DNA of 64,000 bases from Ranitomeya imitator (Eukaryota). Shown here piece by piece: positions 1 through 64,000 of the stretch. The notes under the pieces were generated by a model. It worked only from the letters and a program-made list of their open reading frames with translations, did not search any database and had not been told where the DNA came from. Position numbers and translations under genes: made by a program. Location of the stretch: assembly GCF_032444005.1 (NCBI RefSeq), contig NC_091290.1, positions 135,718,001 to 135,782,000 on the forward strand. The letters run 5' to 3'. Every line of letters begins with the position of its first letter. Positions within the stretch are counted from its first letter, which is position 1.

Positions 1-3000
1 AGTGATTATATACAGATGGGGGTGTATGGTCAGGAGCACAGTGATTATATACAGATGGGGGAGTATGGTCAGGAGCACAGTGATTATATACAGGGGGGTG
101 TATGGTCAGGAGCACAGTGATTATATACAGAGGGGGGTGTATGGTCAGGAGCACAGTGATTATATACAGATGGGGGGCGTATGGTCAGGAGCACAGTGAT
201 TATATACAGAGGGGGGTGTATGGTCAGGAGCACAGTGATTATATACAGAGGGGGGTGTATGGTCAGGAGCACAGTGATTATATACAGAGGGGGGTGTATG
301 GTCAGGAGCACAGTGATTATATACAGATGGGGGAGTATGGTCAGGAGCACAGTGATTATATACAGATAGGGGTGTATGGTCAGGAGCACAGTGATTATAT
401 ACAGATGGGGGCGTATGGTCAGGAGCACAGTGATTATATACAGGGGGGGTGTATGGTCAGGAGCGCAGTGATTATATACAGATGGGGGTGTATGGTCAGG
501 AGCACAGTGATTATATACAGATGGGGGAGTATGGTCAGGAGCACAGTGATTATATACAGGGGGGTGTATGGTCAGGAGCACAGTGATTATATACAGAGGG
601 GGGTGTATGGTCAGGAGCACAGTGATTATATACAGATGGGGGGCGTATGGTCAGGAGCACAGTGATTATATACAGAGGGGGGTGTATGGTCAGGAGCACA
701 GTGATTATATACAGAGGGGGGTGTATGGTCAGGAGCACAGTGATTATATACAGAGGGGGGTGTATGGTCAGGAGCACAGTGATTATATACAGAGGGGGGT
801 GTATGGTCAGGAGCACAGTGATTATATACAGATGGGGTGTATGGTCAGGAGCACAGTGATTATATACAGATGGGGGAGTATGGTCAGGAGCACAGTGATT
901 ATATACAGAGGGGGGTGTATGGTCAGGAGCACAGTGATTATATACAGATGGGGGGTGCATGGTCAGGAGCACAGTGATTATATACAGAGGGGGGTGTATG
1001 GTCAGGAGCACAGTGATTATATACAGATGGGGGTGTATGGTCAGGAGCACAGTGATTATATACAGATGGGGTGTATGGTCAGGAGCACAGTGATTATATA
1101 CAGATGGGGGAGTATGGTCAGGAGCACAGTGATTATATACAGAGGGGGGTGTATGGTCAGGAGCACAGTGATTATATACAGATGGGGGGTGCATGGTCAG
1201 GAGCACAGTGATTATATACAGAGGGGGGTGTATGGTCAGGAGCACAGTGATTATATACAGATGGGGGCGTATGGTCAGGAGCACAGTGATTATATACAGA
1301 TGGGGGTGTATGGTCAGGAGCACAGTGATTATATACAGATGGGGGCGTATGGTCAGGAGCACAGTGATTATATACAGGGGAGGTGTATGGTCAGGAGCAC
1401 AGTGATTATATACAGGGGGGTGTATGGTTAGGAGCACAGTGATTATATACAGATGGGGGTGTATGGTCATGAGCACAGTGATTATATACAGATGGGGGCG
1501 TATGGTCAGGAGCACAGTGATTATATACAGGGGAGGTGTATGGTCAGGAGCACAGTGATTATATACAGGGGGGTGTATGGTCAGGAGCACAGTGATTATA
1601 TACAGATGGGGGCGTATGGTCAGGAGCACAGTGATTATATACAGAGGGGGGTGTATGGTCAGGAGCACAGTGATTATATACAGATGGGGGTGTATGGTCA
1701 GGAGCACAGTGATTATATACAGATGGGGGGTGTATGGTCAGGAGCACAGTGATTATATACAGATAGGGGTGTATGGTCAGGAGCACAGTGATTATATACA
1801 GATGGGGGCGTATGGTCAGGAGCACAGTGATTATATACAGGGGGGGTGTATGGTCAGGAGCGCAGTGATTATATACAGATGGGGGTGTATGGTCAGGAGC
1901 ACAGTGATTATATACAGATGGGGGAGTATGGTCAGGAGCACAGTGATTATATACAGAGGGGGGTGTATGGTCAGGAGCACAGTGATTATATACAGATGGG
2001 GGGTGCATGGTCAGGAGCACAGTGATTATATACAGAGGGGGGTGTATGGTCAGGAGCACAGTGATTATATACAGATGGGGCGTATGGTCAGGAGCACAGT
2101 GATTATATACAGGGGGGTGTATGGTTAGGAGCACAGTGATTATATACAGATGGGGGCGTATGGTCAGGAGCACAGTGATTATATACAGAGGGGGGTGTAT
2201 GGTCAGGAGCACAGTGATTATATACAGATGGGGGTGTATGGTCAGGGGCACAGTGATTATATACAGATGGGGGTATATGGTCAGGAGCACAGTTATTATA
2301 TACAGATAGGGGTGTATGGTCAGGAGCACAGTGATTATATACAGATAGGGGTGTATGGTCAGGAGCACAGTGATTATATACAGATGGGGGTGTATGGTCA
2401 GGAGCACAGTGATTATATACAGATGGGGGTGTATGGTCAGGAGCACAGTGATTATATACAGATGGGGGCGTATGGTCAGGAGCACAGTGATTATATACAG
2501 ATGGGGGTGTATGGTCAGGAGCACAGTGATTATATACAGATGGGGGTGTATGGTCAGGAGCACAGTGATTATATACAGAGGGGGGAGTATGGTCAGGAGC
2601 ACAGTGATTATATACAGAGGGGGGTGTATGGTCAGGAGCACAGTGATTATATACAGATGGGGGTGTATGGTCAGGAGCACAGTGATTATATACAGATGGG
2701 GGTGTATGGTCAGGAGCACAGTGATTATATACAGATGGGGGTGTATGGTCAGGAGCACAGTGATTATATACATATGGGGGTGTATGGTCAGGAGCACAGT
2801 GATTATATACAGAGGGGGGTGTATGGTCCGGAGCACAGTGATTATATACAGAGGGGGGTGTATGGTCAGGAGCACAGTGATTATATACAGAGGGGGGAGT
2901 ATGGTCAGGAGCACAGTGATTATATACAGAGGGGGTGTATGGTCAGGAGCACAGTGATTATATACAGATGGGGGTGTATGGTTAGGAGCACAGTGATTAT

Positions 3001-3245
3001 ATACAGATGGGGGCGTATGGTCAGGAGCACAGTGATTATATACAGAGGGGGGGTGTATGGTCAGGAGCACAGTGATTATATACAGATGGGGGTGTATGGT
3101 CAGGAGCACAGTGATTATATACAGATGGGGGTGTATGGTCAGGAGCACAGTGATTATATACATATGGGGGTGTATGGTCAGGAGCACAGTGATTATATAC
3201 AGAGGGGGGTGTATGGTCAGGGGCACAGTGATTATATACAGAGGG
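1..3245. repeat. ~39-bp minisatellite (GTATGGTCAGGAGCACAGTGATTATATACAGATGGGGGT), ~80 copies, open at the window start
   Basis: Tandem unit read directly; only the G-run length and a few bases vary. It explains all the repetitive ORFs in 1-3250. Confidence 0.97.
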
Positions 3246-3548
3246 GTTAACGATGGTAACCAGGGTAAACATCGGGTTACTAAGCGCGGCCCTGCGCTTA
3301 GTTACCCGATGTTTACCCTGGTTACCAGCGAAGACATCGCTGGATCGGTGTCACACACGCCGATCCAGCGATGTCAGCAGGAGTCCAGCGACGAAATAAA
3401 GTTCTGGACTTTCTTCAGCGACCAACGATCTCCCAGCAGGGGCCTGATCGTTGGTCGCTGTCACACATAATGATTTCATTAACGATATCGTTGCTACGTC
3501 ACAAAAAGCAACGATATCGTTAACAATATCGTTATGTGTGAAGGTACC
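3246..3548. mobile_element. One end of a Harbinger/PIF-type MITE
   Basis: Ends in GTGTGAAGGTACC (reverse complement GGTACCTTCACAC), the same TIR class as the GGC..TTCACAC MITEs elsewhere in the window. Has an internal palindrome (GGTAACCAGGGTAAACATCGGG...CCCGATGTTTACCCTGGTTACC). The other end is not visible. Confidence 0.7.
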
Positions 3549-3549
3549 T

Positions 3550-3998
3550 TTAGACATTGACCACACAGACCATCTTTCCCTCCGGAGGACCCACCACGTC
3601 TAGGCTACCCATGGACAACCTATTGGGTACTAGGTAATACTTTATATCTCCTGTGATGGCGCTGCAAGGAAATTAAGCACATGCTTCCCAGGTCACTAAT
3701 AGATTCCGGGAAAGCAGTGGGACACCCTGTGATCAAGCAATCATTGGTCAATGATCAACCATAACACAAAGGGATTGTCCAAGTCAGGAAGAATATGAGA
3801 ATAATGAATTTCAAAAACTGCAAGAATGCAGAATTCGGGGAAAAATGTCTCAAGTTGTGCCAAAGTTAATGAAATGGAGCACAAGGTATAATACACTGTA
3901 TATGTCTGTACCCTGGACCTTGTGTATCCTAAAACACATGACTGAGATACCAACCTAAATTTGGCACTTACTTTCCGATTGATAGATTCGGCTTTACC
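3550..3998 (-). repeat. Inverted duplicate (449 bp) of 6452-6900 (IST1-A exon 4 3' end plus intron 4)
   Basis: Reverse-complement match followed by eye with only scattered substitutions; includes the last 27 nt of exon 4 and its GTAAGT donor. Confidence 0.93.
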
Positions 3999-4783
3999 CT
4001 TCTTTTCCAGAAGCGCTTTTGGGAGAGGTTTTTTCCTGTAGTATTTTTTTTTACAGCTTTTCGAATTGACAGGGCTTCTTTTGGAGCATATTTAATCGAC
4101 TGACGTGCACTTTTTTGGGGCAATTTTCAAATCTTCTTTGGGAAATAAAATGCTCCAAAAAAAAAAATGAATAGGAAAACTTTTCCTTTTTTAAGGTGTT
4201 TTTTAGTAGTAGATCTACTGGAAATTACTCCTCAAAAAGCTCTGTGTGAACTTGGCATGAAGAACAAAGCCGCCCAACCCAATTTTTTTGGTGTTTTCAT
4301 TGGGGCCCCCTGAGTTACCATGATTGTGAATAAAACATTAAATGCCCAAGTCTATTTTTTTTTGGCTTAACAGAGATAAGCCGACTCCAGATGTTAAAAA
4401 GCACAGTCACCTGCATGTGCTCGGGTATGGGGCTTGGGAGGGATAGCTGTCTGCTGAATACTTTTAGAATAATACATCTTCGATATAGCTGCAGGCTGAC
4501 AGGTGAGACGATTCTTCAAACCAGGGGCACCAGTGTCGCTGTGGCCACTAGATGGCAGTATTTTTTATTATGTTTAAAGGGAACCTGTCAGCTGATTCGT
4601 ACAACCCAAACCACATGCGACCACATATTGTCTCCATTATTGCAGCCATGCATGTTTTTTTCTTAAACACTGCAGCGTTTCAGAGATTTTTCCCAATTTT
4701 TTTAAATTAGCATGCCAATTTTTTGCTATTTTTTAATTACTCTTATACTAAGTAATATTACGAACATGTTGCCTTCTATGTAG

Positions 4784-4871
4784 GGAAATAAGCCCGGATC
4801 TGGAGGAAGCCGTGTCCGGTGTGGTTTGGTGCGCTCCACGTTTAGAGGTGGAAATTCCAGAACTGAAACCA
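4784..4871 (+). CDS. IST1: IST1-like paralog A, coding exon 3 (EISPDLEEAVSGVVWCAPRLEVEIPELKP)
   Basis: AG/GT bounded, 88 nt, phase 2 to 0. 14/29 identical to human IST1 ELDSGLAESVSTLIWAAPRLQSEVAELKI (recalled). Coding exons 1-2 are not in the window. Confidence 0.9.
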
Positions 4872-4971
4872 GTGGGTAATAGAATATCTGCATCATAACA
4901 TTTTTTTTTGCTAGGATGTATCTCTAGGAGAAAGTTTTTAAAATTTTGCCTTAAACTCTTAGGGTGATGTA

Positions 4972-6116
4972 CAGTGCCTTGATTAAGTATTCACACGCAC
5001 AAGGGAAATACATTTCCAAGGAAAATTTTACGTGGTTTTCTAATTATTTTAAAAATATAAATCTGAAGATTGTGAGATGCATTTATATTCAGCCCCTCTC
5101 CCAAGTCAATACTTTGTAGGACCACCTTGCCTGTATTTAGCTCCATCCATATTCCCGTGAACTCTCACCAGCTTCCCTGTCCCTGCTGAAGAAAAGTCTC
5201 CCCACAGCATGATGCTACCATCACCATGTTTGACAGTGGGGATGGTGTTTTCAGGGTGATGTGCAGTGTTAATTTTGCGTGTTTTGCAATTAGTGCCAAA
5301 AGTTCTACTTTAGTCTCATCTGACCAGAGGACCTTCTTTCACATGCTAGCTGTGTCCCCTAAAAGGCTTTTACCAAACTGCAAACAGGACTTCTTATGGC
5401 TTTCTTTCACAAATAACTTTCTTCTTGACACTCTTCCTTAAAGGCCAGATTTGTGAAGTATACAATTAATAGTTGTCCTGTGGAGAGAGTCTCCCACCTG
5501 AGCTGTGGATATCTCCAGCTCCTCCAGAATGACCATAGACCTCTTGGCCGCTTCTCTGATTAGTGCTCTCCTTGCTTGGGATGTCAGGTTAGGTGGACGG
5601 CCATATCTTGCTAGGTTTGCAGTTGTGCCAACTCCTTCCATTTTTGGATGATGGATTGAGCAGTGTTTGGGCTATTTTTTATAAACTAACCCTGCTTTAC
5701 TCTTCTCAACAACTTTATCCCTGACCTGTCTGGTGTGTTCCTTGATTTTCATGATGCCGTTTGATCCCTAATTTTCTCAAACCTCTGAGGCCTTCACAGA
5801 ACATCTGTAGTTATACTGAGATGAAATTTCCCACAGGTGGTTTCAATTGACTAATTATGTGAATTCTGGAGTCAATTGGTCACTCAGGATTTTATTTAGG
5901 GGTATCAGATTACCCGGGGGCTGAATACAAATGCACTGCACAATTTTAAGATTTATATATTTAAAATAATAAGAAAACCATAAGAAAACCTTTTACACTT
6001 CACAAGTACTTGCTACTTTGTGTTGGCATATCACATAAAATCCCATTACGTTTGTGGGTGTAAAGTGAGACAGAATTGAAAAGTTCACGGGGTAGGAATA
6101 CTTTTTCAAGGCATTG
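4972..6116 (-). mobile_element. Decayed Tc1-like transposon in IST1-A intron 3
   Basis: TA|CAGTGCCTTG...CAAGGCATTG|TA termini. Minus-strand transposase remnant 5438-5641 (GRPPNLTSQARRALIREAAKR...LHKSGL). Confidence 0.85.
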
Positions 6117-6394
6117 TACCACACAAAGCCAACATGCTGTAATTTCCACCTGCAAAGAGGAGCAGTGCAATGTGTCTTTAATGTGACGGTTGTGGAAGGG
6201 TCCAGTATAGGGCCGCTGATATCCAAAATCTCCCTGGAAAGGGAAATATTTGTAAATTCTGTATTTTACATATTTAATTACCTTTTCATTAGATTTTTTT
6301 AGACATTGCTGTGAAGCATAAAAAATGTCAAAGCCGAAGTGAATGGATTGTGGTTTTTTTTTGCAGGGAATGATCTTTTCTGTGCACTTTGCAG

Positions 6395-6478
6395 GTCTCT
6401 ATTCAGTTGTGTAACAAGTATGGAAAAAAGTTTGGCAAGCTGTGCCAGAAAGGTAAAGCCGAATCTATCAATCGGAAA
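6395..6478 (+). CDS. IST1: IST1-like paralog A, coding exon 4 (VSIQLCNKYGKKFGKLCQKGKAESINRK)
   Basis: ttgcag/GTAAGT, 84 nt, phase 0-0. Aligns without gaps to IST1 VADQLCAKYSKEYGKLCRTNQIGTVNDR. Confidence 0.9.
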
Positions 6479-6964
6479 GTAAGTGCCAAATTTAGATTGG
6501 TATCTCAGTCATGTGTTTTAGGATACACAAGGTCCAGGGTACAGACATATACAGTGTATTATACCTTGTGCTCCATTTCATTAACTTTCGCACAACTTGA
6601 GACATTTTTCCCCAAATTCTGCATTCTTGCAGTTTTTGAAATTCATTATTCTCATGTTCTTCTTGACTTGGACAATCCCTTTGTGTTATGGTTGATCATT
6701 GACCAATGATTGCTTGATCACAGGGTGTCCCACTGCTTTCCCGGAATCTATTAGTGACCTGGGAAGCATGTGCTTATTTTCCTTGCAGCGCCATCACAGG
6801 AGAGATAAAGTATTACCTAGTACCCAATAGGTTGTCCATGGGTAGCCTAGACGTGGTGGGTCCTCCGGAGGGAAAGATGGTCTGTGTGGTCAATGTCTAA
6901 GAGATAAGTGTCCTCATAGGTTTTAAAAAATGGACAATCCCTTTAACACTTCCTCTGTCCACAG

Positions 6965-7075
6965 CTTATTCATGGGCTCAGCACCACAGCTCCTTCTAAA
7001 TGTCTGGTGGAGAAGTACCTTATGGAGATCAGCCACCATTATAACATCCCCTATGAAGCTGATGTCGCAGATTTA
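6965..7075 (+). CDS. IST1: IST1-like paralog A, coding exon 5 (LIHGLSTTAPSKCLVEKYLMEISHHYNIPYEADVADL)
   Basis: ccacag/GTGAGT, 111 nt, phase 0-0. Aligns without gaps to LMHKLSVEAPPKILVERYLIEIAKNYNVPYEPDSVVM. Confidence 0.92.
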
Positions 7076-7159
7076 GTGAGTATAATTAAGAAACTGTGAT
7101 CTTGTACACTGCCTCAGTTGTACATTTGAGGGACTTCAATACTGTTTAAAGGGGCAGTG

Positions 7160-7810
7160 TGTCACAAGAGTGTCACGTTCCCCTTGAAGACCTAGAGTTA
7201 GATCGTCATGTAGGGTAATGAATCACAAGTCCTCTTTAGAGATGGTGTGATTCATGTCCTATTTTAAATGGATTTCCTTTCCTTCAGCGCTGAGAGGGTT
7301 AAAGACCCTTTCCAGGCTGGCTGAGACCATACAGCCTGGTTGTTCCCAGCTGCAATTGCTTATCATTTACTCCCTTTATATATACAGTCTCTGGGCTTTT
7401 AATCCCTGCCGTTGAAAGATTTGTCTTCCTGTGCTAAAGCTAACTGATTGGAGTAGAGTTGTTGTAGTAGTGTTCTGTGGTTTGCAGTAGTACGTTTGTG
7501 TGTTTATCTCCTGGTCCCTTTTCTCATTCAGTTTATTCCTCCCTGTCCCTATCCTCATCCCTATTGTAGGTTAGTGCTTTTTCATGATAGAGATTTTGTA
7601 TTATCCCTGTTTTGTCTTTGTGTCTTGTTTATCTTACATTTCTGTCCCATGCCTCATGGGGTTGGGGAGGGGACAGATTAGGGTTTAACAGGAGCATAGT
7701 AAAATCAAAGACCCAGGCCTCTCTACCTTCAAGAGTACTGCCGGGTTAAGGTCCCAGTTCCAGGAACACATTGAGGCCCCTCTCTCTCCGAAGACCATCA
7801 CAGCGTGACA
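7160..7810. mobile_element. Solo LTR
   Basis: TGTCAC...GTGACA termini flanked by a 5-bp direct repeat CAGTG (7155-7159, 7811-7815). Confidence 0.8.
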
Positions 7811-8273
7811 CAGTGGCGCACGAGTGAGCACCGCTTGTCCTTTATATTGCTCAATGCTTTTACTAGTGGCTGTGTTTGGTATTGCAGTTCAGTCCCAGCC
7901 AGAATACAACACATCTGTAATACCAGATACCAGAGATACTAAAAGTCTGGCTTTATACCTGGTATATAACGTAGAGAGAGAGTTGTGGGTGGGAGTCCTG
8001 TAATCCCTTCAAACACAAGTGGGAATTAGAAATAAAATATGAAATGTTACTGTATATGTTTCGTCTTTTATGCTATGCCTAATTATATTTACTTCTCCAA
8101 GATCACAGCTGTAACAGGTGCAGGGGTTGCAGTTGCCCTTGAGCAGGGGAATTCCCCCCAAAAAATCTTTGGGCCATAAGAAAATTCCAGTACTTAAAAA
8201 AACCAGTGATAGTGCTGGATATCTTGCAATAAGACCCATAGGCTATAAGTGACCCCATTGTTTTTCTCTCCAG

Positions 8274-8381
8274 AGTGAAGTTCCGCTCCCAGACCTGAGA
8301 CACTTGCAGGTCACAGGGGACAAAACTTGGAAAGCAGAACTGTATGGAGGAGAGAGGAGAGATTCCTCCGAGGCGCGATAT
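8274..8381 (+). CDS. IST1: IST1-like paralog A, predicted exon 6 (SEVPLPDLRHLQVTGDKTWKAELYGGERRDSSEARY)
   Basis: Polypyrimidine-ctccag acceptor, GTGAGT donor, 108 nt, open only in phase 0. No recognisable homology. Confidence 0.65.
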
Positions 8382-8697
8382 GTGAGTACATCACATATAC
8401 TCTTGCTGTTAAAGAGGACCTGTCACTTGCCATAAATGTGTAATTTTTTTACCTGATATAAATGCCGCTTTTCTCCTGAATCCGGTGATGTTTTTGGTTT
8501 ATTTCTGCGCCTCTCTGTTCCTGAGATATGGCCTCCTCTTCCCTGTATAAAAATCTCATCATGTTTAGCAAGTGGGCGTGGTCTGCAGGAGGTTCTCTTC
8601 TTAATGACGCCGCCTAGTTGGCTAAAAAACAAAATCTACAAAGAAAGAGAAGGGGCCATATCTACCAGTTCATTCAATGTGTGCTTGTCTGTTATAG

Positions 8698-8814
8698 CTC
8701 CCTTCACCTCATTACCCCCTAGGGGTCTATGAGCCAGAACATTGCAAGACATTTCTGCCAACATTTAAGGTTGGAGTAGAGTCAGAGTATCACCCGGACA
8801 CGACACCCGGCACA
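8698..8814 (+). CDS. IST1: IST1-like paralog A, predicted exon 7 (LPSPHYPLGVYEPEHCKTFLPTFKVGVESEYHPDTTPGT)
   Basis: ttatag/GTGAGT, 117 nt, phase 0-0, Pro-rich like the IST1 tail. Confidence 0.65.
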
Positions 8815-9279
8815 GTGAGTATCTGCTATTCCAAAATATTGGCTATGCAGTAAGTAGTTGTTCCCTAAAAAAAATTATATTCACCTGTTTAAACCAGTGC
8901 AGCTCTGTCTCCACTGCTCCTGTGGTCCCGCTAGTCTGTTTACTACCCAGTGATAGCACGCTGTAGAGGCATATGACTGCTGCAGCCAATCACTGCCCTG
9001 TGATTGGCTGTAGCAGTCAGACTAATGTGCATGTGCAGAATAATATCATTGGTGCAATTAAGCAAAAAAGATGGGACATACTGATAGATGGCACTGGAGA
9101 TGCCAGGGTTTAAACAGGTGAATATCCATTTTTTTTTTAGTATTTTATCAACTTCCTTGCACTTGGCCAATTTTTTTTAGGTCTCTAACAGCCTCCTTAA
9201 GCAAAGACTGGAATTTGCCTGTGATGCATGTTTTCTGAGTCAGTTTATTTTCAAGTAATGTCTGGTCCTTTCTTTAAAA

Positions 9280-9962
9280 GTAGTAGAAGTAATAGAAATA
9301 GTAAATATAGTAGTAGTTGTAGAAATTGTAGTAGTAGTGATAGTAAATATAGTAGTTGTAGAAATTGTAGTAGTAGTGATAGTAGTAGTGATAGTAGTAG
9401 TAGAAATTATTGTACTGATAGTAGTAGAAACTATAATAGTAGTAGTGGAAATCATAATAGCACAGTAGTAGTGATAGTAGTGGAAATCAATAAAGTAGTA
9501 GCAGCAATCATAATAATAGTAACTAGTGGTGGTAGTAATAGTAGTAGTAGTAGTAGAAATTATTATTGTAGTAGTAGTAATCATCATAGTAGAAGTAATA
9601 AAAGTTATAGTATAGTAGCAATAAAAATAATAGTAGTAGTAGTTGTAGTAGTATAAATTATTGTAGTAATAGTTGTGGAAATTATTACAATAGTAGTAAT
9701 TGTAGTGGTAGTTGTAGAAATTATTGTAGTATTAATAGTAGTAGTGTAAATTAATGTATTAGTAGCAATCATAATTATAGTATTAGCAGTAGTGGTAGTA
9801 ATAATAGTAGTAGTGGAGTTTATTATAGTAGTTGTAATTGTAGTGGTAGTAGTAGAAATCATAGTAGTAGTTCTATTAATGGTAGTAGAAATTATAGTAC
9901 AGTAGTAGTAATAGTAGTGGAAATGAATAAAGTAGTAGTAGTAGCAATCATAATTATAGTCA

Positions 9963-10001
<39 letters not shown>

Positions 10002-11580
10002 CAGCAGCAGTAGAAATTATTATTGTAGTAGTAGTAATAATAGTAGTAATCATCTTAGTAGAAGTAATAAAGGTTATAGTATAGTAGTAATCATAATAAA
10101 AATAGTTGTAGTAGTAGAAATTACTGTAGTAATAGTTGTGGAAAGCATTATGGTAGTAATTGTAGTGGTAGTTCTAGAAATTATAATAGTAGAAATTATT
10201 GTAGTAGTAATAGTTTTAGCGGAAATTATTGTAGTAGTAGCAATCATAATTGTATTGGTAGTAATAGTAATAGTAGAAATTATTGTAGTAGTAGAATTTA
10301 TTATAGTAGTAGTAATTGTAGTGGTAGTAGTAGAAATCATAATAATAGTAGTAGAAAGATTAGTACTGCTACTAATAGTAATAGTAATTATAATAATAAT
10401 AGTAATAATATAATAATATATAATAATAATAATAATTAGATATAATAATAATAATAATAATAATAATATAATAGTAGTAGTGGAAATTAATATAGTAATG
10501 GTAGTAATCCTAATAATAGTAGCAGTAGTAATAGTTATCATAAAAATATTAGTAATAGAAATTACTGTAGTAGTAATAGTAGTTGTAGAAATCATAATAA
10601 TAGTAGTAGTAATAATGGTGGTAGAAATTATTGTAGAAGTAGTAATACAACAACCAAAAAAAAAACAACCATATGGTTAATGTGGAGGGCAAACAGAAGT
10701 GATCCAACCAATTAAAAGATACATTTTACTGAAACATATTAAAATATACAATTAAAAAGCAAAAAAAATCTATAAAGGGGACGCAGAGCAAATGTGGAGG
10801 GAGAAAATAATTTAATAGATAGAGAGGGTATAATAACAGTCCAGTAACTCCCCCTAGCTGGATGGCCAGGTAACCAAACCATGTACATAATACAGTGTAT
10901 AGATGTAAGTGCACAAAAAGGACCCTCTCAAAATGGTGGTAGGCACATAGAGGTAGACAGTATACAGGTGGATAAGAGGGGTATCAGAATCTACTAAATA
11001 TCCCCTAGTGCTATTAACAATGAATAGATAAGCTCTGAGGATAAAGTACTATACAGTCCAAAATAATAAGGTGCTGCCAAAAAATAGGCTTAACGTTCAT
11101 AAAGTATACCTGTGTGATGTAAATTACAGCTGCCACGAGGGATGGGCTCAGCATCCCCTCACCCCGACGCGCGTTTCGCCGCCAGCTTCTTATCTTTTAA
11201 TTTTACTCAGTTGGATCACTGCTGTTTGCCCTCCACATATTAGCCATATGTGTGTTTTTTTGGGGGTTGTTGTATCTTGCATGAAATACCTACATGTACG
11301 AAGGACTACCATTTTGGTTTAGAAGTAGTAATAGTAGTAGTTGTAAAAAGTGTAATAGCAGTAGCTAAAGAAATCATAGTAGTAGTACAATCATTATAGT
11401 AGTAGTTTAAATGATTGCAGTAGTAGTAGTAATACTAGTTGTCGTAGGAGTCATTAGGGGTAAAGACTATACCTATAGTTGTAGTGAAAATCCTAGTATT
11501 AGTAGTAGGTGTTGTAGGAATGATGATGCTAGTAGTGGTGGTAATAGTAGAAATCACTTGGTAGTTATAATTACTAGTAA
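9280..11580. repeat. Degenerate (AGT)n/(AAT)n low-complexity tract, interrupted at 10648-11319
   Basis: Read directly; it gives rise to the Ser/Thr/Ile/Val-rich spurious ORFs. Confidence 0.9.
10648..11319 (-). mobile_element. Penelope-like (pLTR-type) insertion with inverted ends and a truncated hammerhead
   Basis: About 10645-10721 is an imperfect reverse complement of about 11191-11275. Minus-strand AAGAAGC-TGGCG-GCGAAACGCGCGTC-GGGG at 11162-11191. Flanking direct repeat TAGAAGTAGTAATA (10634-10647, 11320-11333), but in low-complexity DNA. Confidence 0.55.
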
Positions 11581-11614
11581 CTAGTTGATTGGATCTTGTG
11601 GTTGTACATTACAG

Positions 11615-11719
11615 GTCTCTCCTCCCCATCACGTTGGTCTCTATGAAACACAAAAAATCCTTACTCTCCCTCCGCCCTGTGAGGTTGGAGCAGCACCATT
11701 AGTTCCCGATTATAGTCCA
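11615..11719 (+). CDS. IST1: IST1-like paralog A, predicted exon 8 (VSPPHHVGLYETQKILTLPPPCEVGAAPLVPDYSP)
   Basis: ttacag acceptor, weak GTAAAT donor, 105 nt, phase 0-0; similar to exon 7. Confidence 0.55.
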
Positions 11720-11947
11720 GTAAATATCCGCTTTCCAGAGCAGCCGGCGGTTGGCAGGTGGGGGATGGAAGGGTGATCATGGGGGAATGCAGAGGTATTA
11801 GTAGTTTTGCCTCCGTGTGAAGCGCACGGTGTGATTGGCTATCGATGTTGATGGGTAGGGGGAAATTTTTCATTCCATATGGATTTCCCTGTCCCTATAC
11901 ACAGCAGATAAGTCTACGTTACTCAAGAAAACCCCTTTGGATTGTAG

Positions 11948-12046
11948 GGCTATCACTATGCTGAATCTCCTGAATGCTTCAAGACAGAATTTTCAGATAA
12001 GAAAGTTCCACCTGCTGTCCCTGTCAGTCCTCCTTCATGTGATCTG
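11948..12046 (+). CDS. IST1: IST1-like paralog A, predicted exon 9 (GYHYAESPECFKTEFSDKKVPPAVPVSPPSCDL)
   Basis: ttgtag/GTGAGT, 99 nt, phase 0-0. Its end resembles the IST1 exon ending HPPQIPATPPSYES. Confidence 0.65.
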
Positions 12047-12095
12047 GTGAGTACTGGCGAGTTTTACATGTTATGTATCTCTCCGCTCTGACTAA

Positions 12096-13040
12096 GGGCT
12101 CTTTCACACGTCAGTGTGTCAGGTATGTGTGGTGACAGTTTTCACACGTACCAGACACACTTACACATGTAGACCCATTTAAGTGAATGTGTCTGCATTG
12201 TTCCCTGCTCTGCTGTCCAGCAGGGAAGAATGTTCAGAGTTGTATTCAACTGATAACAGCAAGAGAAGGCAGTGCCTGATGGGACTACTGCTCCCATCAG
12301 CCTACACCTGCTGCCGCTAATAACAGTGAGAGAAGGAGTGGCTGATTGGAGTATTCATCAGCTGCCGCCTGCACTATAGATAAATAAATAAAACGGCTTG
12401 GGTTCCCCTGTATTTTTGATAACCAGCCAGGCAAAACTGACAGCTGCGGGTTGCAACCCTCAGCTGTCAGCTTCAGCAAGGCTGGTTATAAAGAATAGAG
12501 AAATCCCCATGCTAGTTTTTTAATTATAAGAAATCATTTTAAAAAAACAGCATGGGCTGTCCCCCATTTTTTACAACCAGGTACTCTCAGGCTGGTAAGT
12601 GGCTACAGATATTGACCACCCCCAGCCTAAAAATAGTAGCCTGCAGCTGCCCAGAAAAGGTGCATCTATTAGATGCGACAATTCTGGCACTTTGCCCGGC
12701 ACTTTCCAGCGGTGGCAAGTGAGATTCATATTTGTGGGGTTGATGTCACCTTTGTATTGTCTGATGACATCAAGCCCATGGGTTAGTAATGGAGAACCGT
12801 CTATACGACACCTATCCATTACTAATCCTATAGTTACATGGTAAATATAGACACAGCCAGAATAAAGTCCTTTATTAGAAACAAAACAATTTTCAATTTT
12901 TATTTAAAAAACAACAAACACAGTTATACTTACCACCCATTCCATTGAAGCCCTCGTCTCCTGTAATAAAACAAAAATAAAAAAACAACATCCCTCACCT
13001 GTCCGACGTTCTCTCCCATGCCGTAATCCATGTTTGGGGA
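12096..13040. mobile_element. Truncated Harbinger-type non-autonomous element
   Basis: TAA|GGGCTCTTTCACAC start; the interior resembles that of the 22595-24247 element. Right end uncertain. Confidence 0.5.
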
Positions 13041-13110
13041 TTATTATTATACATTTTTATAGCGCCATTTATTCCCTGGAGCTTTACATGCATTACATTG
13101 AGAGCAGCCA

Positions 13111-13420
13111 GATAGTGCTATGTTGCTTACTCTACAGGTAGAGGCATTATCTACCTGTAGAGTAAGGAACATAGCACTATCTGTGCTTATATTATCTAAG
13201 GGGAAAGACAGGGAGGCAGCACTATCTGTGCTTATATTATCTAAGGGGAAAGACAGGGAGGCAGCACTATCTGTGCTTATATTATGTAAGGGGAAAGACA
13301 AGGAGGCAGCACTATCTGTGCTTATATTATCTAAGGGGAAAGACAGGGAGGCAGCACTATCTGTGCTTATATTATCTAAGAGGAAAGACAGGGAGGCAGC
13401 ACTATCCGTGCTTACGTTAG
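13111..13420. repeat. 71-bp near-perfect hairpin (13111-13181) followed by a 45-bp tandem repeat (x5-6)
   Basis: GATAGTGCTATGTT/AACATAGCACTATC and TTACTCTACAGGTAGA/TCTACCTGTAGAGTAA arms. AGCACTATC recurs at 13173, 13218, 13263, 13308, 13353 and 13398. Confidence 0.85.
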
Positions 13421-13849
13421 TTACAGCGAAAAAGGGAGGTAATACAATCCATAGCTATATTATCTATTGGTAAAGTCAGTAACATAGCACAATCTGTGCC
13501 TTCATTAACTCTATTTGATTAATGCAATTTATGCACAGTGGAGTAGTATGGGGAAATACCATCTGGTTTGCAGCAGTGGTATTTAGTGACAAATAAAGGC
13601 TACTGGAAAAATGCACCTTTATAATTATTTGCTTAGATTTTAAGAGTACACAAATTCTTCAGTGAAAAAAATAAAATAAAAATTGGACATCATTAAACCC
13701 TGCTGTCTTCTTCTGAACTCCTGAAGATGGTGTCTGTGTTGGAGCATACAAGGACATAGGCTTACTATAAAATCTTTGGGACATATGGTAGGTATGTAGC
13801 TATTTTTTAACATTTTTTATTTACTAGAAAACCAAAAAGTGTTCCTTAA

Positions 13850-14179
13850 AGGGACTCTGTCACCTGAATTTGGCGGGACTGGTTTTGGGTCATATGGGCG
13901 GAGTTTTCGGGTGTTTGATTCACCCTTTCCTAACCCGCTGGCTGCATGCTGGCTGCAATATTGGATTGAAGTTCATTCTCTGTCCTCCATAGTACACGCC
14001 TGCGCAAGGCAAGATTGCACCTTGTGCAGGCGTGTACTATGGAGGACAGAGAATGAACTTCAATCCAATATTGCAGCCAGCATGCAGCCAGCGGGTAAGG
14101 AAAGGGTGAATCAAACACCCGAAAACTCCGCCCATATGACCCAAAACCAGTCCCGCCAAATTCAGGTGACAGGTTCCCT
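13850..14179. mobile_element. Palindromic Kolobok/T2-type MITE
   Basis: TTAA|AGGGACTCTGTCACC...GGTGACAGGTTCCCT|TTAA; the two halves are near reverse complements. Confidence 0.85.
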
Positions 14180-14239
14180 TTAAAATATCAGTAGTGGGAC
14201 AGAGCACACTGTACAGGTCATAGGTGGTGACAGTATGGT

Positions 14240-15650
14240 ACGAAACTTGCACACGTGGAAAAATTGCCACATGCACAAAAGTTGCAACACATGCAAAAGT
14301 TGCCTCACACAAAACGTGCACATACTCAAAATGCACCACACATAAAACTCGCCATGCGCAAAACTCACCACGCGCAAAACTCGCCATGCGCAAAACTTGC
14401 CACGCGCAAAACTCGCCATGCGCAAAACTTGCTGCACACAACTTGCTACACTAACCTGTCGCAACTCGACACACACAAAATGTTGCTACACGCATGTCGC
14501 CACATAAAACTCATCTCACACAACTTGACACATGAAACTCGCCCTAAAACACACACAAGTCTGGTATTATCCTTCAAAAATAAAAATCTGCTTAATAAGC
14601 AGATAAACTACATGAGCAACAAATGTACCATATAAGAAATACGGCAGCTATCAGTCACATGACCTGTCTATTATGTGTGTATGTGTGAGCTAATATATAC
14701 TCCGGGGGGGGGGGGGGGCGCCCTGTTGGCTGGGGATTTATCAGGCTGCCAATAGCAACCAATCACAGCTAAGCTTCTATTTTGCTACAGTTAATTAATC
14801 TGAGCGCTGATTGGTTAATATAGGCAACAAAGGACATTCTCAGTATAACAAAGCTTGTGTGAGGTAATAGCATGTCAGTTAGGGTGTGTTGGTGGAAATG
14901 CTGATGTCAGTCTCATTACCTCTATGTGAGAGGATATTTTTACCACAATAATGCCTCATAAGAAAAGGAATTCCATGGCATGAATGTCAGCTGATGCGAA
15001 AAGAAAAGCTGCATTATGGGCCAATGAAAAATGTGAAAACCAAGAAACAAGGCTGACACACATGAGAACAGCAGCTGCTTTCTCAAGAGCCAATTAACTT
15101 TCTGTTCCACATGTAATTGAGGCAACCATTTTGACAGGATGTGCCACAGGAGAAGATGTTTTCATTCCAACAATTCCTCTCATTCCATCAGATTTGCCTT
15201 TTGATTTTAAACGCCTCCAGTTTCCTGTTCGACTGGCATTTGCTATTTCCATCAACAAGGCTCAAGGACAATCCTTGAAAGTAGTTGGAATCGATTTACA
15301 ATCTCTATGCTTTTCTCATGGTCAACTTTATGTGGCCTGTTCAAGAGTTGGAACAGCCAAAAATCTGTTCGTCTTTGCACCTGAAGGAAAAACTAAGAAT
15401 GTCGTTTATCAAAAGGCTCTCGAATAAGTAGTAGAAGATTACTTCACATTACTTGGCCAATTTAGTTAAATCTGTGTGGAATATCTCTGGTGTTGAAATA
15501 TATGTTGTGAAATGCTTCTATTAGCTTAGTTTTTGCCTTTTAATAACTACATTTCTATCTGTTTGTTTTGTGTTTTTTTGTGTGCAGAATAAATTTTTGT
15601 TAACACATTCTATTCTGCTAACAGCAGTTATTAACCCGGGCGAAGCAGTT
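14240..15650 (+). mobile_element. Helitron fragment with the C-terminus of a PIF1-type helicase (15131-15427)
   Basis: Peptide RLQFPVRLAFAISINKAQGQSL...FSHGQLYVACSRV contains Rep/Hel helicase motifs. Boundaries approximate. Confidence 0.8.
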
Positions 15651-15694
15651 ATTAAACTGAACATTTTGCAGTGGTCGCTTAATTTTTGCCAGAG

Positions 15695-15698
<4 letters not shown>

Positions 15699-15764
<66 letters not shown>
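15699..15764. repeat. (TA)n microsatellite
   Basis: Read directly. Confidence 0.95.
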
Positions 15765-15768
<4 letters not shown>

Positions 15769-16009
15769 GTCACAGTTCATCAGTATACTGTACATTGAAC
15801 CTTCAGCTCGTGGATATTTTTTTTCTGGTTAGTTTCCTCATTTCTAACATTTAATCTTTAGTGATAAATATTCAAATCGGGTATATAACATTACAGCTTA
15901 ATTACTGGGGAAATATTAACCTACACACTTCATTACGGTCACTATGACCATACAATAGTCTGATACCTCTTTTGCACTTTTGTCATTTTTTTCATGTGTT
16001 TTAACTTAG

Positions 16010-16042
16010 GACTATGAAAATCAGCCATTATATATACACTGA
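16010..16042 (+). CDS. IST1: Candidate terminal coding exon of IST1-like paralog A (DYENQPLYIH*)
   Basis: Long polypyrimidine tract plus ttag acceptor, phase 0, compatible with exon 9. No homology support. Confidence 0.35.
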   Translation, partial: DYENQPLYIH

Positions 16043-16375
16043 GTAGCATTTCTATCGGTACTCTATGAGGCTATTTAATGTTGCTGATTTTCCATGCAAC
16101 TTGTTTGGTATTTTACACTCACCATAAAGTGATACTTTCTTTCAATTTTTGACAACATTTTATAGTGGTGACATGTCATCCATAATGACGGTCGCATTGC
16201 ACACATTGGAGCCGCCATTTATTCCGGTGGAATAATGAAAATACATATAGTAAAAACCTATCAGTATTCTGCATTCTTCTCAATGCAAAAATGACACATA
16301 ACACATATATAGGGGAACCTTGGAAATTATTTATTTTGATTGAAGAAAGTTAGATCAAGAGCAATTTCTCTCTAA

Positions 16376-17153
16376 GGCTATATTCACACTTAGCGGTTTT
16401 TACCGCGGAACCGCTGCGATTTTGATGCTGCGGGTCCGCAGCAGTTTCCATAGCGTTTACAGTAACATGTAAACCCTATGGAAACCGCAAACCGCTGTGC
16501 ACATGCTGCGGGAAAAACCGCGCGGGAACGCAGCGGTTTACAACCCGCAGCATGTCACTTCTTTGTGCAGAATCGCTGCGATTCTGCACCCATAGGAATA
16601 CATTGAACCGCTTACTTCCCGCATGGGGCTGTGCCCACGTTGCGGGAAGTAAGCGGATAATGTGCGGGTGGTACCCGGGGTGGAGGAGAGGAGACTCTCC
16701 TCCAGGCCCTGGGAACCATATTTGGGGTTAAAAAATAAAAAATCTGGTTATACTCACCCTCTGATGTCCGGAGCTCCTGGGCGCTGCACGCGGCTGTCCG
16801 GTCAGAGTTGCTGTGCGACCAGGACCTGCGGTGACGTCGCGGTCACATGACCGTGACGTCACGAAGGGTCCTTCTCGCACAGCATCTCTGGAACCGGACC
16901 GCCGGGTGCAGCGCCGAGGGATTGGGACGTCAGAGGGTGAGTATAACCACTTTTTATTATTTTTAACATTACTATTGATGCTGCATATTGCTGCATATGC
17001 AGCATCAATAGTATAGGCGGAAACCCGCAGCGGAAAACGCGGAACAAACCGCGATAAATCTGCAGGGAGAACCGCAGTTGTTTTGCCCTGCAGATTTATC
17101 AAATCCGCTGCGGGAAAACCCGCAGAGGGACGCCGCAAGGTGTGAACATAGCC
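16376..17153. mobile_element. Harbinger-type MITE
   Basis: TAA|GGCTATATTCACAC...GTGTGAACATAGCC|TAA. Confidence 0.88.
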
Positions 17154-17170
17154 TAAAGGACTCTCTAAGC

Positions 17171-18744
17171 CAGGGGCCCCCAACCTGTAGATTGAGAGCG
17201 ACATATGGCTTGTAGTCCCATGATTTGTGGTTTGCGGTTGTCTGCCAGCTTGATGCTTTACCTCCAGGCAGGGCCAGCGTTAGGGGCAGGCGGACCAGGC
17301 AGCTGCATACGGCCCCGCTCCTCCAGGGGCCCCCAGCCAGAGGCCTGCTGCTAATAGCAGTAACCACACGGCCAGTATGGGGCCCGGCGTCATACCGCCA
17401 CAACGCGCATTCAGCTTATCGTCTTCATAGATGCCAATACATCTGAAAGCAGTGATGGAGGAGAGAGCGTCAGATGACACTCCTCCCATCATTTCCCCTC
17501 TGCTTATGACTCAGGGGACGCGTGATGAAGTCACTTCATTATACGCCGTGATGTGCCAGCAGTGGAGCCGATGAGACCCGCTGCAGAAGCCAGAGCAGCG
17601 GTGGAACAGGGAGAGGTGAGTATTGTGTGTGTCTGCATTATAGTGTGTGTGGGGTGTGGGCTGCACTATACTGTGTGTGTATGGGGGCTGCATTATACAG
17701 TGTATGTGGGGGGCTGCATTATACCGCATGTGGGGGGACTGCACTATACAGTGTGTGGGGGCTGCACTATACTGTTTGTGTATGGGGGCTACATTATACT
17801 GTGAGTAGGGGCTGCACTATACTGTGTGTGTGAGGGGCTGCATTACACTGTGAGGGGGCTGCATTATACTCTGAGGGGCTGCATTATACTCTAGAGGATG
17901 ACTGCAGTATACTCTCAGGGTGGCTGCAGTATACTCTGAGGGGGCTGCAGTATTCTCTGAGAGGGGATGCAGTATACTCTGAGGGGGTCTGAATTATACT
18001 CTGAGGAGGGCTGCACTATACTGTGTGTGTGGGGGGCTGCATTATACTGTGGGGGGCTGCACTATACTGTGTGTGCGGCTGCATTATACTCTGAGGGGGC
18101 TGCATTATACTCTGAGGGGGCTACAGTATACTCTGAGGGGGGCTGCATTATACTCTATGAGGGGTACAGCAGTATACTCTATGAGAGTGGCTGCAGTATA
18201 CTCTGAGAGGGTCTGCAGTATACTCTGAGGGGGCTGCAGTATACTCTGAGGGGGCTACATTATACTTTGGGGGGTTGCATTATTCTATGAGGAGTGCTGC
18301 ATTATATTCTATGATGGGGCTGCAGTATACTCTATGAGGGGGGCTGCAGTATACTCTATCAAAGACCATGAGGAGTGCATTATACTATATGGGACCTGCA
18401 TTATACTTTATGGAGGACTATCTGTCCGCATCATTCTTCCTCAGCCGGGGAAAGAAACTCGGGAACAAGTGTCGAACGACTTAAATGAGCGCGATCGACA
18501 ATATTGAAGGGTCTGAACTCAGCGCATGGAAAAACAACCGAAACGTTTCTGTGTGATAGTGCAATATGTGAGAATTTGGGGCCCGACTTTAAACTTTTGC
18601 CCAGGGCCCCAACTTTGTCTAAAACTGGCCCTGGCTCTAGGTCTAACAAATAGATATGAGGAGCACATCTCAAATAGTGAATCCTCTGTAAGAGGAGTGG
18701 GACCTGAATGTGGCTCTCAAGCTCAGAAATGTAGGGAACCACTG
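17171..18744. mobile_element. hAT non-autonomous element with a second hAT-like element nested at 17269-18633
   Basis: Outer: perfect 8-bp TSD CTCTAAGC (17163-17170, 18745-18752) and CAGGGG/CCACTG ends. Inner: CAGGGCCAG...CTGGCCCTG with 6/8-matching flanks and an internal GGGGCTGCATTATACT minisatellite. Confidence 0.8.
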
Positions 18745-19915
18745 CTCTAAGCCATAAGTCAGGCATGTGATAAGATAAACTTTATGTGTCCCTTATATGA
18801 AGGAGTTTCCCCAGGGTTGTAACTGTAGCAGGTGCAGAGGTTGCAGTCATACCCAATTGGCCCTGGATTCTACTTTTTCTCATATGGGAAGACAAATATT
18901 AATGAAGACCCATGAAATTTCATGTATGTTTTGAAGGATTTGCATTGGGGACAATGAGCTTCATGTTGCCCCACTGAGGTTACCCATTATAGTTAATTAT
19001 GGTCAAGGACCACAACAGAAAGTGACTTGCTGTACAGTCATAAACAAAAAGAGCTTCATGTTGTGTAGGTACAGACCTGACCAATGGCACAGGGGGCAGG
19101 ACTTGATGTAAAGCAGGTTCATTAGCAAGCAACAAGACTGCAAGGAATGCAGGATGGCAGGGAAACAAGTGCAGCAAGATATATCAGAAGACACAGAGGC
19201 AGGAATGTGGATATACACAGGAACTGTAGTTGCAGAGTCAGTCCAGGACTGGCAGCAAGCAAATGGTTAATGGCCGAGTTCTATGATATCAGTAGAAAGA
19301 TAAATGATGAACAGCAAGCAGAAGTGATAAAGAGGCAAACTAGATAATTTCTTGTTGAGAAGCTCACGCACAGTTGCAACAGGTTGTAGTGTGAACAGCA
19401 CCAGTATTAGCAGAGAATCTTTCAGTATGCTTACAGCAGACAAATGGTTAACTGCAGTTCTGATTACCAATAAGACTCTGCCATATACTTTCATGTACTT
19501 TCATATCTCCGCAGTCCAATATTATGTGGTATAAACCTGCATAATGTTCTATTTATGCTTACGTTCCTTAAGTAAGTGAATATTTCTACATCAGTGTAAT
19601 CATATATTGTACAACTGCAGCAACATCAATTATAATTAACCATTAACCATTACAACTGTAATAAAGTGCATTAAATGCTCTAATAATATGCACTTTAATA
19701 AAGTTAATGTTGTTTCATATTATATCTGTATAGGGGATCTCTATTTCTGGCTTGATAATTAATATAATGCCGCAACCATAATTTGGTCATTTCTGTCCAT
19801 GTTCCATGCTTCACTGCAAATAAGTTACGGTACGTTTTTTTCTCTTGCTGAATTCCTTGTGCAGTAAAAGGTGTTTAATTTTTAATTAGGTATTATACAC
19901 ATTTATAATTTACAG

Positions 19916-20006
19916 CTTTGTGCTGAGACGTCCTACTACATATCAGCGAATACTCTCTGCTGGACACCTGTCATTGTCTTCTGTGCTGCTGGGACTTGAT
20001 GCTCAG
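19916..20006 (+). other. Probable non-coding 5' exon of IST1-like paralog B
   Basis: tttacag/GTGAGT. Cannot be joined in frame to the ATG exon (GTA TTC TAA precedes the ATG). Its end GCTCAG|GT matches the candidate 5' exon of paralog C. Confidence 0.5.
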
Positions 20007-22019
20007 GTGAGTCTTTCACTGTCATACATGATATTATTTGTAAAATGTTATGTTTTTATTGGTGATTGTTCTAAATATAATTGTAAATATCTATCAAGCT
20101 CTCATATTAAAATTGAAGAATGAATCTTGTCTTAGACCATCCAACTCCCCCTCTTCTGCAAAGAGGTAATTGAAGTTAGAATCTAATGGATAGCAGATCC
20201 CCCAGTTTGCCTAGAAATGCAGAGGGTGAAAGATTTATAGGCTTTGCCTGCATGTGTCTTAGAACTACAAACTGATGTGAGCTTCTTTATTCCATTCAAA
20301 CTATTATGTATACTGAGGTTTTTATGAACGGCATAGATATGATAGATATGAAATTCATATTTTCAGAGTTGTGGTGAACGTAATGTCTTACATCACTCGG
20401 TGGTGACCATAACACCTTCAAATTAAATATCAGTTAGATGGATGATGCTATCCATGCTGTGTTTCCTATTTATATAAAGGGGAAATCGTAATAGGAAACA
20501 AGACAGTAATATCTCCCGCCTGGGACCTCCAGGGGGTCAAGATATTGTAGAATTATTAAATCTCGTAATTTTCTAAGACTGAGCCGCATCCTATGGTTTT
20601 CTGAAGACCTGCCCTGTTGAGAGTCACCAGAGGGAGGGTGTGTGGGCGTAACTTGTGTTGATAAAAGCAAATGCCAAATTATATTCTTGGTCAGTCCTGG
20701 GAGATGCAGTTTTCTGTAGTTTTGTCCGTTGCCTCTACAAAATGAACACCTCCCTTTCATAAAAGCCAGTGTCAACACTGCGACAACAGGTTTAGTACAT
20801 ATCTTTTGTTTAACTTTTTTATTTAACATAATTGTTTATACTGTAGTGTTTTGTAACATCTTTGTATATTTTTATAAATGCCGCCTACTTTTTTTGAATT
20901 AAATACATAAAATGTAATAGCTGCGTTCCTCTTTCTATGTAAACCTCATGCCTGAAAGAATACGCTATCTCAATGGGCGTCCAATCGACCTCTGTAACCT
21001 ATTAGTAGTGGCAGCATTTTCTTTTGTTATGGTGGAGCTGGCAGTGACCGTACCGGGGTATATACATGAAAACACAAAAAAGCACAGTAAAACCAAAAAC
21101 ACACCGTTGCAAAAAAATCACAGTGGACAGCAAGTGCCAGTAAAAAGATGGAAAAAAACAGGGTATTTGGTTGATACGTTTTTTGCAAAAAATGTATATT
21201 AAGCCGCTCTAGCAAACGTCAAGGTATACCCATATCAGAGCAGTCCTAACTAATGTATGTGATCCCCATCTGATGTATTTAAAACCTGGTCATATGTACA
21301 ATACCTGTATGAGCAGGATTCAGAAATGTGTTGGAATCAGAGGAGTATATACCATACGCTCACCGTGAGTCCTTCGGTAACTGGCCTTGTAGGGAAAACA
21401 GCTGCAACCTTTTCCGTTACTCTTTGGTCAATCGCCCTGGTGGTTGGAGGCAGCAAAGTGCCGTCCCCTGACAGTGTTGGTGCTTATTGATGCTTTGTAG
21501 AGGTTTCATAAGCCAGCAAAAATGAAAATAGTTCATCTGCAGTGGATGAGTTGGTGCCGTCAAAGCAAATCTATATCCACTGTGTAAGAGCTGCCACTGA
21601 TGAAGGGGCAGCAAAGGTGGAAACTACTCTGGACACTATTTTATGGCTACAATAGTGACAGCCGAGACACAAAATATATCAGACATTTGCAAAATGTCAT
21701 CGTAGAGTCAAGAATAAAGGTCTTGTCTGGGACGGGGACATAATGATGACCATACCATATCCATGGGACAGACTATCAATGTAAGATCGGAGGGCATCTG
21801 ACACCTAGGACCCTAACCGATCGGCTGATATCTGCTCCAGCAGCGGCCAGTTGTAAGCAATGTATGCAGCGGAGAACAGTGTGAATGCTCAGTGTCTGCA
21901 TTAATTAGCAAATATTCTGAACACATATTGCTGTAAAAGAACTAAAGTAAAGGGAATAGAGGAGAATATGAGGACTAACATAGTAACGTGTATAACTGTG
22001 GTTTTCAGGTATTCTAAGC

Positions 22020-22107
22020 ATGTTTGGAACAAAGTTTAAAGCACAGAACCTGAGTGCCAGCCTAAAAAATGTCAACAGCCAAATAGAAAAGGTGAAAGAG
22101 AACAAAA
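22020..22107 (+). CDS. IST1: IST1-like paralog B, coding exon 1 (MFGTKFKAQNLSASLKNVNSQIEKVKENK)
   Basis: Acceptor at 22008/22009, ATG at +11, 88 coding nt, GTAAGT donor in phase 1. 9/29 identical to human MLGSGFKAERLRVNLRLVINRLKLLEKKK. Confidence 0.85.
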
Positions 22108-22594
22108 GTAAGTATAAGTAAGGGGTGCTTATACGTTAAAGAGAACCACCTACCCTGCCACCAATTCTTTATAGTGATATTAATAGGTTTATAAACATAT
22201 CACTGATTCTATATATACTGTGCATATATATATTGTTTAGCTTCTAGTTACACTTAATGTCTTTTATGGAGCTCGGCAGGAGGATGGTCCAAACATCTTG
22301 TAAAACTAACTACAAATCTGTATATGAGGCTTGTGCAAATCCTTCTGTCTCTTCATGTGATCCCAGACAGACTGGATGATGTGAGATCAGGGCTCTGTGG
22401 GGGCCGGATTATCACTTCCAAGACCCCATGACTAATGCAGTGGATGAAGGATATGTCATGCTTCATGCCCTTCCTTCAAAAACTGTTCAAAACCTGATGA
22501 AGGCAACAGGCGGTCACCAAGTATTGATGCAATTTAGTTTTCCCTTTTGTTCATTCATTTTCTATTGTGTTACTTGATAAACATAAACTATTAA

Positions 22595-22829
22595 GGCTGG
22601 AGTCACACTCAGCGTAAGACAATACGGTCCGTATATTACGGCCGTAATACGCTGAAAAGTCCCCGTAGCTCCTCCGTAGGCAGGGTGTTTCAGTGTTTTT
22701 TTGCGCATGGCATCCTCCGTATGTAATCCGTATGGCATCCGTACTGCGTGTTTTTCTCGCAGGCTTGCAAAACCAACATACGGCTATACAAGGGATCCAT
22801 GTGTAAAAAAAAAAAAAAAACATATATAC

Positions 22830-22865
<36 letters not shown>

Positions 22866-24247
22866 AGTGAGGCACATATATGTATATATATTATTACTTC
22901 ATACAGCGCTAGATAGCTTTAAAGCCGGTAATTCAATTACCGGCTTTTGCTATCTCCTTCCTAAAACCCGACATGATATGAGACCTGGTTTACATACAGT
23001 AAACCATCTCATATCACCTTTTTTTTTGCATTTTCCACACTACTAATGTTAGTAGTGTGTATGTGCAAAATTTGGCCGTTCTAGCTATTAAATTAAAGGG
23101 TTAAATGGCGGGAAAAAATTGACATGGGCTCCCGCGCAATTTTCTCCGCCAGAGTAGTAAAGCCAGTGACTGAGGGCAGATATTAATAGCCTGGAGAGGG
23201 TCCATGGTTATTGGCCCCCCCCTGGCTAAAAACACCTGCCCCCAGCCACCCCAGAAAAGGCACATCTGGAAGATGCGCCTATTCTGGCACTTGGCCACTC
23301 TCTTCCCATTCCCGTGTAGCGGTGGGATATGGGGTAATGAAGGGTTAATGCTACCTTGCTATTGTAAGGTGACATTAAGCCTAATTAATAATGGAGAGGC
23401 GTCAATTATGACACCTATCCATTATTAATCCAATTGTGGTAAAGGGTTAAAAAATACACACACATTATTAAAAATTATTTTAATGAAAAAATCACAAAGG
23501 TTGTTGTAATATTTTATTCTACGCTCAATCCACTCACTGAAGACCCTCGCTCTGTAACCCTCTGGCTTTACCACTCTGGCGGAGAAAATTGCGCGGGAGC
23601 CCACGCCAATTTTTTCCGCCTTTTAACCCTTTAATTTAATAGCTAGAACGGCCAAATTTTGCATATACACACTACTAACATTAGTAGTGTGGAATATGCA
23701 AAAAATGGGGCTATGAGTTGGTTTACTGTATGTAAACCAGGTCTCATATCATGTCGGGTTTAGGAAGGAGAAGGACAATTGAATTACCGGCTTTAAAGCT
23801 ATCTAGCGCTGGATGAAGTAATAATATATATACATATATGTGTCTCACTGACATATATATATATATATACCTATTCTATGTGTACACATTTATTCTACCT
23901 ATTCTAATGTAAGCTGTCAGTGTGATTTTACTGTACACCGCACTGAATTGCCGGCTTTTCTCTCTAACAGCGCTGCGTATTTCTCGCAAGTCACACTGCT
24001 GGTCCGTGTGTAATCCGTATTTTTGGGGCTTCTATAGACTTTCATTGGCGTTTTTTTGCGCAATACGGTGACAAACGCAGCATGCTGCGATTTTCTACGG
24101 CCGTAGAAAGCCGTATAATACTGATCAGTAAAATACGGCAGATAGGAGCAGGGGCATAGAGAATAATTGGGACGTTTGTTAGGCGTGTTTTACAGACATA
24201 TTTTCTGCACTCATACGTCCGTAAAACTCGCTAGTGTGACTCCAGCC
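22595..24247. mobile_element. 1.65-kb Harbinger-type non-autonomous element with long internal inverted repeats
   Basis: TAA|GGCTGGAGTCACAC...GTGTGACTCCAGCC|TTA; about 22860-23180 is inverted at about 23560-23870. Confidence 0.85.
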
Positions 24248-24444
24248 TTACACTTCCAATTTTGAAAGCCCCTTATTCTTAAAATACAACATTAAGAAGG
24301 AAAAGTCGTGAAATCACAGGATGGATAGACATGTTAATAATATGGAAATGATGAAAAAGTGGAAGCAAAAATTTAAAAGCATCTTGATTCAGTATCAAGT
24401 ATGAGTGTCACACACATAAATTCCTGCACTTGATGGATGTTTTA

Positions 24445-24806
24445 GGCTATGTTCACACTTTGCAGATTCCACTGCGGATTTTTCCGCAGCAGAATTACAA
24501 AATCCGCAGTGAAAACCCGTCGCGGTTTTTACTGCGGATTTATCGCGGTTTTAACTGTGGTTTCTTCTGCGGATTTTCATCTGCAGTTTTCTATTGGAGC
24601 AGGTGAAAATCCGCAGAAAAGAAGTGACATGCTGCGGAATGTAATCCGCAGCGTTTCCGCGCGTTTTTTTCCGCAGCATGTGCACTGCGTTTTTTGTTTC
24701 CCATAGGTTTACATTGTTCTGTAAACTCATGGGAAACTGCTGCGGATCCGCAGCGGTCAAATCCGCTGCGGATCCGCAGCAAAATCCGCAAAGTGTGAAT
24801 ATAGCC
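24445..24806. mobile_element. Harbinger-type MITE
   Basis: TTA|GGCTATGTTCACAC...GTGTGAATATAGCC|TAA. Confidence 0.88.
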
Positions 24807-24985
24807 TAAGGAATGTTCTGCATACGAATCATCAAGATCCTCTGCTGGCAGCTCCTCTATACCGCTAAATTGTCATGGAGGTGGTGCCACTTTCCTAAAG
24901 AGTCACTCTGTCCTGTCTGATAATCACAGTGTGGGGTCTTCATCAGTGGAATAAACAGTGATCTATTTTTTTTCTACTTTTACAG

Positions 24986-25166
24986 GTAAAACAGAGGAAC
25001 AGACTAAGAAAGAGATTGTACAGCACTTAGAAGCCAAAAGGGAATCTAGAGCCAGAATCGCAATGGAAAAAGTTATCCAACAGGAAAATCAGATTGAAGC
25101 CCTGGAGCTGGTCCAGATATGTTGCGATACACTGTCTAAAAAATTTGGATTAATCCAATCTATGGA
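24986..25166 (+). CDS. IST1: IST1-like paralog B, coding exon 2 (SKTEEQTKKEIVQHLEAKRESRARIAMEKVIQQENQIEALELVQICCDTLSKKFGLIQSM)
   Basis: 181 nt, phase 1 to 2, tacag/GTAAGA. Aligns without gaps to TELAQKARKEIADYLAAGKDERARIRVEHIIREDYLVEAMEILELYCDLLLARFGLIQSM. Confidence 0.93.
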
Positions 25167-25666
25167 GTAAGAAAGTGACGTCTTTATCCTTACATCCTGG
25201 TCTGCAACGCAACAGTCCTGCAAAATAATGACACACTATAATGCAGAGTGATTGCACGGACCCCTATTCTTGGGGTCACTGGGGATCCATAGGGTCATAT
25301 CAGGGTTGGTTCCAGATTTATACTCCCAATTGGACCCCCTTTGTTTTCAAATTTTCTTCCTAGCCTTCCATGAGCTATGCATTTTTTAATTTTTCAGTTG
25401 TTACAAGTTATAGTTTTTATCATTAGCATTTTGGGGACTATGCAACTTTATGATATTGGTCAATTTATACCGCCGTCTGACTGCACCCTAAATCGCAGTT
25501 TGACCTCTTAGATCCTGCTGTCAATCAGAGCTATCTCCATTCACACCAGTTAGACTCGGTGCAGGCGGTGTATAACACAGGTCCTGAGCCCACTCCGTAC
25601 ATGTATGATGATGCCACATGTTGAAACCTGCTCTAAGTGTCACTGTTGTGCTTTCTTTATATGCAG

Positions 25667-25754
25667 TAGCCTTGACCCGACCCTCTCGGAAGCCGTGTCT
25701 ACTGTGATCTGGGCAGCCCCACATCTGGAGACTGAGGTCCCCGAGCTGAAGAAA
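25667..25754 (+). CDS. IST1: IST1-like paralog B, coding exon 3 (SLDPTLSEAVSTVIWAAPHLETEVPELKK)
   Basis: 88 nt, phase 2 to 0, gcag/GTAGGT. 18/29 identical to the human exon. Confidence 0.93.
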
Positions 25755-26135
25755 GTAGGTAGAAATCACACAGTTTACAGCAATCAAGAAACTTGGAATG
25801 ACTGGAGCCCAATAATACATATTTAATTTAAATGGTCTCTATACTATCTCTAAAGTGATGGATTCACAGCTACCCTGCTCAGTACTGCTGTATAATGACC
25901 TCCATGCTGATGCTGCTTCTGGACATGTACTACGTAGAGACAGGAGAGCAGGACTCAGCCATGTCTGTGTACAGGACACATCGTAGCAGTTAGTTGAGTC
26001 AAAGCCAGGATTTAATGGGATTAAATAAAATAACAGAAGGACGTCTCCATTCTGCTGGACAAACCTCTGGCTTTGTGTGATTTCAGCCTTCTGACTGAAT
26101 GTATAATGATGAGACAATGTTTCCATGTATTACAG

Positions 26136-26219
26136 GTAGTTCAGCAACTTTGCCTGAGATACAGCAAAGAATATGGCAACCTCTGTAGGGTTAACAATCT
26201 TAAGACAGTTAATCCAAAA
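26136..26219 (+). CDS. IST1: IST1-like paralog B, coding exon 4 (VVQQLCLRYSKEYGNLCRVNNLKTVNPK)
   Basis: 84 nt, phase 0-0, tacag/GTAAGT; YSKEYG.LCR conserved. Confidence 0.93.
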
Positions 26220-26639
26220 GTAAGTAGAATGTGTATATTGTGTCCTTTGTGTTATCCAACTGGAATCCAGACAGAAAAATCCATAAATTAGACATTAAGA
26301 TGAAAAAAAGGTGTATGCACCATAGTGATAACCAATGCCGGTACCAGTGGGGTAACGCTAAGAGAGGCAGAAAACGTGAACCACCATCTTCACCACCCGG
26401 CGTCATCAGGATGCAGATACCATTCAATAGAATGGTGAAACAGGGATCTGTCGGGTCCTTTTACCACCATTCCGCCTGTGTGTCTGTTCAGAGCCTCTGT
26501 CCACACACAACACAGAACAGAGCGGAGCTTGGGGGGAACAGGGCTAAGTCAGTAGTTTTCTCTTTCTTTAATTTTGTCAGTGAGTACTTGTAGGGGACAT
26601 AGTGTATTTGAGGGCCATAAGACTGTGTGGGATCCATCA

Positions 26640-28430
26640 GACTGAGTGGGGGTCAGTGGGACCCTCATACTGTGTTGGATGCTGTGGGGTGCTATCATAC
26701 TGTCTGGGGGGGCTGTGTGGCTATCATACTGTGTTGGAGGCTGTGGGGTACTATCATACTGTTTAGGGGGTTGTGTGGCCATCATACTGTCTGGGGGGGG
26801 GGGGGGTGGCTGCGTGGCCATCTTACTGTGTTGGAGGCTGTGATGTGCCATCATACTGTCTGGGGGGGCTGTGTGGCCATCATACTGTCTGGGGGGGCTG
26901 TGTGGCCATCATACTGTGTTGGAGGCTGTGGGGTACTATCATACTATTTAAGGGGTTGTGTGGCCATCATACTGTCTGGAGGGGATGTGTGGCCATCATA
27001 CTGTCTGGGGGGGCTGTGTGGCCATCATACTGTGTTGGAGGCTGTGGGGTACTATCATACTGTTTAGGGGGTTGTGTGGCCATCATACTGTCTGGGGGGG
27101 CTGTGTGGTCATCATACTGTCTGGGGGGGCTGTGTGGCCATCATACTGTCTGGGGGGGCTGTGTGGCTATCATACTGTCTGGGGGGGCTGTGTGGCCATC
27201 ATACTGTCTGGGGGGGCAGTGTGGCCATCATACTGTCTGGGGGGGCTGTGTGGCTATCATACTGTGTTGGAGGCTGTGAGGTGCTATCATACTGTGTTGG
27301 GGGCTGTAAGGTGTATCATACTGTCTGGGGGGCTGTGTGGCCATCATACTGTGTTGGAGGCTATGAGGTGCTATCATACTGTCTGGGGGGTTGTGTGACC
27401 ATCATACTGTCTGGGGGGGGGGCTGTGTGGCCATCATACTAATGTGTTAGAGGCTGTGAAGTGCTATCATACTGTCTTTGGGGTTGTGTGACCATCATAC
27501 TGTCTGGGGGGGCTGTGTGGCCATCATACTGTCTGGGGGGGGGGGCTGTGTGGCCATCATACTACTGTGTTAGAGGCTGTGAAGTGCTATCATACTGTCT
27601 GTGGGGTTGTGTGGCCATCATACTGTCTGGGGGGCTGTGTGGCCATCATACTGTCTGGGGGGGGGCTGTGTGGCCATCATACTACTGTGTTAGAGGCTGT
27701 GAGGTGCTATCATACTGTCTGTAGGGTTGGGTGGTCATCATACTGTCTGGGGGGTGGCTGTGTGGCCATCATACTGTCTGGGGGGGAGGTTGTGTGGCCA
27801 TCATACTACTGTGTTAGAGGCTGTGAGGTGCTATCATACTGTCTGTGGGGTTGTGCGGTCATCATACTGTCTGGGGGGGTTGTGTGGCCAACATACTGTG
27901 TTGGAGGCTGTGGGTTGCTATCATACTGTCTTGGGTGCTATAGAGGACATCATATTGTCTGGGGAACTGTGGAGGACATCATAATGTCTGGGGGTCTGTG
28001 AGGCCATAATGCTGTGTGGGGACTGTGGGCCAGTAAACTGTGTAAAGGGGCTGTTGGGGCAGCATACTGTGTGGGTCGCACCATTGCGGTATCATACTTT
28101 GCTGGGCACACTGTGGGTCATTATACTGTGCATGTGAGAGGGGCACTGTGGGGTAATTCACTAAATGGGAATCATACTGTATATTGGAGACTTTTTCGAG
28201 GCATCATCATCTATTGGGGTTCTGAAAGGGGTATCCTAGTGGGTAAGAACACAAAGGGACTTCAATAGGGGCAAAATTACTGTGTTAGTACCGAAAACAA
28301 GCCTCTCTCCCTGTCTTTAAAAGTTGGCAAGTATGCCCTTCTGTAACTGTGCAAACGTGTCGTGACCCTGCCTGTGACACCAATTAGTTCTTTTGGAGGG
28401 AGTCTTTTGCTATGGGGCCCGTGATTTCTG
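26640..28430. repeat. Degenerate ~20-bp minisatellite (TGTGGCCATCATACTGTCTGGGGG) within a probable non-autonomous DNA element
   Basis: Read directly; a related array lies in opposite orientation at about 29940-30780. Confidence 0.75.
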
Positions 28431-28527
28431 TGTACACGCCTGGCATTTATACGAAGGTAAAAATGGAAATGCTTGGTAAAATTGCATATTTATAGTAAGT
28501 GGCAGGTCTTTAAATTTCTTCTTACAG

Positions 28528-28617
28528 GTGATCGAATTGCTCACTACTGAAAAGACGTCCATAGTCACGATAAACAGACATCTGGCCAACATTGCCAAAG
28601 AGTTTGGTATAGACAAG
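28528..28617 (+). CDS. IST1: IST1-like paralog B, coding exon 5 (VIELLTTEKTSIVTINRHLANIAKEFGIDK)
   Basis: 90 nt, phase 0-0, ttacag/GTTGGT. Aligns to LMHKLSVEAPPKILVERYLIEIAKNYNV but is 7 codons shorter than the 111-nt exon in paralog A. Confidence 0.85.
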
Positions 28618-29091
28618 GTTGGTATTAATAAGGATGGAGCAGATAAAAATCTGCCATAAATATGAGATGAGTGTCCTCAGTGTCGGACTGGGCTGGCAAA
28701 GGCCATCCAATAACATTGACTCTCGGGGCCACTGTTCAGCTACATGCAAAAATGACCTGACCCTAGTACGCAAATTCACTTTTGCCTCTATGTAATTGTA
28801 ATTTGGCTAGCTTGTTTACTGAATGATTAGATGATTTACACATTACATAAAAAGTTATCAAGTGCCATAGAATTGCTCATTTGCTCATCAGTACTACTTC
28901 ATAGCGGCCTACCGGAGGATTCTCCTGTTTCCCTGAGGACCAGTCCGAGCCTGAGGGTCCTGAATTCTCCAACATGAAGAGACTCTACATCAGACAGAAT
29001 CCAAGGCATAACCAATCCTCGTATACACCCTTCTAGCTATTAGATGCCATATTTGCATTCAATATTAATAACTGTTGTTTGTTTTTTTTAG

Positions 29092-29181
29092 GGTGACTTT
29101 ACTTATGGCAGTTCTGGTTCTGAAGCAAGTTTCGACAGTTTTACACAACCTACTTCATCGTGCCCATATCCACAAAGCAAC
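29092..29181 (+). CDS. IST1: IST1-like paralog B, predicted exon 6 (GDFTYGSSGSEASFDSFTQPTSSCPYPQSN)
   Basis: T-tract-tag/GTGAGT, 90 nt, phase 0-0; end weakly like IST1 TPFSYPLPKGP. Confidence 0.72.
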
Positions 29182-29437
29182 GTGAGTCTGACTATGGTAT
29201 TAGGTTAGACTTTTTCTGGTGGAAGAGGAGACTACTCTCAAAGGGATTGTCCACTTTTGACAATTCAGTTTTGTTACAAAAGCCACCTATGTTCAGCAGT
29301 AATGTGCACTGTACGGGGCAGAAGTGGTCAACTCTCCTGCAACACAAGTATAGGAGAAATTATACTGTGCGGAAGGAAATCAACGGGTCGGGATTTACAG
29401 AATGAGAGTTCCTCTTTGTAGTTGCTGCCTGCTTTAA

Positions 29438-29640
29438 CCCTGCTGTTGTCTTCGGTCAAAAACGACCGACCTTGAACTTCAATATTCTTTAAAATATTCA
29501 AGATGCGGCTCTAAAACCCGTGGCCGACCGACCCATCCTCATTTAAGTCAATCTACCACAAGTTTCAGAACCGGATCTTGAACACCCCAAAAATACCAAA
29601 GTTCAAAATAGGTCTCCCCAGACCGAAGACAACAGCAGGG
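29438..29640. mobile_element. piggyBac-type MITE (203 bp)
   Basis: TTAA|CCCTGCTGTTGTCTTCGGTC...GACCGAAGACAACAGCAGGG|TTAA, perfect 20-bp TIR. Confidence 0.88.
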
Positions 29641-31492
29641 TTAATGAATGAAAATCCCAAATGAGGGTCTCCCCTTATCTCAGAATAGTCTAATATAGGA
29701 GGGCTTTCCTGGGCTTGGATATCCTAAGGAGAGGTCATCAATATCAGATAGGTGGTGATCTGACACCAGTCAATTTCATACCTCCAAACTCTGAGGGACG
29801 GTAAAAAGATTCTCATTGCAGCTCATGTAGCGTGCCACGGCAAAGCATTTTACAGTTTTGTCACATCCTTGACCCCACACAGTAATTTTTGTATGCCAGT
29901 AGATAACTATTGCCCCTGGTAATACTCTATCTAGCCCCCATGCAGTATGATTCCCACACAATTCCTCATTCACCCAGATGCCCTAAGTGCCCTTCGTACA
30001 TGATGCCCCTACAGTGCCCCAAACATTTTAAGATGCCGCCAGTACTTCCAACACAGTATGATGCCCCCACAATTCCTTCACACAGTATGATGACCCCATA
30101 GTCCCTCGCTCAAACAGCATGATGATCCCACAGTCCATTTTCACCGTAACAGGACTCCATAGTCCCTCACCCACACAATATGATTCTCTCACAGTCCCCC
30201 TACGCAGTATAATGTACTCATAGTATCCCCACACTGTATGATGCCTCAACGTCTCCACACAAAGTATGACGCCCCAACAGTTCCTCACCCTCACAGCATG
30301 ATGTCCACACTGTCCCCCTATACAGAATGATACCCCCACAGTCCTTCACTCACATAGCATGATGACCCCACAGTCCATTTACATAGTATCATGCCCCCAT
30401 AGTCCATCACCCATACAATATGATACCTCCACAGTCCTCCTACACAATATGATACCTCCACAGTCTACCTACACAGTATGATGCTTCAACGCCCCCCACA
30501 CAAAGTATTATGCCTCAACAGTTTCTTCTCCACACAGTACGATGCCCATACAGTACGATACCCCTACTTTCCCCTCACACAGTATGATGCCCCCACATTC
30601 TCCTCATGCACAGTATGATATCCCTATTGTCCACTAATGTAATGTAATGCCCCATGCTTCTTCTACACAGTTTAATGACTCCATAGACCCCCTCACACAG
30701 TATGATTCCCCCTCAGTCCCTCATGCACACAGTATGATATACTGCAATCCATCACTCCCAGTATGATGCCCCAGTTTTTCCCCCTGTAAACTGGTGCTTG
30801 CACTGTGCCCCTTACCTGCAATATGGCAATTAAGCAAGAAAATACCAACTGCAACGCCACCATTAAATTCAACTATACAGTATCTGTGACCTAAAGATAC
30901 AGATGACTTAGGACTAGTTTTGAGTCAACGTGCTTGTGTGCTAACCGAGTGTATTTGATGCACTCGAAAAATATGTTCAAGTCACCATGGCTGCATGTCT
31001 CGTGGGTGTTAGACAGACGCAACACATGCAGGGATTACCTAACAAACAGCATGGTCGGATAGCGCCTTACCCAATCACGTTGGCTCATACCTACTCAGGA
31101 CATACTGCCAACTTTCTAGGATAGCTCCCCAAATCAGGGACTGTGTCTCGTTGGCTCCTGGACGGTTGGAAGGCATGGGCACCTCCGCCGATCAGTTACT
31201 TGCAGGTGCTGCAGCTGCCAATAGTAAATGGTGTACATAGTCGGGTTACCAGAACGCCGTGCACTGTCTACTGGCCGTTCTCAAGTACTGCAGCTCAGCT
31301 CCCATTACTTCAATGGGATTTACATTTCAAATCTGGCAATCAAGGCTATATAAAGCTGAGCCAGGGTATATGATCTATCATAAAAAGAATTGTTGCATTT
31401 AATTTTTTAAATTAAAAAAAATTGCTGCAAAGAAAAAGTAATAAGTATATATCAATGCACCGGTCTTATGATATAATGCGGACTTTTTATAG

Positions 31493-31600
31493 GAACACTT
31501 TCCAGATGCAGAGAAGATTTACAAAGACGTCGTTGGCGATTCTCCTTCCGAGGCACATGGAATGCCCTGGTCTGCAGAACATGAGACTCCAGGAAATTCG
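31493..31600 (+). CDS. IST1: IST1-like paralog B, predicted exon 7 (EHFPDAEKIYKDVVGDSPSEAHGMPWSAEHETPGNS)
   Basis: ttttatag/GTCAGT, 108 nt, phase 0-0. Confidence 0.62.
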
Positions 31601-32491
31601 GTCAGTCTTAAAAAAAAAAGCTTATGGACCACTGAGACTTTCTAAGGTTCTAAAGCAGAGCTCCAAATTCATTGCATCCCTCCACTCCACCATAGAAGTA
31701 AATTAGTAAATTGTTGCAACATTTAGCCACCACTAGGGGGAGCAATATTAATATTTAATTACGGTAGATCCTATGAGAATTTTTGCAGTGACTGCAGTCA
31801 ACATTTCTACTGACTGAGCATGTGTGACCACCGTCGCATTAGGTGGACATTCTGAGAGGCAATCAAAAGAACAGTAGGGGGCGCCATATCAAGTCTGTAG
31901 CAGCAATATCCAGACACAGGAGCATATTTCAAAACCGATTTCAATAGAAAAATAATGTTTTGTGTGATATAAAGAAAAAAAATGTGATACTTAATAGTGG
32001 GACAACATCTTTAATTAACCCCATAATGTACCTATAACGTTTATTTTCATCATAGGTTGATAAGGAATGTATGAAGCCGGCTCAGGAGTTGACCCTGCTT
32101 CCTACCATCTCCTTGTAATTACAGCAGCCGATCATTGTAGTTTTACCACTTAAATGCTGCTGCCAGTTTTTGTTATATTTAAATCCGCCATACGGTTCTG
32201 GAGATATTGGCCTTTTTATTTAGTGAAAATTTTTATTGTCTTTAACAAAAAGGCGTTGCTCACAATATGATAATTCTGAGAACATTAAAGACACGTCCCA
32301 GAGGATCCTGTGAGCCAGGCCTCCTAGGAAAAATCATAAATTAGAAATAAATAAAAAACCGTATGAGAGATATAAAAAAAAATAACGGTGTATTCAGTGG
32401 AGCAGTGGGGATAAAGTATGAGCAAAAAGTGGTCACATCCTCCTTAATGAACAATATAAGGAATTAATTTAGAATTTTTCTCTTCTCACAG

Positions 32492-32522
32492 GAAAATCCT
32501 GACTTTAATATATCGAATGAAG
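32492..32522 (+). CDS. IST1: IST1-like paralog B, predicted small exon 8 (ENPDFNISNE)
   Basis: Strong polypyrimidine-cacag acceptor, GTGAGC donor, 31 nt, phase 0 to 1, like the small IST1 exon. Confidence 0.62.
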
Positions 32523-32901
32523 GTGAGCACTTAATTCTGACACCGATCAGTGTTGCTTGAATGATCCAAAGGATGGGAATTGAGATAGTGATAATGGTCT
32601 GATTCGCTATGGTACATGAGCGTGAGCATTTAGTACATTTAAAGGGATTGTCCAGACTAATTAAAAACATTATTGTGGGAATGGATGGTGTAGAAATAAC
32701 AAAATTGGACTTACTCACATGCTGCAACCCCCCGTAGATTCAGTTCAGGCTTCTCCTGCAGTCTTCTCCGACACCAGAAGTGTCATTTTTTGTACCGCAA
32801 AAACCTGATTTATACAATAGGTGATGATAAGTTCCCCTTAAAGGATTTGTCCACGTTTGCATTTAAAGTGCATGTATTAGTTAATTCATTGTCTTTGATA
32901 G

Positions 32902-32954
32902 ATGTCGGATTTAAGCCAGAGCTGTGGAAAGACGACAAAAATAAGAAATTATGA
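32902..32954 (+). CDS. IST1: IST1-like paralog B, predicted last coding exon (DVGFKPELWKDDKNKKL*)
   Basis: gtctttgatag acceptor, phase 1, TGA at 32952-32954. Total CDS 813 nt = 270 aa plus stop. Confidence 0.5.
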
Positions 32955-33286
32955 ACACCAAAGACCGAAGACTCACTAAGTCACACCGCAATTAAACAAT
33001 TATGGAAGAAGTGACAATGCCCTGCAAATCCGGAGGAAATGGTCACAAAGCTTGCTATAAATATTGCTCCGTGTTAGTTTTAGAGGCGTCATATTTATTG
33101 TGTATGAAACGTGATGTAATGGAAATTACTTATGTACCAATTGTTGAAATTTACTGTAATTTACTGTAAGATACTTGCTCCTGATCCTGGCAGGTTGTCC
33201 CAAGATTAATCCTAACTCTAATCCCTTCCGTGATAAAGTGTAATGAGTGACGGACTTGTAGGGGGCTCAGGAGCATAACTGGGTAG

Positions 33287-34081
33287 TGTTGTGAATTCTG
33301 TTATCGAACTCCCTCCTGTGGTCATGAATGGTACTTCGGCGAGTTCTGTCCATGGACTCCCTCTGGTGGCTGTGAGTGGAGCTGCTGCTTCTGAGGTTCC
33401 TTCCACAGGTGACGTAGTTTATTCTTTGGCTGGCTGCTCTATTTAACTCCACTCAGATCGTTACTCCATGCCAGCTGTCAATGTTCTTGTACTGGTTCAG
33501 TTCGCTCTTGGATCTTTCTGGTGACCTGTCTACTCCAGCAGAAGCTAAGTCCCTGCTAGTTAATTATTTGTTCTTTGTTTTCTTGTCCAGCTTGCTATCA
33601 TGATTTTGCCTTGCTAGCTGGAAGCTCTGGGATGCAGAGTGGCATCTCCGCACCGTTAGTCGGTGCGGAGGTCTTTTTGCACACTCTGCGTGGTCTTTTT
33701 GTAGTTTTTTGTGCTGACCGCAAAGATACCTTTCCTATCCTCAGTCTGTTTAGTAAGTCTGGCCTCCCTTTGCTGAAACCTGTTTCATTTCTGTGTTTGT
33801 GACTTTCATCTTAACTCACAGTCAATATATGTGGGGGGCTGCCTTTTCCTTTGGGGAATTTCTCTGAGGCAAGGTAGGCTTTATTTTCTTTCTCTAGGGC
33901 TAGTTAGCTCTTAGGCTGTGAAGAGGCGTCTAGGCAGTGTTAGGTACGCTCCACGGCTATTTCTAGTTGTGTGATAGGATTAGGGGTTGCGGTCAGCAGA
34001 GCTCCCACTTCCCAGAGCTTGTCCTGTGTGAGTTTAACCATCAGGTCGTTCCGGGTGCTCCTAACCACCAGGTCCATAACA
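33287..34081. mobile_element. Solo LTR (Gypsy-type)
   Basis: TGTTGTG...CATAACA termini with 4-bp TSD GTAG. Confidence 0.85.
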
Positions 34082-34509
34082 GTAGAGGCAGGAAGGGCAT
34101 GCTGTGAGGGAGCTGAGTACTTAAGATTGAAGGACAAATAGACACTTTGCCAACGATTAACATGGGAGATGATTTTGAGCTTGGATTAAATAGTTTAATG
34201 TATTTGACTGCAGTTCTTCCAAGAAGATCACTTCTGACCTGACTTCTCTGAAGAGTAGTTGGGTGTAGCTGACTCACGCTGGTTTCTGACACTTCTGAGC
34301 TGATGGCACTGCTTCCAGTTTCAAAGGGAAGTAAGCCTGATATGATCTGCTGCACTAAGTTTCCTTGGCTTATCACTTTATTTTTCGTAATGTTGCCCAT
34401 TTCTGATAAGGCAAATACTTATCAATCGTGTAATACCGTCAGAAAGGCGTTTGATTGTCTCCAGATTTTTCTGTAGCAACAACTTGAAACATCCAGCCAA
34501 TGTCATTAA

Positions 34510-35076
34510 AGGGAACCTGTCACCCCCCAAAATGGAAGTTGAGCTAAGCCCACCGGTATCAGGGGCTTATCTACAGCATTCTGTAATGCTGTAGATAAGC
34601 CCCTGATGTATCCTGAAAGATGAGAAAAAGAGGTTAGATTATACTCACCTGGGCGGGCAGTCCGATCCGATGGGCGTCGCGTTCCGGGGCCTCCCATCTT
34701 CATAGGATGACGTCCTCTTCTTGTCTTCACGCTGCGGCTCCGGCGCTGGCGTACTTTGTCTGCCCTGTTGAGGGCAGAGCAAAGTACTGCAGTGCGCAGG
34801 CGGCGGGAAAGGTCAGAGAGGCCCGGCGCCTGCGCACTGCAGTACTTTGCTCTGCCCTCAACAGGTCAGACAAAGTACGCCTGCGCCAGAGTTGTGGCGT
34901 GAAGACAGAAGAGGACGTCATCGCAAGAAGATAAGAGGCGTTGGACCGCGACACCCACTGGACCGGACCACAGCGGGACCGCCCCTGGGTGAGTATAATC
35001 TAACCTCTTTTTCTCATCTTTCAGGATACATCGGGGGGCTTATCTACCCCTCGATTTTGGGGGTGACAGGTTCCCT
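34510..35076. mobile_element. Palindromic Kolobok/T2-type MITE
   Basis: TTAA|AGGGAACCTGTCACCCCC...GGGGTGACAGGTTCCCT|TTAA. Confidence 0.87.
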
Positions 35077-35099
35077 TTAAGAACTATCTTCAGTATAAA

Positions 35100-35340
35100 G
35101 AAGAACAAGGAGTCCTAAACTCTCCAGAATTGTCTCCCTTCAAGCAAATCTAGAACGTTATTGGTCATCAATTGCAAAGGTAGCTGCCAGCAGGGTATCT
35201 TGATGATTTTCTCAAGTGCATTCAGCGCAGCAGAACATTCCTCAGATCACGATAACCCATAACCTCATTAATGGCAGCCGGGGGCTGTGTGTGATGGGAT
35301 TTCTGTACGTGGCGCTCACACTCCATGCTGAATAAATTGA
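35100..35340 (+). mobile_element. Small decayed Tc1 transposase 3' fragment
   Basis: Translates to SPELSPFKQI*NVIGHQLQ, resembling the Tc1 SPDLSPIE motif. Confidence 0.45.
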
Positions 35341-35399
35341 GAGGTTTTTTAAAAAAAAGTGTTTTTTTTTTTTCATCATTTGCAGATCAGTAACACGTC

Positions 35400-37049
35400 T
35401 TCATCCGGTGATTATGAAAATACCTGATTTTTAATAAATAAATTAAAATAAGCAATTGTAAAACTTTTAATTTTTTGTACTCTTAAAACAAATAATCATA
35501 CTATATAGAAAGTTAATAAACAACATTTCCCATGTGTCTATATCACATCAGCGTCATTTTTTCATATGTTCTTTTATTTTGTTAGGAGGTTAGAAATTTT
35601 GCAGCAATTTTTCACTATTTTTTCAGGAAATGTACAAAACTCATCTTTTTAAGGACCTATTTACTTTTGAAGTGATTTTGACGGCCTTGAGTACTGAAAA
35701 CCAACTAAACTTATACCATTTTAAAAAGAACTACACCCCTCAAAATATTGAAAACTGCTGTCACAAAACTTGGTAACCCATCTGTTACTTCACAGGAAAT
35801 AATACAAAGTGAATTGATAAGAAAAAAATTAAATTACATTTTTTTCCACTAAATTGTTGCTTTAGCTCCAAATTTTAAATGTTCACAATGGATTATAGGA
35901 GAGAAATGGACAACGAAATTTGTTGCACACGTCTTCTCTTGGGCCTACTGTTTGGGCACATGGCAAGTCTTGGAAGGGAAGTAGCGCTATTGAACTTATG
36001 TCGAGTGGATTGGGGGCACTACGTCGCGTTTACAGAGTCCCCACTGTGCCAAAACAGCAAATACTCCCACAAGTGACCCCATTTTGGAAACTACAGCCCC
36101 TATGGAATTCAAGTAGGTGTATAGTGAGCGATTTGAACTTACAGGTGCTTCCCTCAATTGTATATAATTGAGCAGCGAAATAGAAAAACTAAGTTTTTAC
36201 ACTAAAATGTTGATTCAAACCTTACATTTTTCATCTTCACAAGGATAATAGGAGAAAATGGACCAGAAACTTTGTTACCCACTTTCACCTAAATGCACTG
36301 ATAGCCCATTTGTGGTTGGAACCTATTTTTTGGGCACACGGCAGGTCTCGGAAGTAATGGAGAGCTTTGCGCTTCGGGGCCAAATGTGGCTGGAATAGAT
36401 TATAGATAAAACCCTCAAGAATTCATTTAGGTAGATCGTGAACATTTTGAACCCACGTGTGCTTCTCAGAATATTATATCATTGGGTATTGAAATTGAAA
36501 AATTACATTTTGTTTTACAAAAATTTAGTCTTTTTTTCTCAAATTTACAATTTTTTACAAAAGATAACAAAAATCAACCTATCAATTATTAAAAAAAATT
36601 CTCCGGAGTGTGCTCATACCCCACATGTGACCTTAAACCGTTGTTTGGGCACACGGCAGAAGGAGCTCAGTTTGGCTTTTGGACTACAGGTTTCGTTGGA
36701 GTAGCATGCAGATTAGACAAACAGGCAACCCCCACATGTATGAAAGATGTCTAGCGGCCGCAAATCATGCAGCTGTGTCGACAAAAACTAAATCTCCGAG
36801 CACGCCAAAATACTCGGAGACCACCCGAGCATGCTCGGGAAATCTCGAGTATGGAGTATACTCGCTCATCACTAACGCAGATGCCATGAGGTTCCAAAAA
36901 AAGCATAAATCCCCAGAAAGTGACTCCATTTTGGAAACTATAACCCCAAAGTTACTCATTTATAGCACAATGACAAATTTGCTATTGGATGTATAGCAAA
37001 TTCAGTGTAAAAAAAATAAGACTTGAGTATTTTTTGACAAATACATAAT
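35400..37049. mobile_element. Large AT-rich interspersed DNA repeat into which the L1 inserted (appears to resume at about 43482-43860)
   Basis: Recurrent sub-repeats GTGACCCCATTTTGGAAACTA and TTTGGGCACACGGCA. Family assignment uncertain. Confidence 0.5.
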
Positions 37050-37317
37050 GTATAGGACATATTTTTTTAACCAATCAATGTTTATTGAAAATTTTACATA
37101 TTAAACAACACATCAGAAAACTTCAGGGCGAGGGGGGAGAGGGAGAATGAAAGAGGAAGACGGGGGGGGGGGGGGGGGGGGAGGAGGAAAGGGGATAAGG
37201 GGAAAGGTCCAATGCATAACATATTAAAGACCACAATGTAATCAGTACACAATACACAAATACAGTGTCAGATAAAGCAAAAAAAAAAAAAAAAACAGAA
37301 TTAGAGAAGCATACAAT

Positions 37318-40300
37318 TTAAATAAGGGAGAGAGCAGACTGGGATATATATGCCGAGGACATCCAGGGATCCCACCACGAGAGGACCCTAACTCTCCTCG
37401 ATAGACCCTGAGCCATAATAACCTCATAGCAGAAGTGTAAGTCGATCCTGGAGATCAGCTCTGCTCTGGAAGGGACATCCGAGGACTTCCAATGCTTCGC
37501 GATACATTGTCTAGCGGCAACTAGGATATTAGAAACTATGGGCCGAAGGGGGGAAGGGAGATCAATGAGGGAGATGCCTAAAACAGCGAGCTGACCACTC
37601 AGCACAAGGGGGAGACGGGTCAGATCAACAATCAAAGCTTCCACTTCGCGCCAGAAGACCTGAATCTGCGGGCACGACCACCAGATATGAGAGGAGGACC
37701 CCAAGGCGCCACATTTCCTCCAGCAGAGAGGGGAGGAAGCTGGGAAAACCTTCGCCAGGTGGACGGGGGTGAGGTACCAGTGGAGCTGAATTTTTTTCAC
37801 CTGTTCCAAGTGGCCAAGACAAGACGAAAACCTGGAAGGGTGTACCATAGCAAATTGCCAATCCTCCAGGGGGGCCTCAAAACCCAGCGCGGACTCCCAG
37901 GAAGACATGAAAGGAAGCTTGTCAGAAGATCCAAATGAAATGAGGGCTTTATAGATTATGGAGATGCCATGTGGCACCATAGTGGCCGGTCTGAAGAATC
38001 TATGGGCCGGATCCTCTGTCAAAGGCGGGGGCGTCCCGAATGGCCGACATGACCTGAGAAAGCTGCGGATCTGCAGGTATTGAAAGAAGTCAGACTTAGT
38101 AAGGGAGAATCTCCCTGAGAGGTCCTCAAACGACAAAATGCCGTCCGAGCCGAAAAGGTCCGCCACCCGGAGCACCCCACGCCTCGTCCAGGAGGAAAGA
38201 GAAATGTGGCCGATGGCACACTCCAGAGCCTGCAAAGAAACATAGTCAAACATAAATATTAGATGGGAAGTGCTAAGCAGCGCCCATAGTTTAGAAGCGT
38301 TCCTAATAGAACGGAGACAGGGACCCACAAGAGGAACTTGAAGCAGTTGAAGCTCCAAGAGCAATCTAAGCGAGTTTTTAGGGGCAAAATGAGATTCAAT
38401 CAGAAACCAGGGCAAACATGAGTTCCCCTCCCACCATATTTTAAGGGGCTCAAGGATCGCCGCCCTATAGTAAGACTACACCGCAGGAGCTCCCAACCCC
38501 CCCACAGAGTACGGTAGGGACATGATCCGACGCTTGACCCTATGGGGCTTCTTATTCCAAATAAACCGGTCTATAAGAGATTGAAAAGCTGAAATAAACT
38601 TCGAGGGGATGAAAAGGGGGAGGCACCGAAAAAGGTACATTATTTTGGGAAGGAATAGCATTTTCGCCGTTTGTATGCGGGCCATCCATGAGAGGGACGC
38701 ACTTGATAATTGCTCCATGCCCTTCCTAACCTCCGAAAGAGTTTCTTCACAATTCATACGGACTATGTTATCTAGCTTAGTTATCCTGATGCCTAGGTAC
38801 GTAAAGCCCAAGGGAGCCCAAATAAACGCATATTGAGATTGAATTTGAATCTGAAGGGGGGCGGGGAGGAAAAGGGGAAAAATTGTGGATTTGGTCAGAT
38901 TAAGCTTATAATATGAAACCGCCGAAAACTCAGATAGGATGGAAGTGATCGCGTTCAGTGAGGTTAAGGGTGAGGTGCAGGTCAGGACCACGTCGTCGGC
39001 ATAGAGACCGATTTTATGTTCAGATCCCCCCACCGCGATTCCCTTTATGTCCGCGCTCTGCCTGACCATGGCAGCCAAAGGCTCCATGACCAGAGCAAAG
39101 ATGATAGGGGAGAGGGGGCAGCCCTGACGAGTACCATTCCGAATAGGAAAAGTCCGAGACCCGAATCCCGCCGATCGAACCGACGCGCATGGATTGGAAT
39201 ATAATATCTAAAGAGCAGAAAGGCGGGCACCGCACAAAAGAATATATACTTGAGAGGATCAGCCACGTGCATATGTAAGATCAATAGAACAAAAAAAAAG
39301 AAAAAGACTATGCACACAGTGGGATCAACTGCATATAATAAATTTTATTTTACAAAACACCTCACTCCGCACAAAGGCACAGTAGGGAAAAACACACATT
39401 AAAAACAATTAAAACAAAGACAACCTATCCACATCCCCCTCAAAAATAATCCCAAGGATCCACATAGTCATATATAAATCATATAACAGACATTCAAAAA
39501 GTTTAGGCAGAATAACATCAACATAGATGATTATTTAATTCCTAATACTGCCCACTAAATAAGTCTGAATAAAGAGAATATCTCAGTTAAATCCTGCATG
39601 CAACCCGTATGACCTAGTCACATCACTGGCCCGTGATAAGTGTATAATATTGTCCAAAAGGACGTCAGACACTGAACCAGAAAAACTCACTGACATGACC
39701 CATAGATACCATGCCCCTAATCTGGCACCTCATCCAATACATTACCAAGTCTGGCAAAGCCTGTTACGGAAGAATAAATCCCTCATGAATATCCAGGGGG
39801 GAAAAGGAATAAATGTGCCTTAAAGGAAAATATGGGCACAACAGACTGGCACTGACCGGTACTATCCAATAAAGCTGGGTGATCCAGAAAACAGAGCTGG
39901 AATGAGAGGAGTCCAAAGCATATATATATATGGGAGGAGGGGGGGAGCGGATAGGAACCCAACGCGTGTCGACGCTGCTAAGGCGTCTTCGTCAGGGGAA
40001 GATAATGCCATAACCGCTTTGCCAATCTGCCCGGTGAGCCCAAATCTCTCCAATGTGAGTTCAATATAACCCCAGTGCACCCTGTCGAACGCCTTTTCGG
40101 CATCAAGCGACAGAAATACACTGGGGAGGCTCCCCCTCTCCACCACATCCAAGAGATCTATCAGACGCCTGGTGCCATCCCTGGTCTGTCTGCCAGGAAC
40201 AAACCCAACTTGGTCGGGGTGGATGAGACTAGGAAGGACCGAGAATAATCTATTGGCCCAGACTTTTGCATAAATCTTAACGTCGCAGTTTAAAAGTGCT

Positions 40301-41892
40301 ATCGGGCGGAAGTTCCCCGGAGATGTTGTGGGTTTCCCTTGTTTGGGGAGAGTCGCAATGGAAGCTTCCAACCCCTCCGCCCTAATACTGCCAACCGACA
40401 ACCAATTATTAAAAAGGCGCAAAAGATAGGGCGAGAGGACAGAGAAGAACTGAGCATAGTAAAGGAAAGAGAAGCCATCAGGCCCTGGGGAGGAACTCTT
40501 ATTGGCCTCTCTAACAATCTGCGAGAGTTCAGACTCGACAATGGGAGCGTTTAGGAAAGAGAGCTGCTCCTGGGTGACCGAGGGGAGATTAGCCCTCTCC
40601 AAGAACGCCAAAATTGACTCCCGCGAAGGCTGGGGATTTCCTGGGTCAGACCCGAGGTCATAGAGAGAGGAATAATAAGATGCAAACTCCTCAGCAATCT
40701 GAATCGGGTTGCGAACCTGGGAGCCGTCAGGCCTGAGCAAAAATGGGATCTTGGATTGAGCCTCTCTCTTCCTAACACGTCTGGCCAGAACAGCACCCGC
40801 TCGATCCCCCATTGTGTAAAATTTGGCTCTAGTTTTCCTCAGGGCCTTCTCAGCTTTGTGGAGGAGTAGATTACGAACATGCATTCGGGCCTTAGAAAGG
40901 TCAGAGAGAAGCGCTGGGGTAGGAGATAGTTTATGAGCAGCCTCCAGACGAGATAATTCGTCTAGGGCTGAATGGAGGGCCGCATTGTACTTCCTCTTAG
41001 CCTTTGCCGCCAGCTTAATGAAATGACCCCTAATTACCGCCTTGTGGGCGAACCAGAGGGTGTCATCACCTATGTCAGGAGTATCATTGGAGGCAAAAAA
41101 TTCCCCCAATGCCTCCTCTATACATTGGGAGTTGGATTGGTCAGCAAGGAGATGGGCATTGAGACGCCAGTACGCAGGAGGTCTGATGGCCAAGGGGTCT
41201 TTCAGGGTAAGGGACACCGGGGCATGGTCCGACCAGGTGATACTGCCTATATCCGATGAGATGCAGTGAGGAAGAGCCACGTCATTCACCAGCACAAAAT
41301 CAATCCTGCTATAGGAACCGTGTCTGGGAGACAAAAATGTGTAATCTCTCTCACCGCAATGCAGATATCGCCAGACATCATGCAAGTGGAAAGAGTTAGT
41401 TAGAGGCCCGACCTCGCATCTGGTCAGGGAAGAGGCAGAGCAGTCAAGAACTCTAGACATTGGGGCATTGAAATCACCAGCAATCAGTTTGTGACCGTGT
41501 TGGATATCATGTAGAGTTTTGAAAACGCCCTCCAGAAACTTAAGCTGCCCTACGTTAGGAGCGTAGATCGAGGCAATAGTATAGGGGGCATTATTAATAA
41601 GGCATAGAACCACAATGAATCTACCCAGCGGGTCCGCTATAGAGCGAACCAGCTGAAAGGAGTTGGACCTGCTGAAAAAAATGGCTACTCCCGCCTTTTT
41701 TGACGGGCCATTGGCGAAAAACTGATGCGGGAATAAACCTGATTGCATTCTGGGATTATCACATTCCAGCAAGTGAGTTTCTTGAAGACATAAAATATCA
41801 TGGCGGGATTTGCCCAACTGACGCCAGACCACAGACCTCTTGCCCGGTGAGTTGAGGCCATAAACGTTAATTGAATACAGTGAGATACTCAT
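37318..41892 (-). pseudogene. L1 ORF2 (APE endonuclease, RT, C-terminal cysteine motif), disrupted
   Basis: EN motifs LQETH and SDHAP; RT motifs LDAEKAFD, RQGCPLSP, YADD; CWRKC...HIWWSC. Removing the 796-bp insert and one TSD copy leaves one frame of 1258 codons with a single internal TAG (38478-38476). Confidence 0.92.
39206..40001 (-). mobile_element. 796-bp Penelope-pLTR-like insertion starting with a mutated minimal hammerhead
   Basis: 5-bp TSD ATAAT (39201-39205, 40002-40006). Minus strand begins CTTCCC-CTGACGA-AGACGC-CTTAGCA-GCGTC-GACAC-GC-GTT-GGG. Confidence 0.75.
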
Positions 41893-42240
41893 TGAAAAGG
41901 CATAAAAACAGTTTTACAATCCTCAGACACCGATAGCCTGTGCAAAGGCATAGAAAACATGTGGCCAATAGACTAGGACATAAGTAAGGGCAGACTGGGA
42001 ACAGGGAGGAGAGAAATAGGGAAACAAACAAGACATACGACAAATAAACCAGTGGACCGAGGTCCATTCAGGGATACCCTGAGTCCAGAAGGTGAGAATC
42101 AGAAAAACAGTTCACCTATGGGGCAAACAAATGCTGCGGGAACTCTCAAAAGAGAAACCAACGCAGCTTAAAAAAGCGAAAAAGGAAAAACCAAGTGTAT
42201 CCGTGCGGGAAAATAGCCAGGAACCATAGTTGCAGTGGGC

Positions 42241-43317
42241 TCAGGCCACCTCCCAGTCCGGTGTGATGCGAGCCCTGAGACCTCCGCCAGCTCCAGGCTT
42301 AGAAAGGTTCACGGAGATCGAGGGGTCTGGAGTCGGGAGACCCCATTTGGAGAGAGCAGAAGCTGCGTGGGACGGAGTTAGGCAGGTGGTGATTGATCCG
42401 TCTTTGCGGATGAGCAGCTTGGTAGGGAACCCCCAACGGTACAGGATGCCCTTCTCTCTGAGGATGGTAGTATAGGGGGCAAAGGCCCTCCGCAGGGCCA
42501 ATGTACCCGGGGAGAGATCCGGAAAGACTGAGATGCTTGCAAATCTTTCAGGAAGAGCTGGGTTCCTCCTTAGGGCCTGTAGAAAGTCCTCCCTCATTTC
42601 GAAAAAGTGTATGCGTGCCAGCACATCTCTGGGGATGGAGGGCCCCAGGCCAGAGGGTTTAGGGATCCTATGCACGCGGTCAATTATGAAGTCCTTTGGC
42701 GCGAACTGCGGTAGGGCTGCCGCCATAAAGTCCTGCAGAAATAGCTTCAAATCCCCTACCAGGACAGACTCCTCAATGCCTCTAAGTTTGACGATATTTC
42801 TCCTGGACCTATCTTCCAGGTCCAGGGCTTTAGAGTGAGTTTTAGCGGCCAGGGTTTGCAGGGTCTCATGGGCGTCCCAGAGTTCGTTATGAGAAGAGAC
42901 TAGCTCCGCCATCTTGCGTTCCAAACGGTCCGTGCGATTACCCAGCTCCGCCACCTCTCCTCTCAGCTCAGCCAGCATAGTGCGCATATCCTCTTGGATG
43001 GAGGTTCTGAGGTCTCCAAGTAGACCTTTGAGGAGAGAAGCGGTCACCGGACCATCGGCCGAATCAGACGCCGTACCGCCTGAATTCAACGCTGCTCTGC
43101 CTGAATGCGACGCCGCTCCGCCTGGATGCGACGCCGCTCCGTCTGGATGCGACGCCGCAGCGCCCGACTGCGACGCCTGAGCGTTGCGTTGTGAAGAGCG
43201 GGAAGGCCTGGGGGAGGACGGCGCCATCTTGGATACCGGCGGTGGCTGCGGGGTGGCCGCAAAGAAGTCAGGAATTCTCCTGGAGGGGTCACGGGTGCCA
43301 GCTCTGGATTTCCCCAT
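42241..43317 (-). CDS. L1 ORF1p (358 aa, intact)
   Basis: Coiled-coil region followed by LEDRSRRNIVKLRGIEE (RRM start) and YRWGFP, typical of L1 ORF1. Confidence 0.9.
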   Translation of the reverse strand: MGKSRAGTRDPSRRIPDFFAATPQPPPVSKMAPSSPRPSRSSQRNAQASQSGAAASHPDGAASHPGGAASHSGRAALNSGGTASDSADGPVTASLLKGLLGDLRTSIQEDMRTMLAELRGEVAELGNRTDRLERKMAELVSSHNELWDAHETLQTLAAKTHSKALDLEDRSRRNIVKLRGIEESVLVGDLKLFLQDFMAAALPQFAPKDFIIDRVHRIPKPSGLGPSIPRDVLARIHFFEMREDFLQALRRNPALPERFASISVFPDLSPGTLALRRAFAPYTTILREKGILYRWGFPTKLLIRKDGSITTCLTPSHAASALSKWGLPTPDPSISVNLSKPGAGGGLRARITPDWEVA

Positions 43318-44019
43318 ACACTCACCGATGCACCGGGAGCCAGTACCGATGTCGTGGAGGCAAACGAGGACACCGGAGAGGTAGAAATGTGCCGCTTTAA
43401 GGTTCCTGGCTGAGGAGCTCCCGCTCTGTGCGACCTACTCCATCGGCAGACAGGCCACGCCCCCGTATAGGACATATTTTTCACAAATAACACATGGCAC
43501 TGAGAGCACGCACATAAAGGTGTATTGTTCTGTTTCTCCAAAGTTCAAGCGTTCCTCTGCTTAGGTCGAAATTTGCTGCTTGGCCAAATGGTGGGTGCAA
43601 AACAACAAGAGCACCCTGCCTGCCAAGGTAGGACTGAAATCTGTGCAGAACAACAACTCACTAGAAAGATATATAAAGGGGCAGAGTCCTACACCATCTG
43701 TGAGTACAGTAATGGATCACTAGTACCCCAAATTTTGTCAATTTTGCTAGCTCATATTGTATTGATCTGGAACAGCTTGTGAAGTACATTTTTTCACAAA
43801 AAAAAGAATTATGCCCATTTCATCAAACAGTACAAAAAATGTAAATAAACTGCTGTAAAAAAATAAAAAAAAATGGACATCACTAAGCTCTGCTGCCTCC
43901 TCCCGAACTCCAGAAGATGGTGTCTACGTCGGACCAATACAAGGACATAGGCTTACTATAAAATCTTTGGGACATAATGTAGGTATGTAACTACAGTATT
44001 GCTATATAGCTCTGACCAT

Positions 44020-46180
44020 AACCAGTTTTTCTGATCCATTATGGATCCTATCACTGCTCTGACAGGGCACCTGCAGCCGCTCAGTCTGGAGGTAGCAGAT
44101 TTACGAATGGTTGTTTTGCAGCACCCCAATACATCTGGTGTGGGAATCACGTCTCTCAGACAAACCGCAGTGGAGCCCAAGATCGCTATGCCTGACAGGT
44201 TCTCTGGGGTGTGTGACAAGTTTGTTGCTTTCAGAGAGGCCTCTAAACTGTACTTTAGGTTATGTCCTGTTTCCTCAGGTACAGAGGAGCAACGTGTGGG
44301 GATAATAATCTCGCTTCTCCAGGGGGACCCCTAAGTATGGGAGTTTTCTCTCCCGTCTGACTCATTCGCTTCAGACGGTGGTAGAATTTTTTCGGGTGCT
44401 GGGCCTTATATACGATGACCCCAAACCATGCCTCCTTGGCTGAGTTCACACTGCGCCAACTTCAGCAAGGAGACCCACCGGTGGATGAGTATTTTTTGGA
44501 GTTTTGGAGGTGGGCCACGGACACTAAGTGGTATGATCCCACACTCTGTAGCCTGTTCTGTGAGGAGCTTACAGTAAGGGTGAAGGATGCTTTGGCCCCG
44601 TATGAGACTCCAGTCTCCCTTGAGGTGGTGATGTCTCTGGTGATCCGGGTTGATCACCGACTTCGCCAGAGACATAGGGAGACACACCAAGGTGCGGGAG
44701 GTCTGGGGCCAAGGGAGATTGGAACTGAGTCATCTGAGGAACCCATGCAGATGGATGCAGCAACTCACTCTGGAGAACTGTTTGTTGTTCAGTGGAAAAG
44801 AGGAGTGTGTTTTTACTGTGGTAAAAAGGGTCATTTTGTGGGCACGTGCCCTTCCCAATCTCGCAGTAAACAGCCGTCAGGAAAACTAAGAAGCCCGGGT
44901 TGTGGTGAGGTTATTCATCACCTCCGTGGGTAAGAGACTATTTTTTCTGCCAGCAGAAATTCACGTGGGTGAAATTAAGGTAGAGGTGTCTGCATGTTTA
45001 GACAGTGGGGCGGGATTTAACTTGATCGACACTAGCTTCGTCCAGGTCCATGGCCTTAATCCACATACACTGTCTAGACCCATACCTATAATTGCCATAG
45101 ACTCTGCCACTTCGAGACAGGGGTATTTTACTCAAGTCGTCCGAGGTTTACATCTAGAGGGTCTGCCCTCACCTGTGGTTCTTGGACTTCCTTCGCTCAC
45201 TCTGCATAATCCTGTAGTTGATTGGCAGACTCAAGAAGTGGTAAAATTGAGTGATTATTCTCAAGGACACTGCTTGGGTACCCAGCTTGCTAGGGTGGAT
45301 ACTCAGTCTGTGCCAAAATACCTGTCTGATTTTGGGGATGTGTTCTCGAGGCAGGGGTGCCAAGAACTGACTCTCCATCGTCCTTATGACTGCGCCATTA
45401 ATCTTGTTCCTGGTGCCAAGCTGCCTAAGAGTAGACTGTATAATATCTCTGGTACAGAAAGGCAGGCCATGAAGGAACATATCATGGAAAGTTTGGCTGG
45501 CAAAGGGTCATATCAGACCATCTTCATCCCCCAATGCTGCGGGGTTCTTTTTTGTAAAGAAAAAAGATGGGGTGTTCTGCTCATGCCTAGGTTGCCGCAA
45601 ACTCAATCAGATAACGGTCCAGGGTCCATATCCGCTCCCTCTCATCCTGGATCTCTTTAATCAGATTGCAAGAGCAAAGTGGTTTTCAAAACTGGACTTC
45701 AGGGGGGTGTATAATCTCATTCGTACTAAAGAGGGGGATAAGTGGAAAACAGCATTCAATACCACTGAGGGACACTATGAAAACATGGTGATACCTTTTG
45801 GGTTGACGAACGTGCCCGCCGTCTTTCAGCACTTTGTAAATGACATCTTTAGTCACCTGGCAGGCAGATTTATGGTTATCTATCTGGATGACATATTAAT
45901 TTATTCACCTGACCTTGAGTCACATCAGGTACATGTTAGGCAGGTCTTACATTTACTCAGAGACAATAAATTATATGTCAAACCCAAGGAGTGTTTGTTC
46001 TCGGTTGAAGAGATTCTTTCCTAGGATATGTGTTGTCATCCACCGGTTTTCGCATGGATCTGTCGAAAGTCCGGTCAGTATTGGATTTGGATCGTCCTGA
46101 GGATTTGAAGGCGTTACAAAGGTTTTTAGGTTTTGCAAACTACTACCATAAGTTCACCAAAAACTTTTCGGTAATCATAC
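44020..46180 (+). mobile_element. Decayed Gypsy/Ty3 internal region (gag, protease, RT), truncated, no LTR pair seen
   Basis: gag from 44041 (MDPITAL..., PDRFSG), CCHC knuckle CFYCGKKGHFVGTC, protease LDSGA, RT KTAFNT...PFGL...YLDD; several stops and frameshifts. Confidence 0.9.
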
Positions 46181-47595
46181 GCCAGAGGTTTTACATAATA
46201 TTTACCCTGCCACATCAGATAGATACTGGAGGTGCCTGGTGGCTGTGGGCTCATTGCCACATATACTCTGGGATTGCCAGACTATATCCCCGTTATGGAA
46301 GAGAGTACAGAGGTTGATTTTTCAGGTGTTGGATGTAGAGTGTCCTCCTTTACCTTGATGATATCATTGTCTATTCACGGACATATGAAGACCACATTCA
46401 TCATCTGTCTGAAGTCTTCAAGGTACTAAGCCAACATGGCCTCAAAATCAAGCCCTCCAAATGCCACTTGCTAAAACCACGAGTCAGGAAAAAATGGGAC
46501 AGAGAACGGCATGTTGTAAGCGATGGGCACAGAAGGACTGTTGGCACCAGTTTGGCAGTTGTCGCTGGGTTCACTCATGATGTAGGTGCTGAGGTGACTT
46601 CTCACAATCGGACAGAGTCTTTGATATATGTACACAGATGAATCCTGTTCGTGACGCCAAAAATTGTGGTGGGCCACTGGGGAGATGTCAGATGTTGCAG
46701 AAGGGTCAGCTTGGGCATGTAGTCCCACTGGCAGCAGATAATGACGTCACGGTAGCTGAAGTGTGTCGCTGGACCCCTCAACACTTCCCTCGTGTCCACA
46801 ACAATTGTCAATAGCGGGAGGTGGTACTTGTAGATGGTATAGGACCTCCTGGGGGCACTCCTGTAGAGGTGGTGTCTAGGTGCAGGTTTTGGAGCACCCG
46901 TGGTATTTGTGCAATCTCAAGCAGCCAGACACACAGGTGAACTTGTAAACGTAACGATTTTACTGAAAGAGGTAACGGGGGTACAGTCCTCAGAAGACAA
47001 GCGAGGTTATGGTCTCTTGGGGCAATATACAAAAAAGGTTGCACTCTATCATGCTAAAGCATATCAATGTGAAATATATGAAATATGAATAGCAATATGG
47101 CTTTTGAATATTAGGAGGTAGCTCCTCCTGTTATGCACCTATTCACACTAGTTTGGCTGTGCCAGTCAGTTTTTTGTCATGTGCATGTCCCCTCTGGGCG
47201 GCTGGAGCAGAGTTCTCATCACTTGCTATTAGAGGAAGTGCTATGCGCAGTCCAAGAAATATTACACTGATGGAGGGACCTTCACAGATTGGCTCTCTGC
47301 GGAAACACACTAAAGTGTGGAAGTACTCACGGTTTTGAGCCTACTGTTCCCTATCACAGGGGGTAGGTTAAAAAAAGTCGGTGGCATGGAAGCCACGTGG
47401 GTCTGGTCCTGGCTAGAAGCAAACAGGATAACCAACATGTAGGAGAGCACATGGGCAGCGTTATCTCTCCTGACTAGAAGACATCACTCCATTGTGGAGT
47501 AGATTATGTGGAGAAAGATGTCCCCTCAGCGTGGACTTGCATGGAAAATTATGATGGGAGCAGTAAAGTTTTCTCCCTCCGACAGCTTGAACTGC

Positions 47596-47793
47596 CCAGA
47601 ACTGGAAATTACCTCAGGAAGTGTGAGTCCTGAGCTGGAAATTACCTCAGGAAGTGTGAGTCCTGAGCTGGAAATTACCTCAGGAAGTGTGAGTCCTGAG
47701 CTGGAAATTACCTCAGGAAGTGTGAGTCCTGAGCTGGAAATTACCTCAGGAAGTGTGAGCCCTGAGTTGGAAGTTACCTCAGGAAATGTGTGA
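47596..47793. repeat. 33-bp tandem repeat x6 (CCTGAGCTGGAAATTACCTCAGGAAGTGTGAGT)
   Basis: Read directly; each unit has an internal CCTGAG/CTCAGG palindrome; no spacers. Confidence 0.9.
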
Positions 47794-48174
47794 GCCCTAA
47801 GATGGGAGGCTCCTCCCGGCCATTTCCATGGCAGCTTGTTGTTAGGAGAATAATCACTTAGATTTCATATACACATTGGCCAGTAGATGACAGCAACGCA
47901 CATTTATGAGTCATCGGTATACAATGCAAATGTATTACATCCCTAGGACCCAGGAAACCCAGGAAAGAAATAATCTTGGTACCGTGTTAGCCAGTAGATA
48001 GAAAAATATTTTTTTATGTTTTTTTTATGGTTAAATTCATGTATTTTATAATCACTTATTTGCTATATATATAATTATACATTTGATATGTGTATATTTT
48101 ATCATTATTTTTAGTGGATGCTTTCCTGAAACGGAAAGTACTTGCAAGCAGCATAATACAAAGAATAGCAGGTT

Positions 48175-48212
48175 TACCCAGAATCCTTTGCAGTAGGCGG
48201 AGCTATGCAAAT
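48175..48212. promoter_or_regulatory. snRNA-type distal element in each monomer: SPH/Staf(ZNF143)-like motif, GC box, octamer
   Basis: TACCCAGAATCCTTTGCA (48175-48192, one mismatch to the recalled consensus YWCCCRNMATSCMYYRCR), GGCGGAGC (48196-48203), perfect ATGCAAAT (48205-48212); repeated every 384 bp. Confidence 0.65.
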
Positions 48213-48293
48213 CATCTCTTTCCACCCCTGTCTAATCCACAGCGCTTGGAACCGCCAAGCGTGCAATGCTGCGGATTAGTTTCTAAATTTACA

Positions 48294-48372
48294 CAGCCAA
48301 CCAATTCCTACCTGTGGACACGTGTTTCGGGCTTTAGGCCCTCATCAGCACAGGGCTGGAATTGGTTGGCTG
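48294..48372 (-). ncRNA. Type I hammerhead ribozyme, copy 1
   Basis: Stem I CCUGUG/CACAGG, CUGAUGA, stem II GGGC-CUAAA-GCCC, GAAAC-ACGU-GUC. Stem I is extended by 15 bp (CAGCCAACCAAUUCC/GGAAUUGGUUGGCUG) beyond an AGC/UA internal loop. Confidence 0.93.
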
Positions 48373-48677
48373 TATGGAGTGGGGCTCGGTGAGCAAGCGA
48401 TACATACATGCTAGCCACCTTAGGGAGAGACCCAAGTTGGGCTAAATGTAGCGGGACGAAAGAGACCGAAAAGCCCTCTACTTAAAGGAAATACATAGTG
48501 GATGCTTTCCTGAAACGGAAAGTACTTGCAAGCAGCATAATACAAAGAATAGCAGGTTTACCCAGAATCCTTTGCAGTAGGCGGAGCTATGCAAATCATC
48601 TCTTTCCACCCCTGTCTAATCCACAGCGCTTGGAACCGCCAAGCGTGCAATGCTGCGGATTAGTTTCTAAATTTACA

Positions 48678-48756
48678 CAGCCAACCAATTCCTACCTGTG
48701 GACACGTGTTTCGGGCTTTAGGCCCTCATCAGCACAGGGCTGGAATTGGTTGGCTG
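48678..48756 (-). ncRNA. Type I hammerhead ribozyme, copy 2
   Basis: Identical to copy 1, offset +384. Confidence 0.93.
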
Positions 48757-49061
48757 TATGGAGTGGGGCTCGGTGAGCAAGCGATACATACATGCTAGCC
48801 ACCTTAGGGAGAGACCCAAGTTGGGCTAAATGTAGCGGGACGAAAGAGACCGAAAAGCCCTCTACTTAAAGGAAATACATAGTGGATGCTTTCCTGAAAC
48901 GGAAAGTACTTGCAAGCAGCATAATACAAAGAATAGCATGTTTACCCAGAATCCTTTGCAGTAGGCGGAGCTATGCAAATCATCTCTTTCCACCCCTGTC
49001 TAATCCACAGCGCTTGGAACCGCCAAGCGTGCAATGCTGCGGATTAGTTTCTAAATTTACA

Positions 49062-49140
49062 CAGCCAACCAATTCCTACCTGTGGACACGTGTTTCGGGC
49101 TTTAGGCCCTCATCAGCACAGGGCTGGAATTGGTTGGCTG
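49062..49140 (-). ncRNA. Type I hammerhead ribozyme, copy 3
   Basis: Identical to copy 1, offset +768. Confidence 0.93.
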
Positions 49141-49688
49141 TATGGAGTGGGGCTCGGTGAGCAAGCGATACATACATGCTAGCCACCTTAGGGAGAGACC
49201 CAAGTTGGGCTAAATGTAGCGGGACGAAAGAGACCGAAAAGCCCTCTACTTAAAGGAAATACATAGTGGATGCTTTCCTGAAACGGAAAGTACTTGCAAG
49301 CAGCATAATACAAAGAATAGCAGGTTTACCCAGAATCCTTTGCAGTAGGCGGAGCTATGCAAATCATCTCTTTCCACCCCTGTCTAATCCACAGCGCTTG
49401 GAACCGCCAAGCGTGCAATGCTGCGGATTAGTTTCTAAATTTACACAGCCAACCAATTGAGATGATTTGCATAGCTCCGCCTACTGCAAAGGATTCTGGG
49501 TAAACCTGCTATTCTTTGTATTATGCTGCTTGCAAGTACTTTCCGTTTCAGGAAAGCATCCACTATGTATTTCCTTTAAGTAGAGGGCTTTTCGGTCTCT
49601 TTCGTCCCGCTACATTTAGCCCAACTTGGGTCTCTCCCTAAGGTGGCTAGCATGTATGTATCGCTTGCTCACCGAGCCCCACTCCATA

Positions 49689-49767
49689 CAGCCAACCAAT
49701 TCCAGCCCTGTGCTGATGAGGGCCTAAAGCCCGAAACACGTGTCCACAGGTAGGAATTGGTTGGCTG
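49689..49767 (+). ncRNA. Type I hammerhead ribozyme, copy 4 (inverted arm); predicted cleavage after 49744
   Basis: CCTGTG 49707-49712, CTGATGA 49713-49719, GGGCCTAAAGCCC, GAAAC 49733-49737, ACGT, GTC 49742-49744, CACAGG 49745-49750. Confidence 0.93.
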
Positions 49768-50440
49768 TGTAAATTTAGAAACTAATCCGCAGCATTGCAC
49801 GCTTGGCGGTTCCAAGCGCTGTGGATTAGACAGGGGTGGAAAGAGATGATTTGCATAGCTCCGCCTACTGCAAAGGATTCTGGGTAAACCTGCTATTCTT
49901 TGTATTATGCTGCTTGCAAGTACTTTCCGTTTCAGGAAAGCATCCACTATGTATTTCCTTTAAGTAGAGGGCTTTTCGGTCTCTTTCGTCCCGCTACATT
50001 TAGCCCAACTTGGGTCTCTCCCTAAGGTGGCTAGCATGTATGTATCATTATTTTTATACACTTCTATTTTACAGATTAATTGTTATTTTTTGCACTTTAT
50101 AATAATTTTTTCCACATACATTCCTTGTAACAAACGCCCCATTTAGCATACAAATGCATTTTCATTGAGCATAATTTTATGTAACTTTTAATAAATTTTT
50201 TCTGTCATTTTTATCTGAGATATTAATAAAGTAAATTTTAATTCTGGACTGTTAATTGTTTTTTTCGTTCGTGGTGTTTTGGTTGCTAATTGCCGAGTGT
50301 CCATTTGGTTCACAGTAGCACTCATTTATATTTAGGATATTTTACACTTATTGACAAAAAACTTTAATAATATTTCTCTTTTTTTTGTGCTTCTGTGTGT
50401 TGTCCCTCCTTCTCTTTGTTTGGTATTTTTATGGTATGCA

Positions 50441-53400
50441 GGCTGGCACTGTTATGGATCACTGTGGCTGACAGTTATGGGACACTGGCACTTTTATGGA
50501 TCACTGTGACTGGTACTGTTATGGATCACTGTGGCTGGTACTGTTATGGATCACTGTGGCTGGTACTGCTATGGATCACTGTGACTGGTACTGTTATGGA
50601 TCACTGTGGCTGGTACTGTTATGGATCACTGTGGCTGGTACTGTTATGGATCACTGTGGCTGGTACTGTTATGGATCACTGTGGCTGGTACTGTTATGGA
50701 TCACTGTGGCTGGTACTGTTATGGATCACTGTGGCTGGTACTGTTATGGATCACTGTGACTGGTACTGTTATGGATCACTGTGGCTGGTACTGTTATGGA
50801 TCACTGTGGCTGGTACTGTTATGGATCACTGTGGCTGGTACTGTTATGGATCACTGTGACTGGTACTGTTATGGATCACTGTGGCTGGTACTGTTATGGA
50901 TCTCTGTGGCTGGTACTGTTATGGATCTCTGTGGCTGGTACTGTTATGGATCACTGTGGCTGGTACTGTTATGGATCACTGTGACTGGTACTGTTATGGA
51001 TCACTGTGGCTGGTACTGTTATGGATCACTGTGGCTGGTACTGTTATGGATCACTGTGGCTGGTACTGTTTTGGATCACTGTGGCTGGTACTGTTATGGA
51101 TCACTGTGGCTGGTACTGTTATGGATCACTGTGGCTGGTATTGTTATGGATCACTGTGGCTGGTACTGTTATGGATCACTGTGGCTGGTACTGTTATGGA
51201 TCACTGTGGCTGGTACTGTTATGGATCACTGTGGCTGGTACTGTTATGGATCACTGTGACTGGTACTGTTATGGATCACTGTGGCTGGTACTGTTATGGA
51301 TCACTGTGGCTGGTACTGTTATGGATCACTGTGGCTGGTACTGTTATGGATCACTGTGGCTGGTACTGTTATGGATCACTGTGGCTGGTACTGTTATGGA
51401 TCACTGTGGCTGGTACTGTTATGGATCACTGTGACTGGTACTGTTATGGATCACTGTGGCTGGTACTGTTATGGATCTCTGTGGCTGGTACTGTTATGGA
51501 TCTCTGTGGCTGGTACTGTTATGGATCACTGTGGCTGGTACTGTTATGGATCACTGTGACTGGTACTGTTATGGATCACTGTGGCTGGTACTGTTATGGA
51601 TCACTGTGGCTGGTACTGTTATGGATCACTGTGGCTGGTACTGTTTTGGATCACTGTGGCTGGTACTGTTATGGATCACTGTGGCTGGTACTGTTATGGA
51701 TCACTGTGGCTGGTATTGTTATGGATCACTGTGGCTGGTACTGTTATGGATCACTGTGGCTGGTACTGTTATGGATCACTGTGGCTGGTACTGTTATGGA
51801 TCACTGTGGCTGGTACTGTTATGGATCACTGTGACTGGTACTGTTATGGATCACTGTGGCTGGTACTGTTATGGATCACTGTGGCTGGTACTGTTATGGA
51901 TCACTGTGGCTGGTACTGTTATGGATCACTGTGGCTGGTACTGTTATGGATCACTGTGGCTGGTACTGTTATGGATCACTGTGGCTGGTACTGTTATGGA
52001 TCACTGTGGCTGGTACTGTTATGGATCACTGTGGCTGGTACTGTTATGGATCACTGTGGCTGGTACTGTTATGGATCACTGTGGCTGGTACTGTTATGGA
52101 TCACTGTGACTGGTACTGTTATGGATCACTGTGGCTGGTACTGTTATGGATCACTGTGGCTGGTACTGTTATGGATCACTGTGACTGGTACTGTTATGGA
52201 TCACTGTGGCTGGTACTGTTATGGATCACTGTGGCTGGTACTGTTATGGATCACTGTGGCTGGTACTGTTATGGATCACTGTGACTGGTACTGTTATGGA
52301 TCACTGTGGCTGGTACTGTTATGGATCACTGTGGCTGGTACTGTTATGGATCTCTGTGGCTGGTACTGTTATGGATCACTGTGGCTGGTACTGTTATGGA
52401 TCACTGTGGCTGGTACTGTTATGGATCACTGTGGCTGGTACTGTTATGGATCACTGTGACTGGTACTGTTATGGATCACTGTGGCTGGTACTGTTATGGA
52501 TCTCTGTGGCTGGTACTGTTATGGATCACTGTGGCTGGTACTGTTATGGATCACTGTGGCTGGTACTGTTATGGATCTCTGTGGCTGGTACTGTTATGGA
52601 TCTCTGTGGCTTGTACTGTTATGGATCACTGTGGCTGGTACTGTTATGGATCACTGTGACTGGTACTGTTATGGATCACTGTGGCTGGTACTGTTATGGA
52701 TCACTGTGGCTGGTACTGTTATGGATCACTGTGGCTGGTACTGTTTTGGATCACTGTGGCTGGTACTGTTATGGATCACTGTGGCTGGTACTGTTATGGA
52801 TCACTGTGGCTGGTACTGTTTTGGATCACTGTGGCTGGTACTGTTATGGATCACTGTGACTGGTACTGTTATGGATCACTGTGGCTGGTACTGTTATGGA
52901 TCACTGTGGCTGGTACTGTTTTGGATCACTGTGGCTGGTACTGTTTTGGATCACTGTGGCTGGTACTGTTATGGATCACTGTGGCTGGTACTGTTATGGA
53001 TCACTGTGGCTGGTACTGTTTTGGATCACTGTGGCTGGTACTGTTTTGGATCACTGTGGCTGGTACTGTTATGGATCACTGTGGCTGGTACTGTTATGGA
53101 TCACTGTGACTGGTACTGTTATGGATCACTGTGGCTGGTATTGTTATGGATCACTGTGGCTGGTACTGTTATGGATCACTGTGGCTGGTACTGTTATGGA
53201 TCACTGTGGCTGGTACTGTTATGGATCACTGTGGCTGGTACTGTTATGGATCACTGTGGCTGGTACTGTTATGGATCACTGTGGCTGGTACTGTTATGGA
53301 TCACTGTGACTGGTACTGTTATGGATCACTGTGGCTGGTACTGTTATGGATCTCTGTGGCTGGTACTGTTATGGATCTCTGTGGCTGGTACTGTTATGGA

Positions 53401-56175
53401 TCACTGTGGCTGGTACTGTTATGGATCACTGTGACTGGTACTGTTATGGATCACTGTGGCTGGTACTGTTATGGATCACTGTGGCTGGTACTGTTATGGA
53501 TCACTGTGGCTGGTACTGTTTTGGATCACTGTGGCTGGTACTGTTATGGATCACTGTGGCTGGTACTGTTATGGATCACTGTGGCTGGTATTGTTATGGA
53601 TCACTGTGGCTGGTACTGTTATGGATCACTGTGGCTGGTACTGTTATGGATCACTGTGGCTGGTACTGTTATGGATCACTGTGGCTGGTACTGTTATGGA
53701 TCACTGTGGCTGGTACTGTTATGGATCACTGTGGCTGGTACTGTTATGGATCACTGTGGCTGGTACTGTTATGGATCACTGTGGCTGGTACTGTTATGGA
53801 TCACTGTGGCTGGTACTGTTATGGATCACTGTGGCTGGTACTGTTATGGATCACTGTGGCTGGTACTGTTATGGATCACTGTGGCTGGTACTGTTATGGA
53901 TCACTGTGGCTGGTACTGTTATGGATCACTGTGGCTGGTACTGTTATGGATCACTGTGACTGGTACTGTTATGGATCACTGTGGCTGGTACTGTTATGGA
54001 TCACTGTGGCTGGTACTGTTATGGATCACTGTGACTGGTACTGTTATGGATCACTGTGGCTGGTACTGTTATGGATCACTGTGGCTGGTACTGTTATGGA
54101 TCACTGTGGCTGGTACTGTTATGGATCACTGTGACTGGTACTGTTATGGATCACTGTGGCTGGTACTGTTATGGATCACTGTGGCTGGTACTGTTATGGA
54201 TCTCTGTGGCTGGTACTGTTATGGATCACTGTGGCTGGTACTGTTATGGATCACTGTGGCTGGTACTGTTATGGATCACTGTGACTGGTACTGTTATGGA
54301 TCACTGTGGCTGGTACTGTTATGGATCTCTGTGGCTGGTACTGTTATGGATCACTGTGGCTGGTACTGTTATGGATCACTGTGGCTGGTACTGTTATGGA
54401 TCTCTGTGGCTGGTACTGTTATGGATCTCTGTGGCTTGTACTGTTATGGATCACTGTGGCTGGTACTGTTATGGATCACTGTGACTGGTACTGTTATGGA
54501 TCACTGTGGCTGGTACTGTTATGGATCACTGTGGCTGGTACTGTTATGGATCACTGTGGCTGGTACTGTTTTGGATCACTGTGGCTGGTACTGTTATGGA
54601 TCACTGTGGCTGGTACTGTTATGGATCACTGTGGCTGGTACTGTTTTGGATCACTGTGGCTGGTACTGTTATGGATCACTGTGACTGGTACTGTTATGGA
54701 TCACTGTGGCTGGTACTGTTATGGATCACTGTGGCTGGTACTGTTTTGGATCACTGTGGCTGGTACTGTTTTGGATCACTGTGGCTGGTACTGTTATGGA
54801 TCACTGTGGCTGGTACTGTTATGGATCACTGTGGCTGGTACTCTTTTGGATCACTGTGGCTGGTACTGTTTTGGATCACTGTGGCTGGTACTGTTATGGA
54901 TCACTGTGGCTGGTACTGTTATGGATCACCGTGACTGGTACTGTTATGGATCACCGTGGCTGGTATTGTTATGGATCACTGTGGCTGGTACTGTTATGGG
55001 ACACTGTGGCTGGTATTGTTATGGATCACTGTGGCTGGTACTGTTATGGATCTCTGTGGCTGGTACTGTTATGGATCACTGTGGCTGGTACTGTTATGGA
55101 TCTCTGTGGCTGGTACTGTTATGGATCACTGTGGCTGGTACTGTTATGGATCACTGTGGCTGGTACTGTTATGGATCTCTGTGGCTGGTACTGTTATGGA
55201 TCTCTGTGGCTTGTACTGTTATGGATCACTGTGGCTGGTACTGTTATGGATCACTGTGACTGGTACTGTTATGGATCACTGTGGCTGGTACTGTTATGGA
55301 TCACTGTGGCTGGTACTGTTATGGATCACTGTGGCTGGTACTGTTTTGGATCACTGTGGCTGGTACTGTTATGGATCACTGTGGCTGGTACTGTTATGGA
55401 TCACTGTGGCTGGTACTGTTTTGGATCACTGTGGCTGGTACTGTTATGGATCACTGTGACTGGTACTGTTATGGATCACTGTGGCTGGTACTGTTATGGA
55501 TCACTGTGGCTGGTACTGTTTTGGATCACTGTGGCTGGTACTGTTTTGGATCACTGTGGCTGGTACTGTTATGGATCACTGTGGCTGGTACTGTTATGGA
55601 TCACTGTGGCTGGTACTCTTTTGGATCACTGTGGCTGGTACTGTTTTGGATCACTGTGGCTGGTACTGTTATGGATCACTGTGGCTGGTACTGTTATGGA
55701 TCACCGTGACTGGTACTGTTATGGATCACTGTGGCTGGTATTGTTATGGATCACTGTGGCTGGTACTGTTATGGGACACTGTGGCTGGTATTGTTATGGA
55801 TCACTGTGACTGGTACTGTTATGGATCACTGTGGCTGGTATTGTTATGGATCACTGTGGCTGGTATTGTTATGGGACACTGCTTGATACTGTTATGAGAC
55901 ACTATGACTGACACTCTTATTTTCATGGTACTCAGGCTGGCAATGTTATGGATCACGGCCGCTGGCAGAGTTATGGGGCATTGCTTGGCACTGTAATGGA
56001 TCACTGTGATTGGCACTTTTATGAATCACTGTGATTGGCACTGTTATGTGATACTGGGTGACACTATTATGGGGCATTGCTTGGCACTGTTATGCATTAC
56101 TGTGGCTGGCACTGTTATGGAGCACTGGCAGTGTTATAGATCAGTATAGTTGGCACTGTTATAGGTAAGTGTGGC
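50441..56175. repeat. 25-bp minisatellite (GGTACTGTTATGGATCACTGTGGCT), ~217 homogeneous copies to about 55875, then degenerate
   Basis: Read directly. Variant units recur at offsets of 575, 775 and 1825 bp. Confidence 0.97.
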
Positions 56176-56339
56176 TGTATTTTTTGCAGTTAGGGTCTCT
56201 CTTGCTGCAAATCCATGCACATTCATCAGGATAACTAGCTCGCTTTGGCATTTTCCTGTTTGTGCCGCTCTTGCGTACACACCACCTCTGCTATGTATGT
56301 ACTGCAGCCACACACCCAGGTAAGGTATGGCACTATGTG

Positions 56340-56471
56340 GTCATACACATCACATGATCCCCGCCCTGCGATGACATCACGGTACAGAACACGTGCCTCC
56401 CTACCCACATCAGTAAATATCACATATCCTGCCAGACTGCTTCCTGACGCTGCTGCGGGGAGAGAGCTCAG
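56340..56471 (+). promoter_or_regulatory. Candidate promoter and non-coding first exon of IST1 paralog C
   Basis: GC box CCCCGCCC (56359-56366), CRE-like TGACATCA (56372-56379), strong donor CTCAG|GTAAGT at 56471/56472. Confidence 0.5.
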
Positions 56472-57699
56472 GTAAGTGTATTATTCCATCAGAATTATAC
56501 GTTTTATGACTTTTCTATTATCTGGCGTATTATAGCGGTGTTTTATGGCACCGATCCTGAATGACATCTCGCTATATAAATTCATTCGATACTGTAGCGA
56601 AGACTAAAACAATGGAAAAATACTTAACAAAGAAGTAACAATTTGTAGCTGTTTTTTTGTTTGTTAGTGTCTTAGTTCATAGTTTGTGATTTTTAGTAGC
56701 GGTGACACAAGTGTTGTAGATTGTACTATTGCTTTAATTGCAACAGAATCTCTCGGCAGCAGACTTCACTAGCATCTGTGCCAAGTGTGAATGTAGTAGG
56801 ATCATTGAAGTGGTCTTATTAAAGGGGTTGTCCAGGATTTAGGGTTTTTTTTCCCCAAAAACAGCGCCACACCTGACTATAGGTGGTGTGTGGTATTGAA
56901 GATCAACCCAGTGGTGGACATAGAGAAAAGAGGCCCTTGTGCAAAAATAGTATATTGGTCCTTTGCAGTCCAATAATTCACCTGTATGCAAAATTCTACC
57001 TACTTTGTAGGCGGTAGTGGCCCTCTTACTTGTCGGGCCCCTCTGCGGCTGCACAAATTGGTATGTTCGCACCTGGATCAACCTCATATCAAAGGACCTT
57101 GGCTGCAATACCAAACACAACCCACAGACAGGCAGGGCGCTGTTTCGAACAAAGTAGCCATGTTTGCCCTTTACAGACAGGTTGTACAAGTCCAATATTA
57201 GAGTACGGACCGACATGTCCTGTCGAGTCGATATAGGGACATATGAGGAGACCCTCGGACCGTCTAGGCTCGGATTGTGAATGTCGGATGTATGAAGCCG
57301 GCACAAGGGACATTTGTCACTCCGGAGAATTGACCTCTGCTGCAATTCCCACAGGACTAAGTATATCCAAAAGTAAAAGAAGTTTAGGCAAAGAAATTGT
57401 TTTGGGGTTAAAAAGGCAAATTAAGAAGAAATAAAGATGATTTATCTGAAAGCAAAGTGGTCGGAAAATGTAAGGGTCTACAAGAGCAATCACTTCTTCC
57501 CATGGTCGGTCCTCCATAGTAAATATTGGAGTCCTGGATTCGGAGCTCCTCTGAAAACATCGGCAGCTGTGGTGTCTGATTCCACAAGCCACGTGATGAC
57601 GAGTCACGTACCGGTTTTTCAGGTTCCTCGTCATTGATGCGAGCTCAGAGTTTCACATGATAATGAGCCGACAGAAACCGACACATAAACAATGTCCGA

Positions 57700-58960
57700 G
57701 ATAAAAGGAACGTGACTTTTATCCAACACCCATCTCAGTAGTTCCAGGAACAACAACTAGGGGGCAAGGGTAGGGGGATAGACAGAGATGAGGGGGGAGA
57801 TATAGGGTGGTGCAGGACTGTGGAGAGCTTAGTGGGTGAGAGAGATAAGTTTATATTGTATTCTGTAGCAGCTGGGCAACCAGTGCAATGGCTGGCACAG
57901 GGTGGAGGCATCAGTGAAGCAGCTGGTCAGAAATATCACCCTGGCTGCTGCATCCAGGATGGATTGGAGAGGAGAACGTTTGATAAGAGGGAGACCGATC
58001 AGAGGAGAGTTTCAGTAGTCCAGAAGAGAGCGAATAACAATGACAGGAAGAGTCTTAGCAGTTTCAAAGGTGAGAAAAGGTCGGATTCTTGAGATGTTTT
58101 CAAGGTGCAGGTGACATTCGCAAGCGATTGATTGGGTATAGGGAATAAAGGAAAGTTTTGTGTCAAATATGACCGCAAGACAGCGAATGTGTGGCTTGGA
58201 GTTATGGTTGCACCACGCACCCAAGGAAATTGCAAAGTCGGGTACAGGTAGGTTAGTAGTGGGAGGAATCACAGCAAGTTCAGTTTTGGGGAGATTCAAT
58301 TCAAATGGAGGGAGGACATAATGTTAGAGACAGTGGACAGACAATCACTGGTGTTTTGTATTAGGGTGGTCAGGAGACAATGTGTCTAATTGGTGACATC
58401 AGCATAGAGATGGTACTGAAAACCGAATCTACTGATGGTTTGTCCAAAAGGGGCAGTATAAGAGGAGAAGAGGAGGAGGGGGCCTAGGACTGATGAGGGG
58501 GCGTAGGACTGATTATTGAGGAACCCCAACAGTAAGGGGAAGATGAGAAGAGGAGGAGACAGCAAAAGACACAGTGAACAGAGAGATAGGAGGAGAACCA
58601 GGACTCCTTGAGGCCGATGGAGTGGAGCATATTGAGGAGGAGCTGATGATCCACAGTGTCGAATGCTGCGGAGAGATCCAGGAGAATCAGCATGGAGTAG
58701 TGACCATTAGATTTAGCTGTTAGTAGGTCATTAGAGACTTTAGTGAGGGCAGTTTCAATAGAGTTTAAAGAGCAGAAACCAGATTGTAAGGGGTCGAGAA
58801 CAGAGTTATCTGAGAGAAAGCGGATAAGACGGGAGTGGACCAAACATTCCAGGAGTTTAGAGATGAGGGGAAGATTAGAGACAGGTCTGTGATTAGCGGC
58901 ACAGTTCTGATCGAGCGAAGACGTTTTTGAAAGTGAAGGGAAAGATACCAAAAGAAAGAG
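57700..58960 (-). mobile_element. L2-clade LINE RT fragment
   Basis: [14 protein letters not shown]...LDPLQSGF...[13 protein letters not shown]; frameshifted. Confidence 0.88.
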
Positions 58961-59580
58961 AGAGGTTAAAGGAGTGTTCTCATCTCCAAGATCGTATCCA
59001 AATATGCTGTAGGTGTAATAATATTATTAGTAAATACCCCAATTAGAAATGTAGTATAGTTCTTCTGATTCGCTATGTCGCTTACTCCATGAGTAAGGGT
59101 GCATACACTCTTACAGCATTGTTCGGAGAATTTTCATATGCAAATCTTCAACTTTTCCAGTCCGTGGATGCAGTAATAATAATAATAATAATCTTTATTT
59201 TTATATAGCGCTAACATATTCCGCAGCGCTTTACAGTTTACACACATTATCATCACTGTCCCCAATGGGGCTCACAATAAAAAAGAAGTTGTCAGCTCCG
59301 AGTCTATTGTATACTCTCAGCTCAACTTCTTGAACATTTCAAATCTCTGTTTGCTGTCAGTGAATGACACTGAGGCTGACGGCAAGGTGTCACCCAGATT
59401 TTGATAATGGTGAAAAAGTTTATAAGAAAGTTGCCTAACTTTTCAATTCCATACTGATCTGTAACACTGCCGTAAAGAAAATACTCATGGATACGTAGAA
59501 ATATTATTGATTTTGTTGTTAATAAAAAATACAGATTTTGCTAATTATTTTTTTTCTTTTAATTTAAAGGAAGGGGAAAC

Positions 59581-59668
59581 ATGTTGAAGGGTGGGTTCAA
59601 GGGTGAGCGCCTCCGGGTCAACCTGAGACTGGCCATCAATCGTTTGAAGTTGCTGGAAAAGAAAAAAA
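59581..59668 (+). CDS. IST1: IST1 paralog C, first coding exon (MLKGGFKGERLRVNLRLAINRLKLLEKKK)
   Basis: Acceptor at 59569/59570, ATG at +11, 88 nt, GTGAGT donor in phase 1. 25/29 identical to the human IST1 N-terminus. Later exons not found in the window. Confidence 0.95.
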
Positions 59669-59807
59669 GTGAGTCTGGGTCTATTAGTGATGTACTATGG
59701 CCATGGTGGTATCAAATTTCTACACCATCAGCTGATTTAATTCATCCAACATTCCTGGTCCGAGTATAGACCATGATATCTGGGCTGACTGCTTCTCTCC
59801 TCACCTA

Positions 59808-61548
59808 CAGGTCCTTCTCCAAAAATTAGCATATAGTGTTAAATTTCATTATTTACCATAATGTAATGATTACAATTAAACTTTCATATATTATAGATTC
59901 ATTATCCACCAACTGAAATTTGTCAGGTCTTTTATTGTTTTAATACTGATGATTTTGGCATACAACTCCTGATAACCCAAAAAACCTGTCTCAATAAATT
60001 AGCATATTTCACCCATCCAATCAAATAAAAGTGTTTTTTAATAACAAACAAAAAAAACAACAAATAATAATGTTCAGTCATGCACTCAATACTTGGTCGG
60101 GAATCCTTTGGCAGAAATGACTGCTTCAATGCGGCGTGGCATGGAGGCAATCAGCCTGTGACACTGCTGAGATGTTATGGAGGCCCAGGATGCTTCAATA
60201 GCGGCCTTAAGCTCATCCAGAGTGTTGGGTCTTGCGTCTCTCAACTTTCTCTTCACAATATCCCACAGATTCTCTATGGGGTTCAGGTCAGGAGAGTTGG
60301 CAGGCCAATTGAGCACAGTAATACCATGGTCAGTAAACCATTTACCAGTGGTTTTGGCACTGTGAGCAGGTGCCAGGTCGTGCTGAAAAATGAAATCTTC
60401 ATCTCCATAAAGCATTTCAGCCGATGGAAGCATGAAGTGCTCCAAAATCTCCTGACCAACACCAGTAGCTGACATGGCACCCCACACCATCACTGACTGT
60501 GGGTACTTGACACTGGACTTCAGGCATTTTGGCATTTCCTTCTCCCTAGTCTTCCTCCAGACTCTGGCACCTTGATTTCCGAATGACATGCAAAATTTGC
60601 TTTCATCAGAAAAAAGTACTTGGGACCACTTAGCCACAGTCCAGTGCTGCTTCTCTGTAGCCCAGGTTAGGCGCCTCTGCCGCTGTTTATGGTTCAAAAG
60701 TGGCTTTACCTGGGGAATGCGGCACCTGTAGCCCATTTCCTGCACACGCCTGTGCACGGTGGCTCTGGATGTTTCCACACCAGACTCAGTCCACTGCTTC
60801 CTCAGGTTCCCCAAGGTCTGGAATCGGTCCTTCTCCACAATCTTCCTCAGGGTCCGGTCTCCTCTTCTCGTTGTACAGCGTTTTCTGCCACATTGTTTCC
60901 TTCCAACAGACTTACCATTGAGGTGCCTTGATACAGCACTCTGGGAACAGCCTATTTGTTGAGAAATTTCTTTCTGGGTCTTACCCTCTTGCTTGAGGGT
61001 GTCAATGATGGCCTTCTTGACATCTGTCAGGTCGCTAGTCTTACCCATGATGGGGGTTTTGAGTAATGAACCAGGCAGGGAGTTTATAAAAGCCTCAGGT
61101 ATCTTTTGCATGTGTTTAGAGTTAATTAGTTGATTCAGAAGATTAGGGTAATAGGTCGTTTAGAGCAGAGGTCCCCAACTCCAGTCCTCAAGGCCCACCA
61201 ACAGGTCATGTTTTCAGGATTTCCTTTGCATTGCACAGGTGATGCAATTATTACCTGGGCAAGACTAAGGAAATCCTGAAAACATGACATGTTGGTGGGC
61301 CTTGAGAACTGGAGTTGGGGACCTCTGGTTTAGAGAACCTTTTCTTGATATGCTAATTTATTGAGACCGTTTTTTTGGGTTATCAGGAGTTGTATGCCAA
61401 AATCATCAGTATTAAAACAATAAAAGACCTGACAAATTTCAGTTTGGTGGATAATGAATCTATAATATATGAAAGTTTAATTGTAATCATTACATTATGG
61501 TAAATAATGAAATTTAACACTATATGCTAATTTTTTGAGAAGGACCTG
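59808..61548 (-). mobile_element. Tc1 (DD34E) transposon with ~200-bp ITRs; transposase ORF 60086-61048 with an in-frame internal deletion
   Basis: TA|CAGGTCCTTCTC...GAGAAGGACCTG|TA; motifs FSDES, FQHD and SPDLNPIE with 34-residue D-E spacing. Confidence 0.93.
61166..61327. mobile_element. hAT MITE (162 bp) nested in the Tc1
   Basis: CAGAGGTCCCCAACTCCAGT TIR; perfect 8-bp TSD GTTTAGAG (61158-61165, 61328-61335). Confidence 0.9.
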
Positions 61549-61849
61549 TATATTCAAAAACCTCATAGGCATATATAAGGCTGTAAATTCGGGTCGAGAA
61601 ATCAGCGATCAGTCCGGACATCATTTTATTTCATAAATCAATAATACTCGTGAAAATAAGAAACTTTGTATTATATCGGAGAAATCCGCTTCTTTCTCCT
61701 CTTGGATTCATCTTTTTTTTTTTTCAAAATACTCAGTTCATGGATAAAATCGGTCTTCAGTTAATATTGACTGAAATAGGAGGTGATAGTTGGTGCTTAT
61801 AAAGTTCTATGGAGAGCTGTAACTGTGGTTTCAGGAGATCGTGTAGCGG

Positions 61850-63200
61850 AATGTCTGTGTGTTCCACTAACTCCACCCTAGAATGTCTGTGTGTTCCACT
61901 AGCTCCTCCCTATAATGTCTGTGTGTTCCACTAGCTCCTCCCTAGAATGTCTGTGTGCTTCTCTAGCTCCTCCCTAGAATGTCTGTGTGTTCCTCTAGCT
62001 CCTCCCTAGAATGTCTGTGTGTTCCACTAGCTCCTCCCTAGAATGTCTGTGTGTTCCTCTAGCTCCTCCCTAGAATGTCTGTGTGCTCCACCAGCTCCTC
62101 CCTAGAATGTCTGTGTGTTCCACTAGCTCCTCCCTAGAATGTCTGTGTGTTCCACTAGCTCCTCCCTAGAATGTCTATGTGTTCCACCAGCTCCTCCCTA
62201 GAATGTCTGTGTGTTCCACTAACTCCACCCTAGAATGTCTGTGTGTTCCACTAGCTCCTCCCTAGAATGTCTGTGTGCTTCTCTAGCTCCTCCCTAGAAT
62301 GTCTGTGTGTTCCATTAGCTCCTCCCTAGAATGTCTGTGCGTTTCACCAGCTCCTCCCTAGAATGTCTGTGTGTTCCACTAGCTCCACCCTAGAATGTCT
62401 GTGTGTTCCACTAGCTCCTCCCTCTAATGTCTGTGTGCTCCTCTAGCTCCTCCCTAGAATGTTTGTGTTCCACTAGCTCCTCCCTAGAATGTCTGTGTGT
62501 TCCACCAGCTCCTCCCTAGAATGTCTGTGTGTTCCACTAGCTCCTCCCCAGAATGTCTGTGTTCCACTAGCTCCACCCTAGAATGTCTGTGTGTTCCACT
62601 AGCTCCTCCCTCTAATGTCTGTGTGCTCCTCTAGCTCCTCCCTAGAATGTCTGTGTGTTCCACTAGCTCCTCCCTCTAATGTCTGTGTGCTCCTCTAGCT
62701 CCTCCCTAGAATGTTTGTGTTCCACTAGCTCCTCCCTAGAATGTCTGTGTGTTCCACCAGCTCCTCCCTAGAATGTCTGTGTGTTCCACTAGCTCCTCCC
62801 CAGAATGTCTGTGTTCCACTATCTCCTCCCTAGAATGTGTGTTCCACTAGCTCCTCCCTAGAACGTCTGTGTTCCACTAGCTCCTCCCTAGAATGTCTGT
62901 GTGTTCCACTAGCTCCTCCCTAGAATGTCTGTGTTCCACTAGCTCCTCCCCAAAATGTCTGTGTTCCACTATTTCCTCCCTAGAATGTCTGTGTTCCACT
63001 AGCTCCTCCTTAGAATATCTGTGTTCCACTAGCTCCTCCCTAGATTGTCTGTGTTCCACTAGCTCCTTCCTAGAATGTCTGTGTGTTCCACTAGCTCCTC
63101 CCTAAAATGTCTGTGTGTTCCACTAGCTCCTCCCTAGAATGTCTGTGTGTTCCACCAGCTCCTCCCTAGAATGTCTGTCTGTTCCACTAGCTCCACCCCT
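61850..63200. repeat. 29/31-bp minisatellite (CTAGAATGTCTGTGTGTTCCACTAGCTCCTCC)
   Basis: Read directly. Confidence 0.95.
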
Positions 63201-63290
63201 CTCCATAGAATTATAACAGCACCAATTGTCATCTTGTATCTCAGTAATAGAAAAATCTGTCTTCGCGGAATAAACATTTTACCCATGGAT

Positions 63291-64000
63291 TGTGTTAGGG
63301 TTGGCGGATCGCACTAAATATAAATTAAGATGAAGTGCGATCGCAACCCAGGGTCCACCGTACAGAGATGGAAAACTGCAGCTAACGTGAACAATGGTGG
63401 AACACACAGCGAGCAATAGCTAGCTCGCACTGAGTTACATGTCACTCATTGTATAGCAGACGAGGCTGTGTCACTCGCACCCAGCAATGGAAAAGAAGCT
63501 CTGCAGTAGAGTTGTGTCACTCGCACACAGCAACGGAAAAGATGCTCTGCAGTAGAGCTGTGTCACTTTCACATAGTAACAGAAAAGATGCTCTGCAGTA
63601 GAGCTGTGTCACTTTCACATAGTAACAGAAAAGATGTTCTGCAGTAGAGCTGTGTCACTTTCACATAGTAACAGAAAAGATGTTCTGCAGTAGAGCTGTG
63701 TCCCTCACACACAGCAACGGAAAAGATGCTCTGCAGTAGAGCGGTGTCACTTTCACATAGTAACAGAAAAGATGCTCTGCAGTAGAGCTGTGTCAATCGC
63801 ACACAGTAACGGAAAAGATGCTCTGCAGTAGAGCTGTATCACTTCCACACAGTAACAGAAAAGATGCTCTGCAGTAGAGCTGTGTCACTCGCACACACTA
63901 ACAGAGCTGGTATGGCGCTAAACACGGACCCTGTTAACTTTACAGAAGAACTCAACCCAGACTGGGGCATAGGAACAGGTAGTGGACACAATCACAGCAT
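63291..64000. mobile_element. Probable LTR (open at the window end) containing a 46-bp tandem repeat at about 63490-63900
   Basis: TG start followed by a 46-bp period (GCAGTAGAGCTGTGTCAC...AGATGCTCT). The LTR call rests on resemblance only. Confidence 0.45.

Follow-up and report, generated by a model that had tools for sequence, protein, structure and literature searches.

The 64,000-nucleotide stretch of Ranitomeya imitator DNA that we analysed (the window) carries three IST1-like copies, A, B and C, all on the + strand, and none of them is the canonical IST1. IST1 is regarded as a single, highly conserved vertebrate gene, which links ESCRT-III polymers with MIT-domain enzymes such as VPS4 and spastin. 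We think it likely that the window is part of an IST1 cluster in which C belongs to one additional frog lineage (G2), B is a spliced, MIM-less gene of another (G3), and A is a relic.

The first-pass annotation had described three gene copies with common IST1 exon sizes and phases. Pfam, PDB-chain and HMM matches confirm three IST1-like copies at the places listed below, although they amount to one complete gene (B), one first exon (C) and one partial copy (A).

3550-4003, - strand: left arm of an inverted duplication, 454 nt, 98% complementary to 6447-6900
4784-4871, + strand: A exon 3, 88 nt, in the phase of B exon 3; found by tblastn and HMM; AG acceptor, GTGGGT donor
6395-6478, + strand: A exon 4, 84 nt; last 32 nt and donor lie within the right arm of the inverted duplication
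6447-6900, + strand: right (original) arm of the inverted duplication, starting inside A exon 4
6965-7075, + strand: A exon 5, 111 nt; 57% identity to canonical IST1; GTGAGT donor
11615-11719, + strand: tentative A tail-exon relic, VGLYE...PPP, like the VGIYE exon of G1 and G2; AG/GTAAAT flanks; weak HMM match, E = 1.1
11997-12046, + strand: tentative A tail-exon relic, Pro-rich, PPxxP...PPS; AG/GTGAGT flanks; weak HMM match, E = 5.5
12924-12962, + strand: tentative A MIM2-exon relic, LYLPPIPLKPSSP against LPLPKLPSVPVSP, degenerate; weak HMM match, E = 14
22020-22107, + strand: B exon 1, ATG, 88 nt; an RNA loose end at 24986 reads its last 30 nt
24986-25166, + strand: B exon 2, 181 nt; Pfam Ist1 at 46.4 bits; RNA joint 25166>25667
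25667-25754, + strand: B exon 3, 88 nt; its joints appear in RNA from 3 runs
26136-26219, + strand: B exon 4, 84 nt; RNA joints 25754>26136 and 26219>28528
28528-28617, + strand: B exon 5, 90 nt; RNA joint 28617>29092, GT..AG with the cut 2 nt further right
29092-29181, + strand: B exon 6, 90 nt, CPYPQSN motif; an RNA loose end behind 29182 gives the first bases of exon 7
31493-31600, + strand: B exon 7, 108 nt, HFPD...IY motif
32492-32522, + strand: B exon 8, a 31-nt mini exon, ENPDFNISNE
32902-32954, + strand: B exon 9, DVGFKPELWKDDKNKKL, then TGA stop
56335-56418, + strand: possible upstream 5' exon of C; compared by eye, its ORF agrees with the N-terminal extension in isoform X1 of R. variabilis G2 (P0258)
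59581-59668, + strand: C exon 1, ATG, 88 nt; encodes the N-terminus of R. imitator P0257 (341 aa, G2) without mismatch

Group-specific HMMs run over the whole window matched exons 3-5 of A, all exons of B and exon 1 of C, and found nothing IST1-like on the minus strand. Pfam Ist1 (PF03398) matches pieces of exons 2, 3 and 4 of B and of exon 4 of A. The shared exon structure was borne out: B and C both have an exon 1 of 88 nt, exons 3 and 4 are 88 and 84 nt in A and B, phases agree among the copies, and the borders are AG/GT throughout. The 29-residue identities reported in the first pass were reproduced exactly against elephant IST1 (P0299), with 25/29 for C exon 1, 9/29 and 18/29 for B exons 1 and 3, and 14/29 for A exon 3.

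Copy B is a complete gene of nine exons (22020-32954, + strand). The translation of these exons is exactly P0246, the R. imitator protein XP_069595224.1 ("IST1 homolog"), and the gene spans 10,935 bp in GCA_032444005.1, equal to our interval. B and C are both already in RefSeq as 'IST1 homolog'. RNA contigs of 1422, 1281 and 360 nt (runs X1, X3 and X4, from two studies) carry the predicted junctions of B: the four joints listed above are all exact GT..AG, and the loose ends extend into exon 1 and exon 7. In one run the spliced mRNA had an assembler depth of 200. B is transcribed and spliced exactly as modelled.

Our gene tree indicates that frogs carry three IST1 lineages, the canonical G1 plus G2 and G3. 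Support (ultrafast bootstrap/SH-aLRT) is 98/92 for G1, 91/82 for G2, 100/100 for G3, 100/100 for G2 and G3 together, and 99/98 for all frog IST1. Measured from the frog ancestor, the paths to G1, G2 and G3 are 0.20, 0.88 and 3.6 substitutions per site long, which puts the G3 rate at about 18 times that of canonical IST1. Between hyloid and ranoid frogs, or across comparable splits, the nearly invariant G1 keeps 97-98% core identity, G2 88% and G3 49-54%. The tree agrees with the proposal that B, a G3 gene, evolves fast, but not with a recent expansion of the array: G2 is present in all sampled frog lineages, and G3, seen only in Neobatrachia, occurs across them, with an open frame and the IST1 fold kept in 11 sampled species. 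Mixophyes has two G3 copies.

The canonical G1 is not in the window. It adjoins a PKD1L3-like gene (GPS/PLAT/PKD_channel) tail-to-tail in R. variabilis and D. tinctorius. We looked for the canonical ortholog by this neighborhood and by grouping with G1; B and C fall outside G1, and the tree gives A no firm place. Copy C has only its exon 1 inside the window and the remainder beyond its end. It is not canonical IST1 but a member of the well-conserved, frog-wide G2, the lineage of Xenopus tropicalis LOC100216037. The G2 protein that starts with this exon (P0257) retains ELYC, MIM2 and MIM1.

The same three elements, ELYC, LPxLPSVP (MIM2) and the MIM1 helix, are retained in G1 and G2. In G3, ELYC is replaced by QICC, QMYC and similar, with the exception of one Mixophyes copy (EMYC); the regular expression for ELYC found no motif window in the G3 Phyllobates and G2 Discoglossus sequences. 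MIM2 is absent from G3 proteins. MIM1 is intact in one Mixophyes copy only, degenerate in Bufo, Engystomops and Pseudophryne, and truncated away in dendrobatids. G3 C-terminal ends differ by species and include short annotated products (216 aa for Mixophyes_b and 253 aa for Bufo). Most G3 proteins share the conserved motifs CPYP and HFPD in their tails.

B is an IST1-family protein by domain and by predicted fold. Exon 2 alone is above the PF03398 cutoff of 33.6 bits and is matched by PDB IST1 chains with E about 1e-11, and PF03398 is also precomputed for the full protein. The AlphaFold model has a pLDDT above 90 for residues 1-175, and it aligns to the human IST1 NTD (8V2Q_B, 3FRR, 3FRS) with target-normalised TM of 0.89-0.94 and rmsd of 0.9-1.4 A. 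All 12 family-invariant positions are kept, and 52 further columns are at least 90% conserved (55 sequences). The model argues that B keeps the closed IST1 ESCRT-III core.

The partner-binding sites around this core are changed. B has QICC where canonical IST1 has ELYC, a motif through which CHMP1 is reported to be bound (PMC5840170). Helix 1 is altered on its basic face, and a natural substitution of the K27E type is among the changes; according to a published report, R16E/K27E disrupts the interface between CHMP1B and IST1 (10.1101/798181). Some contact with CHMP1B may remain, since position 16 is basic in every G3 protein. Both MIM2 and the MIM1 helix are absent from the B protein, which stops at ...KNKKL, and in dendrobatids this end falls before the place where relatives have MIM1. 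Judging from these motifs, B would have lost the ability to recruit MIT-domain enzymes such as VPS4 and spastin, and it would probably be a poor CHMP1 binder. It could modulate or cap IST1-type polymers without recruiting enzymes, or it could have new partners that bind through the conserved tail motifs CPYP, HFPD and GFGFKxxLW. As far as the sequence goes, we believe that one of these two modes is most likely how B acts. The first pass had called both A and B fast-evolving functional paralogs. For B this stands, with spliced RNA and with frame and fold kept, and we infer constraint from the long retention of frame, fold and expression. For A it is doubtful, as this copy lacks its 5' part, is rearranged and is apparently silent.

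Two other readings of B have to be weighed. B could be a slowly dying gene, still transcribed, that has been under relaxed constraint since duplication and whose motif loss is decay. Its branches are very long, every known interaction motif is gone, and the variable C-terminal ends and short products would fit as well. However, an open frame and nine exons are kept in four dendrobatid species and, with more divergence, in seven further sampled neobatrachians; exons 3-5 are 94-99% identical among dendrobatids; and the confidently modelled core with its conserved positions, the CPYP and HFPD motifs and the depth of the spliced mRNA all speak against decay, so that we find it quite improbable. 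Somewhat less improbable, though still doubtful, is that B is an ESCRT-III decoy like retroCHMP3, antiviral or shaped by some other conflict, which by analogy would poison ESCRT-dependent virus budding, spare cellular functions and evolve in an arms race. That precedent, the missing MIM1 and MIM2, the remodelled partner-binding surfaces, the rate of G3 relative to G1 and the different fates of the MIM1 region among G3 lineages would all suit a decoy. On the other side, G3 is an old intron-bearing tandem duplicate and no recurrent young retrocopy, relaxed constraint after subfunctionalisation could also explain its fast evolution, and, unlike CHMP2, CHMP3 and CHMP4, IST1 is not known to be a core factor of budding. 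A wider version, in which neobatrachian G3 is a rapidly evolving, MIM-less natural dominant modulator or decoy of ESCRT-III, kept for probably more than 100 million years and perhaps shaped by enveloped viruses, and in which repeated duplication and loss, as in A and the two Mixophyes copies, are the footprint of that conflict, seems to us just as doubtful. A G3 of that kind would keep a polymerising core and would have gained new conserved tail motifs. We prefer to see B as a constrained gene that acts as a polymer modulator or through new partners.

Copy A has three clean open exons with six intact splice borders. Taken individually, its exon pieces match PF03398 below the cutoff. It is a very divergent third copy. 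Its substitutions avoid conserved sites (15/43 conserved vs 34/51 variable sites changed, Fisher p = 0.0035), and 7-14% of neutral simulations that reach its divergence remain stop-free. Through much of its past, A was under constraint. The HMMs found no match to exons 1-2 of A anywhere in the window; the 4.8 kb upstream of exon 3 holds a 3.2-kb satellite, at the window start, and the left arm, an inverted copy of the exon 4 end and intron 4 start. The inverted duplication that cuts into exon 4 looks young. Downstream, the three tentative relic units are collinear on the + strand, the phase of the one at 11997-12046 misfits the preceding unit, and no MIM1-like exon of A was found in the window. 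The RNA word share of A is 0.00-0.01 in the four listed runs, compared with 0.14 for B, and none of the database proteins of 61-194 aa shares words with its exon 4. Given its missing 5' part, its rearrangement and its lack of RNA signal, we consider A most probably a decaying relic. It is unlikely, but not as doubtful as a viral decoy is for B, that A is a live gene whose first exons are upstream of the window and which is expressed in an unsampled tissue or stage. The open exons with canonical borders, the pattern of substitutions, the stop-free share of the simulations and the splice-like borders of the collinear relics would agree with a live gene, and exons 1-2 could sit upstream of the satellite. 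The lack of exons 1-2 in the upstream 4.8 kb with its satellite and inverted copy, the degenerate and partly out-of-phase tail with no MIM1-like exon, the RNA word share and the empty protein search weigh against it, and we keep to the view that A is a relic.

These results add two IST1 lineages to the canonical one in frogs. G3, as represented by B, is a natural experiment in which an IST1 core has long been kept and expressed without ELYC or MIMs while evolving about 18 times faster than its parent, and its proteins would be ready-made separation-of-function variants for ESCRT biology. Given the retroCHMP3 precedent, G3 is also a candidate case of ESCRT-III-based modulation or defence reached a second time by an independent route. 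In frog genome annotation, three distinct genes share the name 'IST1 homolog', and orthology calls that choose G2 or G3 over G1 would be wrong. Our literature search found no paper that separates or studies the frog IST1 lineages, nor any on B or C.

With human IST1/KIAA0174 (PDB 3FRR, 3JC1, 6TZ4), B shares the Ist1 domain, the NTD fold (rmsd about 1 A) and the exon sizes and phases. It differs from canonical vertebrate IST1 in a core that is 43% identical, in QICC, in a remodelled helix 1, in having neither MIM2 nor MIM1 and in another conserved tail. The G2 protein of C, in contrast, shares ELYC, MIM2 and MIM1 with the canonical protein. The syntenic ortholog is G1 beside PKD1L3 and not A, B or C. 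The RefSeq frog entries named 'IST1 homolog' are automatic and use one name for three lineages; XP_069595224.1 is B, C is in the lineage of NP_001135497.1 (LOC100216037), and XP_040266100.1 (Bufo bufo) is a further example. The retroCHMP3 proteins of New World monkeys and mice are truncated CHMP3 duplicates with altered contacts to other ESCRT-III factors (10.1101/2020.08.30.273656). B likewise is an ESCRT-III gene duplicate without the C-terminal MIT-interacting region and with contacts that are probably altered. However, retroCHMP3 is a young, recurrent retrocopy that has been shown to be antiviral, and B, known from sequence and RNA, arose long ago from IST1 by tandem duplication and still has introns; its nine exons with the parental exon structure speak against an origin by retrotransposition. 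The plant IST1-LIKE (ISTL) proteins are likewise a multi-copy IST1 family within one lineage, but they are an independent expansion, and the copies in frogs group together as a single clade within vertebrate IST1.

The window is eukaryotic DNA that is rich in repeats. Short plus-strand frames near 25 kb and 6.4 kb match the Pfam Ist1 model and PDB IST1 chains, and we mapped exons with tblastn, using frog IST1 proteins, and with group-specific HMMs. Three exon sets were found, all on the plus strand, while the HMMs gave no IST1-like match on the minus strand of the window:

4784-4871, 6395-6478 and 6965-7075, plus strand: exons of copy A (tblastn and HMMs)
22020-32954, plus strand: copy B, nine exons (tblastn and HMMs)
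59581-59668, plus strand: exon 1 of copy C (tblastn and HMMs)

Exon sizes (88/181/88/84 nt) and phases are concordant between the copies, and every border has AG/GT. The first-pass annotation had proposed three same-strand IST1-like copies; this is confirmed, with the qualification that only the first exon of C and three exons of A are seen. The four identity counts given there were reproduced exactly with elephant IST1 as the reference. For the last exon of B we rejected 32844-32954 in phase 0, since comparison with orthologs reveals a mini exon of 31 nt and moves the acceptor to 32901.

With exon 2 of B as the query, the best matches in an exhaustive HMMER search were divergent frog proteins, namely RefSeq 'IST1 homolog' models of Engystomops, Mixophyes, Hyperolius and Bufo, and a profile search added dendrobatid members. 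The nine B exons translate with zero differences to P0246, the B protein (XP_069595224.1, 'IST1 homolog [Ranitomeya imitator]'), whose gene is 10,935 bp in GCA_032444005.1 and has the same length in the window. Exon 1 of C is the N-terminus of P0257, a 341-aa R. imitator protein. Whether the copies were already annotated or described was a question left by the first-pass annotation: B and C are thus catalogued in RefSeq under one generic name, and full-text literature searches turned up no publication on IST1 paralogs in frogs or vertebrates. Apart possibly from A, no unannotated gene has been discovered here. The new element is that a distinct, fast-evolving IST1 lineage lacking the MIT-interacting motifs (MIMs) is recognised, together with the true orthology relations.

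We built a maximum-likelihood tree of 59 proteins (supports are ultrafast bootstrap / SH-aLRT). Frog IST1 forms one group versus amniotes and fishes (99/98), with three lineages: canonical G1 (98/92), G2 (91/82), to which C belongs, and G3 (100/100), to which B belongs; G2 and G3 group together at 100/100. Members of G2 come from Bombina, Discoglossus, Xenopus (LOC100216037), Rhinophrynus, Spea, Pelodytes and neobatrachians. The G3 members sampled are all neobatrachian: dendrobatids, Engystomops, Bufo, Pseudophryne, Mixophyes (two copies), Hyperolius and Rana. The topology places G3 outside all G2; the alternative that G3 arose from G2 within Neobatrachia is not rejected (AU p = 0.42). With frogs as the only amphibians in the sample, the G1/G2 split can be placed no more closely than after the divergence from amniotes. 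Measured from the frog ancestor, the path to G1 is 0.20 substitutions per site, that to G2 0.88 and that to G3 3.6, and core identity across comparable splits is 97-98%, 88% and 49-54%, respectively.

The IST1 copies of each species lie on one chromosome-scale record. In R. variabilis and D. tinctorius, G1 is tail-to-tail, at about 0.5 kb, with a GPS/PLAT/PKD_channel gene, which agrees with the human IST1-PKD1L3 arrangement. With G1 beside this PKD1L3-like gene and C placed in G2 by the tree, we rejected C as the canonical IST1, and the cluster therefore has at least four members. In X. tropicalis, the locus tags of G1 and G2 (XENTR_v10011520 and XENTR_v10011537) hint that the two may be linked, some 17 models apart. 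The X. tropicalis G2 gene (LOC100216037) spans only 6.5 kb (CM004446.2:59302589-59329044 region), and upstream of it lie two genes, one with a transthyretin domain and one with a cadherin prodomain.

Copy A was argued to be functional, together with B, from its open frames and canonical splice sites. That description holds for its three exons, which are open and have good splice borders. It does not extend to the tail, where the candidates are just three units, weak and collinear, whose borders resemble splice sites; one of them is out of phase, and the MIM2-like segment is degenerate. No MIM1-like exon was found between 7 and 22 kb with regular expressions and an HMM, and HMMs did not find exons 1 and 2 of A anywhere in the window. 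The 4.8 kb upstream of the A exons hold a 39-bp satellite (1-3246, about 83 copies, 94% matches), which runs past the window start, and a copy of 6447-6900 in inverted orientation, at 98% identity. Segment 6447-6900 comprises the end of A exon 4 with the donor, followed by the first part of intron 4. The satellite occupies the expected place of A intron 2 or exon 2.

Besides the open exons, two results speak for a past function of A: its substitutions avoid conserved positions, with changes at 15 of 43 family sites that are at least 90% conserved and at 34 of 51 variable sites (p = 0.0035), and in neutral simulations to 50% protein divergence only 7-14% remain stop-free. Its word share is 0.00-0.01 in four R. 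imitator RNA runs, none of which is listed as holding A; that of B is 0.14 in two of the four (X3 and X5). A query with A exon 4 gave no word-sharing database protein in the 61-194 aa range. In the tree A falls with G3 at 87/59, and neither A with G2 (p = 0.11) nor A with G1 (p = 0.48) is rejected. In our reading, A once functioned and has since become a relic. It could instead be a live gene with its 5' exons upstream of the window, which we consider rather unlikely. The functional claim stands for B, which is spliced and keeps its frame and fold, and is doubtful for A, whose exons 1 and 2 were not found in the window and whose words are nearly absent from the four RNA runs.

Most of the other features that we identified are repeats and mobile elements:

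9228-10595: AT-rich low-complexity stretch, with long Thr/Ile-rich artefactual ORFs on both strands
37318-43317, minus strand: non-LTR retrotransposon, with a 358-aa ORF1-like frame and an endonuclease-reverse transcriptase ORF2
44041-46317, plus strand: LTR-retrotransposon gag-pol fragments in several frames (zinc knuckle, reverse transcriptase)
48112-49458 and 49669-49947: 384-bp tandem repeat, 3.5 copies, 99% identity, plus an inverted copy
50485-56127: 25-bp satellite, about 226 copies, 95% matches, giving long artefactual ORFs
60086-61111, minus strand: uninterrupted 341-aa Tc1/mariner-type transposase ORF (HTH_Tnp_Tc3_2 and DDE_3 domains)

ORF2 of the non-LTR retrotransposon falls into three separate frames (676, 203 and 365 aa), which marks the element as broken. 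The 25-bp satellite ends about 200 bp before a possible C 5' exon, and the transposase ORF is located in C intron 1.

Copy B is spliced as predicted. RNA-derived contigs from three runs and two studies cover exons 2-6, with joints at 25166>25667, 25754>26136, 26219>28528 and 28617>29092, all GT..AG, and the contig ends extend into the last part of exon 1 on one side and the first part of exon 7 on the other. RNA depth in the introns is zero except at repeats. Two short intronic stretches, 24600-24800 and 29330-29720, have very high contig depths (600-2700) in each of the four runs, probably from dispersed repeats that are transcribed and do not belong to B. Intron 4 also has a 29-bp G-rich tandem array of about 45 copies (26694-28021). 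Four dendrobatid species retain the B frame and exon set, and among them exons 3-5 are 94-99% identical; in seven further sampled neobatrachian species the frame persists, strongly diverged. In the AlphaFold model, residues 1-175 have pLDDT >90 and superpose on the human IST1 NTD with TM 0.89-0.94 and rmsd 0.9-1.4 A, and the last 95 residues are predicted to be disordered. At the D. tinctorius locus of the B ortholog (P0133), a gene for a 113-aa Ist1-domain product overlaps the ortholog's 3' end on the opposite strand; HMMs found no counterpart on the minus strand of the R. imitator window.

The ELYC motif, MIM2 (LPxLPSVP) and the MIM1 helix are retained in G1 and G2 with few exceptions, namely two models that are truncated and three variants of the G2 MIM1 that escape the pattern. 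In G3, the ELYC position reads QICC, QMYC, QMFC and similar, and MIM2 is absent from every member sampled. An intact MIM1 (DQLANRLKELK) is seen in one Mixophyes copy only; the C-terminal ends are degenerate in Bufo, Engystomops and Pseudophryne, and the dendrobatid proteins end at ...KNKKL, short of the MIM1 position. Helix 1 of G3 has lost R10, R12, R21 and K23, position 16 is still basic, and position 27 of B is E. An R16E/K27E double mutant reportedly breaks the CHMP1B-IST1 interface while IST1 homopolymers still form (10.1101/798181), and ELYC is reported to contribute to IST1-CHMP1 binding (PMC5840170). In their tails most G3 proteins have CPYP and HFPD, two motifs that can be followed back to the tail of G2 (in Xenopus, SFPD...VGIYE), and most align at a GF(G)FK..LW-type block, which a strict pattern catches in two proteins. 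We rejected GFGFK as the IST1 DLIDVGF motif or MIM1 by its position, and one Mixophyes copy has MIM1 further downstream.

B is an expressed protein that keeps the closed IST1 core and lacks the known recruiting motifs. Judged by its motifs and by the literature on human and yeast IST1, it would be unable to bring VPS4, spastin and other MIT-domain enzymes to ESCRT-III polymers, and its CHMP1 contacts would be weakened. Most likely, B would either modulate or cap IST1-type assemblies in a non-recruiting way or act through new partners that bind its tail motifs. Simple decay of B is unlikely because of its retention, fold and expression. A role in defence is possible by analogy with retroCHMP3, which offers a precedent (10.1101/2020.08.30.273656). 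Like B, the retroCHMP3 proteins of mammals are ESCRT-III duplicates without a MIM, and expansions of IST1 itself are already known from the ISTL genes of plants.

What the first reader, a model, noticed from the sequence alone, without database searches (positions are those of the whole stretch)
22020..32954. IST1-B looks like an ESCRT-III decoy: remodelled helix 1 and no MIT-interacting motifs
Seen: helix 1 loses most arginines (net charge of residues 1-29 about +4 vs +7 in human) and has Glu at the position of human K27. The 270-aa model ends DVGFKPELWKDDKNKKL, with no LPELPSVP (MIM2) or DDLSRRFEEL (MIM1) equivalent. Established (recalled): IST1 recruits VPS4, LIP5 and spastin through these MIMs; R16E/K27E was engineered to curb IST1 self-polymerisation; truncated retroCHMP3 copies lacking the C-terminal tail inhibit ESCRT-dependent virus budding in some mammals. 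Inference: IST1-B may be a CHMP1-binding, VPS4-blind modulator or antiviral factor.
Basis: partly seen in the sequence, partly recalled or inferred. Interest (0 to 1): 0.72.

Follow-up and report, generated by a model that had tools for sequence, protein, structure and literature searches.

The report
MIM-less IST1 paralog of frogs
This is a real, expressed, selectively maintained tandem copy of the membrane-remodelling gene IST1. It has lost both tail motifs that recruit VPS4 and other MIT-domain proteins. It has also changed the residues canonical IST1 uses to bind CHMP1B, so the 'CHMP1-binding decoy' idea is only half supported.

Summary
Window 22020-32954 (+) carries a nine-exon, all GT-AG gene for a 270-aa IST1-family protein ending DVGFKPELWKDDKNKKL. 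Helix 1 has no arginine (net charge +4, against +7/+8 in canonical IST1) and Glu at position 27. No MIM1 or MIM2 is encoded anywhere in the window.

Transcript contigs from four runs (three studies) join exons 7-8-9 and run unspliced through the stop. RefSeq models in three other dendrobatid genera end at the same codon.

- **Origin:** it belongs to a fast-evolving neobatrachian clade of tandem, intron-bearing IST1 duplicates lying just upstream of canonical IST1.
- **Tail loss:** MIM2 is missing clade-wide. MIM1 survives in Mixophyes, is degenerate elsewhere, and was cut off in dendrobatids by a nonsense codon (TGA where Bufo has AGA).
- **Selection:** residues 90-148 are tightly constrained (pN/pS at most 0.06), while helix 1 evolves near-neutrally (0.5-1.7).

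'VPS4/MIT-blind' fits. 'CHMP1-binding' does not: R16E/K27E actually blocks CHMP1B co-assembly rather than self-polymerisation, and IST1-B also has N64 and H165 at two positions needed for CHMP1B MIM binding. An antiviral role is untested.

Another scan note (s1-312568) had already flagged the three-gene IST1 cluster.

The parts
22020..22107 (+). Exon 1 (start codon; helix 1, residues 1-29 plus 1 nt)
   Evidence: Same start and an 88-nt exon in the RefSeq models of R. variabilis, P. terribilis and D. tinctorius. The canonical Mixophyes IST1 exon 1 is also 88 nt.
24986..25166 (+). Exon 2 (end of helix alpha1 and helix alpha2)
   Evidence: Pfam Ist1 match at 45 bits, E 1.4e-11. 181 nt, phase 1, as in canonical IST1.
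25667..25754 (+). Exon 3 (alpha3; conserved WAAP motif)
   Evidence: Pfam Ist1 match at 28 bits. Lies in the region with pN/pS at most 0.06.
26136..26219 (+). Exon 4 (alpha4 and alphaA)
   Evidence: 84 nt, as in canonical IST1. Strongly constrained.
28528..28617 (+). Exon 5 (alpha5, with His at position 165)
29092..29181 (+). Exon 6 (linker, conserved SCPYPQSN motif)
   Evidence: tblastn with orthologs; splice sites; motif conserved across paralogs.
31493..31600 (+). Exon 7 (linker, FPDAEKIY motif)
   Evidence: Transcript contigs join 31600 to 32492 in four runs.
32492..32522 (+). Exon 8 (31 nt)
   Evidence: Joined on both sides in transcript contigs.
32902..32954 (+). Exon 9, coding part (GFKPELW motif, then TGA stop at 32952-32954)
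   Evidence: The stop aligns with the Bufo AGA (Arg) codon and with sense codons in Pseudophryne, Mixophyes and Engystomops.
32955..33340 (+). 3' UTR, at least this far. It includes the former coding sequence of the lost tail and the mutated old stop (TAA to CAA).
   Evidence: Contigs run collinearly from 32900 to 33261, 33316 or 33340. DNA alignment with the Bufo and Engystomops last exons.

Best explanation
IST1-B is a functional, transcribed member of an old neobatrachian-frog family of tandem IST1 duplicates. It keeps the closed IST1 N-terminal ESCRT-III core.

It lost its MIT-recruiting tail in three steps:
1. MIM2 was deleted in the common ancestor of the paralogs.
2. MIM1 decayed in hyloid frogs.
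3. A nonsense mutation cut off what remained in the dendrobatid ancestor.

The protein therefore cannot recruit VPS4, LIP5, spastin or other MIT proteins through the known motifs. That much is shown by sequence.

The two surfaces canonical IST1 uses to hold CHMP1B have also been rewritten: the basic face of helix 1, and the pocket formed by alpha1, alpha2 and alpha5 that receives the CHMP1B MIM helix. It probably does not coat CHMP1B filaments the canonical way. This is inferred from mutational data on human IST1.

Selection is concentrated on alpha3-alpha4-alphaA and part of alpha2. These are the elements reported to make IST1-IST1 contacts in filaments. My preferred mechanism, an inference only, is that IST1-B works through IST1-type polymer contacts. 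It would act as a MIM-less subunit or cap that dilutes MIT-cofactor recruitment on IST1 assemblies, rather than as a CHMP1 decoy.
For: - **Gene model and family:**
- **Orthologs:** same nine-exon models and same stop in three dendrobatid genera.
- **Expression:** spliced transcript contigs in four runs from three studies, with exon 9 terminal.
- **Origin by tandem DNA duplication:** canonical IST1 and the paralogs share nine exons, the same phases and identical lengths for exons 1-4. The Mixophyes paralog lies 9 kb upstream of canonical IST1 on the same strand. In the window, canonical-type exon 1 sits at 59581.
- **Phylogeny:** paralog clade supported at 98/100, stem length 1.02, with long branches.
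- **Stepwise tail loss:**
- **Selection:** overall pN/pS is 0.18-0.50. Residues 90-148 are at most 0.06 and helix 1 is 0.5-1.7 (one near-identical pair, with no nonsynonymous change, gives 0). The contrast gives Fisher p of 0.0004 to 0.05.
- **Fold:** the ortholog model has pLDDT above 90 over the core. RMSD to closed human IST1 is 0.8-1.2 A over 171 residues, and the tail is disordered.
- **CHMP1B determinants changed:** K16, E27, N64 and H165, set against the mutational data read.
- **MIM function:**
- **IST1-IST1 contacts through alpha2, alpha3, alpha5 and alphaA:**
Against: - No binding or assembly data exist for any frog IST1 paralog.
- The human mutations were to Ala, Asp or Glu, not to the Asn and His seen here, so CHMP1B binding might persist or have co-evolved with frog CHMP1.
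- Y165 is kept in R. variabilis, Bufo and Mixophyes, and R16 is conservatively Lys.
- Conservation of residues 90-148 may simply reflect fold requirements, since W105 and P108 are invariant in all IST1s. It need not mark a polymer interface.
- I had no atomic coordinates, so no contact map was computed.
- Contigs cannot exclude rare alternative 3' exons.
Confidence: 0.55

Rival explanations
1. IST1-B still binds CHMP1 but cannot recruit VPS4. It would act as an ESCRT-III decoy or antiviral factor, analogous to retroCHMP3.
For: - Both MIMs are absent.
- The closed IST1 core is intact.
- The family evolves fast, with repeated lineage-specific duplication: two copies each in Mixophyes and Engystomops, and IST1-A here.
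- Helix 1 pN/pS reaches 1.5-1.7 in some pairs.
- retroCHMP3 sets a precedent for truncated ESCRT-III duplicates that block budding (abstracts).
Against: - Three experimentally defined CHMP1B-binding determinants are altered: E27, N64 and H165.
- It is not a retrocopy.
- Alpha5 is retained, so there is no constitutively open, poisoning form.
- Helix 1 pN/pS is not significantly above 1, on at most 14 changes.
- From my own recollection, not verified here (searches failed): human IST1 depletion blocks cytokinesis but not HIV-1 budding.
Confidence: 0.15
2. Neofunctionalised IST1 core with a new partner set. The rewritten helix 1 and alpha5 surface, together with the conserved tail motifs (SCPYPQSN, FPDAE-IY, GFKP-D/E-LW), bind different proteins. 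The partner could be a co-evolved CHMP1-like subunit or a non-ESCRT protein.
For: - Paralog helix 1 is not random. It carries its own conserved signature: S12, S14, K16, Q21, an acidic residue at 23, and K29 in 7-9 of 9 paralogs.
- The tail motifs are conserved across more than five families of frogs.
- Tail pN/pS is 0.17-0.77, below 1.
Against: - Within dendrobatids, helix 1 evolves near-neutrally.
- Two of the tail motifs also exist in canonical IST1 (PYP and PDxxVGIYEE; TKPAIPW at the start of the last exon). They are inherited rather than new.
- No partner was identified.
Confidence: 0.2
3. A slowly decaying duplicate with little or no function, transcribed only because it sits next to canonical IST1.
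For: - Evolution is much faster than in the canonical gene. Core identity between Ranitomeya and Bufo is about 61% for IST1-B, against 165 of 174 positions (about 95%) for canonical IST1.
- Functional motifs were lost progressively and a nonsense mutation followed.
- Helix 1 is near-neutral.
Against: - Intact nine-exon open reading frames with canonical splice sites persist in at least eight species across Hyloidea, Myobatrachoidea and Ranoidea.
- pN/pS is at most 0.06 over residues 90-148, measured after the truncation.
- The core is confidently foldable.
- Spliced mRNA contigs reach k-mer depth 200 in one run.
Confidence: 0.1

Closest known systems
Canonical vertebrate IST1 (CHMP8), e.g. human IST1 N-terminal domain (PDB 3FRR, 6TZ4, 6TZA) and the frog IST1 encoded just downstream
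   Same: - Same Pfam Ist1 domain.
- Ungapped alignment over residues 1-175 at 43% identity.
- Same closed fold, RMSD about 1 A.
- Same nine-exon gene structure and phases.
- Shared linker motifs (PYP, PDA..IY).
   Different: - No MIM2 and no MIM1.
- All four helix 1 arginines lost, with K23E and K27E.
- Y64N and Y165H at the CHMP1B-MIM pocket.
- Branch lengths 5-20 times longer.
- The tail ends 17 codons into the last exon.
[quoted passage not shown]
   Same: A lineage-specific duplicate of an ESCRT-III subunit whose C-terminal VPS4-binding motif was removed by a premature stop. It is kept alongside an intact parent gene.
   Different: - IST1-B arose by tandem DNA duplication and has introns.
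- It is much older.
- It retains alpha5 and most of the linker.
- Its parent, IST1, works in the closed state on the outside of CHMP1B tubes.
- No antiviral activity has been tested.
Engineered IST1 N-terminal domain R16E/K27E and Y165A mutants
   Same: IST1-B naturally carries Glu27 and a non-Tyr residue at 165, and it lacks the tail, as the 1-189 constructs do.
   Different: - The engineered R16E/K27E protein no longer co-assembles with CHMP1B but still homopolymerises.
- Whether the natural combination K16/E27/N64/H165 behaves the same way is unknown.
Mixophyes fleayi IST1 paralog (305 aa, P0129) and other neobatrachian 'IST1 homolog' RefSeq models
   Same: Same clade, same exon structure, same remodelled helix 1 signature and N64. 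MIM2 is missing in all.
   Different: Mixophyes keeps an intact MIM1 core (L-A-N-R-L-K-E-L-K). Pseudophryne has a degenerate one. Bufo and Engystomops have none but read 22-23 codons further than the dendrobatids.

Membership tests
IST1 / ESCRT-III (Pfam PF03398 Ist1) | Sequence match to the Ist1 domain | tested here: met
   Exon 2 alone scores 45 bits against a cut-off of 33.6. The ortholog P0122 matches human IST1 PDB chains at E 2e-44.
IST1 / ESCRT-III (Pfam PF03398 Ist1) | Closed ESCRT-III core fold (alpha1-alpha2 hairpin, alpha3, alpha4, alphaA, alpha5 packed back) | tested here: met
   AlphaFold2 model of the 97%-identical ortholog P0122: pLDDT above 90 for residues 10-170. Foldseek top hits are IST1 chains, TM 0.9, RMSD 0.8-1.2 A.
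IST1 / ESCRT-III (Pfam PF03398 Ist1) | Gene structure shared with canonical IST1 | tested here: met
   Nine exons, phases 0,1,2,0,0,0,0,0,1, and exons 1-4 of 88, 181, 88 and 84 nt in both genes.
Canonical (functionally complete) IST1 | Type-2 MIM (LPxLPxxP; human 316-343) | tested here: not met
   Absent from the protein, the window and all 10 paralogs. Present in all full-length canonical IST1s examined.
Canonical (functionally complete) IST1 | C-terminal helical MIM1/3 (LxxRLxxLK; human 344-366) | tested here: not met
   The stop lies 17 codons into the last exon. The read-through frame carries no MIM1 either. Mixophyes P0129 retains it.
Canonical (functionally complete) IST1 | Basic helix 1 face needed for co-assembly with CHMP1B (R16, K27) | tested here: not met
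   K16 and E27, plus R10N, R12S, R21Q and K23E. These positions are invariant in 18 canonical sequences. Mutational meaning.
Canonical (functionally complete) IST1 | CHMP1B MIM1-binding pocket residues (Y64, E67, Y165) | tested here: inconclusive
   N64, E67 and H165 in the window. Y165 is kept in R. variabilis, Bufo and Mixophyes. The human tests used Y64D and Y165A.
retroCHMP3-like truncated ESCRT-III restriction factors | Origin by retrotransposition (intronless copy) | tested here: not met
   Nine exons with eight introns, lying in tandem with the parent gene.
retroCHMP3-like truncated ESCRT-III restriction factors | Premature stop removing the VPS4-binding tail | tested here: met
   TGA at the codon that is AGA in Bufo. 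Shared by four dendrobatid sequences.
retroCHMP3-like truncated ESCRT-III restriction factors | Inhibition of ESCRT-dependent virus budding | not testable with these tools
   Needs virus-like-particle release or infection assays.
retroCHMP3-like truncated ESCRT-III restriction factors | Signature of positive selection | tested here: inconclusive
   Whole-gene pN/pS is 0.18-0.50. Helix 1 is 0.5-1.7 on 9-14 nonsynonymous changes, not distinguishable from 1.

The most novel reading that the evidence does not exclude
Neobatrachian frogs keep a family of MIM-less IST1 subunits as endogenous dominant modulators of ESCRT-III/MIT-cofactor recruitment. These subunits would be incorporated through IST1-IST1 contacts. 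Their rapid turnover and fast-evolving helix 1 would reflect conflict with ESCRT-hijacking pathogens such as ranaviruses. That would make them a tandem-duplicate counterpart of mammalian retroCHMP3, arising independently in amphibians.
Probability: 0.12. Interest if true: 0.8.

Novelty: new variant of a known kind. Interest (0 to 1): 0.55.

Why it matters
IST1 is the ESCRT-III subunit that binds the most MIT-domain cofactors (11 of 19 tested, PMC9477494). A naturally occurring IST1 has lost both MIMs and has also changed its CHMP1B-facing surfaces, yet selection has kept it for tens of millions of years. It amounts to a natural separation-of-function allele.

It shows which parts of the IST1 core remain indispensable once cofactor recruitment and CHMP1B coating are removed: residues 90-148.

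The graded series across frogs offers ready-made material for testing what each element does:
- Mixophyes, with MIM1 intact
- Pseudophryne, with MIM1 degenerate
- Bufo and Engystomops, with no MIM1
- dendrobatids, truncated

If the family proves to modulate ESCRT function or virus exit, it would be a second, independent case of the retroCHMP3 principle, in a different subunit and a different vertebrate class.

Tried and rejected
- **Intron read-through.** I suspected the short tail was an artefact and that MIM exons lay downstream. This is rejected. The KPELW segment is conserved coding sequence in eight species. The stop is shared by four dendrobatid sequences. Transcript contigs run through it unspliced. 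No MIM-like coding exists between 32954 and the next gene.
- **GFKP-E-LW as a mutated MIM2.** Rejected. Exon comparison places the motif opposite canonical TKPAIPW at the start of the last exon. The MIM2 segment further on is simply missing.
- **IST1-C as a third divergent paralog.** Rejected. Its exon 1 is identical to the N-terminus of the canonical R. imitator IST1.
- **Searches that gave little.**
  - The single-exon HMMER search gave only one hit above 50% identity, a fragment.
  - A literature search for amphibian IST1 duplications found nothing relevant.
  - Bajorek 2009a/b could not be opened. The statement that IST1 is dispensable for HIV-1 budding therefore rests on my memory only.
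- **IST1-A tail.** tblastn for its tail exons gave only a weak hit at 20723-20755.
- **Not attempted.**
  - An IST1-B/CHMP1B complex model, because the structure tool folds single chains only.
  - A CHMP1 copy-number survey in frogs, because no tool-derived CHMP1 sequence was available.

Full report
**1. What is in the sequence**

The interval 22020-32954 (+) holds a nine-exon gene. Every intron has AG/GT boundaries, and the spliced frame gives 270 residues ending DVGFKPELWKDDKNKKL before a TGA at 32952-32954. Exon 2 alone matches Pfam Ist1 above the curated threshold.

The closest database protein is the RefSeq 'IST1 homolog' of Ranitomeya variabilis (P0122, 270 aa, 9 differences). Phyllobates terribilis (270 aa) and Dendrobates tinctorius (272 aa) have the same nine exons, the same phases and the same stop position. 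The window is therefore from a Ranitomeya close to R. variabilis. The canonical-type exon 1 at 59581-59673 is identical to the N-terminus of the R. imitator IST1 protein P0143.

**2.

The alignment to human IST1 is ungapped over residues 1-175, so human numbering applies. Residues 1-29 contain no Arg and six Lys, net +4. Canonical vertebrate IST1s have 3-4 Arg and net +7/+8.

Positions R10, R12, N14, R16, L17, N20, R21, K23, L24, K27 and K28 are invariant or nearly so in 18 canonical sequences. In IST1-B they read N, S, S, K, N, S, Q, E, K, E, N. Glu at position 27 is confirmed.

Six-frame motif scans and tblastn with full-length frog IST1s find no MIM2 or MIM1 coding sequence anywhere in the 64 kb.

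**3. Is the 3' end real, and is the gene expressed?**

Runs holding 24-34% of the sampled words of 31400-33400 were found. I laid four of them, from three studies, on 31200-35200.
- Each has a contig that joins 31600 to 32492 and 32522 to 32902, with GT..AG ends.
- Each then continues collinearly through the stop to 33261-33340.
- There, high-copy repeats break the contigs.
- In X1 and X2 the contig has 923 and 725 nt upstream of exon 7, enough for the 621 nt of upstream coding sequence plus a 5' UTR.
- No variant is reported at the stop.

The mRNA therefore exists and exon 9 is terminal in the dominant form. Contigs cannot exclude rare isoforms.

**4. Origin and history**

A profile search returned related 'IST1 homolog' models only from neobatrachian frogs: Bufo, Engystomops (two), Pseudophryne, Mixophyes (two), Hyperolius and the dendrobatids. 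It also returned canonical IST1s from all anurans.

In a maximum-likelihood tree of the core domain, the paralogs form one clade (98/100, stem length 1.02). Their terminal branches are 5-20 times longer than those of canonical IST1.

The canonical Mixophyes gene and the paralogs share nine exons, identical phases and identical lengths for exons 1-4. The Mixophyes paralog lies 9 kb upstream of canonical IST1 on the same strand, as IST1-B does here. This is a tandem DNA duplication, not a retrocopy.

The canonical last exon encodes, in order, TKPAIPW, MIM2 and MIM1.
- The paralog last exon starts with the homologous GFKP-D/E-LW and lacks the MIM2 segment in every species.
- Mixophyes still has an intact MIM1 core (LANRLKELK).
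- Pseudophryne has a degenerate one.
- Bufo and Engystomops have none.
- All four dendrobatid sequences have TGA at the codon that is AGA in Bufo, TCA in Pseudophryne, AAA in Mixophyes and AAC in Engystomops.
- Downstream, the former coding sequence is still alignable and the old stop has become CAA.

**5. Selection**

Pairwise Nei-Gojobori ratios among the dendrobatids are 0.18-0.50 overall. Constraint is very uneven.

| Region | pN/pS |
|---|---|
| Residues 90-148 (alpha3, alpha4, alphaA) | at most 0.06 (0-1 nonsynonymous vs 4-6 synonymous changes) |
| Helix 1 (residues 1-31) | 0.5-1.7 (0 in the near-identical window vs R. variabilis pair) |
| Alpha5 | about 0.2-0.3 |
| Tail | 0.17-0.77 |

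The contrast between helix 1 and residues 90-148 is significant (Fisher p = 0.0004, 0.013 and 0.05 for three pairs). All of this divergence post-dates the nonsense mutation, so the truncated protein is being maintained. Helix 1 is not demonstrably under positive selection, because the counts are small.

**6. Structure**

An AlphaFold2 model of P0122 gives pLDDT above 90 across residues 10-170. The tail is disordered apart from short, low-confidence helices at 213-220 and 259-262. Foldseek places the core on human IST1 in its closed state at TM 0.9 and RMSD 0.8-1.2 A (8V2Q, 3FRR, 6TZ4, 6TZA).

**7. What this means for mechanism**

IST1's two MIMs account for its binding to 11 of 19 MIT domains, including VPS4A/B, LIP5 and spastin (PMC9477494). 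IST1-B lacks both, so 'MIT-blind' is well founded.

The 'CHMP1-binding' half is not.
- Nguyen et al. state that IST1(1-189) R16E/K27E cannot co-assemble with CHMP1B because the interface is destabilised, yet it still forms homopolymer tubes (10.1101/798181).
- Talledge et al. show that the CHMP1B MIM1 helix sits on a surface made by the alpha1-alpha2 hairpin and alpha5. Y165A abolishes both binding and co-assembly, and alpha2 mutations including Y64D and E67A also block binding (10.1101/386532).
- IST1-B has E27, N64 (8 of 10 paralogs) and H165 (three of four dendrobatid sequences).
- Helix 1 and alpha5 are its least canonical-like parts (20% and 26% identity). Residues 90-130 are 68% identical.

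I therefore infer that canonical coating of CHMP1B is weakened or lost.

The same paper describes IST1-IST1 contacts through alpha3 and alpha2 of neighbouring subunits, and through alpha5 and alphaA between turns. The constrained part of IST1-B overlaps these elements. This motivates, but does not prove, a model in which IST1-B joins IST1-type assemblies as a MIM-less subunit.

**8. Comparison and novelty**

The nearest analogy, retroCHMP3, shares the principle of a truncated ESCRT-III duplicate. It differs in origin, in age and in what was removed.

The genes are already annotated generically as 'IST1 homolog' in several frog genomes. I found no paper describing an amphibian IST1 paralog family or its MIM loss. 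I rate it a new variant of a known kind, of moderate interest. The descriptive findings are solid and the function is open.

The three-gene cluster had already been noted by this scan (s1-312568). That note gave me the lead that the window holds other IST1 copies, which I then checked myself.

Noticed in passing
window 4788-4874, 6404-6481, 6962-7066 (+): Exons 3-5 of another IST1 copy ('IST1-A'). It is very divergent (terminal branch 1.61) and not confidently placed inside or outside the paralog clade. Its tail exons were not found, apart from a weak CPLPLQNEHLP match at 20723-20755.
   Followed up: partly
window 59581-59673 (+): Exon 1 of the canonical IST1 ('IST1-C'). It is identical to the N-terminus of the R. 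imitator IST1 protein P0143 and 87% identical to fish IST1. The gene runs off the window end.
   Followed up: partly
window 26694-28021 and 30051-30626: Two arrays of the same 29-bp satellite lie in opposite orientation in introns 4 and 6, bracketing exons 5 and 6 (90 + 90 nt, in frame). Such inverted intronic repeats can favour exon skipping or circular RNA.
   Followed up: no
window 32983-32990: An 8-nt insertion relative to the other three dendrobatids creates an ATTAAA 37 nt after the stop. Transcript contigs nevertheless run past it to about 33261-33340.
   Followed up: no
window 33210-35100: Very high contig depth (hundreds to thousands), many variants and many strand-switch joints in all four runs. 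This looks like a highly repeated, transcribed element downstream of IST1-B.
   Followed up: no
L003 19624-29708 (-), Dendrobates tinctorius: Directly after the IST1-B ortholog, a 113-aa Ist1-domain gene is called on the opposite strand. This differs from the same-strand layout in the window and in Mixophyes.
   Followed up: no
P0148 (rabbit, 322 aa) and P0128 (pika, 323 aa): Lagomorphs have their own divergent 'IST1 homolog' clade (100/99 support, stem length 0.42). It keeps a MIM1-like C-terminus, and the pika protein also keeps a MIM2-like motif. This is an independent IST1 duplication in mammals.
   Followed up: no
P0004/P0129 (Mixophyes) and P0123/P0127 (Engystomops): Two paralog-clade genes each in Mixophyes and Engystomops, one much shorter or far more divergent than the other. 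This indicates repeated lineage-specific duplication within the family.
   Followed up: partly

What the first reader, a model, noticed from the sequence alone, without database searches (positions are those of the whole stretch)
48114..50046. Young 384-bp hammerhead-ribozyme repeat (retrozyme / satellite-2-like) in a frog-type genome
Seen: every full monomer has a textbook type I hammerhead (CUGAUGA, 4-bp stem II, GAAAC-ACGU-GUC, 6-bp stem I extended by a further 15 bp past an internal loop). It also has other hairpins (AATCC-CAGC-GCTTGG/CCAAGC-GCTG-GGATT; CCCAA/TTGGG). Copies are almost identical (I saw one substitution, in copy 3). Established: tandem type I hammerhead repeats of a few hundred bp (newt satellite 2, animal non-LTR retrozymes) are cut to monomers that can circularise, and the palindromic stem III allows dimeric cleavage. 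Inference: this locus makes 384-nt linear or circular RNAs and belongs to a currently mobile family. I do not know of this family being described in anurans.
Basis: partly seen in the sequence, partly recalled or inferred. Interest (0 to 1): 0.92.

Follow-up and report, generated by a model that had tools for sequence, protein, structure and literature searches.

The report
Frog hammerhead retrozyme, fold-back insertion
This is a real, very young 1.9-kb insertion of a 384-base non-coding repeat that carries a self-cleaving hammerhead RNA motif, but such "retrozymes" are already described in frogs, so it is a clean example and not a discovery.

Summary
Window 48114-50042 consists only of a 384-bp non-coding unit, with four complete type I hammerhead motifs and a single substitution (48939).

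It is not one tandem array. It has two inverted arms: 3.5 units with the ribozyme on the minus strand (48114-49458), and 1.52 units on the plus strand (49459-50042). The arms are joined bluntly, and both RNA-3' ends face outward against a perfect 14-bp target-site duplication.

This tandem-plus-inverted, 5'-truncated layout is the published insertion style of Penelope-like elements. The unit meets the published features of animal non-LTR retrozymes that could be tested here.

The novelty claim is out of date. X. tropicalis hammerheads were reported in 2014. A 2026 preprint finds non-LTR retrozymes in all seven amphibians sampled and 57 families in Xenopus. This scan has also followed up the same 384-bp family at other places in this genome.

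Transcription, cleavage and circles were not shown here. The runs that hold the unit are only guessed to be RNA. Only the minus-strand arm could release whole monomers.

Rfam scores the motif below its curated threshold (30 against 52 bits).

Verdict: a new member of a known kind, of low to moderate interest. Its value lies in the insertion anatomy.

The parts
48100..48113 (.). Left copy of the 14-bp target-site duplication TATCATTATTTTTA
   Evidence: Perfect direct repeat that abuts both ends of the insertion (family D6)
48114..49458 (-). Long arm: 1345 bp = 3.50 units, ribozyme sense on the minus strand. It runs from monomer phase +11 (inner end, RNA 5' side) to +203 (outer end, RNA 3' side). 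There are 2 nt (TA) of microhomology with the target.
   Evidence: one mismatch to the unit, at 48939
49459..50042 (+). Short inverted arm: 584 bp = 1.52 units, ribozyme sense on the plus strand. It runs from monomer phase +99 (inner end) to +298 (outer end). There are 4 nt (TATC) of microhomology with the target.
   Evidence: no mismatch to the unit
50043..50056 (.). Right copy of the 14-bp target-site duplication
48294..48366 (-). Type I hammerhead motif; predicted cut between 48317 and 48316 on the minus strand
   Evidence: HH9, 30.1 bits, E 6e-5
48678..48750 (-). Type I hammerhead motif; predicted cut between 48701 and 48700
49062..49134 (-). Type I hammerhead motif; predicted cut between 49085 and 49084
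49695..49767 (+). Type I hammerhead motif; predicted cut after 49744. It is the only site on this strand.
48317..49084 (-). Two complete 384-nt monomers bounded by cut sites (49084 to 48701 and 48700 to 48317). These are the only whole monomers the locus could release.
   Evidence: Derived from the cut sites. Circular fold of the monomer -143.9 kcal/mol, z -6.6
49458..49459 (.). Blunt head-to-head joint of the two arms, with no shared or extra letters. On the long arm it lies 10 nt downstream of the ribozyme cut site.

Best explanation
This is one insertion of a non-autonomous, non-coding hammerhead repeat, an animal non-LTR retrozyme, made by target-primed reverse transcription on both strands of a staggered 14-bp break. 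Each freed DNA 3' end paired by 2-4 nt with an internal position of a retrozyme RNA template longer than one unit. That template was either an uncleaved multimer or a circular monomer copied round and round. Each end was extended toward the RNA 5' side, and the two cDNAs were joined bluntly in the middle. The result is two inverted arms with RNA-3' ends outward inside one target-site duplication. The enzyme was most likely the RT/GIY-YIG protein of a Penelope-like element acting in trans, because this tandem-plus-inverted, 5'-truncated layout is that class's signature. If the long arm is transcribed on the minus strand, neighbouring hammerheads can pair through their ACACGUGU palindrome into a double hammerhead, cut after GUC, and release 384-nt monomers that a host ligase could circularise. 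Shown here: the anatomy, the motif, the lack of coding capacity and the abundance. Inferred: the enzyme, the template form, transcription, cleavage and circularisation.
For: The 14/14 target-site duplication abuts the repeat on both sides. The insertion is exactly 1345 + 584 = 1929 bp of unit sequence with no other letters. The arm ends lie at four different monomer phases (+11, +203, +99, +298), with 2-nt and 4-nt microhomology at the outer ends and no poly(A). There is 1 mismatch in 1929 bp. All core residues and helices are present. I compared 36 distinct natural hammerheads with the same core and helix III, taken from metagenome contigs. Helix I keeps 6/6 pairs in 23 of them and helix II keeps 4/4 pairs in 35. 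They use 24 different helix I and 32 different helix II sequences, so the window's motif fits a covarying natural architecture. The dimer is predicted at -93.1 kcal/mol against 2 x -41.2, and in a tandem transcript the two palindromes pair with each other. Every reading frame has 2-7 stops per unit, and GC is 48.7%. Published definitions match. Retrozymes are short tandem repeats of 150-450 bp with type I hammerheads, GC below 50%, TSDs longer than 4 bp, and dimeric cleavage in amphibians (PMC7229834). PLE insertions are 5'-truncated, form partial tandems, and often carry an inverted 5'-truncated copy (PMC8557442). Retrozymes occur in all sampled amphibians and are related to PLE pLTRs. High copy number is suggested by summed contig depth of about 3e5 on the unit against 26-71 on the unique right flank of the DNA run, and by 20 runs in 10 studies holding the stretch.
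Against: Rfam's curated threshold is not reached (30.1 against 52 bits). No Penelope-like ORF lies in the window, and no PLE of this genome could be compared with the unit, so the enzyme is inferred from layout alone. The 30-40-bp 'tail' often seen at PLE insertions is absent. L1-type twin priming gives the same topology. No run on record as RNA holds the unit, and contigs cannot show RNA ends or circles. In the 2026 preprint only one of nine frog retrozyme dimers cleaved in vitro, so a perfect motif does not guarantee activity. Part of the 3.5-unit arm could have grown later by unequal crossover.
Confidence: 0.8

Rival explanations
1. It is a heavily 5'-truncated insertion of an autonomous Penelope-like element. 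On this reading the 384-bp unit is simply that element's terminal repeat (pLTR), not an independent non-autonomous family.
For: PLE pLTRs carry hammerheads, and PLE insertions are 5'-truncated, tandem and inverted. In Xenopus, 24 of 57 retrozyme families match PLE termini.
Against: The repeating unit itself is 384 bp, and each arm holds more than one unit. The template therefore repeated every 384 nt, not every 3-5 kb as a PLE partial tandem would. No ORF lies in or next to the insertion. The hammerhead is a canonical form with a helix III, not the minimal form reported as typical of PLEs.
Confidence: 0.08
2. It is a retrozyme insertion, but it was mobilised by a LINE reverse transcriptase through classical twin priming, not by a Penelope-like element.
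For: Twin priming gives two inverted segments with 3' ends outward inside one TSD of similar length (established knowledge for L1). A LINE with AP endonuclease and RT domains lies in the same window.
Against: Neither outer end has a poly(A) or microsatellite tail, and the two arms end at unrelated internal phases. Published co-occurrence and sequence relatedness link retrozymes to PLEs, not LINEs.
Confidence: 0.08
3. It is ordinary satellite DNA built at the DNA level by unequal crossover plus a local inversion, or it is an assembly artefact of a palindromic long read.
For: Tandem arrays can grow by unequal crossover, which is the model favoured in the 2026 preprint's discussion. Perfect inverted repeats are a known artefact of chimeric reads.
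Against: The insertion is discrete and bounded by a perfect 14-bp duplication of unique AT-rich target sequence. The flanks on the two sides differ, so the contig is not a mirror image. The arms differ in length and phase. Other notes of this scan report the same layout at other loci; I did not check these.
Confidence: 0.03

Closest known systems
Animal non-LTR retrozymes (Cervera and de la Pena 2020, PMC7229834; axolotl Rtz331/Rtz353)
   Same: It is a short non-coding tandem unit (384 bp, within the 150-450 bp range) with GC below 50% and a type I hammerhead in each unit. Helix III is weak, so cleavage should need a dimer. The TSD is longer than 4 bp and the predicted monomer fold is highly paired. 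Helix III of 2 bp closed by a tetraloop resembles the axolotl HHR_Amex2 form.
   Different: No RNA evidence was obtained here. The unit shares only the 33-nt ribozyme core with every other hammerhead locus I could fetch. The fold-back, two-arm layout is not described in that paper.
Frog non-LTR retrozyme families of Li, Clavereau and Pollet 2026 (bioRxiv 10.64898/2026.07.22.740005)
   Same: It is the same class in the same animal group. That paper reports retrozymes in all seven amphibians sampled, mean consensus length 316 bp, mostly 7 repeat units or fewer, mostly intergenic, and related to PLE pLTRs.
   Different: I could not establish whether this 384-bp family is one of their 57 Xenopus families. 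Their consensus tables are not held, and their primers match the unit no better than chance. They explain arrays by local amplification, whereas here more than one unit per arm was laid down at insertion.
Penelope-like element insertions (Craig et al. 2021, PMC8557442)
   Same: 5'-truncation, a partial tandem and an adjacent inverted 5'-truncated copy, all inside one target duplication.
   Different: There is no RT/GIY-YIG ORF, the unit is 384 bp, there is no 30-40-bp tail, and the hammerhead is canonical and not minimal.
Rfam Hammerhead_HH9 (RF02275) and the hammerhead clan CL00010
   Same: The motif aligns over the full model length and has the same core, helix lengths and loop layout.
   Different: It scores 30.1 bits against a gathering score of 52. 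Helix III is shorter (2 bp plus a palindromic tetraloop), and the context is a repeat and not an intron.
Newt satellite 2 (as summarised in PMC7229834)
   Same: It is an amphibian tandem repeat of about 330-380 bp whose transcripts carry a type I hammerhead that works as a dimer.
   Different: This copy is a small dispersed insertion with a TSD, not part of a long satellite block.

Membership tests
Hammerhead ribozyme, type I | Conserved core: C3 U4 G5 A6 N7 G8 A9, G12 A13 A14, A15.1-U16.1, and H17 that is not G | tested here: met
   All are present in the four copies; C17 lies at 49744 on the plus strand
Hammerhead ribozyme, type I | Three helices around the core, with helix I open-ended | tested here: met
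   Helix I is 6 bp plus an 18-bp extension, helix II is 4 bp, and helix III is 2 bp plus a tetraloop. The minimum-energy fold of a single motif does not form helix III; the dimer does.
Hammerhead ribozyme, type I | Score at or above the Rfam gathering threshold | tested here: not met
   Best clan member is HH9 at 30.1 bits against 52; no match at gathering
Hammerhead ribozyme, type I | Helices supported by compensatory change among natural relatives | tested here: met
   In 36 distinct motifs, helix I is 6/6 in 23 and helix II is 4/4 in 35, with 24 and 32 different sequences. The relatives were selected by core and helix III, so only helices I and II are tested.
Hammerhead ribozyme, type I | Self-cleavage after H17 | not testable with these tools
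   This needs in vitro transcription. Only 1 of 9 frog dimers cleaved in the 2026 preprint.
Animal non-LTR retrozyme | Type I hammerhead in every unit of a short tandem repeat (150-450 bp) | tested here: met
   384-bp unit; four complete motifs in 5.02 units
Animal non-LTR retrozyme | Non-coding, without LTRs, with GC below 50% | tested here: met
   2-7 stops per unit in all six frames; GC 48.7%; nothing but unit sequence between the TSDs
Animal non-LTR retrozyme | Target-site duplication longer than 4 bp when present | tested here: met
   14 bp, perfect
Animal non-LTR retrozyme | Expressed as linear and circular monomer RNAs | tested here: inconclusive
   Small runs guessed to be RNA hold exact 309-320-nt contigs while the unique flank has zero depth. 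The library kind is a guess, and a high-copy repeat would look the same in DNA.
Animal non-LTR retrozyme | Co-occurrence with Penelope-like elements in the same genome | not tested
   There is none in this window. Notes of this scan report full-length PLEs elsewhere in the genome, unchecked by me.
Autonomous Penelope-like element (pLTR) | RT plus GIY-YIG ORF between or beside the repeats | tested here: not met
   No ORF in the insertion. The nearest RT has an AP-endonuclease domain and is therefore a LINE.
Autonomous Penelope-like element (pLTR) | Partial tandem plus an inverted 5'-truncated copy | tested here: met
   compared with PMC8557442
Autonomous Penelope-like element (pLTR) | [quoted passage not shown] | tested here: not met
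   Unit sequence abuts the TSD at both ends

The most novel reading that the evidence does not exclude
The locus is a frozen integration intermediate. It would show that retrozyme arrays are born multimeric, by priming on both target strands at arbitrary internal phases of an end-less (circular) or multimeric RNA, and do not grow later by unequal crossover. It would also show that such fold-back copies, when read through, make a 588-bp perfect hairpin RNA that could feed small-RNA silencing of the family.
Probability: 0.35. Interest if true: 0.45.

Novelty: new member of a known kind. Interest (0 to 1): 0.25.

Why it matters
The class is known, so the locus does not open a new question. Its use is as a clean, dated specimen. 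The insertion is intact, with only one substitution since it went in, so every junction can be read.

- Both arms hold more than one unit.
- Both RNA-3' ends face outward and start at unrelated phases, with 2-4 nt of microhomology.
- There is no tail and no poly(A).

This anatomy ties retrozyme mobility to the Penelope-style integration pathway, whose mechanism is still called undefined in the literature (PMC8557442). It also argues that at least part of the tandem structure arises at integration. A genome-wide tally of such junctions in this family could separate a circular template from a linear one without any bench work.

Tried and rejected
- **Rfam at curated thresholds, whole window:** no match. 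The only other sub-threshold match, tsr33 at E 8.8, is chance.
- **Metagenome contigs scanned for the core plus helix III pattern:** 42 loci were found, but none shares more than the 33-nt ribozyme with the unit. No relatives of the 384-bp family were obtained.
- **Oligonucleotides of the 2026 frog retrozyme preprint compared with the unit:** the best was OLZL5, score 11 against a null maximum of 10, among 16 primers tested. This is not above chance and lies on the wrong strand, so no link to REP4 or the Penelope-6/Neptune families can be claimed.
- **Coding capacity:** 384 is a multiple of three, so an endless ORF on a circle was possible. It is rejected because every frame has stops.
- **Promoter-like motifs:** there is one octamer ATGCAAAT, antisense to the ribozyme, and CCAAT in both strands of the extended helix I. 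These are single short matches and I give them no weight.
- **Empty-site allele:** one contig of the DNA run joins 48100 to 50104, whereas 48113 to 50057 would be expected, and the letters between are unknown. This is suggestive only and I make no claim.
- **Expression:** two run searches and one read-laying gave only contigs from runs of guessed kind, so there is no verdict.
- **Species identity:** not pursued.

Full report
**What is in the sequence**

Between 48114 and 50042 the window holds 1929 bp made only of a 384-bp unit. Tandem Repeats Finder reports 3.5 copies at 99% for 48112-49458. The repeat finder shows that 49459-50046 is the reverse complement of the same unit, a 588-nt arm reported as 100% complementary. 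It also shows that a 14-nt string, TATCATTATTTTTA, stands at 48100-48113 and again at 50043-50056.

I phased both arms against one monomer numbered from the ribozyme cut site.
- **Long arm (48114-49458).** The ribozyme sense is on the minus strand. It runs from monomer position +11 at its inner end, through three full turns, to +203 at its outer end.
- **Short arm (49459-50042).** The sense is on the plus strand. It runs from +99 at the inner end to +298 at the outer end.

Both RNA-3' ends therefore face outward and abut the duplicated 14-mer. The unit and the target share 2 nt (TA) at one outer end and 4 nt (TATC) at the other. The inner joint is blunt. There are no letters that belong to neither unit nor flank, no poly(A), and one substitution in the whole insertion (48939).

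**The ribozyme**

The core string occurs four times in the window and nowhere else, against 0 expected. Three copies are on the minus strand and one is on the plus strand.

Rfam gives nothing at curated thresholds. With E-value reporting, all four align end to end with Hammerhead_HH9 at 30.1 bits, E 6e-5, against a gathering score of 52.

Read directly, every invariant core position is present.
- Helix II has 4 bp.
- Helix I has 6 bp and continues past a small internal loop into an 18-bp helix (-45.5 kcal/mol, z -6.8).
- Helix III is only A-U and C-G closed by ACGU, so ACACGUGU is an 8-nt palindrome.

Two motifs are predicted to pair through that palindrome, at -93.1 kcal/mol against 2 x -41.2. 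In a tandem transcript the two palindromes pair with each other. This is the double-hammerhead arrangement described for newt and Penelope-associated hammerheads.

As an outside check I pulled 42 metagenome contigs that carry the same core and helix III. Among 36 distinct motifs, helix I keeps 6/6 pairs in 23 and helix II keeps 4/4 in 35. They use 24 different helix I and 32 different helix II sequences. The window's motif therefore fits a natural, covarying architecture. None of those contigs shares anything else with the 384-bp unit.

**The unit**

It is non-coding, with 2-7 stops per unit in each of six frames. GC is 48.7%.

**What kind of thing it is**

These are the published features of animal non-LTR retrozymes. 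They are short tandem units of 150-450 bp, each with a type I hammerhead. They have GC below 50% and no LTR, PBS or PPT, and their target duplications are longer than 4 bp. In amphibians they have weak-helix-III ribozymes that need a dimer (PMC7229834).

The two-arm layout matches the published insertion style of Penelope-like elements. That style is 5'-truncation, partial tandems, and often an inverted 5'-truncated copy at the 5' end (PMC8557442). The 30-40-bp tail often seen there is absent here.

The window holds no Penelope-like ORF. The RT at 39862-41892 (minus strand) carries an AP-endonuclease domain, so it is a LINE. A Tc1-type transposase lies at 60086-61111. The insertion is thus a stand-alone non-autonomous copy, not the terminal repeat of a neighbouring Penelope.

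**How it most likely arose and works**

The simplest account is target-primed reverse transcription at both nicks of a 14-bp staggered break, each primed by microhomology at an internal position of a template longer than one unit. The two cDNAs were then joined.

The arm ends fall at four unrelated phases and both arms exceed one unit. The template was therefore multimeric or circular, and at least part of the tandem structure was made at integration. The long arm could still have gained whole units later by unequal crossover, the model favoured in the 2026 preprint.

The long arm stops 10 nt short of the ribozyme cut site. This could mean a template whose 5' end was made by self-cleavage, or it could be chance (about 1 in 18).

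Only the minus-strand arm has consecutive cut sites, so it alone could release whole monomers (48317-48700 and 48701-49084). The plus-strand site after 49744 stands alone.

A transcript through the whole insertion would contain a 588-bp perfect hairpin with an 88-nt loop (pair I2).

**Abundance, age and expression**

Twenty public runs from ten studies, under at least seven coded organism labels, hold the stretch almost word for word. They include runs of only 5-70 million letters.

In the large DNA run, 3057 contigs lie on the stretch, 1565 of them at 99% or more. Summed depth on the unit is about 3e5, against 26-71 on the unique right flank. The tool warns that this is not a copy number, but it points to thousands of units.

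One substitution in 1929 bp and an intact duplication indicate a recent insertion. My inference is well under a few million years at ordinary vertebrate neutral rates.

One contig joins 48100 to 50104 and may be an allele without the insertion, but the coordinates are 60 nt off and the evidence is inconclusive.

Expression is not shown. The runs labelled "RNA?" are guesses, they are held as contigs, and a high-copy repeat would appear in them either way.

**Novelty**

- About 9,000 minimal hammerheads were reported in X. tropicalis in 2014 (PMC4209133).
- Li, Clavereau and Pollet (bioRxiv 2026) found non-LTR retrozymes in all seven amphibians sampled, defined 57 families in three Xenopus species, and related them to Penelope pLTRs. 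They saw cleavage in vitro for one of nine dimers.

I could not tell whether this 384-bp family is one of theirs.

Notes of this same scan show that the 384-bp family, and the same fold-back layout, were already followed up at other places in this genome. I treated these as leads, not evidence.

**Verdict**

It is a new member of a known kind, and its interest lies in the insertion anatomy.

Noticed in passing
window 47973-48011: A 39-nt piece of the left flank is itself a very high-copy repeat end. Hundreds of contigs in all four runs stop or start there and run on into unrelated sequence, with summed depth up to 1.5e5 in the DNA run and 400-1200 in the small runs. It is probably the terminus of another abundant mobile element.
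   Followed up: no
window 50485-56127: A 25-bp satellite (about 226 copies, 95% matches) starts 430 bp to the right of the insertion. A 33-bp minisatellite lies at 47602-47790 on the left. Penelope-like elements are reported to favour microsatellite-rich targets, and the target here is an AT-rich gap between two arrays.
   Followed up: no
window 37318-43317, minus strand: LINE-type retrotransposon ORFs. ORF 39862-41892 (676 aa) has AP endonuclease and RT domains, and ORF 38476-39087 holds the end of the RT domain, so the RT seems split by a frameshift or stop. Neighbouring ORFs of 358 and 365 aa have no Pfam match.
   Followed up: partly
window 60086-61111, minus strand: A 341-aa ORF with Tc1-type HTH and DDE_3 transposase domains. 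The DDE match covers only the end of the profile, so the copy may be damaged.
   Followed up: no
window 48229: In the DNA run about 45% of the summed depth reads A instead of T at this position of the unit. The family therefore has at least two abundant sub-variants.
   Followed up: no
window 49459-50046 in public runs: Six coded organism labels (A-F) hold 95-100% of the sampled 31-mers of this non-coding stretch, and a seventh (G) holds about 55%. The labels are coded, so I cannot say whether this reflects sister species, hybrids or something less ordinary.
   Followed up: no
window 1-3246, 61849-63198, 26694-28021: There are further long arrays of 39-bp, 32-bp and 29-bp units. The window is almost entirely repeats and mobile elements, and no host gene was recognised.
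   Followed up: no

What the first reader, a model, noticed from the sequence alone, without database searches (positions are those of the whole stretch)
48101..50056. Multimer plus inversion inside one 13-bp TSD: footprint of twin-primed reverse transcription on a circular or multimeric RNA
Seen: ATCATTATTTTTA flanks the whole structure. The left arm (3.5 units, ribozyme on minus) and right arm (588 bp, ribozyme on plus) meet at 49458/49459. Both outer ends share microhomology with the TSD (TA left, ATC right), there is no poly(A), and neither arm ends at the ribozyme cut site. Established: inversion plus TSD is the twin-priming signature of target-primed retrotransposition, and Penelope-like elements often leave inverted partial-tandem ends. 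Inference: both target strands primed on a circular template and went round more than once, giving direct evidence for how retrozyme arrays form.
Basis: partly seen in the sequence, partly recalled or inferred. Interest (0 to 1): 0.75.

Follow-up and report, generated by a model that had tools for sequence, protein, structure and literature searches.

The report
Frog retrozyme insertion with inverted arm
A very young 1.9-kb insertion in a frog genome consists of five identical copies of a non-coding repeat that carries a self-cutting RNA motif, with one part flipped, inside a single duplicated target site. This layout suggests both cut DNA ends started copying the repeat's RNA, but the kind of element and this way of inserting are already described.

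Summary
A 384-bp unit with a complete type I hammerhead motif forms 3.51 units on the minus strand (48112-49458). These meet 1.53 units on the plus strand (49459-50046) head-to-head. The whole is bounded by a perfect direct repeat that is 14 nt, not 13 (48100-48113 and 50043-50056).

The RNA-sense 3' ends face the duplicated target and the 5' ends meet in the centre. The outer ends share 2 nt and 4 nt with the target, and the inner joint shares none. There is no poly(A). Only 1 of 1935 bases departs from the unit.

This geometry fits target-primed reverse transcription from both 3' ends of a staggered break. It is also the known insertion architecture of Penelope-like elements, whose protein cuts and extends both strands in vitro (PMC11167929).

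The circular-template part of the reading is not shown; a linear multimeric RNA or two RNA molecules fit equally well.

Earlier notes of this scan report similar fold-back copies of the same 384-bp unit elsewhere in this genome.

Verdict: real, an informative example of a known kind, moderate interest.

The parts
48100..48113 (.). Left copy of the 14-nt target-site duplication. Its last 2 nt (TA) are also the end of the repeat unit, which gives the microhomology.
   Evidence: (family D11)
48112..49458 (-). Left arm: 3.51 units of the 384-bp retrozyme unit, 1347 bp, with ribozyme sense on the minus strand. The sense 5' end is at 49458 (register 11) and the sense 3' end at 48112 (register 205).
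48294..48366 (-). Type I hammerhead motif, copy 1. The predicted cut lies between 48317 and 48316.
48678..48750 (-). Type I hammerhead motif, copy 2. The predicted cut lies between 48701 and 48700.
48939..48939 (.). The only base that departs from the unit in the whole insertion (T instead of G on the plus strand, register 146). It is not mirrored in the right arm at 49890 or 49506.
49062..49134 (-). Type I hammerhead motif, copy 3. The predicted cut lies between 49085 and 49084.
49458..49459 (.). Head-to-head inversion joint. Register 11 of the left arm meets register 99 of the right arm, with no shared bases and no filler. The left side lies inside helix I of a hammerhead, 10 nt from the cut site.
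49459..50046 (+). Right arm: 1.53 units, 588 bp, with ribozyme sense on the plus strand. The sense 5' end is at 49459 (register 99) and the sense 3' end at 50046 (register 302).
49695..49767 (+). Type I hammerhead motif, copy 4. The predicted cut lies between 49744 and 49745. The fold has a long helix I, with z = -6.8 against shuffles.
50043..50056 (.). Right copy of the 14-nt target-site duplication. Its first 4 nt (TATC) are also the end of the right arm, which gives the microhomology.

Best explanation
This is one very recent retrotransposition event of an amphibian non-LTR retrozyme, a 384-nt non-coding RNA with a type I hammerhead. The proposed steps are as follows.

1. An AT-rich site was cut on both strands 14 bp apart (12 to 14 if the shared bases came from the RNA), leaving 3' overhangs.
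2. The bottom-strand 3' end (ending GATA) annealed to the only UAUC in the unit, at register 299-302, and was extended for 588 nt.
3. The top-strand 3' end (ending TA) annealed at register 204-205 in an AU-rich stretch that is mostly predicted unpaired, and was extended for 1347 nt.
4. Both cDNAs copied sense RNA through uncleaved or religated hammerhead sites, so the template was a multimer or a circle.
5. The two cDNA 3' ends were then joined without homology, by a template jump or by end joining.

The enzyme is most likely the reverse transcriptase and GIY-YIG endonuclease of a Penelope-like element acting in trans.

**Shown:** the anatomy, the registers, the microhomologies and the youth of the insertion.
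**Inferred:** RNA as the template, priming from two ends, and the identity of the enzyme.
For: - **One event.** The perfect 14-nt duplication encloses both arms.
- **Orientation.** The sense 3' ends are outward and the 5' ends central. This is what priming from both 3' overhangs on sense RNA predicts.
- **Microhomology.** There are 4 nt on the right, at the single UAUC of the unit (1 of 384 positions), and 2 nt on the left (24 of 384).
- **Youth and shared source.** The arms are identical to each other and to the unit apart from one base in 1935.
- **Not a simple fold-back.** The arms are offset by 88 nt and end at different registers.
- **Literature.** Penelope-like insertions are partial tandems with a head-to-head inverted 5'-truncated copy inside 8-10-bp duplications (PMC3846280, PMC8557442). 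The PAc protein cuts and extends both strands at AT-rich DNA and uses unprocessed multimeric RNA (PMC11167929). Retrozymes are proposed to depend on Penelope-like elements (PMC7229834 and preprint 10.64898/2026.07.22.740005).
Against: - No reads, empty allele or second copy could be examined.
- The inner joint has no microhomology, unlike what I recall as usual for L1 twin-priming joints.
- The two outer ends lie at different registers (205 and 302), each with microhomology to the target. In vitro, the PAc protein starts at fixed internal RNA sites that have no homology to the target.
- No Penelope-like reverse transcriptase is in the window. The only one present belongs to a LINE with an AP-type endonuclease.
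- A single primer followed by a template switch gives the same final sequence.
Confidence: 0.58

Rival explanations
1. Single-primed reverse transcription followed by a template switch (snap-back). In this reading only the top strand primed, at register 205. After 1347 nt the cDNA 3' end folded back with an 88-nt loop and copied 588 nt of itself. Its new 3' end (TATC) then annealed to the bottom-strand overhang, which primed second-strand synthesis.
For: - The right arm is complementary to 48783-49370, leaving an 88-nt spacer, which is the form of a hairpin with a loop.
- The 4-nt microhomology on the right is what microhomology-mediated 5'-junction formation would give.
- Self-priming has been proposed for the head-to-head repeats of Penelope elements (PMC3846280).
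Against: - The bases at the fold-back point do not pair (T opposite T at 49457-49458 against 49371-49372), so there is no primer-template contact.
- The variant at 48939 is not mirrored at 49890, although it may have arisen after insertion.
- The model needs a step not shown for these enzymes, whereas extension of both strands has been shown in vitro.
- PMC3846280 notes that self-priming gives the head-to-head form only on an antisense template.
Confidence: 0.18
2. Two separate DNA-level events or captures. Either a second retrozyme insertion landed exactly at the boundary of a first one, or two cDNA or extrachromosomal fragments were ligated into one staggered double-strand break by end joining.
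For: - Microhomology of 2-4 nt and a blunt inner joint are also typical of end joining.
- Penelope-like proteins are reported to nick their own copies as well as other AT-rich DNA.
Against: - The right arm has no duplication of its own beyond a 3-nt ATT.
- A second event would have had to hit the exact boundary between the element and the duplication.
- Both arms are equally young, with 0 mismatches in 588.
- Both have their 3' ends outward, a 1-in-4 outcome for random capture.
- A simple inversion inside a direct array is excluded by the registers: 302 would have to adjoin 11.
Confidence: 0.1
3. Assembly artefact: a chimeric or fold-back read, or a mis-join within a repeat, created the inversion.
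For: - Read support could not be examined.
- Tandem and inverted Penelope-type structures are known to trouble assemblies (PMC8557442).
Against: - A missed-adapter fold-back gives a perfect palindrome that returns into the same flank. Here the arms are offset by 88 nt and the right arm ends at another register.
- The sequence continues into a different, unique flank that starts with an exact second copy of the 14-nt target.
- There are no gaps in the window.
- The whole structure is under 2 kb.
Confidence: 0.06

Closest known systems
Metazoan non-LTR retrozymes, including amphibian satellite-2-type hammerhead repeats (Cervera and de la Pena 2020, PMC7229834)
   Same: - A tandem non-coding unit of 170-400 bp with a type I hammerhead in every unit.
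- GC below 50%.
- A target duplication longer than 4 bp.
- Helix III is weak and capped by a palindromic ACGU tetraloop, as in amphibian motifs that cleave as dimers.
- The monomer RNA is compact and self-paired, with z = -6.5.
   Different: - The papers I could search describe arrays in direct orientation only. The word 'inverted' has no hit in PMC7229834, and its single hit in the 2026 preprint is a cited title about another kind of transposon.
- Here one insertion holds a direct multimer plus an inverted partial multimer.
- Expression and circularity of this frog RNA were not tested.
Insertion architecture of Penelope-like elements (Arkhipova et al. 2013, PMC3846280; Craig et al. 2021, PMC8557442; Frangieh et al. 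2024, PMC11167929)
   Same: - A partial tandem with an adjacent head-to-head inverted 5'-truncated copy.
- A short duplication of variable length.
- An AT-rich target.
- A hammerhead in the repeated part.
- Copying through uncleaved ribozyme sites.
- Both strands used as primers, as shown in vitro.
   Different: - There is no ORF; the element is non-autonomous.
- No 30-40-bp tail could be recognised.
- The outer ends lie at two different registers with target microhomology, whereas PAc starts at fixed sites without homology.
L1 twin priming (Ostertag and Kazazian 2001; cited from my own knowledge)
   Same: - An inversion with the 5' ends in the centre.
- One duplication around the whole.
- The second primer is the top-strand 3' overhang annealing internally on the RNA.
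   Different: - There is no poly(A), so both primers annealed internally.
- There is no microhomology at the inversion joint.
- The template is repetitive, so the usual small deletion or duplication at the joint cannot be read uniquely: it would be a 107-nt overlap or a 277-nt gap on a linear multimer.
- The target is not a clear TTTT/AA site.

Membership tests
Metazoan non-LTR retrozyme | A type I hammerhead with an intact catalytic core in each repeat unit | tested here: met
   Four motifs align over the full HH9 model, with CUGAUGA, GAAAC and GUC present (30.1 bits, E 5.5e-5, below the Rfam gathering score of 52). Helix I is open and helices II and III are capped.
Metazoan non-LTR retrozyme | A short tandem non-coding unit (about 170-400 bp) without LTR, PBS or PPT | tested here: met
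   The period is 384. Only spurious ORFs of 100 aa or fewer occur, repeating with the unit. Only the unit itself repeats, so there are no terminal repeats apart from it. PBS and PPT were not formally searched.
Metazoan non-LTR retrozyme | Target duplication longer than 4 bp, and GC below 50% | tested here: met
   The duplication is 14 nt. GC is 0.459 for 48001-50000.
Metazoan non-LTR retrozyme | Expressed as self-cleaved linear and circular RNA | not testable with these tools
Penelope-like element type insertion | A partial tandem plus an adjacent inverted 5'-truncated copy, head-to-head, inside one target duplication | tested here: met
   The definition comes from PMC8557442 and PMC3846280.
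Penelope-like element type insertion | A 30-40-bp tail extension at one end | tested here: inconclusive
   Both ends continue the unit up to the duplication with no extra bases. The tail is defined relative to a family's usual end, which I could not establish from one copy.
Penelope-like element type insertion | Encodes a reverse transcriptase with a GIY-YIG endonuclease | tested here: not met
   There is no ORF in the insertion. The only reverse transcriptase in the window sits with an AP-type endonuclease (LINE, 39862-41892 minus). The insertion would therefore be a non-autonomous passenger, not a Penelope-like element itself.
L1-type twin priming | 5' ends central, 3' ends outward, one duplication around both segments | tested here: met
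L1-type twin priming | A poly(A) tail at the 3' end and a T-rich primer | tested here: not met
   Neither outer end has an A run.
L1-type twin priming | Microhomology at the inversion joint | tested here: not met
   There are zero shared bases at 49458/49459.

The most novel reading that the evidence does not exclude
The insertion may be a fossil of rolling-circle reverse transcription on a single 384-nt circular retrozyme RNA, primed at the same time from both strands of one target by a dimeric Penelope-like enzyme. The near-perfect identity of all five unit passes would then reflect repeated copying of one circle. The locus would be in vivo evidence that a ribozyme-made circular RNA is a template for retrotransposition and that arrays are born as arrays.
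Probability: 0.25. Interest if true: 0.65.

Novelty: new member of a known kind. Interest (0 to 1): 0.4.

Why it matters
How animal retrozymes move is still a model. The published proposal is a target-primed or RNA-primed copy of a circular RNA made by an unidentified enzyme, with Penelope-like elements as the favoured candidate (PMC7229834).

A fresh, undecayed insertion with a clean target duplication, microhomology at both outer ends and a Penelope-style inverted arm supports three points:
- The DNA target is the primer.
- Multimers are inserted in one step.
- The structure carries the mark of the enzyme family that cuts and extends both strands in vitro (PMC11167929).

It does not settle whether the template is a circle. 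Its main value is as one data point in a genome-wide census of this family in the poison frog, where earlier notes of this scan report several similar copies.

Tried and rejected

- Exact scans of metagenome and viral contigs for the 25-nt ribozyme core found nothing. This was expected for frog DNA and says nothing.
- Exact look-up of five spurious ORFs found none in the collection. Two of them span the inversion joint and two span the left junction. Even the generic unit ORF is absent, so this is uninformative.
- Rfam at gathering thresholds finds nothing in the window. The hammerhead appears only with E-value reporting.

**Ideas rejected**
- A simple inversion within a direct array: the registers do not fit.
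- A perfect fold-back chimera: there is an 88-nt offset and the flanks differ.
- Mobilisation by the LINE in the window: the unit shares no sequence with it and has no poly(A).

**Weak evidence, not used as support**
- RNA folding places both 3' ends in or next to stretches predicted unpaired, and both 5' ends in stable helices. With two points each this is not significant.
Here both outer ends lie beside UGUAU, but at different positions relative to it, so I draw no conclusion.

Full report
**1. What is there**

The stretch 48112-49458 is a tandem array of a 384-bp unit, with 3.5 copies at 99% matches. It is followed at once by 588 bp (49459-50046) that are the reverse complement of the array.

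A blastn of one unit against the window finds only these pieces. They cover registers 1-384 twice, then 11-384, 1-205, 99-384 and 1-302, and all are 100% identical except for one unit with one mismatch. That variant is T at 48939.

The composite is bounded by a perfect direct repeat of 14 nt, TATCATTATTTTTA, at 48100-48113 and 50043-50056 (family D11).
- The 14-mer occurs nowhere else in the window even with one mismatch, against 0.07 expected.
- At an offset of 1943 bases it is the only run of 10 or more matches outside the 39-bp minisatellite at the start of the window.
- At the composition of the flanks, 14 matches in a row have a chance of about 1e-7.
- The flanks are unique in the window, and the window holds no N.

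**2. The unit**

Each unit holds a hammerhead motif: three on the minus strand and one on the plus strand.

Rfam does not report it at gathering thresholds. With E-value reporting, all four align over the full Hammerhead_HH9 model at 30.1 bits and E 5.5e-5, against a gathering score of 52. They have CUGAUGA, GAAAC and the GUC triplet, with helix I open, so the motif is type I.

Helix III is two pairs capped by the palindromic loop ACGU. This is the amphibian form that is reported to cleave poorly alone and well as a dimer (PMC7229834).

The local hairpin folds at -45.5 kcal/mol with z -6.8. The whole monomer folds at -149.7 kcal/mol with z -6.5, and its two ends are brought together.

There is no real ORF. 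The longest are 92-100 aa, they repeat with the unit and lie antisense to the ribozyme.

GC is 0.46.

By these features the unit is an amphibian non-LTR retrozyme of the satellite-2 type. The scan's earlier notes say the genome is a poison frog's and that the same 384-bp unit is abundant there. I treat those notes as leads only.

**3. Registers and geometry**

I number the unit in RNA sense from the first base after the predicted cut. The cuts lie at 49744|49745 on the plus strand, and at 48317|48316, 48701|48700 and 49085|49084 on the minus strand.

| Arm | Sense 5' end | Sense 3' end | Length |
|---|---|---|---|
| Left (minus) | register 11, at 49458 | register 205, at 48112 | 1347 nt |
| Right (plus) | register 99, at 49459 | register 302, at 50046 | 588 nt |

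Both sense 3' ends therefore touch the duplicated target and both 5' ends meet in the centre.

Read as target-primed reverse transcription, the primer of the right arm is the bottom strand of the right flank with the 14-mer. The primer of the left arm is the top strand of the left flank with the 14-mer. That corresponds to two nicks 14 bp apart leaving 3' overhangs, each of which was extended on sense RNA. This is the geometry of twin priming.

The last two bases of the left copy of the 14-mer (TA) and the first four of the right copy (TATC) are also the ends of the arms.
- UAUC occurs once in the 384-nt unit, exactly at the right arm's end (1 of 384 positions).
- UA occurs 24 times.

The right end therefore looks annealing-guided, while the left end is weak evidence.

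The inner joint has no shared base and no filler.

Both arms run through hammerhead cut sites, three times and once. The template was therefore uncleaved or religated at those sites.

**4. What it is not**

- **A missed-adapter or fold-back chimera.** This would be a perfect palindrome returning into the same flank. Here there is an 88-nt offset (pair I2), the outer registers differ, and the right flank is different and unique, opening with the second copy of the target.
- **A simple inversion inside a direct array.** This would need register 302 to have adjoined register 11, which it does not.
- **A second, nested insertion.** This would have had to land exactly on the boundary between element and duplication, with no duplication of its own beyond ATT. 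Yet both arms are equally undiverged.
- **Mobilisation by the LINE in the window.** The ORF at 39862-41892 minus has an AP-type endonuclease and a reverse transcriptase. It shares nothing with the unit, and there is no poly(A).

**5. Mechanism**

The best reading is one retrotransposition event with priming from both target strands.

The literature makes the enzyme assignment plausible:
- Penelope-like elements insert as partial tandems, often with an inverted 5'-truncated copy head-to-head, inside 8-10-bp duplications (PMC3846280; PMC8557442).
- The purified PAc protein of the green anole cuts and extends both strands of AT-rich DNA, unlike R2 and L1. It uses unprocessed multimeric RNA, and ribozyme cleavage is not needed (PMC11167929).
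- Retrozymes are proposed to be non-autonomous passengers of these elements (PMC7229834; preprint 10.64898/2026.07.22.740005).

Two differences remain.
- PAc starts at fixed internal RNA sites without homology to the target. Here the two starts are 97 nt apart and each carries microhomology.
- No tail extension can be recognised from a single copy.

*Circle or multimer?* Nothing here decides this. On a linear multimer whose 5' end is a ribozyme cut, the left arm would cover positions 11 to 1357. The right arm would cover either 1251-1838, a 107-nt overlap, or 1635-2222, a 277-nt gap. From my own knowledge of L1, both are ordinary for twin priming.

The left arm's inner end lies 10 nt from a cut site, inside helix I. 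This hints at a linear, cut template with a little trimming, but the chance of it is about 3-5% per end, and only one of the two ends shows it. If that holds up in a census, it would favour linear templates.

A circle needs displacement of the enzyme's own cDNA on each round, which has not been shown for these enzymes. Multimeric RNAs are seen in axolotl.

The identity of all unit passes fits a single circle. It fits equally a transcript of a young, homogeneous array.

*Main rival.* This is a single primer followed by a snap-back with an 88-nt loop. It gives the same sequence, but three points count against it:
- The bases at the fold-back point do not pair (T opposite T).
- The variant at 48939 is not mirrored at 49890.
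- Arkhipova and colleagues note that self-priming gives head-to-head repeats only on an antisense template.

**6. What could not be done**

Read support, an empty allele and RNA evidence are therefore all untested.
- Pattern scans of other collections and an exact look-up of junction-spanning ORFs were blank and are uninformative.
- Other copies of the family could only be seen through the scan's notes. These report fold-back copies of the same unit (s1-294651, s1-294659), a 353-bp family with tandem and inverted units (s1-294645), and a polymorphic direct array (s1-288102).
- The scan has thus already met this architecture on other DNA of this genome.

**7. Novelty and score**

The element is of a known kind, and so is the Penelope-type architecture.

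In the library I could search, no paper links twin priming with Penelope-like elements or retrozymes. The three papers that hold both 'twin priming' and 'Penelope' have titles and abstracts on other subjects, and I did not open them. The two retrozyme papers I searched do not describe inverted arms.

The locus therefore adds a clean example that ties retrozyme insertion to target priming and to Penelope-style use of both strands. It is a single, unverified locus and does not show a circular template.

I rate it a new member of a known kind, with interest 0.4.

Noticed in passing
window 48175-48214, repeated every 384 bp and mirrored in the right arm: Each unit carries an octamer (ATGCAAAT). 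Just upstream of it is a stretch (TTACCCAGAATCC...) that resembles a Staf/SPH site of snRNA-type enhancers. From my own knowledge, newt satellite 2 is transcribed from an snRNA-type promoter.
   Followed up: partly
window 50485-56127: A very long, homogeneous minisatellite (25-bp unit, about 226 copies, 95% matches) starts 430 bp to the right of the insertion. A 33-bp minisatellite (5.7 copies) lies at 47602-47790 on the left. The retrozyme therefore landed in a short AT-rich island between two arrays.
   Followed up: no
window 37318-43541, minus strand: Large ORFs of a LINE. The ORF at 39862-41892 has an AP-type endonuclease plus the start of a reverse transcriptase, and 38476-39087 has the rest of that domain. 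The ORFs are split, so the copy is probably broken.
   Followed up: partly
window 59806-61550: A Tc1/mariner-type DNA transposon. A 341-aa transposase ORF at 60086-61111 (minus) has HTH_Tnp_Tc3_2 and DDE_3 hits, and sits between roughly 200-bp terminal inverted repeats that are 98-99% complementary.
   Followed up: partly
window 13846-14183: A near-perfect hairpin with 164-nt arms (98% complementary) and a 10-nt loop. It overlaps a below-threshold match to a plant microRNA family (MIR5284, 61.5 bits against a gathering score of 93). It is most likely a fold-back or MITE-type element, not a microRNA.
   Followed up: no
window 3550-4003 and 6447-6900: A pair of 454-nt inverted repeats, 98% complementary and 2.4 kb apart, next to an 83-copy 39-bp minisatellite (1-3246). 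It could be a transposon with long terminal inverted repeats or another fold-back insertion.
   Followed up: no
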